A DNA stretch of 63,595 bases, filler included, from Klebsormidium nitens (GCA_000708835.1; 3 parts of 3 records of this genome joined end to end with filler, not necessarily neighbours in it); one strand, 5' to 3'. Positions 1 to 63,595 are shown, counted from the first letter of the whole stretch. Translations and numbers: made by a program. The notes: generated by a model not told the origin, from the sequence alone.

Positions 1-944
1 GCTGCATGTTTCCAGGCATAGTTCATTGCATGTATGTCATGTATGTGTGAAGCACCAATCGCTGGATTATCATCCAGGCGGTTCAGGACGGTATGGGACG
101 CTCCTGAGTGTGCCGCGGCTCAGCTGATGCTGAGAGGGCCTCGCTGCATTCATCATTGACTTCCGCTGCGTAAGCAACTGGCGAGGGAGCCAGGCGAAAC
201 CCTGATTTCGCCACTCTGCTCGCGAGTGTGCTGTTGCTCTGCCCTTGCTGAGAGTTCTCGCCCAGGGTGGGGAACTCGCCAGTGGAGGGATTCTCTAGCT
301 TGTACACACGACTCACGAGTCACATGTCTCTTGCATAAGTGGCAGCACACTTCAACAGCTTGCACGACCGTGTGTAGAGCCTAGACCAGGAAAACCGTAT
401 TCCGAGATGATTGGATTCGAGATGATTGAATGCCCCGGCGGCCCAACTGAATAGATGTCATCATTGCACATATGGCTGGTAGCAAAAGTGCAGGCACAGC
501 GCAATGAATTTGGATACTAATACAATTGCATGGTAGAGGGGTGATTTATGCACTGCGAAGTCTAATGGGGGCCGATGAAAGGTCGTTCGATGTATGCATT
601 GCTAAGATTGCTAGTAATCAGATACTTCTAGCTAGGCTCAGCTCAGAAGCGACTTAGATAGCTTGATCATGCTACACAGAAATGCAAGCGAATACTGATG
701 CATGCAGTAGACCACCCGTTTACTTCACCGTCTCCTCAACTCAAACCGTCCATGATCTGCCTTTGGTTTTTAGTAAACCAGCACGAGGGTCCCCGGAGTC
801 CACTTTAAATACATGCAATCGATCGTCGAAGATCGGATCTGACTCCCAGCTTCCTAGTCACTACTCGCGCATGATTGAATGGTCTCTACAGTGTGAAGCT
901 ACTGCCACCAAGTCAAGCTGATGATGTGCCCGCCCTGGTTATAT

Positions 945-2831
945 TCAAGCCATCGTTGGCAAAACATTGAAGAAATGGTAAACTTCATCACTGTCCAAAA
1001 CGGCTACCTCCGTTCCACAGTCAGCACACTCTACTGGGGAGAAAACCTCCGTGGCTTGTGCACCAGGGCTTGGAACGCTTCCATCTGCACAAAACAACCT
1101 CAAAACTTTAGCACGCAGTTGCAATCGAGTGGACATGCAAACCGTCTCTTGCGGCTTTCGACGGCGCGGTATTACTCCTCAGCAAAAAATGATTGCGCCA
1201 GTCTGGCCAGCAAGAAGGGTCTCCACTGACTCGCGAACCATTCAAAGTCCAGCCACCGAAGCAAAGCTAGGAACGTGAGGGACTTGACTTGCTCAACAAG
1301 ATTTTCCCCGTGCTTGTCTACAGTGTGGTGCTGGAACCGTCAGTAGAGCCACCACAGGCTGATCAAGATTGTGACCTGCTACGCCTTTCTCCATCCTGCT
1401 CTATCAAGAGAACGACCTTCCCAAAAAGCTCGCGCAGTGTTTTATTACAAATGATGCGCCCTCCCGCGCTCAAAATACTAAAGAGAACTCGAAGAGAATC
1501 AAAGGAACTCAGAAAGAACACCAAAGGAACTCAAAGAGAGACAAATTGACTATCAGCAGATATGAAGGCGAAGGTTGCCCGAAACTACTGCAGCCTCACC
1601 CTCTTGCCCCCGCCTGCGCCCCCGCCTGCGCTTCCCCGCTTGCGGCGGCGCCCGCAGGACCTCCCCTTCTTTCACCTTACAGTTGGTCACGAACATGGCC
1701 CGGAACTGGTTCGAGTACAGCTCGTGCTGCTGGCAGTCGATGCACAGCGTGGCAAAGCACGCCGGACAGCTCAGCACCGCGTCCGAAACGCGGCCCGTCC
1801 GCTGGGCGGTCGCCCAGTTTTCATCATGGTCGTCAGCCTCGGGATCGTAATATGCGGCCTCAGACGCGCCTGGCCGGAGGAGGGGAGTTTCAGTGACGAC
1901 TCAGTCACAGACAAGTGGGAAGATCGGCGCCGTATTTTTTCCTCGTTTGGTGGAGTGTCATGGCAACAATTCAACCCCGCCCCGCTTGAAGCTCTCTTCA
2001 GATGGAACTGCGACGACAGCTTTCTCCGACGCAAAAGTCTCAGGACAGCAAAGACAAGTTTCTCGAACAATTTCTCAGGACAGGTAGTCGTAATCTGTGT
2101 GCCAACAGATCGACGAAGAGAATGGAAAAGCAATGGCACGAAAACTGGACGATGAAGAAAGTGGCGTCCGAGGAGATTCCATCAAAAGCTGTCGGAATAT
2201 ATCGGTGCGCAGAAGGACAGCTGAACTACCGGGTAAAACTTGTTCACTAGATTGACGATGCTTGTCGATTTCAAGCTGCTAAACACAAGAAAACCAGGCT
2301 GATAAGGTTGCGGCCCTGAGCGAACCTGGACAGCAGGGCTGTGCTCATTCAGGTCCACTCAAGTCCCAAAAACCCGTGTAAAGAGCCACTTCCATGTACA
2401 AGAACAGGGAAGGCAAACACCGCATGCCACAAACAACAACGACTTACAGCTATTATATAATCAGTCCCAGTATGCTGCTCTGTAGAGTCATATGCGGGAT
2501 CAGACAGTATCTGCAGGTAAACTTTTGAACCCTCTTTTGAATACTTCGTTCTGTGGATCCTCTGGCCCAAGCATTTGCCGCCCTAATTGTCCATTTCCAA
2601 CTGTGCATGAGGCAATCTGAAAAGCGTTGGAAACAACTAAGAACTCTCACATACGAAATGATAAGCAAAAAGATGTGTTGGTCCCACACCTGTTTCTCCC
2701 TCATCTTCGCTGGAATCCATAGCGGCTCCTTCTGATCGATCCCCGTCTGCTGCTTGCAAAGGTTCATCTGTTTTCCCCAACTTTGGCATACTCTCCCCGT
2801 TCTCTGCTTCCTTGCCCCTGCCGCCCCACAT
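945..2831 (-). CDS. EAPP: E2F-associated phosphoprotein (Eapp_C family), 3 exons, ~183 aa
   Basis: Exons 2831-2690, 1869-1600 and 1084-945 join in frame (phase 1, 1) with GT-AG sites. The product contains YYDPEADDHDENW...SDAVLSCPACFATLCIDCQQHELYSNQFRAMFVTNC and VECADCGTEVAVLDSDEVYHFFNVLP, the EAPP C-terminal signature. The start Met is uncertain. Confidence 0.9.
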
Positions 2832-2946
2832 GGTCGGAAAATCAAAATGCCCCTCCTTACGCTATGATAGCCCTCGAATTTTGTAGGTGCCCGCCCACTG
2901 GTTGGAGTACAAAGTATGACCTCAAGCTATTGCTTTCTGCTCATCT

Positions 2947-3622
2947 TCAACTCTTCTGGTCTGCTTGCTGCGTCTTGGGTGCTGCTTCTACTGCGTCAGG
3001 CGCACTCTGTATCGGCTTCTCGCCTTGCTTCTGCTCCACGTAGTATTGATCCACCGCGGGTTTGAAAATGTAGGTCCCGGACAAGATGCCCAGCCTGAAG
3101 ATAAAATACTCAAATGAGTATTCTGAAAAGGAGAAAGCACAATCCCAAAAGGCAAAGAAACATAATGACTAGAATATCAGAACTCCATATGGTCACGAAA
3201 TCTGCATCATGCTCTGGCGCCCTGAAATGTACAGCAATGGTTGCCTTGGTGGAGCGGCCTCTCCATTGGTCTTCCGTTTACCTACATTTGTTCGGTTGTA
3301 GAAAGTGTTTCCTTGTACCTTTGTTGGGAATCAGCATCTGAGAGCAAACACACAAACAGACAGCGTACTTGAAAGACACGGAACACGACACAATCAGCTT
3401 CGCTGAAGGCGGCAAGGATTTCTTAGAAATGATCATAAGTACGAAACCACCAAAACTACCACCTTGTCAGCTTTTTCCAAACCTTTTCAGAAAGTCTTCA
3501 TGTCAGTCAAGAAACAGCATACTTCTTCAAACACAGGAAACGTGCTTTACTTAAGATTGGTTTACGCACCCTGCTGCCATCACCACCGTGCTGATGGGCA
3601 ATCCACGCTGCCTTCTGTACAT
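2947..3622 (-). CDS. PIGBOS1-like single-pass microprotein, 2 exons, 66 aa
   Basis: Exons 3622-3570 (donor GG|GTGCGT) and 3094-2947 (acceptor TTCAG|) splice to MYRRQRGLPISTVVMAAGLGILSGTYIFKPAVDQYYVEQKQGEKPIQSAPDAVEAAPKTQQADQKS*. The basic N-terminus plus GI.SG.YIF.P...Y motif resembles animal PIGBOS1 as I recall it (LGIAGGVYIFQPVFEQY). Confidence 0.75.
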
Positions 3623-3813
3623 GCTGATGTTGCTTGGCGCCAAAGCGCCTCTGATCACGCTTGATGCGGCGCAGAGCTACGCACACAAAGCCACCACCAC
3701 CACCATGCCAGTTGGCACTTTGCAGGACATGGTTAAGGGGTCAGGTTACTGGTTAGCGGACGGGTTCATGTTCAGTGGGTCGACTTGGGTTATTTAACCC
3801 ACTTGGGTTGTAA

Positions 3814-3822
3814 TTAGGGTTT
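3814..3822 (-). promoter_or_regulatory. telo-box (AAACCCTAA) in the divergent microprotein/SERF promoter
   Basis: TTAGGGTTT at 3814-3822; a second AAACCCTAA lies in the SERF intron at 4760-4768. Telo-boxes are known cis-elements of plant translation/growth genes. Function here is untested. Confidence 0.35.
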
Positions 3823-4431
3823 GCTTTCAACCATCGTGACATAAAGTACTAGATTCGACTTTTTGCCTCCCTGTATTGGCATGTCAATTTCGCGGTAAAG
3901 CTGTTTTATTCGTGATCCTATTGGCTAAACCCTTACCGCCTGCCAACGTGGCACCATCGAGCATTGACCTTAAAGACCGCGCACCGTCGATTCATCTTCC
4001 ACTTGATCCAAACCGTTCACTGGCAAACATTCATCGTCCGGCAGGGAAACCCCTAACCTACTATGCATGTACCCTGAAACCTACTCTAACGCACTCTAAC
4101 CTACTCTGAACCACTCTAACCCCCAAACCCTGCCGCACCCACGAGGCAACAAATCAGACACATTGGATAAACCCAGACTATAAACCCCGGAAATGCCTCC
4201 CGGTTAGGAAGGCCATTTTCATTGAGTAGGTAGTTAATATTACTACAGCTTCTCCCGACCATCTTGCCAGTAGTACTAGAGTAGATTTGAGCAGCTCTCA
4301 GAGTCAGAGTGAAGGTCATTCAAATTGTTGGGGAGGCGTTTGAGAGGGGAGGAGTGCATCACTGCGTATAAGAGGGGACTGGGACTTTTTCTAGGAAGCA
4401 GCAGAGGCTTGGATCTGGGTGCTGGAGAACG

Positions 4432-4906
4432 ATGACGCGGGGCAACCAGAGAGAAAAGGATAGAGAACGGGCTGCGGCGCGCAATGCTAAGGCTGGGCAA
4501 AAGGCAGACGATGGGCTGACCCCACAACAACGACGAGAAAGGTCAGTGAGATCTGCCATAGCTTGCTGTTTTAAAGGCAACTGTACTGCTTGGCGCTGGC
4601 CCCTATTGAACAACTCAGTATCAGCTGGTATTTTGTTTATCATTGTCTTCTGCAGTGCAAAGGTTGAGGGCAGAAGCGTTGGCTTGGTTGCAAGTCGATT
4701 TTGCTTTCTTGTGTGAAAAGTTGAGATCCGAGTTTAATGTCTTGCTTGGGACTCTTATCAAACCCTAATTCTGCTCGATTGGATTAGCACCTAAAGCTTG
4801 AGCGGCTCGCAGGGATGGCAAGTTGTTGCAAGAAAAAGCAGCCAAAAAGGCGGCCCAGGCTGCTGCTGCCGCGGCTGGGGGCTCAGCCTCCTCAGCCAAA
4901 AAATGA
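4432..4906 (+). CDS. SERF: Small EDRK-rich factor (4F5/SERF family), 2 exons, 67 aa
   Basis: Exons 4432-4541 and 4813-4906 (phase 2) give MTRGNQREKDRERAAARNAKAGQKADDGLTPQQRRERDGKLLQEKAAKKAAQ...KK*, the typical SERF sequence pattern. Confidence 0.93.
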
Positions 4907-6664
4907 GTCCCCAGGTTGAGGTAACTTGCCTCACCATATTTGTTCGCGGGCTTGTGAGGAATGCAGGGATGGTTTCTGAGGGATCTCATGCCTAGAACCA
5001 GACTTCTCACCTTTCTTGAACACAACCAGCTTTTGTCTAACGGACATAGAGTCATATCAGGGCACGAACGACTGTGATTGTGCCAAGTGGCGTCGCTGAA
5101 AGAATGAAAGCGCGGCACCTTAGCTTCGAAGCTCGCAAGAAGAACTGGCTGGACGGAACTAGAAGCCAGGATTAACCCTCTATGGTTAGATCCGATTCTT
5201 TACAAAAGCTTCGATATGGCATTCTGAGTTTATGGCCTTGGTTTGAAAGTCCGTTTGTTGGCTCTCCCCAGGCGTGACATCGGATCCCTTGGATCCATCT
5301 GTCCTCTCATCTTTCTTATCCTTCTCTGAGTTGAAAGAAGCGGCAGCAACTTAAGGACCTTGATGTAATGTGCAGGGATGCCAAAGCACTGGCTGAAAAG
5401 AGAGCAAAGAAAGAGGCCGCAGCAAAAGAGGGCGCTCAGGCGAGTGGGTCGAAGATTTGACATTGGTGCTGAGCTGAGCCCGAGCTGGAAGTCTTCTGGC
5501 GCTGGTCAGTCAGCTCGGCAGCGAATGGGTTTGAATTTGGAAAGGGCGATGAAACGAGATCAGATTTGACCACTTTGCAGCGGAGCGCTTGACCAGGAAA
5601 AACCGAAGATTTAAAGGTAACGTTGAGCTACGTAATCTTGAACACGTGGAGGTGGCTCCAAAAAGATCTGCTTTCAGAACATGGAGACCCGAGTTCACGT
5701 TAGATCGTGGATGGACTGGAACGATGAGATGAGGGAATCCTCTGACGTTGCTAGTGGTACTTTAGTACACCGGCAACCACTGGTACAGCACTGATTGCAC
5801 TATTGATTGAAGCATAGTACGTCTAAACTTAGCGGTGGAATCAGCCTAGCCTGCATCTAATCCAACTAATGCCATGCGTTTGTGTCTCAATGTGCATGCC
5901 ATGGTATTCGCGTATATCTATTGCATGAAGACTGTCCGTACAGTGCCAGACTATCGTGCATGATGATGCGGTCCAGATTTGCGTTCAATAGTTGAAACAT
6001 GCTAGCTGAATTGCATACGAAGGTAGTGACAACAGAGCATATCTCGTCACGCGTGCCTAGTCGCACTGAACTCATGTAATATAACGTCAATTCGACGAAC
6101 TATATCATCAAGCGCAACGATCAGGGCCGGCCCATGTGCTTTCAAGTTGATCATTTCGAGCACGACATGATCGTTGGATGCGCAAGGAAGCACCATGCCG
6201 GGTCGGGCAATACACAGTGCTGGCATGGTTTATTCTTGCAGAACACAATGGTCCAGGCTACATGCCAATAACTGTGCGCTCGCGCCAAACCAAGGTAGTC
6301 CATTCAACTCACTGGTGAAAATCTGAGTACAACGACTGGCAATCTGATCAGAATCATGCCAATTCAAATAACTCCACTGCCGAGTAACAAAATGATGGAT
6401 TTGGAACAAGCCATACTAATGACGCCAATTCCCAAGGTGACAAAAGCAGGTGACCAACATCATCGTGAACTTCTGGCAGAGGTGCTTTCAAAAGTGTTCA
6501 GCTCCTCTAGTTCCCTTTCTTCTTCTTCTTTGGTCGTGTCCTTTTCCGTTTCTTATTCTCTTCCTCACCCGGCTCTCCCGCACCTTCCTGAGGAGCCATC
6601 GGCGCAGCTGGCCGTTTTCTGTTCCCACTCTTACCCCCAACGCCAGCTCCAGGTTTCTCTATCC

Positions 6665-9600
6665 TCATGGGAGCCGCACGTCCTTCTTCGCTGTTCTGCC
6701 TCCCTCTTCCGCCCCCTCTTCCACCCCCCCGTGCAACATGCTGCGGCTTTCCTGAGCCCCCCCCCCACCTCGTTGCTGGATCCGCCCCCCGGAATGGGGC
6801 CTCCCTTCCCTCCCTCTCTGACTGACTGCCTGCTTGCGATTTGCTGCAGCCCCGCGTTCCCGTTCTCCCTCCTCGTCCTCCATGACCGGGTCCAAGGGGA
6901 GTGCGGCCCGACCGGCGTCGCCTCGGGCCGAATTGCCACGTGAGTCCTCCCTAAGCAGGACAACAAAAGAGCATGAGCATCTTATTAATTGCTTTTGCTC
7001 CTTGCCGAATAGACGCCCAATCTGTTTGACTAATAGATCACAGACACGTGCCAGTCTTGAGCCCTGTCAGTCTTTATGGCTAGACCGGAAAGGACCAAGA
7101 GTGTCGTTTCTCACGAGCACTTGGTGGCGAAGTGACGTGAATACCCCGGTCGATCTTCTTCGAGATATTATGGCGTGCTCGAACGCTTCAGCCTGATTGC
7201 GGATATTGGTCCGCGCTTCGACCTTCTCATGGCCCCTTCTGAAGAAATATGTGGGACTTGCCGCGCCTATCAGCTTCTCGGCGCTGCCGAGTGGGACCCA
7301 AAACCGAGCACCTTGGTTTCTATCCGGAAACCTTGAATCCGTCAATCACTAAAGCATACGCCAGCCGAAACCTTCCATTCCGAGGACCGGAAAGTGAGAT
7401 CTCAGTAGGACGCCCAAAAATGGCTTCCAGGAGGTGGCCCAATTTGGAATGGAAGAACACAAAAAGGCGCACCTGGGACTGATATCGGTCCACTCGTCGT
7501 CTGCGTCTACGTCGCTGATGTCACCCTTCATGAAAAAGTCGTCGTCGCTCATGTCGCCCATTCCGTCCTCGCCCTCACTGCCGCTCGCCTCTGCACCACA
7601 AAATCGCGCGTCAGTCCATGAGACTCCCGAGCGCACATGTCACCAAACGTACGATTCCAACCGACAAGGACCTATATGGCTTCTTGAAAGACAGAGTTGA
7701 TAAAGACAAAGACGACTTTGCCCACGTCTGAGCGGCTGAGGTGGGCGTCCACAGAATGCAACGCTGCTCTTTCTTGGGCGAGAAATCCAACAAGTAGTGA
7801 GATCTACAAGAAGTCCTACCTTCCTTTAGCACAACGAAACGCTGGGAATATAATGGTTGATACGCCGGCAACGCTAACACGTGCACAGACGCAGCTCCTT
7901 GGGTCGATTTCGACCATGTCTTTGCCCCAAACTGTGAACAGAGCTACAGTTTATTTGCAGCAAGGCATAATGACTGCAGAAGACAGCCTCAAATGAAGCC
8001 AATGTGATTGACCATAATATGCGAACAAAGAAGGGACAACAGTGGGACAAGGCTTGCCTTCCAGGTCGATCTGTGCTGCCTTTGCGGCAGCTATGTTTGC
8101 CTTCACCCGCTCTCGCATCTCCTGCCTCTTCTGCTGAACCGCCGCATCATCACCGCCCGCAAAGAGGGCAATGTACTTTTGATCCTTGGGGAAGAACTGC
8201 AGGGAACGAGAGGGGGAGCGCTCAACGTGGAGACACGAAAGCTCCAGTGGCACGACACAGAAACAGAACAGCTTCCTTGTGAACAAACAAGCTCAGCACA
8301 ATCAACAGTTAATGCAGGTGGGACTACGAACTGGCTTCAACGTCCAGAGCTTCTGAAGCATTTTGAGCGACAAGTAGCTAGGATTTTGCCTCCAGCTTCA
8401 CAAGCTGTGTGAATACGAGCTTTGCTTCCATCGACTTTGAAATGATTGCTGAAATCGAGCTTGTCTGCTAGCATCCACTGTTGGGCCTGAACAAGAGGAG
8501 CAATGCAGTGGCTGTTGACGAAGTGCGACCCAGGCTCACACTCGACGGGTCCTCTTTCCAAGAAGACACTTGCCTTTGGCAACTACTAATACTAGCAGCT
8601 ACTTTGGCGGTACGCTGAATCCTGATATTATCAGGATGAAGGAGCCAGTCAGTTTACGCCCCTCACTCTGACATACTCCAAATCTTCCTTGAGCTGCGCC
8701 AGCTGGCGGCTGAGCTCAGCCTGCTGCGCCTGCGCATCCGGCCCCGCATCGCTCAAGCCGCGCAGGGCGCGCTCCGTGCGCCGAATGCGCCGCTCCACCT
8801 TCCGCCTCTCTGTGAACACCAGGGGCAGTGGCCCATCAGTCTCCAAGCTCAACACGACGGACGCAGCAAAGGATCCTCGAAATGCACCTGGGCTGGGAGG
8901 TTCGTTGACATCGACGCGAGCGTGTTACGGGCATAGTGATTGGATAAGCAGCTTCCACTGTGCATTATATGTTCGGTCAGAACGGATGCGGGCACAGGAC
9001 AGCTGACAGTGAGTTTTCCGTCATCCAAGACGATGCTGAGACTTGAGCTGACATGAGTTCAGAAAACAAAGGCAGTTCAGCTGGGCAATTTGGGCAGTCG
9101 GTGTCCTCACCGAAGAACTTAATCTTGTGGTACCGCACCGCCAGCTTGCGCTCCAGGTCGCTCTGCGCATGTGCGTCTACGACTTTGCGTAACTCCGCCA
9201 GCTTGGCCTCCTGGGTCGCTTTTATGTCAGGCGCCAAGGTCTACATATAAGAAAGCAATTAAAAGATGATAGCCATTTGTTGTCACAGTGAGTGCTCAGC
9301 TGTGGCAGATCGTTAACTGCTCTGGTCAGGCTAGGTTTCTTCTTGTGCTAAGAAACCGGAGCACAGAAAGTGAGCTGGTGTGCGAGAGCAACATGCAATT
9401 CAAGGCTGAGAAGAGGCCCTTCCGGCCTTGCTCGTCAGATGCGCTGTCAGCATGGCAGCTAATCAGGCTTCACTGCCCATAATGTACTAAAAACCTGCTC
9501 TATCATAAGCACTTTCTCTCCGGCCCCCAACGCATAAGCACTTCTCTCCCGAGCGACCACGGGGTATTCGTTGGGTGCTGACTCTTGCAATGCCTTTTCC

Positions 9601-9812
9601 ATCATATTAAGCGTCAAAGGTCAGCTCACAGTTCTCAGCAGCCGCTCAATGGAGCGTATCTGATTCTTGACGGACGCCGGCTTGGCCTTTTTAACGCCCC
9701 CCTGGGCCTTTAACAGCCCTCGCCGGTCCTCCCCTCTCCCGTGCCCATGGCCGCCGCGCCCAGCTCCGCGAGGCCGCCCGGAGCGCCCTCTCTGGCCCCT
9801 CTCTCTTTGCAT
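6665..9812 (-). CDS. EFG1: rRNA-processing protein EFG1-like, 6 exons, ~332 aa
   Basis: Exons 9812-9630, 9240-9111, 8809-8667, 8196-8058, 7590-7473 and 6950-6665 are all phase-consistent. Motifs: SVKNQIRSIERLLR, ERKLAVRYHKIKFFERRKVERRIRR, LKEDLEYVRFFPKDQKYIALF, acidic SDDDFF. Intron 4 needs a GC donor. Confidence 0.88.
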
Positions 9813-11020
9813 GATTGTAACCCAGCTAGTCCTTGCAGACGTCCAATTCGGTAGAGCTGAGGTGAATGAGAAGTGGGCAATAGGTGGTCAAAGTTGTTGC
9901 GCAGATGAGCGCCCCTACAGCAATCAAACAGCAGGTGCCGTGTCTCTCCTCAATAGTTGCTCTGCCCTTGGTTGAAAATGGGTGCCCCCTTGCAAGTTGC
10001 ACGGCCAGCTTCAACCCTCAGAATCACAGTTGGCTGTCGGACAAGAAAACGAGATGAAAACCTCCTTCTTCAGCAGTGCTCCGGCCTCCCATGTGGGCCA
10101 TTGCCAAGTGTGGAATGACCTCCTCCGCCATCCGATTTTCAGGCCCAACAGCATGGATGACCTGATGTCAACATCATATGTTAAACTGACTTCATTCGCG
10201 AATCACAGTCTTCCTTCTTCCCAACTTGGAACTCTCCGCCAATTGGTGCTTTTGGATGATGCTGACGCTTTTGATGGGAACGCAACCAATGCATGGTAGC
10301 GAGTTCCACTACATAGAGGTGATCCCCAGAGCCTGAGGGTATCCAGAAAGTTGGTGTCGGATTTCTCGGTATCGGATTTTGAAGAGTCGTAGCCAGCAGA
10401 GGCTCGGTGCCGACCGCCGACTTGGTCATAAATTAAGGGTACCGTTCATCGGACGGTATAGAATAACGAAACACAGGTAATCAAATAAGCTGAGATAATT
10501 AAACACTGTATCACTGCTCTGAAATGGGTAGGGTTAGTACGGGGCTTAGGGTGGGTACGGGCCTGTGAAGCGAGTTTTACTACGGGTTACGAGTTCTGGT
10601 TTTAGTCGGGGTTTAGGTATTTAAGGTATAAAATATCGGGTGGCATACATTACGCATTATACATATATCACGGTATATCTGCTAAGTCTCATAAGATGTG
10701 CAGTCCGGCCCAGGCCAGTTGCAGCTAGGCGTGCTCTCTCGCGCCAGTTCGCCGTGAGGACATTGGTCGGAACTGGCACGAAAAGCAAGATCTGCAGATT
10801 TGTTGGCGCGATAATGAAGGCGGGGGTAGGTACCGACCGGCGCGTCCTCTTCGATGATGGGAGCCTTGCAAATCCGACACCCGGAAATCCGACACCAAGT
10901 TTATGGTTATGCCTGAGGTGGCATCATGCACAATGCATTTCTAGGACGTAGAAGCGCCATGGCGTTCAACTGACCACTACTAGTCTATAGCACGGTTGCC
11001 CAAACCCAGAGGAAGCAAAA

Positions 11021-14000
11021 ATGGGTGGGAGGAAAGTAGTCGCACGAATGTCAGTTGTTGCAGTATGTCTCGGCGTGCTGCTCTCGTGCTGCCTGGATGT
11101 GGTCTGTGCTCAGGCCAATGAGAATGCCACGCAGTTACCATCAGCACAATTGGCGCCCGATACCTCTGGGGGGGAGGTGGTGGGGGGCCATGTAGACGAC
11201 GATGGACAAGGTGAGGGTTGATAGCTTTCAATGTGCATCAGTTGACCAGGTTTCAGCAGTCTGTAGGGCGTTGAGCAGTCTGATTGCTGACAATGCTGTC
11301 TCAGGAGCAGAGCAGAGAAGAGGTGGGGGTCGTCAAAATACCACCATCTAAAAGATCTCGTTCCCTCTCTTTAGGTGAATCTGGAAAGTCGCCTCAGGGA
11401 GACAGTATTGTTAGCATCTTGGATGGGTTCTCAGTCAGCCAAGCCACTCTGTTATTTTTTTCGCCACTCACGATGTTTGGAAAGACTTTGCAGCTCTTTC
11501 AAGGTGTTGGTAAAGCTCCTTGAGAGGGCACTGGTTTCCGTTCTGTATTCAAAGAAACCCATATGATTGAACCAAGTTTTGACTCTTTCAGGGATGACAC
11601 TGCGCTTGTATCCCTCTTCTCTCTCAGACCCAGTTATCTTTCTCACTTGCGAACAATTCTTCAGCTCTCTCTCCACACTGATTGACTCTTTGGAGTTGCC
11701 TTCGACGGACCAGGGCGCCCAGCGTGACGTTCTGTCGCCCTCAATCTTTCAACAACCGTTTCTCCACCTGCTGCTGCAATCTTCAACCCAGATCTAGACC
11801 TTTTCTCTAACTCCGGTGTCCAGGTGAGGTGGCACTTGGGTCGGTGGACGATGCGGCCATGCTCCAGTGGGCAATCGCGCACGCAGACCCCGAACGTATG
11901 AGCGCTATGGCGGCGGAGGTGCGGGGTTGGACCAGGGAACAGCTGGAAGCCAAGCGCGCCGACCTGCACCAGCTGCTGGAGACGGTCCAGCCGCCGTCTG
12001 ACTTCCAAGTCATGGAGGTGATCCGCCCCGCTCGCCGCAACTTCACCATGGCTTCACAACTCACCGTTTGGACTTCTACTAAGCTGACCTTGGGCCAGTT
12101 GATGTTCAAGAAGGTGGTCTTGTTCTACTTGTGCCAGGTTCCGCAATTTGTCTGATCTGGCCGATAGGGTTGTGGGTCAACTGGAAAGGCCAGCACCAGG
12201 TTTCATCGAGCTGTACCTCTTCAGCTTTTGCAAAAATGGTTAGACCCTGTTCTGTCCTTGAGCGTGATTATCTTCCCAAAAGGGGTTATCTGCCCGAACT
12301 TGAATCTGACTGCTGTTCGCATTACCAAAACAGTGCCCTCTGTCTTCGAACCTACGCTTGCTGTTACTCCTGGCTCAACGAAGTTTACGGAACTCGATAA
12401 GATTCAAATCTTAGACCCTAAAACAAGTCTACTTAATCAAAGATTGCAATCTGGTTAACATTGCTCTACATTCGCCCACAAGCAAAGCATAGGACGTTTA
12501 CTAGTTGAGTTTCAAAAGATGAGCGATTAGACAGTTGAAAATCAGCGAAGTCATCCACCCCAACTTGATGTCCAGAGCATTTTGGCTGACAAGTGATCCC
12601 TGGCATGATATTTCGGGTCAGTGAGGACACCCTCTCCCATGGTCGATTTACATAACGACAAAGATATTGCCCGTTCACACATGCGCTTTTGCAGGTTTCG
12701 ACATTTTCAAATTACTCGGAAAAGGGTTTTTGTTCCCCTTGATTATCTGAGACCCGATTTTGAACAGCCTACAAAACACCGCAGGCGCTGCTGGAGGTGG
12801 CTAGCAACAGCAGCGAGACGGTAGCACGGCGCGCGGGCGCGCTGGAGGCGCTACAAGAAGTCGTGGAGGCGATCGACAACGCGGCCGACCTGCACAAGGC
12901 GGACGGCATCCGCACGCTGGCGAGCCTGCTCCGGGACGGTCACGCGGACGTGCGGCGCACAGCAGCCTGGGCCGTGGGGGCAGCTGCACAGAACAACGCG
13001 GAGGTACAACGCCAGGTGGGCAGAAGGCGCCCAGGGAATCAGGCGTGTTTTTTGAATGTGTGGCACTGGGAGTTGGGATTGAGGACACTTTGGGGCAGCC
13101 TAGGAAGGTTGGCGGTCAGGTGGGTCGTCTTTTTCTAGGCGTTGAAGCGGAACTCTGATCCGGCCGCTTTCCGGGGCCCTTCAATACGCATCCTGTTCTA
13201 AAGGTTAGCCAGCTGTCCCTACTTCGCCCTTCGTTTCACTTTTTCGAACGAGCCAGCCGAGTGCTTTATTGTCGAAAGGGTCCCCAATTCCGCATGAGCA
13301 ATTGCTCTGTGCTTCGTACATCGTGTCACCTTCGCTGCAGATGCGCGGCCACAAGTTCCGGAGCACTTCGGTCTGCCTACATCTGTCCTAATCCATGCAA
13401 GCAACCACGGCACAACGCATTGCCTTCAAAGTAGAACGGATCTCCCTCTCAGGGCTCTCACTATACATTCCCCTCGCGCATTCTTTACAGTTCCTGAATA
13501 CGACGTGCCTGCCGACCCTTTTGGCGATGGTCACCAGCTCGCACGCGGAAGAAGCGGCCAAGGCGCTGTATGCCGTGAGCGCGCTAGTGCGCGACAACCC
13601 CGAGGGCCTCCGCACGTTCTACCAGAAGGGCGGGCCAACTCTGCTGGAAACGATTGTCGCTGACGAGGAGGGGGATCCCCGGCTGCAGAAGAAGGCCGTG
13701 GGGCTGCTAGGAGACTTGGCGACGTTCCAGGGGGGTCGGCAAGCTCCGGGGTACGGCCCCCTGGCGACGCCGAAAGTGATGAGCGCCATGCTGCGGTTTA
13801 TGGCCACCGGGGATGTCGACATGCGGGAGAAGGTGATGCGCGCTGCGCACGCGATGCTGGCAAACAACCCGGGGGGATTGAAAGTGTTCGGAGAGAAGGC
13901 CGAGGAGCTCGAGAAGCTGCGCAGGATCGAGGAGCGGTTAGCGGAGATGAGTAAGGTGGGGGAGAGTGAAGAGAGCGGAGAAGGGGACCGGGAGTGGCAG

Positions 14001-14117
14001 GAATATGTAAACGAGATGACGGAGGTGATCAAGCAGGTGGGCGAAACCGTGAAAGACGAGGAGCCCCCGCCCATGCTGGGGGCAGCGAAAGGTGGTCGGA
14101 CTAAAGATGAGCTGTAA
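11021..14117 (+). CDS. SIL1: ER Hsp70 (BiP) nucleotide-exchange factor, SIL1/Fes1 armadillo family, 4 exons, ~413 aa
   Basis: Exons 11021-11210, 11824-12017, 12785-13015 and 13491-14117 join in frame. N-terminal signal peptide; MLQWAIAHAD; ALEALQEVVEAIDNAADLHK; AAWAVGAAAQNNAEVQ; KALYAVSALVRDN; C-terminal KDEL. Confidence 0.9.
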
Positions 14118-15145
14118 TTGTGTATGTTTGTGCCGCTTTTGTTTATTCTGGCGTGAGAGATTTGATTGGACCCTCTTTGTACCTTCGATCGTCCCCATTC
14201 GTCAATGCAATTGGACCAGTTTGGCATGGGTCTTCAAAAGTGGATCAGGTGGGGGATCGTCCAGGCTCAGTCCCGGGTCCGACTCATTGAAGCTTTCAGT
14301 GCCCGCTGGCGCAGTGTAGCTCGGGGTGTTCGGTTGCATGTTTAACGGCTTCAAGTGATTGTTGCCAACCCAGTCGACTGGGCGCGTGACTGGCTGGAAT
14401 TGTGATTCGATCAATCCCTCGATCATGCGATAATCTCGAAGCCTTCTATCAGTCTATACTTCACTGAGCGCAGCAGCCTGGCAACGTTGCGGGACGCGCA
14501 TGATGGTGTCATGATGGCCCGGTTCACTAGAACTCGATCATGCGGCTTAAGCTGTATACTATATATACCTTACAGCAATTTTCGTATCATGACATATGTT
14601 GCATGGGCGCGTGATATCATCATTGGCTTTCATCAGCTTCCAATTAATTTGTGTACATACCAGACGGTATCGTCGTACTGTGCCAATTAAGCACATCCGC
14701 GATCATCATTCAATGCAACTCATCAACGCACCAACCACCGCGGCGCCCACATTTGATTGTCGTCGCAATGCATGGATCAAACCGAGGCGCAACCATATAT
14801 CATCACAACTAGATTAAAGTTTGTGATAAGCTAGCCTTCATTGAAGCGCTACCGTCCTGCATGAGGCATGGGCGGTCAACTGAAGAGTTGATTCCTTGAT
14901 TCCATGATTCCATGATGGTTGTAATGTTGCACTTACTTTCTCGATGTAAACCCGGCCGGCCGCCGGCCCGGCGGATTTCTGTATGTCGACCAGGGTTTAC
15001 ATCGAGAAAGTAAGTACATCATTAGTGACAACACACAGATGATGGCTGCCCGCCGGTCTGACGGCCTGAATGATAGAGCTCAGTCGTAACAGTTGAAAGC
15101 TGGCACCATGCCATTGAGATATGATCAAGAACGGCCTGCACGGCA

Positions 15146-16283
15146 TCAGCTCTGCATATGTTCCAACACCAGCGTGATGTAGCATCGTGCACAAGTGTTC
15201 GACTGGATCGCAGCGATGACGGTATCAAACTTTTCTCCGCTGGTTGGAAAGACGATTGGCTGCTGAGTCCTGAACTGCCCCTCGCTAGGGAACGCAGTTG
15301 TTGCCAGCAAGCGGTCCCCAGATTGAATTCGAGTTTTATTGTGGACACTTTTGTTGAACCCATCGGCATGACCTCCTTCCGCTACTTCGTCGACCACCAC
15401 TCCGTCATTCGCATCTGCAAAGGTTTTGGAGAAAAAGTTCAATACAGTGCCCTGCGAATGATTAGTTGGGCCCACAAAGTCTAATAAATGACATTGGTGA
15501 TGGACTTTTGGATAGTCGTGTGTCTGACACTTTTCGATCCTAGACATACCTCGACCCTACAATTCAGCACCTAAATTTTATATGAAGAAAACGGGAGAGA
15601 CTGATGGAAGTTCAAAGCAGGATTGGACAGAACAAAGTCCCAGCTGATTACGACGATGGTGCCTTTGTTGGCCTTGAGGCCACTGAATCTCATTCATTGG
15701 CTGGACACTATCACCCAGCTTATTGACTCAGCTTGATGCTTATGCACAGACAGCAATGGGATCTCTGCAGAGACACACCTTTGAAGTAGATTCCCAGTGG
15801 CTTTTGGAGTGCCACTGTGTACACCTTCTTGGCCAATTCGGAGGGTAAGCTGGCCAGGAAAGCGTCCAAGGATGCTGGGTCAACCTGCACGGTTTCCCCT
15901 GGTGCTCCAGCATGGACCGACACATTACTACTTCTGAAGAACACTGGGCGAGCCCACATTTGGTTTCCGGCCCAATGAGAAACTTGATGTGGGGGCTGCC
16001 ATGATGCGAGGGGCTTTGGCCAACAATGAATCAACCCAACATGTTGCCCCCTTTTATGGCAACTCGTCAACCGGTTGAAAACACAGACTGGGGGACAATT
16101 GCCCATCGCTGAGCCAAGATTGCCAGCTAGCCGACGACTATTTCTGGCTGGCCACTTGTTTCTGTTGTGGCAAGAGAATTCTAAACGTGACAGATCGGCC
16201 GTACAGGTATCCACCATTGTGCTTGCTCGTGGCACCACATGGGCCACTGATGTGCATTGATTGCTGATGGCCTGAAACGACAT
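15146..16283 (-). CDS. Putative plastid PDZ-like domain protein, 2 exons, ~257 aa
   Basis: Exons 16283-15779 and 15414-15146 (phase 1). The product reads YTVALQKPLGIYFKDANDGVVVDEVAEGGHAD...IQSGDRLLAT...FDTVIAAIQSN...ITLVLE, a PDZ-type KPLG.F/GD.L pattern. The long Ser/Arg/Cys-rich N-terminus looks like a transit peptide; the start is uncertain. Confidence 0.7.
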
Positions 16284-17040
16284 TTTGTTAGCCCAGCTGG
16301 ATTCGGGAGAGCTAGGACGCTCAATGGAGACTGGTGGTGCAGCGCTTGCTTTTACAAACCGACAAAAAGCTGCTCACGTGAGAGCTCATGGAGAGCCCTA
16401 CCATTCCTCACGCCCATGGTTCCATGGTCAGCTCCCCTCCAGTAGTGCCCTCCTGACTCCTGTTTTGTTATGCGCCAATATGGCCCATTCCTTGCCTTTC
16501 AAGCTCACGAGATTCGAATGTCCCTGATTGTTTTTGCACTTTTTATCTGCTAGCTGCAAATTGTTTTGAACGTTATGCTTATGCGTACCGCTTATGGATG
16601 TTACTTCCGGGGGGTTGATTCCTCCGGGTAGCAGATTCAATACTCGATATTGTAAGCAGCTATGCCCATTGTATAGACTGGTAATTTGTCTACCGGCCGC
16701 TTCTTAGAAACACTTCAGCCTCCGAGCGGCCTCCGAATATGTCACGAATGAACCGTTTTCATTTGGGCCCCTTGCAAGCAAGAGATTGAATGTTCTACCC
16801 ATGGGGGCCAGAGTCAGAGATTCCATGCCGGAGAGAAACTGGCGCTGCTGCAACAGAATGGGAGCCGACAAGTGCACTTGAGCTTGCTTGCTCACTCATC
16901 AAGCGGTTCCTTGCTCCTCTGCCTCAGGTGCAGTGAGGGAGCTGCGCGTGTACTGGCAGCCGCGTGCCTATTGTGCACCACTTTGACTGAGGAAGCAGCA
17001 AGAGCGCTGATGGCGGCGCCACTTCCTGCCAGCTGCTAGC

Positions 17041-20000
17041 ATGGCGACCGGCACGGCATTGGCTGCCGCACCGTCATGTCTCAATGCAGGAGGCACGGCG
17101 GGCTGTGCCCTTGGGCGCCCTCGCTGGGAAGGGCGGAGTCAGGTTCACGTAGGGTGTTTTGATTCAGTGTTGCTCCTGGCGCCCGGGCTGCGGCCGCTTT
17201 CGCAAGCCTGCCGAGCGCCGCCGCTAGGAATACGAAGGAGTGAAGCGCCACGATGGCGGGCTACTGGACAGAGGATGCCATGCGCATCCACAAATTTTGA
17301 CGGACGGGAGAATGAGCAGGCAGAAGCGCGGGGTTTCGATGCATCTTGTCCTTCCAAGAACAGCCACCGGCATGGGGTGCCGCCACCGCAGGAAACCAGC
17401 ACGTCGGGGCGGGAGTTCGGAAGTGAGGGAGAGCGGCGCCACACGCGGCGCCACCCGTGGGCCCGGACGGCAGTGCGATGGGCGAGTGCCATTTTGTTGG
17501 GGACGGCGCTGGCGGTGGTAAACACGCAGCCGGCGATGGCGGCATGGGGGTTCGGGGGGAAGGGGGGGGTACGGGAGGCGCCGCGGCCAGGGACTGTGGG
17601 GCTGACGGACGACCAGCGGAGGAAGCAGGTTGGCTCATTGACAAATTGGAGTAACTTTGAAACCCTCCGTCTCGAAATTTGGTTGGGGAGATTGGGCGCA
17701 CTTTCTTTGAATTTGTCGAGCCAGGAGCGGAAAGCGAGAATACATGCAGCCAGCAGGCAGTGGGCAACTGCTTTGTGCTGCCGGGGCGCCTCTTGAATTC
17801 GGGGATTTGGCGATGCTACTGTGTTGCACAGAGCCCTTTGATTTGTGGTTGAAGGCGACTGGTGCAACGACGTAGCAAGACAAAAAGGGTGGCACCATTA
17901 CCAGGGATTGTATATTAGACGGTCTGCAATGCTACCAACGTGCGTGGTGATTACGTTGGGTGATCTTCGGTTTACGCTGCTTCAATTCTCGGCATTGGGC
18001 ACTTTCTCAGAGGGCAGCCTGGCGGGTTCTGCATGTTTCGAAGCCAGAAGGAAGTCCTTTTGTTGAATATCATATGTGACCCCTGTTGTTGAAGCTGCTC
18101 CAAGGGCCATTCTTGAAAAGGCTCATCTCACCTGTCCACACTAGCCTATAGACTTCTAACTAGTTTTCAGTCTTATGATTTCCCCGGGACATGAAACTTG
18201 AGAACTGGGTTCTTGCTGTGTTTAATGATCTCTAATGCAATTCAGTACTAGATTGATTCTCCAGGTTTCTCTTTTACAGCGTAACTGGCTCTCGCACCAT
18301 GGTTTCCAGACACACTCCTGAACCTTGTGTCCTTGGGGTACATGCATCAGACTAGCTCAGCAGCCTTGCAGACGTGCAATTGACCAGTGGGCAGTCAGTG
18401 AGTTGGAGCTACTCAAAGCAGTTTTGCATCATTTGAAGCCAGTCAGAGCAGTTCTGCGCAGTTCGAGCTAGTCAGGGCAGTTCTGCGCTGTCCTTGGGAA
18501 TACACAACCCAACATACCTTTAGGAATTGAATGTTTAAGATGCAAAGCAACTTCTTGTGCTTGCAGGACGAGGAGGCAGAGGCACGGCGCGCTGCGGAGG
18601 AAGAAGCGGCGCGACAGGCACGATCACAGCAGGAGAATGAGCGCACGCGCGCGCGGGCGGCAGAGCAGGCGCAGCAGGAACAGCAGCAGGCGCGGGAGGG
18701 AATCATCCGAAATGTTGAGGTGCGGGCAGGGGGGGTGTCACATTGGATGCTTGCTGATGTCAATCATGGGGAAAGATATGGTTCCAAAGGTGCCACGTAC
18801 AAGTTGTCTCTGAAGAGGTAGTTGCTGCTGGAGGTCCCCAAGTTGGAGGCCCGAAACAACTTTTGTGTGATGGTGACAGGTTGGAAGAGCACTGTAGTGA
18901 CACTGTGTAAGGACGCCCAACTACGTGAGGGGTTCACCAAAAGTGGGGGCCTCGCACTGCACCAAAATGTGGGAAGGCCACTATCTCAAGAATATAGAAA
19001 AGTTGATGGGCAATCAATAGCTTATTGATGTCAGAAGTCTAGCATCTTCTTTTTTTCTTTCTGATATTTAGTCCAACTGAGTAGACAATTCTGTACTGCC
19101 TCAGCACCTACATAAGACTTGCTCCAATGAGATGTATCTTAGAAAATGCATAGAATACGGTTCTTCACGAATCTGCCGGAACTAATCCCCCTGCTCATGA
19201 CCCTCCTTTCTGCACGCAGTTCTTCCGGGAGCGCAATGTGGACACGGACGAGTGGGAGCTGCCGCTGGCGGTGTACGAGGAGGCGGCGGACGCGGGCCTG
19301 GTGGACCGCTCCCTGCTGGGCTGGTCCAAGGACACGCTGCGCATCCGGCTGCGACAAGACCTGGGCCCCCTGGCCGAGCCGGAGTACTTGGTGGTCGTCC
19401 CGTACACACAAAAGAAGCGCATCCTCGACAAGTACACCGGGGTGAGGGCGGCGCGCGCAATTTGCGCGTGCTTCAGTAGCAGATGTTTAGGGTGCCCAGC
19501 TTTTGCATTGGACACCGCGCTGAGCAGGACGGAGGATGAAACACATCAAGGAACCGTTTATAAAGCATTGTCTGTCGATCTCGAGATGTGCTGTGCTAAG
19601 GAACGCGTGAAGTTACAAGTTCCAAGAGCAGCTTCATGGTACAGAGCTGCTGGTTTCGGTTGCCTCGATCGAGTGGCCAATTGTTGGTGCACCGCTCTTC
19701 CCCAAAGCTAGCCGCAGTATGAAAGCCCGTGCCTCACCTGGCATCCGGTTTGAGGCACAGACGACCCGAGATCGCCTTCCCTTCGTTCGTTTCGGGGCTG
19801 CCTAGCGATTTTGAGGCTCAGCCGCTCAGAAAAGGGAGTGTGCAACGACACCAGGAACGTGCGAATTGCTCGACATCACAGCCGAACCACATTACGGCAA
19901 GGCAGGACTCTGCTAAGCCAGCCGACCCGCGGCAGTGACATGATCGGTCACCTGTGCCAAGAACATGAGAGTCTGAACAAGCAGCATGCGATTCCGGCCC

Positions 20001-23000
20001 TTTTCGCCACTTGCACAAAGGTTTGCTTACGGTGCCAGCAGCGGTAACACAACCAGAGTTGACATCATCAGCTGTGACACACTCAGCGGGATCACAACTA
20101 GAGGTGGGCACGAACCTGTGGCTGCGCGTGTGTGCGTGCAGGACGTGGACGTCGCGGCGGGGGTGGGCCTGGGGGCGGATTCACCGCGCAACCTGTTTGA
20201 GGAGCTGCACTACGAGTCCGTCACGGGGCAAGGCCGCGGCCAGAACCTGGCGCGCAGGAAGATTGACCTCCTCCTCAAGCACTACGTGAGTGTCGCGCCC
20301 TGCTGCGGCCATGCTCGCGAGCGGCGGGATCCGTGCCCATTGCTTACGGGTTGCTGACTCATGGGACGGATGGACCCTTTGCGACACAGTTGGGAAGTCA
20401 TACGGCATCTTCGTGTTGGGTGCTATAGTTCGCTCTATGTAAACGTGGGGGTGTCACCGAGATACCAGCACAAAGGACAATCCACTGAAGAGGTCCAGAA
20501 GAGGCGTGAAAAGCGCAGAAGCTGTTTCTTCTCGGTGTAAGTAAACAACCTGCTTGGACGCCCGTTGCTCAAACGGGTCTCGTCCTTCACTGTCTCTGTG
20601 GACAGTCAAACAAAAACTCCATCATGTCCGTATGTGCGCGCAGGGCGAGTACGGCCCGTTTTGGTTCTTGTCCAAGGACCGCATCGACCCCGAGAGCCTG
20701 GGCTTCAAGGACGGCGAGGCGGCGTACCTGTGGATCGAGTACTGGGTGGCGGCCCTCCTGGCGGCCACGTGGGTGTGGGTCATGTTCGTGGACAAGGACC
20801 AGAAGACGGAGCGCTACTGGGACGTGCGCGCAGTCAAGGAGTTCCGGCGACAGTTCCAAGGGGTGAGCTGCTGTCGAACAAAGGCTGCTCGATGTCGTAT
20901 GCAATCGAGAGCGGGGACCGGAACCCGTGCGACTAAAATGCACCAACGTAGGCAGCCCTACTGCCCGTCACGTGCTCTGATAGAATGGGAATGCGTTTTA
21001 GGAACTGTGTGCTGCTGTCAATGACCGTGAAGCTTGACGGCACCTTCGATTCATCATGACTGTACTACAAAAGTACAGATGGTGGGATCCGCAAGCGGCA
21101 CATTGCTGCCTGATCGGAGTTCCAAGTGAGTGGGTTTTCGAACCGGCAGAGCTTGAGCGCGATCTGGCCGTCATGGTTCGAAGTTTGAAACGCATTCTTT
21201 GAGATCCGTTCCGGTTTGCGGCACGCAGGCGGACATGAACAGCGAGGTGACGCTGCGTGACGTGGCGGGGCTGGACCACGTGGTGGACGAGCTGCAGGAG
21301 GTTATTACCTTCCTGAAGCACCCCCAAAAGTTTGAGGCCATGGGCGCGCGACCGCCGCGGGTGAGCCGCCGCACCGCCCCTAGAGGCCACGTTGTTGACC
21401 TCATCCCGCCTGGCCTGCCGCTGTGATATTTTTGAGCTCCGTGTCCAAGGGTGTCCCGTTCGATTACAAGCCGTTGGTTCCGTCTGACGGCTTGACAGTT
21501 GTTCTGCATATGTTTGCGTTCTACAGCTGTGTTCAAGGTTCTTGCAGTTCCTGTTGTGCAAGCTGTACGGTTTGACATGGCGTTTTGTAGTTGAGACGTT
21601 AAAGGATACTTTTGTGAAGCCAGGAACCGCGGCTCAGAATCAGGCATAAGGTAAGAGGACCTGTGGTGTGGGATGCTGAGGCCTTGCTCGCTGTGCAGGG
21701 CATGCTGCTGTACGGCGCCCCTGGCACGGGGAAGACGCTGCTGGCGCGCGCGATCGCGGGCGAGGCCAAGGTGCCCATCATCCACGTGGTAGCCTCCAAG
21801 TTCGCCATGGGCGAGTCCATGGTCGGGGTCCAGGCGGCGCGCCTCCGCGGCATGTTCGCCTATGCCAAACAGCGGGTGAGGGACTCAGGCGGGTTCCGCT
21901 TGCGGAGGATTTTGTTATCGCCGCAGGATATCTACTATTTGCTGCAAGCAAAAGTTTATGTCTCGTATTTGCATTTGATTAGTGTGGCAACAAGGGTTTC
22001 GAAATATCAAAAAGCATAGGGCTGGTTTTTTGAACTCTTTGCATCTGGCTTTTGACCAGTGTGGGGACAGTGGTTTTGAAGTTTTTAAAATCAGAGATAA
22101 ACGGCCTTGTCAAGTTCGCAATGGCAGCTGCTTTTTCGTTGCGCAGGCGCCGATCGTGATCTTCCTGGACGAGATCGACGGGCTGTGCAAGAAGCGCGCG
22201 GGCGCGCGCACGGACGTGTTCCGCGAGCAGGAGCGCGCGGTGACGCTGAACCAGCTGCTGGTGGAGATGGACGGCTTCAACACGTACGCCAACAAGGGCA
22301 TCCTGCTCATCGGCGCCACCAACAACCCCTCTACGCTCGACCCCGCGCTCACGCGGCCCGGCCGCATGGACCGCATCATCGAAATGCCGCTGCCCGACAC
22401 AGAAGGCCGTGTCGAGATCATGACGCTTTACAACAAGGGCTGGCAGTTCCTCGGGCCTATCGACCTCTACGAGGCGAGTGCACCGCCACCCGCTCCCTTC
22501 TGACCGGTGCTCCTCTGGCTAGGCTTGCGGCAGCGAAGTTTTGTATTCCGAGGGTTTTTCCAACTCCTCCAGCCTGCAAAGCGAGAGAGAACCACTCGTG
22601 TTCGGTATGCTGCGTTTGTGTAACCCGTGGTTGGACCGGGTCATTTCTTGCTCACGCTGTATCTCATTTGTGCCGCAGATTGCGGAGCGCGGCAAGGGGC
22701 TGACGCCCGCTGACCTGGCGGAGATCTACGAGGACGCCATCTCGGACAAGATCGACCACGTGACCACGTCGTTCCGCCAGATCTACGACATCTACTTCCG
22801 CAAGCGCGGGCCCTACTACGTGAGCGTGCCACTGGCCCCCAGTGTTGGTCCTAAAGGGCGACTGTAGGTTTTTATATTATTTTTTGGCTTAGTAAAACAA
22901 CGGTCACAATAGGATTCAAGTCAGCTCGGTCAGCCAGTACATGACTTCGTTCGGGGGCATGCACACCGTCTCTCGGATCCTTGCACAAACTTAAGCGTCG

Positions 23001-26000
23001 CAGAAGCGTCACCAGGGACAGCAGCCCAGCCGCGCGCCGCCTGTTGACGTTGCTTGCCGCCTCCGCTGCGTGCAGTTCTTGCACCCGGTGGCGCTCATCC
23101 CCGGCCCGTGGCAGAAGCACATCCCGCGCTGGTTCGGCCGCGCGTTCCGGCACTTCTTCGCGATCAACCCGGAGGACTTCCAGCCGCACGAGGACCACTG
23201 CATCACGCAGGCCGACCTGCGCCGCACCATCGACTTCATCAGCCTCGAAAAGGAGTCCAAGCGCGGCCAGGTCTCCGACAAGCTCTGGGCGCCCACCATC
23301 GTGAGCTGCGCCGCCACCTGCCTCGTGTCTCTTCCCTTTATTTGCCATTTACTCCTCTGTGCCAGGCGGGCAAGCTCGAAGTGTTGCCAGCAGCATCGAG
23401 CGAGATGCGCTGTGTGGCCTTCGTGGGCTGTCGTGATTGTGGCGGGGTTCAAGAGATTGACAAAGTGACGGAGTTTTGACTGGTGGAACCACAACCGGCA
23501 CCTGAGGCCGCGGCCTGGACGCCATTCATTCGGAAAGGTGTCCGTGGCATGTCTAGCTTTTCATTTTCCCCTTACTTCGGCTGCTGACACGGTCCGTGCT
23601 GGTTGCGCGCAGTGGCACACGCGGTCGTTCAAGCAGCCGTTTGCGGCGGGCCTGGTCACGACGGCGTGGATGGCCACGCTGCTGCCCAACCACCCGCCCA
23701 TCATCTCCATGTGGCTCGAAAAGTACGAGGGCGAGGTGAGGCCGCACCGCAGCGGACAGCTAGCCCTTCCAGCAACATGCGCGGTGTCTCTTGAAGCCAA
23801 GTCGGTCCTTAGCACGCATCAGAACCGTACAGGCCTTTGGGGGCCCCTGGCGCAATTGTTAGAATCAGCACCTTTGAGTTTCTAACCAGCGAAGCACCCA
23901 GTTTGCTCCGTCGCTCAACCGCCGGCCTGCTCACTAGACATTGCGGGCTTGCATACGTGCACTGTTTTCCGTCTGCAAAGGCGGGCTGTGCATCCTGCCC
24001 TCGAAATCCGCTGAACCCTTTGCATGGTCCTCCGAGATGAATCTTGCTGTTGCACTTGACGCCTTGGTGTTCCGGGGAGCGGATGAAGCATCCAATCAGC
24101 AGGTTTCGTTGATCCGCGCATTGAATCTGCGGTTGTCCACGGGTGGATGCAGTCGATCGCGGTGGTGAACATCGGGACGTGGGAGAGCACGGAGTTCACG
24201 GAGGTTGCCACGCGGCGCATGCTGGAGAAGATGCTGGTCGTGCTGGTCAGCGGCTACGTGGGCCTGCGCATGCTGCTGCCCGAGGAGATGCACGACACGC
24301 TGCTGCACGTGCGCGACATCAAGCACGCGCAGCGCCTCGCGCGCGAGATGTGCGCCTCCACCGGCTTCTCCTTCGACGATGACGTCACCATGTGGGCCGG
24401 GTCCGTGCAGGGCGAGGCCAACGCCGCGCGCCACATCAAAAAGGTGCGCGCACAGCCTTGCGACAGCGCCGTGCGCCACGTGGGCTGATCTCTTGGTAGC
24501 TGTATCAGGAGTGGCAAAGCGCAGACGTTGACATATTGCTGATTAGGCTTCACTTGAGCGCTTCGGCGAATGTCCCGAGAAGCAGGCCGTCCCGTCGTCT
24601 CCGACGCATTGCACTGGTACTTGCAAAGAATCCGAGCAGAGCATCCTCGGGGAGTCCTCAGATCACGAGCAGGCTTGGGTGCTAGGACGCGCTTTGCTCC
24701 GGGCTTCCTGACGGCTTCGCTACAGAGTGACGTTTCTAAATGCGATTCGAGTAAACGTATTACCTGACTCAACTTGCAAGCCCGGCTGTGGTGACGTTGG
24801 ACGCGCTGCTGACCCGCGGCCTGTTTGCGCGTGCAGACCAAGAGCCCGGCCATGGGGTGGGCCAAGCAGCAGGAGCTGCGCGAGATGGGGGACGTGGTGA
24901 GCACGCGCTCAAGCCCTTCATGAATCGCTTACATCGAGCCCCAGGCCGTTTCAGCGAAGCAATTCCCTGGGTGCCTGAATCCTGTTTCGTCTTGTTACGC
25001 TGATATTGAGGTGAAGCCGCTTCAGGCCCCAATGCTGACCTGTTTTGTCCCTGCTTTGCGTGCAGCTGGTAAATCTGGCGATCAACAAGGCGGCGGAGAT
25101 TCTGATTCCGCAGAAAGCCGCCATGGAGGAGCTCATGGAGCGGCTCATGGTGCACGACCGGCTCGAGAAAGAGGTCAGCACACCTGCACGCGCCCCCCAG
25201 ATATTCCGAGTTTCCCATATTTGCTGAGGATCCTTCTGGGAATAGACAGAGTAGATACTCAGCTTGTAGGTCTCTTATCAGAACGAAGAGTTGCGGCTGT
25301 GTGCCGATGGTGTTCCATGTACGAACGCTCGCTTGCTGCCTGTCTTCGCGGTGGTACAGGGCGTCTTTGAGTTGTCAGCGCTCATTGGTTACAACTCCGC
25401 CTGCCAGTCTGCCCGCCAGGTCGCGGCTAAGCTTTCTGGTCTCAGAATTTGAGCATCAAATGCTACCGTCGGATCTACGTCATACGAGGCGACGTGTGGG
25501 GTTCTAAAACTCGGATGCATACATTGGCGGCTGTGCTCCCGGATGATGGACACGGCTGGGCTTGGTCCCTCGGCAGTCTCTGGTGCTGCTGCGGAGCCTG
25601 AGCGTGCCCCGTGCTGTGTGCAGGACATTGAGGCGCACATGCGCAAGCACAACGTGCAGCCGGTGGACGAGTTCTGGCTCACGCCGGGCGGGCGCTACTC
25701 GGTGAGCACCGCCCAGCAGCTGCATACAGGCGAACGATGCTTCGGGTCCTGTTGCACCGATGCTTAGGGCTACGATAAGAGTTTTGAGAAGCCTTCCATG
25801 CAATCTCTTACGCTGGAGCTGTCGTGATTGTTTGCGTGACGAGCGGCTACGAGCCAGACACCAGAGCATTGCCAGTCCGCTCCAACTCTATGATTGTGTC
25901 CCTCATTGCCACTAACATTAAGATGAAGAACTGAAGGGGACATGCATCATCGAGTTTGTGATCGTTCTTGTCTCTTTAGCCACTTGCCTTAACTTTGATT

Positions 26001-26297
26001 GATTGTGTCCGTCCGCAGATCCCCGAGCCCGAGGGTCGGCGCTTCTCGCCGGGCGGCATCATCCCGGACCCCGTCGGCACGCCGGTGGACCTGGGCCCCA
26101 AGCGGCTGACGCTGGCGGCCCTGGGCACCAAGTACGCGCGCAAGTACAAGCAGATCATCAAGCGCGGCGGCTACGTGCCCGCCGACCGTTGGGACGACCC
26201 GGCCCTGGAGGGCAAGACCTGGGTCTCTGCGCCTGACTTCGCCACCGAAAATGTGCTCGAGGTGACCGTGGAAAAGGCAGGCGTGGGCCAGTTTTAA
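17041..26297 (+). CDS. FtsHi5: Plastid FtsH-like AAA ATPase lacking HExxH (FtsHi5-like), 16 exons, ~1088 aa
   Basis: Exons 17041-17628, 18567-18719, 19220-19441, 20142-20285, 20644-20862, 21229-21360, 21699-21875, 22147-22473, 22679-22819, 23076-23300, 23613-23735, 24153-24443, 24837-24896, 25066-25173, 25624-25701 and 26019-26297. It has a TM segment, Walker A GAPGTGKT, Walker B IFLDEID and [23 protein letters not shown]. The HExxH position reads [26 protein letters not shown]...[14 protein letters not shown] and LEKMLV...MLLP resemble FtsHi5 as I recall it. The subfamily call is less certain than the family call. Confidence 0.85.
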
Positions 26298-27603
26298 CGA
26301 GAGCACGTCTGATTGCACGTCAGGTTGGGCATTTGGCGTCTAGAGGCCGACTGATATCGGTAGAACCTGCCAAACAGACTGCAAAGAACGCACTGCATGC
26401 ATCTTCCGGTTCAAACGGGGACAAAAGTATTGTATTTGATATTGAAAGTACGTGGCGGTTTCCACGTACATCTGCAGAGGAGAGCAAATGTATCCGCCGG
26501 GCTGTCTCGCCTTAGCATCATTGTTACAGTTGGAGCCCTATTTGTCTTGATTCTATCATGTGTACTTACTAGTGCGCATGGCCTGACTGAATGTGTACTA
26601 ATTGATTATCTAGCTGTGTGTGCGGTTCATGATGATGGGCGTCATTCTTACGTTGGAAATGCACGCCGGGTAGGTTGGCGTTGACTGGCGGGCAAGAGCA
26701 TGGGCCCGTCCGATTGATCGACTGCTTTCAAAGAGGACATGGTTGCATGCCCATTGAACCGTCCGTGTCGATCGAACGTTAATAATACTTTAGAAATTAC
26801 CATATATATAATTAGTACCGTATGTCTGAGCAGTGCCGGGCCTGCCTGTGTGGCATATAGAGTGACCGACAATGATAGGGAACTCAGGCTGCATGAGATC
26901 CGCGCCGCCGCGCACGTTGTTATTCTATAGCTGCATCATTGTATAAACGAGACATTTCTAAAGTGCACTAAGTACGATTGATCGTTTAGAATTTGACGAA
27001 GCTATAGGATAACCGCGTCAACGTGGGCTAGATATATCTTGCGGCGGCCCATGCGGCCATCATTGATGCATATATGCGCACCCGGCCGGCTGGCACATGG
27101 GCCGCCATTTGCCAGACCTTACCTCTGACAGCCTGATTGATTGAATATACTAATACTAATGCTTTAAAAAGGCATGCTGGCAACTTACTTTGTTTCAATG
27201 CAACTAATGAGTCTGCAACAGGATCGGCGGCGAGACCGGACGGTCCATGCAAAATATGCAAATTAACCAGGCTACTGCATACATTTCTAGTTTATGATCG
27301 ACATAACCGAGGCTCGGTCACATTTGGCAAACTTGGACATAGTTGTATATCTGAAGATGCTACTTTCAATATGGAAAATGTGTGCCCTCATTGCATGCAT
27401 GCAACTAGATTGAGCTACTTCGAAGCTGGTTGAATCCAGAACCACGGCTGGCGACCCACCGTCATCATGGTAGCGGAACTTCCGTGCATGCCAGAACCCA
27501 GGCTGGCCGGGCACAATGTTTGGATGGTCAGTCTAATAGGAATCTATCTCTACTCGTGCATCGCTTCAAATACGAGTAGAGGCGTTCTATCTGCAAGAGG
27601 ATC

Positions 27604-29547
27604 CTATGCCTTGGCAGCAACGCTGGCGATGAGGTCAGCAGCCTCTTGTACAGTTTGGATCGTCCCCGCGCTCTCCTCGTCCAACTCAACTCCAAACTCC
27701 TCCTCAAGGGCCATCATGATTTCGACCTGCATTCAACAGAAAGCTTGAATTGAGCTCTTATACAAACCTTTCAAAGTCTGAACATCACTGTTCTGCATAC
27801 TGCCTCGCAAATTCGTCTACAGCCAAAGCTCAAACACAATGGATTGCAATATTTGCAAACGGGCAATTCAGGCAGTGCACCGACCTGAAAAGAAATGAAA
27901 ATGTTCTCGGCTCCGGAGGCAAGCATAGCTGCCCTGCATACTCATACATGTGGGAGGAGACCATCACGAGGAGGCCCTCCAAGCTGAAAACATCACGTCA
28001 CGCTCCCTAACCCATGCTCCAATCACTCTTTCTGCTGAACATGAGGGCTGCCATGCTTGCCAAGTGAAGAAGGCGCCGCTCTGGCGACCCACGCCTGTAA
28101 CAAGATGAGGCACTTACGGTGTCTAGGGAGTCGGCATCCAGCTCCTTGAAGGTGGTCGCTGGCGTAATCTTGGCCTCATCCTTTGCTAGTTGCCCCGCAA
28201 TGATCTTCCGCACCTTGGCCAGATCCGCCTCGCTAGCCTGCACCCCACCCACTATGATCAGCCGCGGTAGTACCACTCGACAGCGCCGCACCGCAGATGG
28301 ATGGTGCACCTTCTATCAACCCGCGTGGAAGAGTTGCAGAGAAAACAAAGAGACTCCACTGCCAACAGTGCGCGAGCTCCAGTCCCCGGCTGAAAATGCT
28401 CGACTGGCCATGCGCAAATGCACTGCAACTAGGAAACCCTAATTTCTCTGGTTAGGACATGTCTTTGAATTTGAAACTCTTGAACTCTTCAGAGACAATG
28501 CTGGCAGTCGCAGAGTGTGCCAAGCTGCGTCCTGCAACACCCCACGGCAGCAGCCGATTGCATGTGGCACAGGGGCGCAGTGCAGACCAGGGCGAATCGG
28601 AGCTTCTTGTCTTCTACAATGCAATGTTTTGCGCCATGAACAAGGAATGCCAGTCGGGCTCTGCGAGCGACCGCAATGTAGCTCACCTTTACCAGCAAAC
28701 GGCCCTGTAAAATCAATGAATCACAGCAGCTGCATTCTGCAATCCTGCAGCCATTTCGGGCAAATACATTCTTAATGGGCAGCCAGTTAGAGGTCACCTT
28801 ACCGCTGCTACGATGGTCCCCTTGCTGCATGGTGTGGCAGTGTACAGGCTCGCTTGCTTCTTAACAAAAACGCCAGAGACCGCCTTCAAACCCGAGAAGG
28901 CAGCAGGGGCAGAACACCGCTGTAAAACAAAGTAGCGACAGGAACGAACATCTGGTACTGCTCTCAGGATGGACATAGCTTACGAGCCGGGAGATCAGAT
29001 GGGCCAACTTTGAGCACAGCAAAATATAGAAAGAGCCCAAGCACCTCTCCATTGCAGAAGTGCGAAATCATGGCTTTAGGGACGGAGCAATGAACTTTTT
29101 GACAGACTTTTCGCTCAAGCCGAGCCCTTATCGGTGAGAAGACATCAGGCGCCCGGGGCGGAGCTACCCACTGGTCGTCGTGCGGACAAGGAACCCCGTC
29201 CAACCAACAGGCATTTCTCTGTAAATAGGAGGATGTGGCAGGGTGCTTCTATACTGAAGCTTTCCTTGCAAATCAGCAACCAAGATCTACACTTTGATTT
29301 AACATGTGCTGCTTCCGCATCTCACACGAGCTGAGAGTTCGATACCTTTAGGGCTTCAGGCCCCAGAATGCCATCTGTGAGAAGATAGAAAAGCAATGCA
29401 GCTCTTGCTGGTTCCTAAAGAACGCCAATGTCGGATGAGCCCCGATGCCCGAGGTCATATGGAGCTCACCTGAGCAGGTCTAGCGGCAATGGCCCTAACA
29501 CCAGCAACCTGTGAGATAGACCCAACAGCAATGGTGGAGGAAGCCAT
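27604..29547 (-). CDS. ACP: Plastid acyl carrier protein, 4 exons, 145 aa
   Basis: Exons 29547-29470, 28919-28803, 28237-28118 and 27726-27604. Transit peptide [12 protein letters not shown]..., followed by [27 protein letters not shown] with the phosphopantetheine Ser (DSL). Confidence 0.92.
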
Positions 29548-30106
29548 GGTTTTCAGACACCCTGCAGATCTTTGGGAAGAGATGGGAAGGCGGCTTTGAC
29601 GTGCGGGGTACCGTCTTTGAACTTGGACTTTGAAGGTCGATCGGATGCACAAATGAAGGACTCACAGCCTGCTGCCTATAGGAGCTTCAGCCCTTCGATC
29701 AGTGCCGCAACTTCAAAGTTCTTCAAGTTCAAGGTCCGCCTGTGTTTACCCAGTCAATCCTCAGGGGCCTACATGCTTATCCACGTGACCATCGGAGGGC
29801 GTTGAGTGGTCATCAAATACACGTCGACATGTGCATCGGCCAAATCAGCAACTAGCTGCGGCAACGTTCAGAGAGAAGGTTTGGTTGCTAACCACTTCAC
29901 GGTTAGTTTGCAATCATTCCAGTTTGGCCGAAAACCCTGAAACCCTAAAATCCAAAAACCTGATGGAGGTCATAACGATGCAATTTTAACTTCAAGTTTT
30001 AACTGTAAAGCAGCTCTTTCGCGTTCCAATGGGGATTGGTGAAGTCAGCTGTTGGGCGAGCGGCCGCAGGCCGGGGTCGAATACGGCCCTATGGTGCGTC
30101 GTACGG

Positions 30107-30206
30107 NNNNNNNNNNNNNNNNNNNNNNNNNNNNNNNNNNNNNNNNNNNNTTAATTAATTAANNNNNNNNNNNNNNNNNNNNNNNNNNNNNNNNNNNNNN
30201 NNNNNN
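30107..30206. other. Artificial assembly spacer (N44-TTAATTAATTAA-N44)
   Basis: Exactly 100 bp with a central 12-mer that has stops in all six frames; an identical spacer lies at 57737-57836. Confidence 0.95.
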
Positions 30207-30991
30207 GTGTTGCTTTTGAGCGTCGCCTGTGAGCGCGGCCGCACATGACATCACGATCAAGTGTTCCAATTTGAAGGACTGGTTTGCATCATTCCCACCA
30301 GAGCTTGCAAATTTCGCATTAGATGCAAGTACACTGGAGGGCTGTAGCGGATGGTTCTGAACGGACACAACGATTTTCCCGTTTTCCGGGTAGTTTGTCT
30401 CTATAGTTGACATACGACACAGATGAGCATAAGAACATGCAATCTGAAAGCCTCTCATATACAAGCTAACACTGCAATTTTTTCTGACGATACCTTTTGA
30501 AAATTGCTTGTTATCTGTGTATGTGCGCGTAGACCATACCGAGAGATTTTCCTTATGATTGATGGTCGGGGTTTGCACAAATATATCACCCCGGAATCTC
30601 TGTATTATGATAAAGTAAAGAATCTGGTCCAGACATTGCACACAGGATTTCTCGATGACTTATCGAAACAGGTCACTGCAAGTATGATAGTTGGCGACAA
30701 AGATAGACCATTGCACAGGCGCCCGACTTAGAAACCTATTAGGCAGGCACTGATTCAAACAATCGCTTCTCAGTTCAGTTCAATTTACTTAGATACAAAT
30801 CATGAAACCCGTCATGGTTGAGGCGCGCGCATACGCGGATAACAAGCAAAATTTCAAAAGGTTTATGAAAACAAATAATGTCGACTTAGCCTCTCTATGG
30901 GGAGGCTTGGATTTGTCTTGCGCTCTGCGTATCCGCGTACAGAAGCCTTCCAGCCTACTGCAAGTGTCAAGGGTAATATAACAAGGCAAAC

Positions 30992-31660
30992 CTAAACCTG
31001 ATCTCTGAACTCACAGACATTATACAAAGTGTGAACCCCCACAAGCAACGCTACCACAAGCAACCCCTTGTCTACATGATCGGGTAAGCGGATGATCTCT
31101 CTGTGCACAGTTCCTCCAATCTCGACCGCTTCGTGAATCTCTCTTATCAACGGGTCGTCCTTGAAATTCTCTTCGGCGTCCGGTGGCTGATCAGCCTTCC
31201 ATGCCATCTCTAGTCGATACGAAAAAGGGGGTTTGAAGTGACTACGGTGCGCCAGATTGCGCTTCTGGAGGTTGGCGCTGCAGCCGTACTTGTACAGCTT
31301 TGCCGACTCGTGGATGCAAGCGAGATAGAGGCAACCTTGCCCCTCAAACAGCATCTCGAGCTCCTTCTTGCGCAGTAACTGTTGGTTCGGGGCCGCTGTG
31401 GTGAGCTCCACGTACGCATCTCGAATTGCCCTGAAGAGGGCTCTGACCCGGTCGCCGGCCTCGGTACGTGCTCCCATGGCAAAACTCTCGAATGCTTTGG
31501 TGGTTAGATAGTACTTGTCAGGGGCTGGCCCACGTCGAGAAACCCCCTCACACGGAGGGGGGTTAGGGGAGCCGCCGTCGATAAACGTGTAATCCGTGTC
31601 AACAACAAAATGCATTTTGAGTGAGCGGAGAGCCGTGTCCTTCCTCCCGTGCTGCAGTCA
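30992..31660 (-). CDS. Giant-virus-like antirepressor (MSV199/AntA-like) plus GIY-YIG/T5orf172-like protein
   Basis: RKDTALRSLKMHFVVDTDY...YYLTTKAFESFAMGART.AG.RVR.LF.AI matches the phage-antirepressor-like N-terminus common in NCLDVs. LYLACI...LYKYGCSANLQKR...H matches GIY-YIG/T5orf172-like C-termini. The frame is open ~45 nt upstream of the ATG, back to an in-frame TGA or a possible TGCAG acceptor. Confidence 0.6.
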
Positions 31661-31755
31661 AGTGAATATCTCTGCGCTTCGCGACACTTCGTGGCACTTC
31701 GTAAAACTTTCTGGGCAACGATGCCTTTTTCTAGACTTCACAAGTATAACGTGCC

Positions 31756-33135
31756 TTGCCAAACTTGACGTTTGCTTGCTCGGTGCTGCCAACACCTGCC
31801 AACACGAGCCGTTGCTCAACCGCCGCGACAGCTGCAAACGTACTTAGGGGAACGTTGTGGTGCCAGAAAAGCACTTTCAATATGACAGCTCTCGTCAGCC
31901 ATGTTTTTGCACACCCCAGCGTCCAGGCGATCGACGTGAGCCAGTTGGAAGGTTGGCAGGACTCGAAGAAGAACGACGGTCCCGAGCAGTTTGTGTGCGA
32001 CTTCGCCGGTTGTAGCAAGACATTCACCGGCAAGGGATACCTCAGGCGCCATTTAAGCTCGCACTCGGAGCAGAACGCACCACCAGCAAGTTACGAGGGT
32101 TGGAGGCAGCACCACGAGTACGTGCACATCTACGGACTACCGGACGGACGAGTCTGGAGTTGCGAGGCCGGGCGCTTCTTGAAGGGTACGAAGCTTAATG
32201 GCTACATCGTGCTGAGGATCGACGGGAAGCGTATCCAACGCCACCGCCTCAACTTCGAGATCGCGTATGGGCGCGCGATTCTTCCCGGGATGGATGTCGA
32301 CCACATCGTCCCATCACCTATACCAGAGGATGGATCGGAACAGTCGCCTCAAGACGACTCCTGGTGTAATTTACAGGAGCTAAGTAGGCTAGAACACAAC
32401 CGCAAGACCTTGAAGGACAATCCCGGGGCCGGAAAGAAGAGAAGTGTCACGAGGGGCTTCCCAGTGATTGCGCGTCACGTCGCGAGCGGCAGAGAGGTGC
32501 GGTACGTTTCGGTTAGTGCTGCTGCATCAACTCTGGGGCTCGTCCGGGAACCGGTGTCGAGGCGTATCCAGCGAGGTTCGAGCGTGGAGTACGGTGGGCA
32601 CGTGTTCCGTAGGTGTCCCGAGCATGTTGCCGAGCAAGAGGACATGCCTGGCGAAGAATGGAAGGATGCGAAGTTGCATGGGAGGCTGCTGAGAGGCACT
32701 AAGGTCAGCAACCTAGGCCGCGTTCAGCTCTGTGACGGGAGGCGCACGGAGGGCAGAATTGAGCACGGGCGGCATAGGGTCGGGCTTCAAGTGGACGGGC
32801 ACCGGAAGGATGTTTTCGTCTACGTCCTCATCGCCCACACGTTCATCGGACCACCACCGAGCGACAAGCACACGGTCGACCACATCGACGGCAACTGTTG
32901 TCACAACGTGATCGGGAACCTGCACTGGGCGACCGTCGAGGAGCAGACTCGGAACACAAAGCGCAATAGGGCCGTCCGCAAGCACAATCTCCAGGGGACG
33001 CTTCTGCAGACATATGGCACAGTTGCAGAGGCAGCAGAGAAGAACGACGTGTCGTATGGGAGGGTTCACTATGCTGCAACCACAGGCAGCACGGACACCG
33101 GTTTCCGCTGGGAGTTTGTGAAGCGTGTTACATAA
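31756..33135 (+). CDS. C2H2 zinc finger plus tandem HNH homing-endonuclease-like protein (HNH-NUMOD1-NUMOD4-HNH-NUMOD1)
   Basis: Intronless; first ATG at 31882. Motifs in order: FVCDFAGCSKTFTGKGYLRRHLSSH (C2H2); HRL...DVDHI...NLQELSRLEHN (HNH 1); YVSVSAAASTLGL; EEWKD...VSNLGRV (NUMOD4); TVDHIDGNCCHNVIGNLHWAT (HNH 2); TYGTVAEAAE...GFRWEF (NUMOD1-like). Confidence 0.8.
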   Translation: MPNLTFACSVLPTPANTSRCSTAATAANVLRGTLWCQKSTFNMTALVSHVFAHPSVQAIDVSQLEGWQDSKKNDGPEQFVCDFAGCSKTFTGKGYLRRHLSSHSEQNAPPASYEGWRQHHEYVHIYGLPDGRVWSCEAGRFLKGTKLNGYIVLRIDGKRIQRHRLNFEIAYGRAILPGMDVDHIVPSPIPEDGSEQSPQDDSWCNLQELSRLEHNRKTLKDNPGAGKKRSVTRGFPVIARHVASGREVRYVSVSAAASTLGLVREPVSRRIQRGSSVEYGGHVFRRCPEHVAEQEDMPGEEWKDAKLHGRLLRGTKVSNLGRVQLCDGRRTEGRIEHGRHRVGLQVDGHRKDVFVYVLIAHTFIGPPPSDKHTVDHIDGNCCHNVIGNLHWATVEEQTRNTKRNRAVRKHNLQGTLLQTYGTVAEAAEKNDVSYGRVHYAATTGSTDTGFRWEFVKRVT

Positions 33136-33235
33136 CATCCATATTGACACAAAAACCTTCCCAACTCATGCCAACCCTCAAGCTAGCTCACATCGACTGC
33201 CTGGAGCGTCGGAGAGCGTCTCCTCGAGAGAGTTT

Positions 33236-34395
33236 TCACCACAATATCAGTTGCCTCACCAACCGGGCAAATCCGCGCGACACTTTCGACGAAACTGGTA
33301 ATAAGCTCTTGGAGATGGCGCCGTCTGCCCACTGTGCCAGTGCTGTTTCATCGCCTCCAAAGAGATCCAGGAGGTATGCCACCTCATAGGTGGTCCACTC
33401 GGAAGTGGCAACCTCATCCTTCACTTCTCTTACCATTCCCTGCTCGCTCAGATGCGCAAGAATCATGGGACCTGAGGTCTTCTGCCCCTTCTGTACATCA
33501 GACGGCTCTTCAACGCTCAGGCGTGCGGACTGATCACCAGGACCTATATCCGGTTCTTCCAACTTATAGATCCTCTCATAAAGGTCCTGCTGTTCATCCA
33601 GAAGCTTTCTGAAGTACTCTTTCGCAAGGGCTGGCATAGCACCAAACGAGGGATAGCAGAGAGTCAGGCTCCGCAGATCCCTCGCCACCTGAGTGAAATA
33701 GACTCCCCGCTGAAAGTAAAGGCACTCTTTGTCCCAATCCAGATGAATGTACTCCTTGTTGATGCGCGCTGCAGTCTCGGCAATGTCTGCTAAGGTGCGC
33801 ACAACTTCAGCACCAAAAGCTGTATCCAAGCGCTCCAGCGTCCCATCCTCGATGACGAGAGGTTTCAGATATGTCCGCATATCCTTTGACTGCCTGCACA
33901 GCGCAGTTGATTACAGAATGAACAATAACTGGTAATGAGCTAGAAGTTACAATGTCTTGTGCTTCTGTTCATCCGTAGTGGCAGTTGATTACAGAAGGAA
34001 CAACATAATCTAACTGGTATGGGAGAGGAGCACAGAACTTACAAGCAATTGTATGGAAGAAGAGCAATACAAGACAATAAGCATTCTGCTCTGGCATGGT
34101 TTGTGCACATACACAGATGACAAGCAAATTTCAAAAGGTATTGTCAGAATTGAAATGCAGAGTTAGCCCATATAGAGACAGCCTTCAAATGCCTTGTGCT
34201 TCTGTTCATCCGTAGTGGCAGTTGATTACAGAAGGAAGAACATTCTAACTACTATTCTTCCTGGCACGCTTTGCGCATATGCAGATAACAAGCAGACTAT
34301 GCTCATCTGCAGTTGAGCCAAAAGCAAAACATAAGCAAACTCTTACCTAGCTGCGCAGCACCACTCCCGTGCGTCTTCAATGCTCAACCCAGCAC
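33236..34395 (-). CDS. Uncharacterised spliced gene, last two exons (5' exons unresolved, possibly up to 35499)
   Basis: Exon 34395-34347 (AGLSIEDAREWCCAAR) splices in frame (phase 2) to exon 33893-33236. The C-terminal WTTYEVAYLLDLFG...GAISKSLL is weakly SAM-like. The coiled-coil ORF 35499-35308, with a GT donor at ~35321, may be exon 1. Confidence 0.45.
33895..34300. repeat. Intronic repeat shared with the KDZ intron (40350-40620) and with 30435-30545 (inverted)
   Basis: TGCTTCTGTTCATCCGTAGTGGCAGTT(G/A)ATTACAGAAGGAA and GCATTCTGCTCTGGCATGGTTTG.GCACATACACAGATGACA.GCAAATTTCAAAAGGTATTG occur at both 34.0-34.25 kb and 40.4-40.6 kb. A reverse-complement copy lies at ~30470-30530. Confidence 0.85.
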
Positions 34396-34589
34396 CTGCA
34401 TCCAATGCAAAATATTGCATTGCATTTCAACCCATGTGCGGACTTCACTCCATGCGATGCAATTGTGTTTAGACTGCAGTCAGAGCTACTGTGATGATGA
34501 AGAGCTGTAAAGGCCACAGCGTGAAGCGTATATCGACGTGCGTGCAAATAACTGTCGTCAGATTTACTGTGACTGCTATGACATTTAAA

Positions 34590-34835
34590 ACAGAAAGCGC
34601 GGAGCAATACCACCCCTAAAACAGAAAGCGCAATGCCAATGCAATGCCACCCAACACAGAGAGCGCTGAGCAATGCCACCCCTAAAACAGAAAGCGCAAT
34701 GCCAATGCAATGCCACCCAACACAGAAAAGCGCAACCCATGCCAATGCAATGCCACCCAACCCGACACAGAAAGCGCTAAGCCGTGCCAACCCCTAAAAC
34801 AGAAAGTGCGGAGTCATACCAACCCCTAAAAAGAA
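34590..34835. repeat. 66-bp tandem repeat (30-33-bp subunits)
   Basis: CCACCCCTAAAACAGAAAGCGCAATGCCAATGCAATGCCACCCAACACAGA recurs at ~34610 and ~34676, followed by degenerate copies. On the minus strand it reads as 22-aa hydrophobic units (CVGWHCIGIALSVLGVALLSAL). Confidence 0.8.
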
Positions 34836-35641
34836 AGCGCTGAGGAATGCCATTGTGCACTTCAGAGCCGCAATTGCTGTCAAAGTGCGCAGGTCTTACC
34901 AGCCAACTTGGAGCGCCTCTTAGGCATCCTGCCCGTCCGGAAGGCGCCCGAGTTGCGCGGCTTGGAATTGCAATAAGACACATTACCCCGCCGAGGCACC
35001 GAATGTAGACTTGCAGCCAACGTTTATCACTGACCGTTGGATCAGCGGCAATCGGACGCCGGGTAGGACAACAGTAGTCTTTAAATCCGTACGTGGCAGC
35101 TTGGGGTTGAAAGTTGGATACTTTTTGGCAAACCCTAATTTGTTGTATCACTCACACCTCACCTACTCATGTCAGGGTTACGCTCAAGCTCCCCGGCAAC
35201 ATCCTTCCAATCTGGCCGAGTGAGAGAAGGGTCTCTCTCAATCTATCAAGGCATCCACCGGAAGAAGCTTTTTTGTACGTAAAGATGATCCAGAATGCAT
35301 GTACGTGTTAATTATCCACATACCTTCCCCTTTCCAGGTCAGCAACCCGACGAAGCGCTGTTTCTGCACGCTCTCTTTCTTCCGCTATAAGTTGCATTTG
35401 CGCATGAAGAGCTTGTTCCAAAACAGCAAGTCGCTCCATTTGTGCCTGAACAACTCGTTCGAGTTCAGCAATACGCTGACGGTCGCTATTGTCTGCCATA
35501 TTCTTAGTTGCTTCTACTGATCAGGAAAATGCATTACACTGAACGCAAGAAGTATCTATCCTTGCAAGTTGGCCTCACTCTGGCAGCTCAAGAAACCCTG
35601 TAGCTCTGGGGAGAAACCCTCTTGCCTCTAGGCCTAAAACC

Positions 35642-36127
35642 TCAAACCTTGTACCACCTGTAGACGTCCGGTCTGCCACTGCTCCGGGACTCATTCGTTT
35701 GACCGTCATTGCCCTGCATGACGACACCCCTGCACTTGTTTCCAGGATACCCGGGGCTGGGCCTCTCCCTGTATTTCTTCAACCTCCTCATGTCCACACA
35801 CCCCGCGGGTAGCTTTGTCATGTTGGTGAATGCTCTCCGGGGCAGACGTACAACAGGAACAGGGACAGCTCTGACACGAGTTGCCCTCGGCGAACGTACA
35901 GCAGGAACAAGGACAGCTCTGGCACGAGTTGCCCTCGGCGAACGTACAATAGGAACAGGTACAGCTCTGGGAACCTTTGCCCTCCTTCGGGGTATACTCA
36001 CCGGGACCGGAATCACCCGGACTGGCACATGCCTCCAGCAGTACCGGTTTCCTTCAGAGACGCATGCCCTACACCTTGTTTGCTTGAGCGTATATCCGGC
36101 ACACACTCCAACTCGGCAATTCACCAT
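35642..36127 (-). CDS. Giant-virus-like Cys/His zinc-finger and basic repeat protein, ~161 aa
   Basis: Intronless. N-terminal CAGYTLKQTRCRACVSEGNRYCWRH finger, central RSPRATR.RAV.VP repeats, and C-terminal KKYRERPSPGYPGNKCRGVVMQGNDG...VYRWYKV, a motif I recognise from NCLDV hypothetical proteins. Confidence 0.6.
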   Translation of the reverse strand: MVNCRVGVCAGYTLKQTRCRACVSEGNRYCWRHVPVRVIPVPVSIPRRRAKVPRAVPVPIVRSPRATRARAVLVPAVRSPRATRVRAVPVPVVRLPRRAFTNMTKLPAGCVDMRRLKKYRERPSPGYPGNKCRGVVMQGNDGQTNESRSSGRPDVYRWYKV

Positions 36128-36299
36128 GCTTCCTGCACTTGACGTACAAAATAATCCAGTGACAAAGCAATAACTAATCAACCCAGGGATTCTCTTCAGT
36201 CTGATGGTGACGACAGAAGTTGGCGCACCGCTTGGCTGCTTGAGATTTCGGATGCAACTGGTGCAACTGGTGTACTCGATGCATTCTTTAATTGTTCTC

Positions 36300-38761
36300 C
36301 TATATCGGGTCTACTTTTCTTCGCAAGACTTGTGCATATCTGGCGTGCTTTCCATAGGGTTTAAGCAGTCTAGTTTGTCTCTTTTGTCTCGTTTGTTTTC
36401 TCTTAGTAGCTCGGGGACGGAAAGTGTATGGAAGCGGGAGTGGAATTGGTGAAGAGGACGGGGACGGTAGTCTCACGTTTGCGTTGTTCGGAAAGAGGCC
36501 TGTAATGTCTGGGAGGTCGTCGGGCTTTTGAGATGCACCGGATCGCGTAAGTCTCTCGGGCGCTGATTGGTACGACGCAGATGTTCTATTTGATCCTGCT
36601 GATAGGTACGGCGCAGATGTGCTATTTGATCCTGCTGCTAATTGGTACGACGCAGATGTGCTATTTGATCCTGCTGCTGATTGGTACGACGCAGGCGCTT
36701 GAAATGAATCTGCTGCTGAGTGGTACGACGCAGGCGTTTGAAACGATCCTGCTGTCAGCAGCTTCTGGGGACTCTTGTAACCCAACCGCAAGGGTGACTG
36801 TTTAGGGCTTGCCTGTTTCCACCCCAATTGGATGGGGTCCTGCTGCTTCCACTCGAGAAGCTTCTGAGGACTCTTGTAAGCTAGCCGTAAGGGTGACGTT
36901 TTTTGACTTTTGGAAGAAGAGAAGTTAATCATGTTCGGGTGATTCCCGTTCCCTGTGAGCAAGTTGGGGGTTTTAGGATTNNNNNNNNNNNNNNNNNNNN
37001 NNNNNNNNNNNNNNNNNNNNNNNNNNNNNNNNNNNNNNNNNNNNNNNNNNNNNNNNNNNNNNNNNNNNNNNNNNNNNNNNNNNNNNNNNNNNNNNNNNNN
37101 NNNNNNNNNNNNNNNNNNNNNNNNNNNNNNNNNNNNNNNNNNNNNNNNNNNNNNNNNNNNNNNNNNNNNNNNNNNNNNNNNNNNNNNNNNNNNNNNNNNN
37201 NNNNNNNNNNNNNNNNTTCGCATCCCTGTGAGCAAGCTGGGGACCTTCTGATTGGAGAAGTTGATCATGTTCGGGCGATTTCCATTTCCTGTGAGCAAGT
37301 TGGAGACCTTCTGATTGGAGAAGTTGATCATGTTCGGGCGATTTCCATTCCCTGTGAGCAAGTTGCGGACCTTCCGATTCGAGAAGTTGATCATGTTCGG
37401 GCGATTTCCATTCCCTGTGAGCAAGTTGGGGACCGTTTGGTTTTTGGAAGAAGAGAAGTTAATCAGGTCCGGATGATTCCCGTTCCCTGTGAGCAAGTTG
37501 GGGACCTTCTGATTTCTGCCTCCCGGAGGAAAGCGCCGGACATTCCCGCTGCTGAATGACCGCTGCGACATGGGATTCTGCCCTTGGGTGTTGCCCGAGC
37601 GCATTGCTCTGATGGCGTCCTCGTGATATGCTCTGGGAACCGTACCGTTCTGACGGCGCTCGCTCTCCAGGTACCTGTACCTGTGAAGTTCCTCATTTGA
37701 GGGGCGATCTTCGTCAATCCAGTCTCCACCAATGAAGACTGTGTCTTCAGCAAGCACGTGCCCGTTGCCAAGCACGTTGTTGATGTTCCGAGGAGTCAGC
37801 GCAGAGGGGGCAGGGGGACGAAAGCGTCGAACATTTCCACCGTCGAACCGCTGTCGCGTAATCGGATTCCTGCCTCGCGTGTGCCCCGAGCGCATTCCCC
37901 TGATTGCGTTCTCGTGATACGCTCTGGGGACCGTACCGTTCCGTCGGCGCTCGCTTTCCAAGTACCTGTACTTGTGCAGCTCCTCGTCCGAAGGACGGTC
38001 CTCTTCGAGCCAGTCCGGACCAATGAATGTCGTGTCGGTTGCAAGCACGTGCTCGTTGCCAGTCACGTTGTTAACGTTCGGGGCGGGCGGCAGATCCATC
38101 GGATCGGCTGGGTACGTGTTGTTCTTGTTGTCCTTGTTCTTGTCCTTGGGGCTAAAGATTTTGGAGGACAACCACGTGTGGATGCTGTTGGGGGCAAAGT
38201 GCGAGCGGGGCTGAGGGTTCGGGAGTTGTGCCGAACGATGCCAGGGGAGCGGACCAATCTGGGAACTGGTCTGTGCCGACGTGAGCGGACTGGTATGTGC
38301 CGACGTGAGCGGACTGGTATGTGCCGACGTGAGCGGACTGGTCTGTGCCGACCAATGCTGGGTGAGCGGACTGGTCTGGGGACTGGTCTGTGTCGAGCGT
38401 GTCGGATGGTGCCTCTGGGGACTGGTCTGTGTCGAACGTTTCGGATGGTGCCTCTGGGGGCTAGTCTGTGTCGACCGGTGCCCCGGTCTCGCAGTCCGCA
38501 ACGGCCCGCGACTTGGCCCCCACTTTCCCAGGCACCGTTTTGTATGCTGCCAGCAAAATTTGTTTGGGTGGGGCGGCTGCACCGCAAGCCCTCACGAGTC
38601 TTGCAAGAACAGCGCCGACCCCCTCGCGGGTGCTGGGGCTTTGGTGCCACATGTTTCTTCACATGATTCGGGCAGTAAAGGCCACCGTCTATTGCCCGGC
38701 AGGACGTCTTTCGCTTACAACGCCGCATAATCGTCCCCCGACACCGTGGACAACTCGCCAT
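36300..38761 (-). CDS. Giant-virus-like multi-repeat protein with N-terminal Cys/His fingers (one apparent frameshift at ~38560; internal gap)
   Basis: ORF 38761 (MASC...CRAIDGGLYCPNH...CSCKTREGLRCSRPTQT) joins ORF 38582-36300 (KFCWQH) if one A is added to a homopolymer. The rest contains STQTSP/SAHTSPLT repeats, a duplicated ~85-aa domain (NVNNVTGNEHVLA...NPITRQRF..GNVRRF), 21-aa NQKVPNLLTGNGNRPNMINFS repeats, SYQSAAGS repeats and a basic tail. Confidence 0.6.
36900..37510 (-). repeat. 63-bp coding tandem repeat spanning the 36981-37216 gap
   Basis: AACTTGCTCACAGG(G/A)AA(T/C)GG(A/G)AATC..CCG(A/G)AC(A/C)TGAT.AACTTCTC occurs in at least 5 copies before the gap and 1 after it. Confidence 0.85.
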
Positions 38762-39498
38762 GTCTGATACTTAGGGTATGGGAAATAATCACGGTGAGCA
38801 TGGGCCCATTAGTCTGATCCCGGGGATGTTCCTCGGGGTAGGCGGTCCGTCTGAACTCATGTTGATACGGCTACGGAATGGGTATAAAGTGCTCGAAGAT
38901 GTTCGAGTGCGCCACATCCACTAGTTCTTGTGAATCTTATTACATGGTTGAGGACGTCCACAGAAGCAGCATGCCCATGCATTTCCATGTTGCAATGTGT
39001 GTGTAAGGAACTCATCATTATGTCGATCATGATCCCACATCATGCCAAAATGAATTCAAATGAATACACAGGCTCCCCAAGCAATGAATATCCTTGTCAC
39101 TGTCACAACAGTTCTCCACTATCTCGGATGGGAAGCAGTTTATTATAACGAATATTCTAATTGCCAGCATCTCGACGGTTCTTCCTACCGTACCTCGAGC
39201 CTCCTCCCCAAGTTCCACCACCCCTGCACCGGAACGCAAAGCTCTGTTACCATAAAAGATGAGGGCGTACAGAGAGGACAACACATTGCAACATATTGTA
39301 AGATGGTGCAATGTGCAAGTGATGATCGTGTTTTTCACCTGGCAAGGCTCCACGACAACAAACAGCGCCTGGTCATCACCCGAGATCAGTGCCCTGCAGA
39401 CGAGGAGTGTGAGATCCTCAGAAGCTGCACGTCTGCCGAGGCCACTGGAGCCATACATCGATACGTTCAGAAACAAGAAGACATGTAATCGTACTAGT

Positions 39499-42400
39499 CT
39501 ATGCAGCTCCTGGCCGTACCTGCATCGCTTTCTTCTTCGGCCACTTGTTCACAAGGTTTGTGTTGTGCTCCAGAATGTAGGAGTTGTAAACCAGCATCCC
39601 TGTGTTGATGGTCGCCCTCTGCTGTGTTTTGTCGAATATCATCATGAGTTTGTTGATCTGCTCGGAAACAGAGGAGTTATCCGGTCCAAGGAACTCCTCG
39701 CGGCCCTTCAGGCCATGTGTGTTGTACTTGAACTCGTCAGAGCACAGGTGATTGACCTGGTGAAAGCGGTCCGTCAGGAACGTGGTCTCGGCAAAGAACT
39801 CCGGCCAGCGCTGCAAAAGCATCAGAATGTTGTCAGAACCTGTGCCACATCCCTCCAAGCATCCAAGCATCCAAGCATCCATGTTGTCAGAGAGTTGCAA
39901 GACGTGCCCCTTGCCTCCAGGGACAACTTACCCCCTCGCAGTAGCGCGACAATTCGCACGCATTGTCGTAGATGACAAAACGTGGGGGCCGGTGCTCGAA
40001 GCGGGTGACGAGAAACGTGAATACGTCCCTCAAAGACTCGTGGCGGAGAAGCACATGAAGATAGTATACAAACGATGCTTGCATGTGACGACCATGACCC
40101 CGTCCGTCTCGTTCTTCTCGGGCTTGGGCGGTTTCTGCACCAGTGAGTTGCCATGTCAAAAACAACTCCTTGCACGCGCAATCGCATCAACACAACGTAC
40201 ACGCTGAGCAGGTGCGCTCACGCTGAGCAGGTGTGCTCGTGAGGGTGAGTACGTGTACGTACCTTTGCATCCTCTTTCGCCTTTGCCCGCTTCACCATGT
40301 TTGCCACCTTCTTCTCCGCTTCCTGCAGAGGGAACGTTTGTGTTAGACGTAGTGGCAGTTTGATTACGCAAAAACCTTGTAACTTCTGGTATGGAAGAAG
40401 AGCAAGAAGTTACAAGACAGTCAAGCATTCTGCTCTGGCATGGTTTGGGCACATACACAGATGACAGGCAAATTTCAAAAGGTATTGACAGAATTGAAAA
40501 GCAGAGTTAGCCAACCTTGAGACAGCCTTCAAATGCCTTGTGCTTCTGTTCATCCGTAGTGGCAGTTAATTACAGAAGGAACAACATAATCTAGCTGGTA
40601 TGAAGAAGAGCACAATATGACAATGCAACCGCATGGGCCTCACCGTCAGTCTCACCCCCAGTTCTTTTAGCTTGAGGATCTGTTGTTCGTGCGTCATGCA
40701 CTTGTCGCCCGTTCGCCTCCTATGCACATGCCGTCAACGTCATCTCGTCCTGCAAACTGGGGAACGTCCCGGTACACCCGGTGGTAGACATTGCTGGAAC
40801 TCAGCCTCTGCTGATTGGCCACGTAAGCCTCCCCGGCCAGCACCCCCTCTGTAGTTCCCCGGCACGGGCCATACATGAGCTCCCGAATGACGCCTACGAG
40901 CCTCTGCGCATCGGCTACGGTCACAGGCTGCACGTCCCCACTCCCGTCCAGCCAAATCTCCCCCACGGTGACGCCTAGGGCTTCGCAGAGCATCGCGGAC
41001 GCTTGGTGGCAGGCGATGTAGTCCTTGACCTCAAAAGAGAGATGAAGGAGGCACTGGAGAAGTGGGGCAAGGGCCTTCAGCGTCTGGACGGTCACCTTGT
41101 AACCCGTGCCTCGCCGTGCAAGGCCGTTGGACGGACCGGTGTCCGTCAGCTGGAACCCCGTCTTCTGCTGGTTGCCCCCTCTTGCGCTCAACAAGACGAG
41201 CCGCAAGGACGGCGCGTGGACGTGGAGGACCCGGTCCCATTCGACACTGATCTCGATGAACTCCAGGCGCCGGGCCAATTTGAGGGCCACCAAAAGCTGC
41301 ACGATGATGTCCTGAGCGCCGTATGGGAGGAGGACTCGGTCGCTGTGGATGTAGCCAAGGTGGTAGAAGAGCGGTGCATAGTCAGGGTTGGAGCAGGCGG
41401 GCTTGTCGGTTCCACCGATATGCTCGATGAGGGTCCAAACGCACGAGGGAAGGTTGCTCAGTTCCTGCACGACGGCAGATGACAAATGGGGTGAAGTGGC
41501 GCAGTGATACAAATTGTGGTCGCTCACAAAACCCCTCGATTGCGCTGGGATCACACAACCTTCATTTCATCTTTCATCCTGCGCAAGAATCACTGACCTG
41601 CAATTCGTCCGCCTTTAGAGGGGCAGGCGGCGGTGCCGATTTGGTCTGGAGTTCTTTTCCTACGTAGGTCTTCGAGACAGGGACGTGACCGCTCCACCGC
41701 TTCAACAGTCCTCTCACGGTGGCGTTCTCCACAACCTTCACAGCACCCTTGAGGGTGGTCTTCCGCTCGTCGTGATCATTATGGACGTCAGGGGTCACCA
41801 CCCGCTCGGGGAAGGGGTAGGTGATGGGTAGAAGCTTCACAGGGGTCTTCAAAACAGGATCTTTGAACCGGTGCACCATGTGAGCCTCTCTGCAATCAAT
41901 GTAGAGGGCCTCTGGATGCTCCCCGCAATCAGGGCACACCGGCCACGGCTGCTGCTCCTGGGGATCGTTTGTGGGGGACAAGGGGGGTGGCACGGGCAGG
42001 GGAGGCGTGTCCGCCCAGGGGGACCAGTCCCGTCCGCGGGGCCCCCAGTACTCGTCAAAGTCGTCACCAGTGAATTTCGCCTGCACGGGGACATCCGTCA
42101 AGCGCAACTGAAGTGCGACCGATGCGTGTTTATCGACCAGAAGACGTCGCAGCCGCACACTGGATCGCCCAGTCGCCAAATCTAGCGTACACTTAAATTG
42201 ATGGCACCAAAAATGCTGCACTTCGAGCTACACAGGACTCGAGAGATGCCTCAGAACGTCAAAAGGCTCATAGGTTTATACTCCGGGAAAAGCTGTGCAC
42301 TGTGAAGAGGCCGAATTTGCCAATACGCTGCGGCGGTCTCGCGATCTCGGCTTATCTCTCCAGCTTCCCCCGAGACGGGAAGTATCGGAAAGATACCTGA

Positions 42401-45253
42401 CGTTCCCTTTGAAAAAAGTCACACATTAAACTTCGAAAATTTCGTACCTCTGGAGGATTCAGTCGGTGCTTCAGGTCCGCCCACCTCATCTCGTCATACT
42501 TGCTTGCTTTGTCCTCCACCTTTCGTCCTGAGTTTGTCAACCTTGGGGGAGCCGAGGAGTACACCACCTGCAACCCAACCCACAATCTTCAGAGAGGGCA
42601 CAGTTGGATTCGGGATCGATAGGAATCGTCCAAGGACAGCACAAACCGTAAGCATCCAAGGGCATAGAAACGCACACACCCACCTTGTACATGGGCCACA
42701 GCTCCAAGGCTTTGGTGTGCGTTGTATAGCCATAGACACGCCCACGCCACCACTGTTGGTCCTCAGAGAACAGCCTCCACACGGTCCGATCGATCAGGGT
42801 CTTCGGATCAGCGGGCTCGGACGCGAGGACGGGCACCTCACGCAACAGCTCTCGGATGGCAGGGTTCCACAGGTTGGCGGCAGGCTGGGCAGGAATTTCA
42901 GGCCGGTCTGCGGCGGCGAGGACCCTATAGAGGTGACTCTGGTAGAAGTTCTTCAATCGCCCACGACCCAAGGGCGGGACTGCAAGAAACGTTCAAAGTC
43001 CGTTCCATCAAGTGGAGGGTTGAAGGCAGGATGGCGATGTCATCAGAAGCCTTTGGCAATCCCAAACCCTCATCAGAAGCCACTTGTCAAACCCCAAACC
43101 TCGGCAGTTCCAAACCCTCTTTGTCAAATCCCAAACCTCGGCAGCCTTCTCAGACCTTCCNNNNNNNNNNNNNNNNNNNNNNNNNNNNNNNNNNNNNNNN
43201 NNNNNNNNNNNNNNNNNNNNNNNNNNNNNNNNNNNNNNNNNNNNNNNNNNNNNNNNNNNNNNNNNNNNNNNNNNNNNNNNNNNNNNNNNNNNNNNNNNNN
43301 NNNNNNNNNNNNNNNNNNNNNNNNNNNNNNNNNNNNNNNNNNNNNNNNNNNNNNNNNNNNNNNNNNNNNNNNNNNNNNNNNNNNNNNNNNNNNNNNNNNN
43401 NNNNNNNNNNNNNNNNNNNNNNNNNNNNNNNNNNNNNNNNNNNNNNNNNNNNNNNNNNNNNNNNNNNNNNNNNNNNNNNNNNNNNNNNNNNNNNNNNNNN
43501 NNNNNNNNNNNNNNNNNNNNNNNNNNNNNNNNNNNNNNNNNNNNNNNNNNNNNNNNNNNNNNNNNNNNNNNNNNNNNNNNNNNNNNNNNNNNNNNNNNNN
43601 NNNNNNNNNNNNNNNNNNNNNNNNNNNNNNNNNNNNNNNNNNNCAGACCTTCCAAACCCCTCATCAGAAGCCACTTGTCAAACCCCAAACCTCCGCAGCT
43701 TCCAAACCCCTCATCAAAAATGTCATGAATCATAAGGCGCAACTCACCCTGTCTGTACTCGGCGTTTTTCTCTGCCAGAGTCTCGATCGCCTGGAAGGTG
43801 GCCCCTTGGTAGAGCATGCTGGTCACGTCCGTGAACACCCTGAAGTGGCTGCCGCGCATCTCTGATGGCGCCTGATAGTAGAGCTCGTTCACCTCACGTC
43901 GAAGGGTGCAGCATTGGTTCAGATCCGACGCTCTCGTGCAGTACCAGACGCAGACCTCCACGTGAACGATGTCCGTGTCATTGTAGACAGACGCCTTCAC
44001 TGTCTTCCGACGCCAGTGAAAACCGCAGGGCAATTCCTTTGACACTGGAGGATCCTGGCTGAAGAAGCCCTTGGTGGATAGGTCGAGCATCTCCTTGGCT
44101 CGGGAGGTGGCGACAAGAACCTCGTCGTCGTCGATGACCTCGGCCTTCTTTGGGGGGAGTTTGGAGCAGGAGTAGCGCTGACAGGAAGGTGTGCAGACGT
44201 GCACGGCTCTGCCAGTGTGGGTGCAGCCCTTGAACTCCTTTGCCTCGATCGTCCTTGTGTGCGCGTACAATGAGCGACACTCGGAGCAGACCATGGCAAA
44301 CACGTCCTTATCCTTGGGAGGTACCGGAGTTTTGAGGGGGACGTCAGCCCACTCGATGGCTGGCTTCCCCTTGTAACGACGTTTGGTGGTGATGTCCGGA
44401 GGCACGAAGGGCTTTCCCATGATTTGAAAGGCGTGCCAGCACTTTGGGTTGCTTGGGTCTTCCTGGCAGACATAGTCCTCGCCCCTCTTGGCGCACATGA
44501 CCCACCTCTCCTTGTTGTGTCGGATGGCCCAGAACCCTTTCAAACCTTTGTCGAGCACCAGGCAACCCGCGCTGGTGAACTGATCCTTGGGGATGATGGG
44601 GGGTTTGAGCGCCTGGACCCTCACCGTCTTCAGCACTTGCTTCAGCACTTTGAACGTGGATACACTCCCCGGTGCACTTGGGGCAACTTAGGACCCCATC
44701 GCCGCCGGTGTGCCCCGGGCGACACGTGCTGACCGGTCTGGGGAACTTTGGGGGGTGGGTGGCCTTGGGTATGATCAGTCGAAACGTCCCATCCTTCTGG
44801 GGCTTGAAGTCGGGGATGAAGGCGACGAATGCTTTGGGGTGGAGGCTAAACAGCCGGAGTGATACGATCTCTGTAGATAGATCCTCAATGTTCTTCTCGC
44901 GGGCAAGTTTTTGCTCGACGATCGCGTCAGCTTCAGTCAGCGGCGGGGCCACCAGCGGGGTCTTCTGTTTCTTGGGGGGGCTGGGGTTTCCCGGGGGTAG
45001 GGCTTCCGCCTCCCGCTTCCGAGTCTCGTGAATCACTTCCCCCTTTTTTGTATGAGGACAGTCGGGGTGGCATTTGCCCCTGTTTAAGGAACAGTGCCAG
45101 CACCCCGAGCGGGCCTGCTCCCAGGACATGTCTTCGCGGCGTCTGAAGGCACCGTCGACGCCGTCCAAACCCCCGGGGATTAGGCCTGTTCTCAGGCAGT
45201 TGGCGCACCAGACATGGAGGTAGGGGCTGGGCTGGTCGCTGTTACGTGCCCGC
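39499..45253 (-). mobile_element. Spliced KDZ-class (Kyakuja/Dileera/Zisupton) transposase gene with SWIM-like, CxC-like and Tudor-like domains; interrupted at its 5' end by a Harbinger element; three 1-nt frameshifts
   Basis: Approximate exons: 45253-43748, 42979-42684, 42567-~42398, ~42227-41597, 41464-~40645, ~40323-40262, ~40145-39931 and 39810-39499. Motifs: CPKCTGECIH and YVC...CWH (SWIM-like); CPDCGEHPEALYIDC (first catalytic D); TDGVMVVTCKHR; LLRHESLRDVF...VIYDNACEL..YC; TDRFHQVNHLC; NSSVSEQIN (catalytic E). Together these give the KDZ D-D-H-E pattern. Confidence 0.8.
43040..43715. repeat. ~48-bp tandem repeat in KDZ intron 1, flanking the 43161-43643 gap
   Basis: TCATCAGAAGCC(ACTTGTC)AAACCCCAAACCTC.GCAG.TTCCAAACCC repeats on both sides of the gap; the array is probably collapsed. 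Confidence 0.8.
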
Positions 45254-45829
45254 TTAGGCCTCCATTACATTGGACCGGTTCGGTTGGAGCAGACGTCAGC
45301 AACCAACCGACTCGGTTGGAAGGCAGCGGACCGGAACCGGGAACGTCGTTACATTGCCCATGGTTGCGTTGGGACTGGCTGACATGCACCGTCGATAAAT
45401 CAGGTGCCGCTTATCTTACGGTCTGAAGTCGGATCCGGCACTGTCAAAAGAACCTCTCTCATTGGTCCGTCAGTTCAAATTCAAAATGACCCGGGAGCTA
45501 CTGGTCTGTCTTTGCACAGTTTGGACGCCACAGCAGAAGATTGATTACTTAGAAGATCCAAAAATTGAGAGCGGAGGGACTTTCTCCGGGCTATCTTCAG
45601 TGCTGTGCTTGCTGTGGTCAGCGCGGGTTTGCCAGTGCAGCAACTCTGGGTGATCCTCGTTGACTCGATCAGTTTCAAACAGTCTGATCACTTGGTTCAA
45701 GCGCTCACAATGGGAAGCCAGAACTTGGACATGTCTCGCTTCTCCCAGATGTTCAGGCTTGAGCAGCTCTAGGAGCTCCACGCGGCTGCGATTGCTCAAC
45801 AGCGGAAGCCTGCCAGCCCGGTCCAGAAC

Positions 45830-47053
45830 TTGACTCCAGAAGAATTCATGAGGCAGCATGGCATCGGCTATGGCGTTGGAGACTTCAGTCAAGCGGTGGC
45901 GGACGAAGATGCTGAGTTTGCTGACGAGCAGGCTCCTCCATCTGTTGCTGCTAGGCATACTTTCTTAGGTACTCGTGCTTTCCGCCCTTTAACCACCAGC
46001 CCTCAGGTTTTCCCAGAGAGCGAGATAGCGTTTGGCCAGTTCTCTTCTCCTGAGGTGCAGGTCCCTGAAACTCAGCCTGATTGTGAGGTGACTGGGTTTG
46101 CTGGGAGCGAGGGGCATGTCACTGGCGTTGCATCAGATCAGCAGCATGGAGGAGTTGCTGCTCGGCAGGAGCATGAGCCTCCGTCAACTCAAGAGGGCCG
46201 CGGGGGCAGCCACAGGAAGGGGAAGGGGGCAAGTAAGGCACCGGCAGTGAGTGTCAAGCCGCCAGGTGTCACCAAGGCGACGGGCAAGAGTGGCAGGCTG
46301 TATGTGCAGCGAGCGGTCTGGGGTGAGGGTCATTGTTTGGTCTTGGCTGATGGGAAGTTGTCAACAGATGTTGCTATTGAGGAGGATGGGGGTGTCCGCG
46401 CAAAGCACACAACAGCCAATACCAGATGGGACTTGGTGGAGGATTACTGCTTCGCCAACGGGGTCCACCGTTCTGCTTCAAGCTGCAAAGACAAATGGGA
46501 GAATCTGTTGGGGGAGGTCAAGAAAGTCAGGGACTACCAGAGAAAGATTCCTTCTGGGAAGGATGGGTACTGGGCCATGGACTCGGCCGCAAAAAGAGAG
46601 GCTGCCCTTCCCCCGAACGTGTCGCAGAAAGTTTACGACCGTATCGTGGAAGCTCTTGGGGGCACTGCAAGCATGGACCCCCCCTCAGTCCTCCAGTCAG
46701 GCAGCGCGTCAGCTCCGGATAGCGAGGAGGAGGCCTATTTGGCAGGGGAGGGGCCTGACCCTGCGAAGCGCACCACGGGGTACCGCAAGAGGGCATGGGG
46801 TTCAGCTAAGAAGGAGCTAATTGGCACCTTGAAGGAGAACGGTGCTAATTTGGGCGATCAGCTCAAAGCAAGCGAGGAGGGCAAGGAGAAACGGTTCAAG
46901 GAGAGCATGGAGTTTGAGGATAGGAAGTTGAGGCAGCAAGTCGAGCTTGAGGAAAGGAGACTCAAGCATGATGAGATGCTTGGGGGGGCAATGCAGATGA
47001 TGGCACAAGCATTTGCACAAATGGTGCAGCAGAATGCGCGGCGAGAAATGTGA
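45830..47053 (+). CDS. Harbinger accessory Myb/SANT (trihelix-like) DNA-binding protein
   Basis: WGEGHCLVLADGK...RWDLVEDYCFANGVHRSASSCKDKWENLLGEVKKVRDYQ is a Myb/SANT (GT-trihelix) motif, followed by a C-terminal coiled coil. The frame is open from a possible acceptor at 45773, so a 5' exon may exist. Confidence 0.85.
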   Translation: MTPEEFMRQHGIGYGVGDFSQAVADEDAEFADEQAPPSVAARHTFLGTRAFRPLTTSPQVFPESEIAFGQFSSPEVQVPETQPDCEVTGFAGSEGHVTGVASDQQHGGVAARQEHEPPSTQEGRGGSHRKGKGASKAPAVSVKPPGVTKATGKSGRLYVQRAVWGEGHCLVLADGKLSTDVAIEEDGGVRAKHTTANTRWDLVEDYCFANGVHRSASSCKDKWENLLGEVKKVRDYQRKIPSGKDGYWAMDSAAKREAALPPNVSQKVYDRIVEALGGTASMDPPSVLQSGSASAPDSEEEAYLAGEGPDPAKRTTGYRKRAWGSAKKELIGTLKENGANLGDQLKASEEGKEKRFKESMEFEDRKLRQQVELEERRLKHDEMLGGAMQMMAQAFAQMVQQNARREM

Positions 47054-47680
47054 GGAGCTGGAAAGAGCTCCATCAAAACAACAAAACTGGTGTTTTCTAA
47101 CACCACCCTTCTATTGAGATTTTTTCACACGAACTTAGAGTAGCTTTGAGCTTGCCTTGAAGAGATTCTGAAACCTCGAGCTAATATTTGAGGGAGGTGG
47201 AATCTGCCACTTCATGCAGACTTCTCTCATAAGCTTTGCTTTTATATTGGCCTTTCGAGTTGAAGCTTGAAGGCTCTTACGATTTCTCTGATCTTGATGG
47301 TCCTTCTCTTGACGTTGAAGCTCCAATTGTCTGATGATTTGAAGCTTTGCTTTTTTGTGTCCCGTTGAAAAGGTGATTAAAGAGAATACTTCAAGACCAG
47401 AACAAGAAAGCTTGTCTTGATACTAGTTTCGAAGCTGATAAAGGTGGTATCTTTGGCTAGCTTCTAGCTTTTGATACATGACCAGAATCACCCGGCTTCT
47501 TTTCAAGCTGATCTGACGGCAACACTGATTCAGACAATTGAAAAGTCTGCAAGGCACTTGATTCACAGCAATGAAGTCTCACGTCAGCTCGAAGCGAAGA
47601 AAACAAATTCTGTTCGGAGGGTGGTGTTGTAAAACACCAGGTTTGGTAGTACAGCGGGGTCAGCAAACTTTCCCCAGTGC

Positions 47681-49132
47681 TCAACAATGCCAAAAGCAAT
47701 GCTCAGCAAGTGCATCTCGCACAGCAAGAGCATCGCGGTTGCCTCTCCCTCCAAGCGGACCAGCTGGTCTACCCCCCCCCTCAAAGTCAGGTAAGGGTAC
47801 CTCTGTCTCGTTGATGTAGTCTCCCCTGTCCAATATAATGTTGTGAAGCACAGCGCAGGCCCCTATCAATGTTGGCAGGAAGAATAAGTCTGGCTTGTAG
47901 ATCCTCCGCATTAGATATCTCCATATCCCCTTCAATCGGCCAAAGGCAATCTCCACAATTATCCTGGTGGATGAGTGGAAATAGTTGAACCGGTCGCGAA
48001 TGTCTGGAAGGTGGTCACCAGGGTAAGGAACTACCAGCCAGTATAGGCATGGATATCCTGAGTCTCCAACAATATATTGCGCCACCTCCACCCCTCCTAC
48101 CACCTCAGTCGGTCCTGCCAACCACTCGCCAGCCAGCACCTTCTGATACAGCTCAGAGTTCCTCAAGATTCTGGAATCGTTCGCGCTTCCTGGCCAACCC
48201 ACTGTAATGTCCAAGAACTTCCCGTTGGCATCCACCACAGCTTGCATAGTCATGCTATAATTGTGGTCTCTATCAAACCAGCAAGTGGCGGACGCTGAGT
48301 TTGGCAACTCAAGGACAAAGTGTGTGCAATCAACTGCCCCACAGCAGTTAGGAAGGCCCCTCTTCTCTTTGAATCCTTGAATCACTAGCTCCATCTCAGC
48401 CTCAGTCGATGGCCAAGAAAGATGCTGAGGTCGTAAGGTGGACCAGACAGCCCTACAGAACTTTCTGCTTGTGAGGCTGACAGTGCCCTCACTGACCCCA
48501 AACAGCTCACTGATTAAGAAGGTAGAATGACCAGAAGCGAGACGGTTGAGTGACATGGCAATCTGGCGTTTTACGGTCAACACTCGGTTGGGGATCTTGG
48601 AAAAGGAGAATGGTACATTGGTTTGTAGATCAGTTGTGAGCTCGTCCACGAGGTACTGGAAGGTATCTCGACTTACTCTGAAGAGCCTGTGCCATCTCTC
48701 ATCGTCCAATTCATCAGCTTCAAAGGAGTCCCACCAAGCTATGCTCCGAGGCTTGATGTAGTGAACGCCAGTGGTGTCCTTATCAAGAGGGAAGGTGTTC
48801 GGATCTGCTCCTGCGCATGCTTCTGCCCCAGCGATCAGGAAGATAATCTCTGAGTCGTCCTCCTCCCAAAAGACAGAGCTGGGAGTTGCAGAGTGCTGAA
48901 ATGCTGAGCGCACTGCAGCGTTGGACTGGATGATGGCTACTGTCGCCTGCAACAAGGAGAGAAAAATTCCCCAGAAAGCAAGGTCGCTTCCGTCCATGGT
49001 GTCCTTCTTGAAATGAAAAGCTTTGTGAACCTGGCACAAAGTATAGCTGTAGCCTGTAGCTTCCTCGAAATATTGAAAGGCCAGATTGAAACTTGCTTCC
49101 TGCGTGATTTGAATTCTGATTCTTGCAGTCAC
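47681..49132 (-). CDS. Harbinger (HARBI1-like, DDE_Tnp_4) transposase
   Basis: Uninterrupted ORF (first ATG at 48997). FRVSRDTF, HTH (LNRLASG...ISELFGVSEGTVS), GAVDCTHF, MQAVVDANGKF...GWPGSANDSRIL, IVGDSGYP, FNYFHSSTRIIVEIAFGRLKG; the D-D-E triad is present. Confidence 0.93.
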   Translation of the reverse strand: MTARIRIQITQEASFNLAFQYFEEATGYSYTLCQVHKAFHFKKDTMDGSDLAFWGIFLSLLQATVAIIQSNAAVRSAFQHSATPSSVFWEEDDSEIIFLIAGAEACAGADPNTFPLDKDTTGVHYIKPRSIAWWDSFEADELDDERWHRLFRVSRDTFQYLVDELTTDLQTNVPFSFSKIPNRVLTVKRQIAMSLNRLASGHSTFLISELFGVSEGTVSLTSRKFCRAVWSTLRPQHLSWPSTEAEMELVIQGFKEKRGLPNCCGAVDCTHFVLELPNSASATCWFDRDHNYSMTMQAVVDANGKFLDITVGWPGSANDSRILRNSELYQKVLAGEWLAGPTEVVGGVEVAQYIVGDSGYPCLYWLVVPYPGDHLPDIRDRFNYFHSSTRIIVEIAFGRLKGIWRYLMRRIYKPDLFFLPTLIGACAVLHNIILDRGDYINETEVPLPDFEGGGRPAGPLGGRGNRDALAVRDALAEHCFWHC

Positions 49133-49666
49133 TCCCGCCTAGCTTGCGGTGACAGTCTGGACAGTTGCATTGTTGCTTCGTAGGTATGCTGGCAGGTGTC
49201 GCGCCGGCCGGCCTGACCACGTGGCACTCTGGGTTTTTCATGCCAGGCCGACAGTCTGCACTCTCCACTCTATGAATGCGTCCAACCGGAAACAACTTTG
49301 ACCAAAGGACCTCTGGTAGGTCCTTTGGTCAACGCTACTTTCGGTTCCGTGATTGTCGGGAGTTTTTGAGCCCAAAGACGGTGGTCCAACGACGGTTCGG
49401 TCAGCCGACCCAACTTTTGCAATGCAAACACCGGTTCCGGTTGGACGACGTCAGCATTTCCAACCGAACCGGTCCAATGTAATGGAGGCCTTAGGTGGCC
49501 CGGCCTTGGTGGGGGTAGGTACACCGGGCGGACGTGTCAAACTTCACGAGTGCACGGTAACAGTCCTACGGTAATGCTTTCTGCTTCAAACAGCGCTGGC
49601 GTGTGGGTGCGACTCGTTTAGATCCCTGCTCCAAGCTTGAGTAAGGGAATGCGTAAGGAGACGAAC

Positions 49667-50040
49667 ATGGAAGCGAAACAGGTCCATGCCTCCTCAGTGG
49701 CAGCTGTGGATGAAAAAGAGAAGGAACTCAGCAAAGCTCCAGGAAATGCAGTACAGCAGTGGAGGCATCAGCGGCCCAAAAGGAGAAAGAGATGAGGGCC
49801 GAAATGAAGGCAGCTGTGGAGGCACAAAAGGAGAAAGAGATGAAAGCCAATGTAAAGGCGGCTGTGGAGGATTCAGTGGCCAAAGGAAAGAGGAAGATGA
49901 GGGCAGAAATGAAGGCAGCCGTGGCTCAGAGGGGAAAAGAGATGAGGGCCGACTGTGGAGACATCAGTGGCCCGAATGAGAAAGAGATGAGGGCCCACAT
50001 GAAGGCGGCTGTGGAGACGAGAGAGACTGAAATCAGGTAT
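49667..50040 (+). repeat. Degenerate 48-bp coiled-coil-coding repeat (KEKEMRAEMKAAVEAQ)
   Basis: AAGGAGAAAGAGATG recurs at ~49780 and ~49828, with further degenerate units to ~50030. The frame is broken near 49755. Confidence 0.6.
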
Positions 50041-50479
50041 GAATCGCCGGCAGTAGAATGCAATGTTTTGGGTCGCCGTGTATGCAGAGTTGTCTGACAG
50101 GATCTTTTTGTCTATTTCTGCTGACACATTCACAACATAATTCGCGACATCCAGTCCTAATTTCTAGCTGTAAGTCCATACTCCGAGGACATGGGCATAT
50201 GGTTTATAACAATGTAGATGGCTCTCATAAAAAGCATCAAGCACATTGGGCCGTATCTGACGAGGCGGGTAATGTCTGGATACACTCATACTACTTACAT
50301 TGCACCCCTGCACGATCGTTTACTTATTTCCAAAGTAATAATACACCACATCATCTCAAGATTAATACTCCCCCCGCTTTCTTGCGCTGCTATATCAGAA
50401 CTTCGCAATCTTGTTGTTCGCGCGGCGTCTATGCTATCATGTCCCCCTTGCTCAGCTATACCAAAACAGCGTTGAAGCC

Positions 50480-50900
50480 CAACATTTTAACCATTATTTT
50501 TGTACCCCGCTGGCGGAGCTGTGCTCGGCGTCCGCGACATGATCTCCTCCTCGCTCAGCAACACCAGAAATTAGCATCTAAGAAGGTGATCTCAACCCCA
50601 CTTTTTTTACCCCGCGGGCGAAGCTTTGCTCAGCGTCTAGGAGATGATCTCACCCTCGCTCAGCACTACCAGAAATCAGCATCTGAGACAATGTTTTTTA
50701 ACCATGAACTTTTTTCACCCCCGCCGGCGAAGTGTCGCTCGGCATCTACGAGATGATCTTCCCCTCAGTTGACGATTTCAAAACGCCGCATCTAAGACAA
50801 GATTTTGATCATAAACTTTCAATCCCGGCCGGCGAAATTTTGCTCGCCGTCTACCAGATTTCCCTCTTGCTCAGCAATACCAGAAACATCATTCAAGAAA
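50480..50900. repeat. Four diverged ~105-109-bp tandem units
   Basis: CCCCGC.GGCG(A/G)AG...GCTC.GC.TC...GA.ATGATCT...CTCGCTCAGCA..ACCAGAAAT.AGCATCT units start at ~50505, 50610, 50719 and 50824. Confidence 0.8.
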
Positions 50901-51335
50901 CGTTTTCGTAAGACCGTAGACTCTAAAACCATGCCGGCGGAGCCTGCCTGGACGTTTGTGAAGTCATGCTTCCAAAAAGTACGTCTGACAGATTGCTGGT
51001 AAGAACGGGCTCGCCGACTCCAGATGAAAGTGCTGCACAAAGGGGAGGGAGTCGTGATTCGGCGAATGGCAAAATGTGAGTCGGCGAATGGCAAATTATG
51101 TGCAAGGGATCCAACCACCGCCAACTCACTAGAATAACGCATTTTTCTGGTAACGATTGCAATTCAGCAAAAAGCCTGTCTTTGGAATCTCACCAGATTC
51201 ACCACCCACAGAGTTGACGCCAACGGGACTTGGAAGAATGGCCTCAGCTGCGTAGAGGGAAACTTGTCTGGCTGAGCATACTGTCACCGACTTCGTCAAA
51301 AGCGTGGATTGTGTTCCATAGCATTGATAAGGTGG

Positions 51336-52570
51336 TCACGTCCTTTTGTTGCGAATCATGTTCCAACGGAAGAAGCAACCCCTATCTTCTAAAACAGAGG
51401 AAGCAGCCTTTGACAGGCTCACCCGGCAATGAATTGCAGCCGGTTGATTGAAAGACATCAACAGAGAAGTCCAGTGACTCCAAAGTTCGTAAGTCGAGTC
51501 CCTTCCCGCCGGTGCCGTCTGCGCTGACATGATCTGCGTGGAAAAGAAATCTTTTAAATCACACATACTTGTTGTAGAGAAAGTGAATCGGTAGTCGGAT
51601 CAGGTAAGACATGTGCATCTAATTGTGACGTTGGAACGTGCTTCCCAACAGAATCGTCGGATCTCATGTGATTCGCATTCGGCTAAAGTCACTCACCGCT
51701 TTTCCCGTCCTGAAAGGGGGCAGCAGTTCTTTCCTGGGATAAGCCCAAGCCTGCATGCAAAGAATATCACCTCAATCAGCACAGACTTCAGTCAATATCC
51801 ATCAAAAGCAAGCGGACCATTACCATCACTCTAAATCAAAAGCTTGCATTTGCTTTCACGTAGGACAGCCATACGGGGTCCACTGGCAGCCCTTCAGCAA
51901 CAAGCTGCATACCCAAACTCACCTGCGGCTGGGGTTTCCATGGCACACAATGTGCGAATTGCGTCTTTGAGTTCTAATTCTTTGGCTTCATTCACTTGTT
52001 GAAGGAACGTCACTTTAACATTCAGCCTTCGGTTCTGCTCTTCTAAGAGTTGAATTCTGATGTCTTGGCCGTCCATGCGGCTAGTCATCTCCTCGTGCCT
52101 GTGACAACAGAGGACACGATCACTACAATTGTCAATACATGTGAGTAGTCCTACACACACAGAAGCATCGCAATTATCTGCTTTTGCTTTGGCTGCAATC
52201 TGCAGATCGAGTGGAGCGCCCGTAGAGCGATTCAATCATCCAATTTCAGGGACGTGCATTCTGTTCAGCTTCCGCTTACCATCGCTTAAGTGCAGCCTCG
52301 TCACAAGTATTACGAGGGGGTGACGTGTAGGAGCGCATTCCGCACTGTAGTTTGAGAGCTCGGACGGCGCGTCGAAGGGAGCGCAACGCGCCGTGCTGCG
52401 GGCTGTTCAGAAGGGGATGTTCAGAGCGACAACAAGTGGCGCCTAGGCTGCTCCAGGAGGCGCCTTGTTGCTCGAGGACCAGAGAGCCTTCTTGTTCTTT
52501 GATCATGTGCGGTCTCTTCACCGTTTGTGAAGTGTCTCTGTCTGCAAACGTCGATGTGACGTCAACTAAT
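51336..52570 (-). CDS. Uncharacterised spliced coiled-coil protein (5' end unresolved, possibly ~52800)
   Basis: Exons ...-52280, 52098-51923 and 51533-51423 join in frame with canonical GT-AG sites. IRIQLLEEQNRRLNVKVTFLQQVNEAKELELKDAI is a heptad coiled coil. The terminal exon (~51390-51336) is tentative. Confidence 0.5.
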
Positions 52571-53254
52571 CGAAAGCGTCTATTGTCTCGCTCCGATCTT
52601 CAGACTGAGGGGTTGCTACCCGCCCATGTGTCCACATCCGTGACTTGGAAAGGTTGAGGTTTTTGACGGTTCACTGCGCAGTTGCCTACGTGGAACTTGA
52701 GTGTTACCGGTATGACCACTCCCCCGGTCTGAATTTGTTGAGCCTTGACCCCGTGGAAATATGCCCGGCGATTTGGGCGGTTGAGGGGCACCGACACGCG
52801 TGATTAGTTTCCCGCATGGTCAACTCCCACATGGTTTCCCCTCCATGTAGGGATAATAAGAATACATGCTGTTTTATAGCCTAAAACTATGGACTTTGAT
52901 AATTGGATGATGCACGGACAGATCGTGAGCATCATGGGTAGATCACTTCTTTCGCGACCTTGAAAAGTTGACTTTCTGATATGGCCGAGTCTACCCAACC
53001 CCAGTCTCAAGGAGGTTTATGATAGTTGCACATCATGTACAATATTGCAGTCTGCACGCGCGACTGAGCGTGCCCGTCTAAAGTGTGTCCCACCCTTACT
53101 TGCAGAAGTTCCGTGCAGGCATTCGGAAGGTTCCCACTCGATTGCTCGCGGTGGCACGCCCCGAGCCGAGCCGGTCTCAAATTCCCCCAGAGACGTACAG
53201 CCCGCTCCCTGAGGACCATCAGAGGCTAAGACAACGCTTTCAGCGAAAAAAACA

Positions 53255-54130
53255 GCTGCTGAGGTGAGGCCGGGCTTGAGGAACCGAGAAGCCGTAAGCT
53301 CGATTGACTGTCGTTGAATGTCCGAGCAGGATGGCTTGCATTATTGTGCTGGGTGGTCTTTCTCCGCCATTTTGCTTATCAGCTGGACTGTTTTCTCAGC
53401 TCCCATGTTCTCTGGGGTTCCCTGTTTCAAGCATCGACATCTGTCAGCTTGATAAGTTCAGCTTTTCAGTGAATCTTTCTTGCAGATTGCCCTAAACGTG
53501 AGCAAATTCCTGTCTGTCCAACACTGGGACTGCGCCAAGCTCAAGCTCAAGCTCAAGTCAAGCCCGTACTGACTGCTGTTTTAGTGAGAACAGCTGCTGA
53601 GGTGAGGCCGAACTTATGAGTCGAGAACCGGAAGCTATATTGACCACAGTGAAATGTCAGAGCAAGATGCTCTGCAGTAGTGTGTGGGTGATCTTTTCTC
53701 CGTCAAATGGCTTATCAGCTGCACTGTCCCCTAGCTCCCATGCTCTCCCAACAAGTTTCAAAAATCAACATCTGTCAGCTTGACCAGCATCAGCATCTCA
53801 GGTGATCTGTCTTGCAGGATGCCCGAAAGTTGAGCAGATTCCTGTCTGTCCAACACCGCCTCAAGACCGCTTCAATCTCAAGTCAAGCCCGAACTCAGCG
53901 CCCTATGAGGACTCAGCGCCCTTTGAGGGGAGAAAATAGTTGCTGAAGTGGGTTTGAATATTATATCGAGTATATTGCATTGTAGGTATAAGCAGGTGCC
54001 TTTGTAGGATTATACGGGGTAGTCTCTTTTTCTGCAAGTGCTTATTAGCTGTGCCGAGATTGTTCTTCTTAGCTCCCATGCTCTCTAGAAATTTCTTTTA
54101 CAAGCGTCAGCATGTCTCAGCCCGGTCAGC
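53255..54130. repeat. ~330-bp tandem duplication of an exon-end plus intron unit (2 full copies, 1 partial)
   Basis: CAGCTGCTGAGGTGAGGCCG...TAGCTCCCATG.TCTC...ACATCTGTCAGCTTGA...TTGCAG...GAGCA.ATTCCTGTCTGTCCAACAC occurs at ~53255 and ~53590; a weaker copy starts at ~53940. Confidence 0.8.
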
Positions 54131-54169
54131 ATCATCCTCCCTTTTGACGAAACTGACGATGCCCCCGCT

Positions 54170-54991
54170 GTGCAGTTTGGAGCGATGGTGACCGAAGATC
54201 CGGCTTGGTACCCAGAGTTGAATTCGATTGATGGAATCAATCGTCGTCAGGTCATGAGGACATGCCCATCGACAGGGAGGTGTCGTCGGTGTCGGTTACT
54301 GGTCGTTGTGCGCGGGAAGAGGTCGACCAAATACAAGGTCAAGGTTAGTAATTTTGTCATGCGTCACAAATATCAAGTCAGGTGTTGGTTACGCGAGAGG
54401 GGTCTACCTATCTTCGACGAAGAGGATCGGATCAGACGGGAAGATGGCTTCAATGCAAACTTTTCGGTAGTCGACGACCCCGCAGCTAGCCTGGAATATG
54501 AAGGGATGTCGCCACCGGAGCAGCCCCAGCAGCCGAAGCAGCAGCCCCCAGAGGAGCAGCAACTGAAGTACGCAGGGGAGGGCGATGTGGGAGGTGGAGC
54601 TACACAGCAGCAGAGAGACGAAAGGAGCGGTCAGGTCAGCGAAGGAGTGTCTGCGTTTTGGGGGATCCCGGGATTTTCAGCCTGGCTGCGGGACTTGCCG
54701 GACATAGACGTGGACCTGAACAAGCTGGACTACAATACGGACCCGAACGACGAGGTGACTTCGCCGCCGTCGCTGCTGCCCGTTGTCTCGGACAAAGGAA
54801 CCTGCCCATCCGTCGAGCTAGATTTGCGCCGGCACTTTCTGGTGGCAGCAACGAGGTACCTGATGCGCGTCGTGGGGAGCGCGAACGAGCAGTTGAAAGA
54901 TTGCGAAGCAGCGGACCAGCAGATGATGCAGGAGATAATCGGGTCAAACGTGCGGTTGGTGATGGAAGTTCAAGGTTACATTCTGCAGTAG
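54170..54991 (+). CDS. Uncharacterised protein (273-aa ORF; weak FAR1/WRKY-GCM1-like Cys/His motif)
   Basis: Long ORF with an acceptor (GTGCAG) or an ATG near its 5' end. It contains RTCPSTGRCRRCRLLVVVRGKRSTKYKVKVSNFVMRHK and a Q/P-rich linker. The family is not recognised with confidence. Confidence 0.45.
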   Translation: MQFGAMVTEDPAWYPELNSIDGINRRQVMRTCPSTGRCRRCRLLVVVRGKRSTKYKVKVSNFVMRHKYQVRCWLRERGLPIFDEEDRIRREDGFNANFSVVDDPAASLEYEGMSPPEQPQQPKQQPPEEQQLKYAGEGDVGGGATQQQRDERSGQVSEGVSAFWGIPGFSAWLRDLPDIDVDLNKLDYNTDPNDEVTSPPSLLPVVSDKGTCPSVELDLRRHFLVAATRYLMRVVGSANEQLKDCEAADQQMMQEIIGSNVRLVMEVQGYILQ

Positions 54992-55360
54992 GAGTGCGGA
55001 CACGAGTAAGCGCGAATCAATCTCTTCCTTCTTGGACGTCACCGCGGCCGGCACTCCGCGAGCTATCATAAGGCCGAAACGAATTGTGAGGGCCCATGTA
55101 GACTGTAGACCTTTGCGGGCTTACTGTAGTAATGTAGTATGGTAATGTAATGTGGTAATATAATAACGGGACTGAATCCAAAATGTAAAAATGTTTGTAT
55201 TAAAGACCACAAAAGGAGCGAGTGTACAGTGCAGGTTACTTGGCAGACTCCTAGGATCTGAAGAACCCAGAACCCTGAGATTTGGCAACTTCGCTCGGTT
55301 CGTCGGGCACTTGCGAACCACTGGTTGAAATAATGATCGCATGCGTATGTACTTCTGCTG

Positions 55361-57643
55361 TTAATGTTGTATATCATCTTCTTTTGGTTTGAAGCGGCGC
55401 TGACTGTGTCGTAAGATTGTCGACAGAATCGTTTGCTTATCTATTGGCTTTCGAATGTAGTCCGACATGCCGACCCGACGACACTCGGCGGCATCGGAAT
55501 CCATGGCATGCGCCGTCAAGGCGATTATGGGGATCTTGCCCGGCAAAGACCCTGCAGCTTCCATCGCCCTGATGCGGCGCGTGGCATCGTATCCATTCAG
55601 GCGCGGCATCTGCAAGTCCATCAGGATGGCCGAATACTCGTCCGGTGCCGCCACGTATGCATCCATGAGCTCTATGCCATCTGCTGTCATGGTCGGTTCC
55701 GCGCCCTCCTTCGTCAGCAAGCGTTCAATCAGCTTGCTTATTAGGCGCGTGTCCTTGGCGACTAAGATGCGCAGCCCCTTGAGCGGATTCTGTGACTCTA
55801 ACGTGCTGACTATGGAGTCCTGAGCCCTGAACGACGCGGCCAGCCTGAGTCGGATCCAGAATCTGAACGTGGTGCCTTCGGGCCCGGTGCTGGCTACCTC
55901 TACGTCTCCTCCCATGAGTCTGCACAGGGACCGTACTATGCTGAGACCGAGCCCCGTTCCGCCGTGAACCTCTCGCACGTTCTCAGCCTGTACGAACTCG
56001 CGAAACATCGCCTCCTCCATGCCGTGCGGTATGCCGCACCCGGTGTCGCTGACCGAGATCTCGACCCTGCTCGACCCGTCTGGGGCGTCCGACGTTCGGC
56101 GAGCCGAGATGCCGATCTCCCCGCTCCTGGTGAACTTGACGGCGTTGCTCAGCAGGTTGTCCAGCACCTGCCTCAGCTTGCGCCTGTCCCCGATCACGTC
56201 TTCCGCCAAGCCGTCTCCGTAGCGAAGCCACGTCCGCACCTCTTTCTGGCTCACGAGAGGACCGATCCCGGCGAGCGCCCGCTCCAACTCCGCGCGCAGC
56301 TTGAAGACCTGTGCCTCCACGTTCGACTTTCCGGCCTCGTTCTTGGCCAGCATCAGTATGCCGTCCAACAGGTGCATCATGTCCTCCGCCGTCTTTCGCA
56401 GTAGCGCGAGATTCTCTTCGAACGCTTCGCCGCCGGAGTCCGCTTGCATCTCCTCCAGAAGACCCACGACTACGGCCATGGGAGTCCTCATTTCGTGACT
56501 GAGGCTCGCCAGCAGCTGCTGCTTCTTCCGGTGCATGCTCGCGTCGTGCTGGGCCGCGGCCAGGTGCGATCGCTCGCGGCTCCATATTCTGAAGAAGCAA
56601 GCGCCGATGATGATCGCGACTACGACGCACATCACTATCGAGGCGATGGACGTGCCCACGGTGAGGCGCTTGCTCCGCTCCAGCCGGGAGAAGAAGCGGT
56701 CCCAAGGCAGCAAGACGACCGCAGTGACGTCGAAGTCGGCGTCCAGTCTCTGCACTCCCGCTACGTAGCGCCGCCCGTCCACGGTTATGACCCCTCGGTG
56801 GTCCGCTCCGTCCTCGAGCTCCTCTCTGAGGCGCCTCGCGCTCCCCGAAACGAGCGGGTCTGGGCTGTCTCTCGCAAAGGTCCACTCGCCCGTCGCGTTC
56901 TGAGAGCGGCTGGAGGAGATGAGAGTCGCGTTCGTGCCGCTCACGACGTACACGTCGTAGTCCTCGGTGGCAGCGGGCCTCCGCGCGATGCTCGAGACGG
57001 AGAGGCCCACGTTGACAGCTCCGAGCAGCGCCGAAGAGGAGTCGGTCACGGCGGTGCTGATCGTGACGACGGGAGCGCCCAACACGCTGAAGTAGTGAGA
57101 GATGATGACGGTGCCACGCTGCGCGACCGCCCCGACGTACCAAGCTCGATTCTTCAGAGGGGGTACCGTTATATCGGACGTGGGGTCGGCGACGGCCGCC
57201 GCCCGGTCGTCCCTCACCAGAAAAGCCGTCAGCGTGGGCGAGCCCGGCGTGAGCCTGCGGTACTCGCTGTAGTTCCCCCCGGTGCGCACGAAGCTGACCG
57301 ACGCGTTGGATTCGGCCTGGAATCCGGCGCTGCTGAAGCGATCATTACCCCTGAGAGTGCCCCACAGGACCGGACGAATGCCCTCCAACTTTTCCGGAGC
57401 GACCTCCAGAGTCGCCGCCACCGCCAGGGCGCAGCCCGCGACGGCCACCCTAGAGTCGTCGAAGGCGCGCCTGAGTTCGCGCTGAATGTCGTGCAGTACC
57501 TCCGCCTCGTAAGAATCGACGAGCGAGAGCTGCGCTCGCAGGGAGGGAGACCACGCCGCGCTGTATATGAGGAGGCTCAGGAATGCGCCGAAGACCGACG
57601 TCGCGCCCGCGCAGGCCAGGACGCGCCCCGGGTTCTTATTCAT
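55361..57643 (-). CDS. Intronless membrane-bound hybrid histidine kinase (TM-dCache-TM-HisKA-HATPase_c-receiver), 760 aa
   Basis: Two hydrophobic segments flank a Cache-like region (NRAWY.GA...ISTAV...LLGAV; LLPWDRFF). H-box LSHEMRTPM, N-box LDNLLSNAVKFT, G1 DTGCGI, G2 GGTGLGLSI, and receiver ILMDLQMP...IPIIALTAHA...DYIRKP. Confidence 0.95.
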   Translation of the reverse strand: MNKNPGRVLACAGATSVFGAFLSLLIYSAAWSPSLRAQLSLVDSYEAEVLHDIQRELRRAFDDSRVAVAGCALAVAATLEVAPEKLEGIRPVLWGTLRGNDRFSSAGFQAESNASVSFVRTGGNYSEYRRLTPGSPTLTAFLVRDDRAAAVADPTSDITVPPLKNRAWYVGAVAQRGTVIISHYFSVLGAPVVTISTAVTDSSSALLGAVNVGLSVSSIARRPAATEDYDVYVVSGTNATLISSSRSQNATGEWTFARDSPDPLVSGSARRLREELEDGADHRGVITVDGRRYVAGVQRLDADFDVTAVVLLPWDRFFSRLERSKRLTVGTSIASIVMCVVVAIIIGACFFRIWSRERSHLAAAQHDASMHRKKQQLLASLSHEMRTPMAVVVGLLEEMQADSGGEAFEENLALLRKTAEDMMHLLDGILMLAKNEAGKSNVEAQVFKLRAELERALAGIGPLVSQKEVRTWLRYGDGLAEDVIGDRRKLRQVLDNLLSNAVKFTRSGEIGISARRTSDAPDGSSRVEISVSDTGCGIPHGMEEAMFREFVQAENVREVHGGTGLGLSIVRSLCRLMGGDVEVASTGPEGTTFRFWIRLRLAASFRAQDSIVSTLESQNPLKGLRILVAKDTRLISKLIERLLTKEGAEPTMTADGIELMDAYVAAPDEYSAILMDLQMPRLNGYDATRRIRAMEAAGSLPGKIPIIALTAHAMDSDAAECRRVGMSDYIRKPIDKQTILSTILRHSQRRFKPKEDDIQH

Positions 57644-57736
57644 GACCTCTCCCGTCTATATTCCATCCACATTTTCGCGCCGCCTCGCTCGCCGAGCTGC
57701 CTCCGAACGCACGTTCGGGAGACGCCCGAAAAAATG

Positions 57737-57836
57737 NNNNNNNNNNNNNNNNNNNNNNNNNNNNNNNNNNNNNNNNNNNNTTAATTAATTAANNNNNNNN
57801 NNNNNNNNNNNNNNNNNNNNNNNNNNNNNNNNNNNN
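57737..57836. other. Artificial assembly spacer (N44-TTAATTAATTAA-N44)
   Basis: Identical in structure to 30107-30206. Confidence 0.95.
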
Positions 57837-59326
57837 CTCTGGTTAAGTCTAACCGCACATCGTTACAAGAATAACCCTGAGTTAAGCGATTACGTCAGGT
57901 TGCGACGTATGGGCACAGTATTGATGTGACGTGGTTAATGCTAGCTGATTATTTACGCCACCAAATAGTTTGTAAAGTGCAAGATAGGTATGCTGAGTCA
58001 TTGACGTGACTGCATGATCTTGCAAGACTATGGCATGACCAGGATTGCTTGGCATGGTGCATGGCGCTCTACTATGTGGTCGTAGTATGCAGTCCCAGTA
58101 AGTAAGCTGTCCTGGACATGACTGGACGTGGCTACGAGATGCCTGCGGGCACTCCTCGAAGCAGTCTCTCCACGATTCAAGACTTGGCTGAACACGCAGT
58201 GGAGCAAGACACGAAACCTTGCGGGGATCATTCGAAGTGCGAATTCCCAACCAGCAAGGAGAACTGTCTTGAGCAGGGCGTTCGCAGGGTTAAGTGTGGC
58301 CAAAAAGCTGTCATCAGTGTAGTTTTTGATGACAATGTACATATTTGCTCGCCATTTGGTCGGAATTTGGTCAAATTGAGTTCCGATTTTTGCAGTAGGT
58401 ACCTCTAGGTTACTAGTACCAAGTCGGGTTTTGAAATTTTAGAAATTCGATGATTGCCCGGTAGATCTAAAAAGTGCCCGGTTGGCGGCCGTAACCAAAA
58501 GGTCCAGACACAAAACTCGGCCGTAATGATTGATTTTTTTGACGCGACTTTGGCACGGACCTTCCCTTGGGTACCTCTAGGGGTCTCAATTCTAACATTC
58601 AGGTTCGCCGCAGTCTGCCGACCTCTAGAAATATATTGAATTGATTTTATCGTCGGAAAACGGTCTGAAAATTGCCGTAAATATACCGTACAAACTCGAA
58701 AACGGCGAACTTTTCGGATGTTAGGATTCAGTCCCCTCAGGGTATCCCCGGCACATGCCGCAACCCGAATCCGCCCTAAAATTTCGGCCATCTAGGCCGA
58801 ATTCCGTGTCTGGACCTTTTGCACTTTGGCACTGACCGGTCACTAATTGCTACTTAACCCAAAATGGTCGGAATTTCAAAATCTCAGGTACGGACCGTCC
58901 ATAGGTACCCTAAAGGTACTCAATGTAAAAATCGGAACTCAATTTCCTGAAAATGTCATCAAATGGCGCACATTTTTCTACCAAAATCGAAAACTGGGCG
59001 ATGATGACAGCTCACTGGCTTCCCGGGGGGCTTCTTTCCGCCATAATCGAAGCCGTCGATGCGATTTTTGTGATTTGTTTTTTGCAATAGCGTCTAGAGA
59101 ACTTGTTTAGCAACTTGTAGAACGAAAAATGGATCGATTTGGATATCTATGCATCTCAGTTTCACCACTTTTTCAGATGGCCGGGTTTAGCCACACCTGA
59201 TCCTGCGAACGCCCAGCAGAAAGACAACATTTTACAGAGCAAGCGCCTCCATCCGAGAATGCCTGCAACCATGGTTTCCGCACATGGCTGCCGTATGTGT
59301 GTCTAGTTATCCCGCCAGCGCTTCGC

Positions 59327-59772
59327 TTAAGCTGGCCAACCGTCACAACCAATCAAGAATCTGTCAGCGGGAGGGTTATTCTGCAGATAGGGAAACAACG
59401 TGTCTGCAAAGAAAGTCTTCCTTTCTGAATGATTGGCAGGAGCATACAGACAAAGAATTGTGATGGTTTCATCTTCCCAAACAAAATCAACCCTTGTATA
59501 GCGGCCACCAATATCATGATGAATATCTTTAATTAGAACTTGCTTGTAAAATAAAATGGCTGTACCACCTACATTAGGTGTCCCTTTGCTCCAAAAGCCA
59601 TCCTTACATTTCCAAAGCCGGTTCAAGGCAGCACGGGATCACGAGTATTGTGAACCCTTGTGTCTGCAAGCAGTAGAACACCCCAGCTATGCTGCATTTG
59701 CATTGCAAGAAGGTGATTCCTTTTGCTTGGCCGATGGACGCCATTTACATTCAAGGACATAGTAACGTGCAT
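59327..59772 (-). pseudogene. L1/Tx1-clade LINE APE-endonuclease remnant
   Basis: MSLNVNGV...KR..L...LLLADT, then after a frameshift GGTAILF...GGRY...ILCLYAPAN..ERKTFF...FLIGCD. This is the N-terminal half of an L1-type endonuclease, with degenerate catalytic motifs and no RT. Confidence 0.75.
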
Positions 59773-61779
59773 TTCTGGAACTGAAGCTGGCGTACCCGGG
59801 GTGGCAACTCCCAATTTAAAAACATGGTATGTGCGGATTAAAACAAGGGGTTTGGCCGTTTTGTAACTTAAAAACTGCTTTTTAAAACGTTTTAAAACAG
59901 TTTTAAAACGGCATGAAAAGTCCATTTTGTGTAATTTACCATGTTTTTATGGCGGCTATCGGCTTGTCAAGAGCTCGTATGCAGCATCCATGCACTTTTA
60001 TGTATATTACGGTGACAAAACAGACCATAAGGGCCCCTAGGTTGTCGCCTTTCCTTGTTTTAACACACTTTATAGGCGTTTTAAAACGTTTTGCTGTTTT
60101 GTTTGTTTTATAAAACGGGGTATTTTGAAGTCCGCCTAACCCGCAGATACATGTATTAAGATTTTGGCGTATTAAAATGTTTTATAATCGTTTTACTTTT
60201 TGTGGGGGGGGGCGAATTTCAAAACGAGTAGTGTTTTAGAAACTAGAGACGAAGGGCTATACGATGGTCAGAAACAAAACATTGGATGCTTTTGTTTTTC
60301 CTTCGTTTTGGGTGAAGGCAAAATAAAAACGCCCTCTATTTTAAAACTGGAGTTGCCACCCCGTGCTGGCGTACGTGAAGCACCTTTAGTTTTCCACCAT
60401 CTGCCCTTGTGAAATCTCATTCCTGTCATGTAGATATACCAAGATGGAAAGAGCTCACCCCATATGGAGTACATTGCGTCCTGAAACTGGCTTCTTCCTT
60501 GCTTGCAATAAAGGGTTTGCCGGGGAGAGATAAGGTATCAATGGTGGTTTGAACTTCCATTTTTGGATGTTCATTTGAACTTCTTCAGAACGGCCTTGCG
60601 CGGTCTGAACCAAGCCGCGCGCTACCTGAACAAGATAAGGAAGCACAGACTGGTAGACTTGCGCAATATTGCGCAAATGCGAATGGTGCGCCATTCATTT
60701 TTTTCTCATTCAGAATTCAGCGTGGACTCTGAACGGAATGGTGCGTACGGTTCAGGTACCCCGGTGCTGGGTCCGGCATTAGTACAACACCTAGGTACAT
60801 CGGCGGTACCTACTGTTTCAACCTAACTTTTGCTTCATTCAGCACTACGGTACATACTAATATGATGCGGTACCGTACGGTACTGCAGGACAGTGGGCCC
60901 CGTACTAGGTACCGTACGGTGCATGCTAGCTGGGTACCGTACCGTTTTCAAACTTCATTCAGAATTCTCCTGAATCCTGAAGTTCCGGAAAAGGGGTCGG
61001 GACCGCCGGGTCCCGGCGGGTATATTTTTATTTTTATTTTTATTTGTTTTTTTATTATGTACAATATATACCCATATAGGCCCCCCAGCTTCCGAAATTT
61101 CAGGATTCAGGAGAAAGATGAATGAATCTTCAATGAATCCGGAAAGCCCCTGATTCTTTCAGGCTTCATTCATACTTCTCCTGAATCCTGAAGTTTTGGA
61201 TCTGCGCCGTAATTTATTAGTTTTTAAATCTTCAAATACTTTGGAAAAACCAACTTAAAAAAGCGGTAGCAGGGCCATTGGTACCGTACACCGTACACGC
61301 CCGGCCCCGGTCGGAGGTCGGTACTACCATACAGTACCGACCGTACTTCAAGCTCTGCTGTCAGATACCTGCGCAAGCCATCGGTACCAGACCAACAACC
61401 GACCGCCACTGCAGTTGTGCGCGACTTTATGGTACCCACCGGTCAAACGACCAAGTGAAGCGTCCCCGCCCGCCCGGTACCTGCCGTTGTTGGTACCGTA
61501 CGGCATGGGTACTCGAGCGAGAACACGAAAAAGCGAAACATGTTAAACTTTAATAAGTAGTGATATCAGCAGATTATACAAGTATTATCGGCTATCAAAA
61601 CAACAGCCACAGTATTGTCGACGGAGGCTTTAATCGCTCTGTCAAGAAAAACGCGATTGCTGCAAGTTCGACGGACACAAAGGAAAGACGCGAAATATGT
61701 TAAACACTAAAAAATACAAACAATCGTCAAGGTTTTGTTGTACGAGACCATGAAATGTGGGGACCGGCTTCAGTAAAGG

Positions 61780-62165
61780 TTCATTCAGGGTTCTTCTGAA
61801 CCCTGAACTTCTGGAAACCGGGGGCGCCCCGGGCCCTCGGCTGAAGGTTTGAACCAAGCTTCAAGTACAGCTCTTTCCGGGTTCTCCTGAACCCTGAACT
61901 TCTGGAACCGGGGGCGCCCCGCCGCCGGGCCATGGGCTGAATGTTTGTACGGAGCTTCAAATACGATTCATTCAGGGTTCTCCTGAACCCTGAACTTCTG
62001 GAACCGGGGGTGCCCGTGGGCCCAGCCNNNNNNNNNNNNNNNNNNNNTTTTGGAAACCGGGGGGGCCGGGGGCCCGGCCGGCCTTACACTTAGATACAAG
62101 ATGGACAGTGCTTCAAGCAAGGTTCATTCAGGGTTCTCCTGAACCCTGAACTTCTGGAACCGCTA
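61780..62165. repeat. Array of 10-bp-stem hairpin repeats
   Basis: TTCAGGGTTC-T(C/T)CT-GAACCCTGAA-CTTCTGG(A)AACCG at ~61784, ~61875 (one mismatch), ~61971 and ~62127. Related TCCTGAATCCTGAA motifs lie at ~60965, ~61185 and, inverted, at ~61100. Confidence 0.8.
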
Positions 62166-63595
62166 AAGTGTTTGCTGACGGTAGTGCCCGGGGGACGGAA
62201 CGGTACAGGATTACGGCGGAATGGTAAGAAAATCCCGTGAAGATTCAGCGGATCGGCCCTTCCAAGGAATAAAATGAAGAATGAATGTACCAATATAGAC
62301 ATCTATATCGGAAAGAGTTCAAAAAGGGGTCCAAAAATGGAAGTTCATACCACCATTGATACTTTGTCCGGGGAGAACTTTGCTGTGAATCAGATCGAGA
62401 GGTAAGCTGGAAAGTGTGGTAGCTGTTTGAAACAGCGTAGTCATTGTTGAGACTGGCAAGGGGAGTTGTAACTCCAGAAAGACGACTTACAGCAGAATCA
62501 TAGATCCTGCAGAGGAACTGCACCAACAACAGCCCTCTAGCGCCTCCTTGCTCGTTACATGGTTTAGTAGGCAAAGTCGGCGGCAGGGTGCCCGACCCTG
62601 TGCCCAAGCACTACAAAGGGAGCTCTACATAAGCAGCCCCCATGCCTGCTTGCGGCTCAGGTCCTGATGCGCCCTTGCTGCCTCCTACCAGCCAGAAGTT
62701 TTTACCATCGCGGAAACGCGTATAGCAGTCCCGATGCTCCAGCTGATGGGCTCGGTATGCTCAGGTTATACAAAAAAAAAAAAAAAAATGCTAAACCGCT
62801 GTGCGGTGTGAATGCTCGGTTTTTGCCTACTGATGATCTTTCTTTTTCCAGCGTATTTACGCAATGTCTGGAAAACAAGTTATTTATACGGTGCTGAATT
62901 ACGCGATCGAAGCGTCTCAAACGCGTGGGGAAACACAATCGGACGGCTGCCGTTTGCTCTTATTAAGACTTACTAAGGCTTACTACGGGCCGGTCATCCA
63001 GCGTATGAGAGTCTACCGGGCACCCCTCTGATCTAAGTTACGGGAGAATACTGACCGGTACTGTAGACATAAGGAGCTGGCCACTAGTGTTGAGTATAGC
63101 TTACAAAGCAAAATCGTCGCATGTCCAATAAATCCTGCTACCGGGTCCACCTTCTAGGGTACTCGATTCGACGGAGTTTCGCCCGGTACCGTCATAAGCA
63201 GGTAGCGGCCACAGGCCCACAGCCCAATTTCACGCGTGCGAATACGTAATCAACCGATTGACACGATACCATCGGACGGCTGCCTTTCCATACTAGTTCG
63301 ATACAAAGCACGCGGCCGGGTGACGGTTCCCTGCGGGCGCTAGCACGCGGGCATGACCGCAGGGTTTTATCGCACGTATGGCGGTCACGTTCCAAAAAGG
63401 TTCACCAACAAAAAAGATTTTTGAAGCATCGAACTCCAAAACCCGTCGAAAAGCCAAGTCAACTGCTTTCAGACCGTAGCTCCGCCAAAAGTACCGTTCG
63501 ATGGATAAACTCGGCTTAACTGAGTGACCCAGTCTGGAGCGCCACTTTATCCCAAAACCAAACTACCCGGGTAAAAGCGAGAGCGTTTTTACAAA

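Follow-up and report, generated by a model that had tools for sequence, protein, structure and literature searches.

Does the block between about 30 and 51 kb of this Klebsormidium nitens sequence represent one giant transposon loaded with virus genes, or several mobile elements lying one inside another? The window, that is the whole stretch of DNA analysed, is 63,595 nucleotides long and all positions are counted from its first letter; the piece considered here is the terminal 27.5 kb of scaffold DF237601.1. The original prediction for this block was a composite KDZ transposon that had captured giant-virus-like genes and carried them as cargo. From the analyses described below, the proposed giant element is probably a patchwork, and the island would consist of layered mobile DNA at a scaffold end and not of one element.

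A complete PIF/Harbinger transposon

The KDZ transposase gene had been predicted to start near 49.5 kb. The ORF found there (47684-49138, minus strand) matches the Pfam family DDE_Tnp_4 with an E-value of 1.2e-35 (122.9 bits for a cutoff of 24.8, positions 1-158 of the 158 of the profile being covered) and the family Plant_tran at 3.8e-10. The DDE_Tnp_4 match rules out a KDZ identity for this ORF, which encodes a transposase of the PIF/Harbinger type; KDZ-like homology was found only via relatives, and at another place, 39.5-40.2 kb. The invariant residues D270, D303 and D359 are all kept. The domesticated genes ALP1 and HARBI1 derive from PIF/Harbinger elements, and the relatives of the transposase are plant ALP1/HARBI1-type proteins together with K. 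nitens KFL_012280015. The protein shares 73% identity with the nearest relative found, encoded at a locus named here L007, and 35-45% with land-plant proteins. A partner ORF faces it (the 3' ends of the two convergent ORFs lie at 47050 and 47684), matches Myb_DNA-bind_4 (8.9e-8, 32.9 bits, cutoff 27) and is 50% identical to the partner gene of L007. The element to which both belong has the following parts:

45257-49490: complete autonomous-type PIF/Harbinger transposon of 4,234 bp, with inverted ends, TTA on both sides and two tail-to-tail genes
45257-45288, plus strand: left terminal inverted repeat, 32 bp, perfect, with weaker similarity going on to about 45309
49459-49490, minus strand: right terminal inverted repeat, 32 bp, from the inverted-repeat comparison
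45254-45256: left copy of the TTA target-site duplication, read at the left end of the element
49491-49493: right copy of the TTA target-site duplication, read at the right end
47681-49138, minus strand: open ORF of the DDE transposase, 485 codons from stop to stop and 438 from the first Met
45773-47053, plus strand: open ORF of the Myb/SANT-like DNA-binding partner, 426 codons, 401 from the first Met, convergent with the transposase

The inverted ends agree at 32 of 32 nucleotides, with 2 matches observed against 0.00 expected from 100 shuffles. The original prediction had reported no element ends, which still applies to any larger element but not to this one. A sister element at L007 (3606-7325) is 72% identical to it and has the same tail-to-tail two-gene layout, its own ends, TTA on both sides and unrelated flanks; no copy of the end sequence was found in IMG/VR. 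The interval 45257-49490 is thus an ordinary, complete PIF/Harbinger transposon, separate and self-contained. A DDE_Tnp_4 transposase tail to tail with a Myb/SANT partner, short inverted ends, a size of about 4 kb and a 3-bp TNA target duplication, here TTA, are all features of the plant PIF/Pong type as described for the family (PMC12477816); nothing essential differs, and the element of the window represents a Klebsormidium lineage. By analogy with this family, the ends would be bound by the Myb/SANT protein, and the DDE transposase, brought in by it, would cut and paste the 4.2-kb unit, duplicating TTA.

The putative KDZ-like gene and its insertions

To the left of the Harbinger element, seven ORFs on the minus strand (44347-45264, 43644-44687, 42540-42992, 41577-42227, 40697-41566, 39890-40186 and 39502-39927) form a run of about 5.7 kb (39.5-45.26 kb), whose order is collinear in six other loci (L002/L003, L010/L011, L004, L009, L012 and L013). 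Two features are defined by this comparison:

39502-45256, minus strand: broken remnant of a putative KDZ-like transposase gene, seven ORFs collinear with relatives, containing an assembly gap (43161-43643)
39515-40131, minus strand: segment homologous to the KDZ-matching part of the relatives (Pfam profile positions about 60-197), its two halves separated by a conserved intron

No ORF of at least 68 amino acids in the piece matches Pfam KDZ, and the KDZ-like ORFs of the window do not match it even at E<=5. Among their relatives, KDZ (PF18758) is the only Pfam family matched, by 6 of 14 segments; the best two score 26.4 bits (6.7e-6) and 25.5 bits (1.3e-5) and further ones 25.3 and 15.4 bits, all below the cutoff of 26.6. 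In the relative P0007, the KDZ segment lies in one frame with a 290-aa domain, the family of which counts only 17 relatives among 1.84 billion representatives. Five copies have an intron of the form GT(A/G)AGT...AG in a common position, and the annotation of KFL_001560050 includes it. A structural check of the KDZ assignment gave a poor AF2 model (pLDDT 58) and no match in fold searches. A Pfam comparison of the upstream ORFs, and of the full-length proteins related to them, gave no match to N-terminal CxC-type zinc-chelating domains. The translations do show Cys clusters, of no assigned class.

The matches of the relatives and the common intron suggest that a KDZ-superfamily-like, intron-containing transposase gene is probably present, and we infer that this copy, which is broken, is inactive. 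The locus resembles the KDZ transposons of fungi, Chlamydomonas and Ectocarpus by its very long, Cys-rich, intron-containing transposase gene, by relatives that match Pfam KDZ, by a nested foreign transposon, a decayed transposase and nearby arrays, and by multiple dispersed copies in different contexts. It differs from them in that all scores of the relatives fall just under the Pfam cutoff and the window's own ORFs give none, in lacking CxC or TET/JBP matches (for TET/JBP, no Pfam match among the ORFs of the piece), inverted ends and a target duplication, and in having neighbours that are not conserved between copies.

The position of the Harbinger element relative to this gene can be read from L002. 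Beyond its right end, 21 nt (49491-49511) align with L002 7180-7200, and at its left end the alignment, read from 45258 leftward, sets in at L002 7196; the sequences that the element separates in the window thus lie next to each other in L002, a paralog with an 'empty' site. About 20 nt of homology to the KDZ-like gene resume beyond the element, at 49494-49511. As judged from these alignments, the Harbinger element is inserted into the 5' end of the KDZ-like gene. Smaller repeats also mark the block, and a neighbouring gene lies outside both elements:

40389-40614: copy of a dispersed repeat of about 226 bp, in a spacer of the KDZ-like gene that corresponds to uninterrupted coding sequence in the relative P0007
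33951-34258: about 1.4 tandem copies of the dispersed repeat, from the repeat comparison
30419-30545: inverted partial copy of the dispersed repeat, with a further core copy at 30824-30876
50484-50800: 105-bp tandem array, about 2.5-3 copies of 61-79% identity, about 1 kb upstream of the 5' end of the KDZ-like gene
55361-57655, minus strand: gene of the hybrid histidine kinase KFL_006520100 (HisKA, HATPase_c, Response_reg)

The repeat said to be common to an intron of the KDZ gene and two other loci was indeed found, in an intron-like spacer of the KDZ-like gene and at the two other places listed, and it also occurs in L009 and L010. The array, predicted as four 105-bp units at 50.5-50.9 kb, is real but shorter, and it lies 1 kb outside the Harbinger end. 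The protein encoded at 55361-57655 is a 100% match to KFL_006520100 of K. nitens, and its gene has a paralog 91.6% identical at the nucleotide level.

Two assembly gaps interrupt the region. A 61-nt direct repeat (87%) brackets the gap at 43161-43643, which lies beyond the point where the upstream ORF ceases to show homology. The ORFs on its two sides keep the order and strand seen at four related loci, so that contiguity has synteny in its favour, the reading frame not being fixed from one side to the other. On either side of the gap 36981-37216 lie members of one 63-bp tandem family (36887-36980 copies 37223-37316 at 62%), and one repeated peptide motif recurs on both flanks on the minus strand, so that order and orientation are plausible, copy number and frame not being fixed. 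A 760-codon ORF reading through the N run of the gap 36981-37216 is an artefact, and its two sides were therefore searched separately. Could the apparent neighbourhood itself be a scaffolding artefact, the two N gaps bridging repeats that do not belong together? Two gaps within 15 kb, both in tandem repeats, and the several related contigs that break near the KDZ-like gene would fit such an error, but each gap has the same repeat family on its two sides, the gene order across 43161-43643 recurs in four other loci, L009 independently confirms 42971-39329, and the Harbinger element with both its junctions lies in gap-free sequence, all of which makes this explanation highly improbable.

The ORFs at 30-39 kb and giant-virus DNA

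The ORFs downstream of the KDZ-like gene had been described as NCLDV-type, at 35.6-38.8 and 31.0-33.1 kb and mostly on the minus strand:

31750-33135, plus strand: ORF of 461 codons for an HNH/NUMOD protein of homing-endonuclease type, with a C2H2 finger (Pfam HNH_3 2.1e-10)
30992-31657, minus strand: ORF similar over its N-terminal half to a gene immediately downstream of the KDZ-like copy in L012
36300-38591, minus strand: repeat-rich ORF broken by the gap 36981-37216, with a duplicated domain of about 88 codons
38063-38770, minus strand: ORF with a Cys-rich N-terminus, resembling the gene after the KDZ-like copy in L010/L011

They are present, but the only family match in the 30-39 kb block is that of the HNH/NUMOD ORF (31750-33132, plus strand). 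This ORF also has NUMOD4 and I-HmuI NUMOD-like Pfam matches below cutoff, matches PHROG HNH families at 7e-28, and is 27% identical to an ORF on the IMG/VR contig L001. The ORF at 30992-31657 (minus strand) gave no Pfam, PHROG or PDB match, and the duplicated domain (37525-38079) of the repeat-rich ORF resembles the C-terminus of an L004 gene. Hallmark genes of giant viruses (MCP, PolB, A32 ATPase, D5 and VLTF3) were absent at the Pfam level among the ORFs of at least 68 aa of the piece, which bears out the earlier statement that it holds no capsid, PolB or packaging ATPase gene. The 30-39 kb ORFs are thus candidate viral genes on the strength of one HNH/NUMOD endonuclease and of association, not of hallmark genes.

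This association raises the question of whether all of the block at 30-45 kb is fragmentary endogenous giant-virus (Nucleocytoviricota) DNA, in which the KDZ-like gene was resident and into which the Harbinger element and the small repeat were inserted later, once the viral DNA was silenced. The host species carries such inserts: Phycodnaviridae-like PolB, MCP, ATPase and VLTF3 genes with viral neighbours were described in K. flaccidum/nitens (PMC5294986), and viral genes of K. nitens were reported to be methylated (PMC12344493). Endogenous giant viruses of green algae contain introns, and a KDZ transposase was reported beside one of them (PMC9693826). The HNH/NUMOD endonuclease and the orphan repeat ORFs of the block are alike to those of such inserts, and several relatives of the KDZ-like gene adjoin giant-virus-type genes: the L004 gene cluster lies within 5-9 kb of the minor capsid protein P8 (3.5e-29), DUF5767, SWIB and SET, while D5_N is found in L013, a dCMP deaminase in L010/L011 and SET in L002/L003. 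Against this, the piece itself has no hallmark gene at the Pfam level, and the IMG/VR scans, run with three ORFs and the family profile, returned only the weak 27% HNH match. Moreover, the annotation of the KDZ-like gene is host-type and its spliceosomal intron is conserved, and its copies lie in differing contexts, which is what a mobile gene would show. We therefore consider a viral origin of the whole block conceivable, though not likely.

The search for a larger enclosing element

An amended form of the cargo model would take the interval between 30 kb (or further left) and 51 kb (or further right) as one giant KDZ-superfamily transposon, with a pseudogenised transposase, accessory and partly virus-derived genes, and the Harbinger element and small repeats nested in it, moved in trans by an intact transposase made elsewhere. 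Precedents exist: the giant KDZ elements described in Ectocarpus (10-30 kb) contain fixed nested transposons and additional genes and have transposases that are pseudogenised, and one of 31.7 kb is described in Chlamydomonas (PMC12477816). Most of the downstream ORFs lie on the same strand as the KDZ-like gene, and tandem arrays are found upstream of it in L010/L011 and L004 as in the window; the array units are, however, unrelated in sequence between copies. Six or more further loci, one of them on a second K. nitens scaffold, contain the gene, with unrelated flanks. Outside the gene, five independent copies (L002/L003, L010/L011, L004, L012 and L013) share with the window only two short domain-level matches. 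In favour of the amended model, two downstream ORFs have relatives just downstream of other copies, 38066-38770 in L010 and 30995-31657 in L012. At 44-72% identity, the copies compared may belong to families with different cargo, and most of their contigs end less than 2 kb downstream of the gene. The closer copy in L009 (96-97% identical) loses similarity about 0.2-0.3 kb past the last KDZ-like ORF, at about 39.2-39.3 kb, a break that may reflect a nested insertion and not the end of an element.

Around the gene in four loci, and between 49.5-52 kb and 30.2-39.6 kb of the window, neither inverted ends nor a target duplication of a larger element were detected at any scale; the block is truncated at the piece's left edge. 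The amended model thus appears unlikely, and a giant cargo-carrying KDZ element at this locus is possible but unsupported. What stands of the composite originally proposed is a probable KDZ-like gene, a repeat in its spacer, an array upstream and relatives that adjoin giant-virus-type genes; the ORF that had been pointed to belongs to a separate Harbinger element, and no composite ends were found. The proposed co-travel of the viral-like ORFs is largely contradicted by the flanks of the five copies and by the divergence of L009 just past the gene; these results do not show the virus-like 30-39 kb genes to be travelling with the Harbinger element or as cargo of the KDZ-like gene.

The layered reading of the island would therefore run as follows. 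A spliced nuclear-type gene of about 1,300-1,500 codons (39.5-45.26 kb, minus strand), now decayed, would belong to a rare and divergent lineage of KDZ-like (Kyakuja-Dileera-Zisupton-like) transposases, and the HNH/NUMOD endonuclease, repeat proteins and Cys-rich proteins encoded at 30-39 kb would be its virus-like or orphan-type neighbours. A young, complete PIF/Harbinger transposon (45257-49490) would have entered this gene at a TTA close to its 5' end, and the dispersed repeat of about 226 bp, one copy of which also lies within the gene, would form a third layer. Overall, our verdict on the block is that of nested, mostly ordinary mobile DNA.

The Harbinger transposon at 45257-49490

The original prediction placed a KDZ transposase gene near 49.5 kb, in the part of the window that comes from Klebsormidium nitens scaffold DF237601.1 (30207-57736, the piece), but the ORF at 47.7-49.1 kb matches Pfam DDE_Tnp_4 across the full profile (1.2e-35), with Plant_tran also matched, and is thus a Harbinger transposase. 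A second ORF, convergent with it, matches Myb_DNA-bind_4 above the cutoff, and the classic two-gene tail-to-tail layout of PIF/Harbinger elements is therefore also present here; the family is described in PMC12477816.

Components of the Harbinger element
45257-45288, left inverted repeat
45773-47050, plus strand, Myb ORF
47684-49138, minus strand, transposase ORF
49459-49490, right inverted repeat

The element is 4,234 bp long, its ends form a 32-bp perfect inverted repeat, and TTA adjoins it at both ends. The search for inverted ends (up to 3 mismatches) gave 2 matches where 0.00 were expected, and a scan of IMG/VR with the end sequence gave no match. Both ORFs are open and, counted from the first Met, have 438 and 401 codons; the transposase keeps the invariant acidic residues of its family. 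Closest to it are proteins from JGI and K. nitens (53-73% identity), and the ALP1/HARBI1-type proteins of land plants come next. A sister element on a JGI contig (L007 3606-7325) has a like gene layout, related ends and TTA on both sides, in flanks unrelated to those of the element studied here. Taken together, the two genes, the inverted ends, the TTA and this sister element indicate that the element ends close to its transposase. The sole strongly supported transposase domain of the piece belongs to a self-contained Harbinger.

The 21 nt past the right end match positions 7180-7200 of L002, another locus with a copy of the KDZ-like gene described below, a match that is positionally exact and weak alone (E 0.4), and the sequence at the left end matches L002 from 7196 onward. 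Since the two flanks match adjoining stretches, they are neighbours in the paralog, which makes the Harbinger a nested insertion, not an adjacent one. That a complete, ordinary Harbinger is nested in a decayed KDZ-like gene is a firm result.

The transposase itself carries no annotation in K. nitens. The public gene model at 45848-50097 (plus strand, 565 aa, weak Myb match) joins the Myb/SANT ORF of the element to an ORF outside it and is an annotation chimera. Between the Harbinger and a 105-bp tandem array, 49754-50014 (plus strand) holds 3-4 copies of a 48-nt coding-like repeat with a Lys/Glu-rich motif, for which no family match was obtained. Locus L012, from another K. nitens scaffold (DF237105.1), holds a unit of about 820 bp (8102-8924) that directly abuts a truncated KDZ-like copy; bounded by TTA and then by inverted ends of 42 nt (86% complementary), it looks like a Harbinger-type MITE.

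The probable KDZ-like gene at 39.5-45.26 kb

Six other loci match the minus-strand ORFs between 45264 and 39502 in collinear order. Protein identity to these ORFs is 40-70% for L002/L003 and L010/L011, 26-44% for L004 and 25-43% for L013, while L009 is 96-97% identical in DNA to 42971-39329; the L012 copy is the one on DF237105.1. No ORF of the piece of at least 68 aa matches Pfam KDZ, even at E≤5. Among the relatives, the L010/L011 homolog of 39926-40112 matches KDZ at 1.3e-5 (25.5 bits against a cutoff of 26.6; profile 65-134), the annotated K. nitens protein KFL_001560050 (P0203) at 6.7e-6 (26.4 bits against the same cutoff of 26.6; KDZ positions 60-197), and a further relative, P0007, at 0.016. 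When 14 segments from all copies were considered, KDZ was the only family found, in six of them. P0007 carries a 290-aa domain (ORF 40697-41566 in the piece) and the KDZ segment in a single frame. The two KDZ-homologous segments are separated by a spacer of 133-427 nt that starts with GT(A/G)AGT, ends with AG, lies at a matching position in the piece, L002, L009, L010 and L013, and has as its equivalent in KFL_001560050 an annotated intron. From these sequence comparisons, 39.5-45.26 kb is probably one spliced KDZ-superfamily-like transposase gene of about 1,300-1,500 codons. The five to seven ORFs were also considered as separate conserved viral genes; this was rejected because P0007 unites two of them, the KFL_001560050 model unites three segments, and the GT-AG intron is found in five copies.

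Searches with the gene were run ORF by ORF, with exons kept separate. The profile of the 290-aa domain (A2), compared with 1.84 billion representatives, found only 17 relatives, all of at most 397 aa and none a long annotated KDZ protein, indicating that the KDZ-like lineage is rare; its members seen so far come almost entirely from Klebsormidium and from two related metagenome samples. IMG/VR scans with 40697-41566 and A2 gave no match, and metagenome-contig scans with ORF 33239-33910 and A2 found nothing. Sequence searches of the PDB with A2, ORF 30995-31657 and the L002 544-aa protein gave nothing meaningful, and an AF2 model of the domain (pLDDT 58) had no Foldseek match in BFVD or PDB at E≤0.001.

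This copy is interrupted by the nested Harbinger and by one assembly gap. It shows two frame changes when set beside relatives that run uninterrupted, one by comparison with the L011 KDZ segment and one by comparison with the L002 358-aa ORF. The split of its first two ORFs, which are fused in L002, was not counted as a break because L010 and L004 have the same two-ORF layout. A dispersed repeat of about 226 bp lies inside the gene, where P0007 has continuous coding sequence; it may be intronic in this lineage, since L009 has it too. The repeat had been said to be common to the gene and other loci of the block, and this held; copies also occur in L009 and L010. Rfam and tRNA scans, run as a SINE test, gave no match.

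Repeats and assembly gaps
30419-30545, 30824-30876 and 33951-34258, dispersed repeat
40389-40614, dispersed repeat inside the KDZ-like gene
36981-37216, N run
43161-43643, N run
50484-50800, 105-bp tandem array
L010 6149-6493, L011 1-188 and L004 5157-5572, tandem arrays upstream of KDZ-like copies (units 90, 117 bp)

A 61-nt direct repeat (87% identity) borders the gap at 43161-43643 on both sides. The ORFs on its two sides have matching order and strand in L002/L003, L010/L011 and L004, and this synteny supports contiguity across the gap, the frame not being given by it. The gap at 36981-37216 lies within a 63-bp tandem array whose left copy (36887-36980) is 62% identical to the right copy (37223-37316), and a repeated peptide motif is common to both sides on the minus strand, so that a single array, with its order and strand kept across the gap, is plausible. 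An ORF of 760 codons running through these Ns was rejected as a gene model, copy number and frame not being knowable, and its two halves were searched separately.

Limits of the proposed giant element, and the scaffold end

The piece is the terminal 27,530 bp of DF237601.1 (GCA_000708835.1), base 57736 being the true scaffold end, and its GC content ranges from 0.45 to 0.65. We also considered a single giant KDZ element with cargo across the block. Algae are known to have giant KDZ elements in which other transposons are nested, accessory genes are carried and the transposase is dead (PMC12477816). Three independent copies of the gene, in the piece, L010/L011 and L004, have an upstream tandem array of 3-4 copies (90-117 bp), with more arrays over about 3.5 kb upstream in L010. 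The unit sequences are unrelated, however, and L002 has no upstream array; the array in the piece, predicted with four copies, is present with about three. Against such an element, inverted ends gave chance-level matches only, both around the gene in four loci and between 49.5-52 kb and 30.2-39.6 kb. When the flanks of all copies were compared against all, two short matches to the piece were found (38.5-38.75 kb with L010, 31.3-31.5 kb with L012) and none upstream, a comparison limited by the fact that most KDZ-like contigs reach no more than 2 kb past the gene on its downstream side. L002 and L010 have a single block in common (L002 6967-11983, L010 6629-12111) and nothing else, and it is followed by SET in one locus and dCMP deaminase in the other. 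Finally, L009 loses similarity at about 39.2-39.3 kb although it runs on for 0.9 kb. A single element of this extent is thus unlikely, and the virus-carrying composite transposon of the original prediction is unsupported. The L009 break (L009 3397-4356 against about 39216-39330) lies just past a GTGAG-type donor-like site and may mark the end of an element, an insertion nested there or a rearrangement.

At the scaffold end, the 764-codon ORF 55364-57655 (minus strand) is 100% identical to K. nitens KFL_006520100, whose locus, taken in reverse complement, equals the final 12,486 bases of the piece. This intronless hybrid histidine kinase is multi-copy. One paralog (L014 9910-11437, 91.6% DNA identity) lies right at the terminus of a different K. 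nitens scaffold and adjoins host-type B3 and RING genes; L014 was rejected as a second copy of a large element, as it has the kinase alone in common with the piece. Both K. nitens scaffolds break in or at the kinase gene. On a JGI contig (L006 8372-12274), a 65% relative lies beside a second kinase, ETR1_N, ankyrin, T5orf172 and KilA-N genes. At 53292-53856, about 335 bp are duplicated in tandem, as two pairs of segments with 71% and 82% identity, within the span of an annotated intron-containing gene with no function assigned.

Virus-like genes around the KDZ-like lineage

Pfam scans of the ORFs of the piece (at least 68 aa) gave no match to capsid, PolB, packaging ATPase, D5 or VLTF3, in agreement with the original prediction for the first three. 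Among the NCLDV-type ORFs announced at 30-39 kb, a family match was found for one, 31750-33132 (plus strand), an HNH_3/NUMOD endonuclease with a second HNH-like module as well as an N-terminal C2H2 finger; judged by PHROG matches at residues 146-222 and 296-446, it appears to hold two HNH/NUMOD-like modules. Its only relative in an IMG/VR scan is weak (27% identical). The other ORFs of this interval have no Pfam family, PHROG or PDB match. A T5orf172- or Bro-N-like identity for ORF 30995-31657 was not supported by Pfam, PHROG or PDB searches, its IMG/VR scan gave no match, and an EsV-1-7-like identity for Cys-rich N-termini had no Pfam support. A pooled scan of 139 small ORFs across 30207-57736 gave a single PHD-1st_NSD (PHD finger) match at 4.3e-6, the carrier of which was not found in a scan of those candidates richest in Cys.

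The indirect evidence for a viral setting is that genes of giant-virus type neighbour relatives of the KDZ-like gene: P8 minor capsid, DUF5767, SWIB and SET in L004, D5_N in L013 and dCMP deaminase in L010/L011. In L004 (10886-12871) the KDZ-homologous part is curtailed and an ABC1 atypical-kinase gene (5.5e-49) begins over it in a different frame, the P8, DUF5767, SWIB and SET genes following within 5-9 kb. For K. flaccidum/nitens, core genes of Phycodnaviridae-like type are reported together with neighbouring viral genes (PMC5294986), its viral genes are reported to be methylated (PMC12344493), and in Chlamydomonas incerta a KDZ transposase was noted in repeats flanking an endogenous giant virus (PMC9693826). 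These neighbours and reports make a transposon-virus association plausible and not new in kind. The earlier observation is partly confirmed and its interpretation partly supported. It would be going much further, and we regard it as improbable, to propose that this rare lineage resides by preference in the DNA of giant viruses or in its endogenised form, 30-51 kb being a decaying virus-transposon hybrid; the lineage would then either move back and forth between viral and host genomes or have a part in the endogenisation of viruses.

The value of the analysis is mainly corrective: the Harbinger transposase, being self-contained, is no argument for a KDZ element mobilising viral genes. What remains of interest is a KDZ-like family, very rare in public data, with a conserved intron and recurring beside giant-virus genes on several contigs. 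If the virus association is true, it would bear on the interplay between transposons and endogenous giant viruses in streptophyte algae, so far described mainly for chlorophytes and brown algae.
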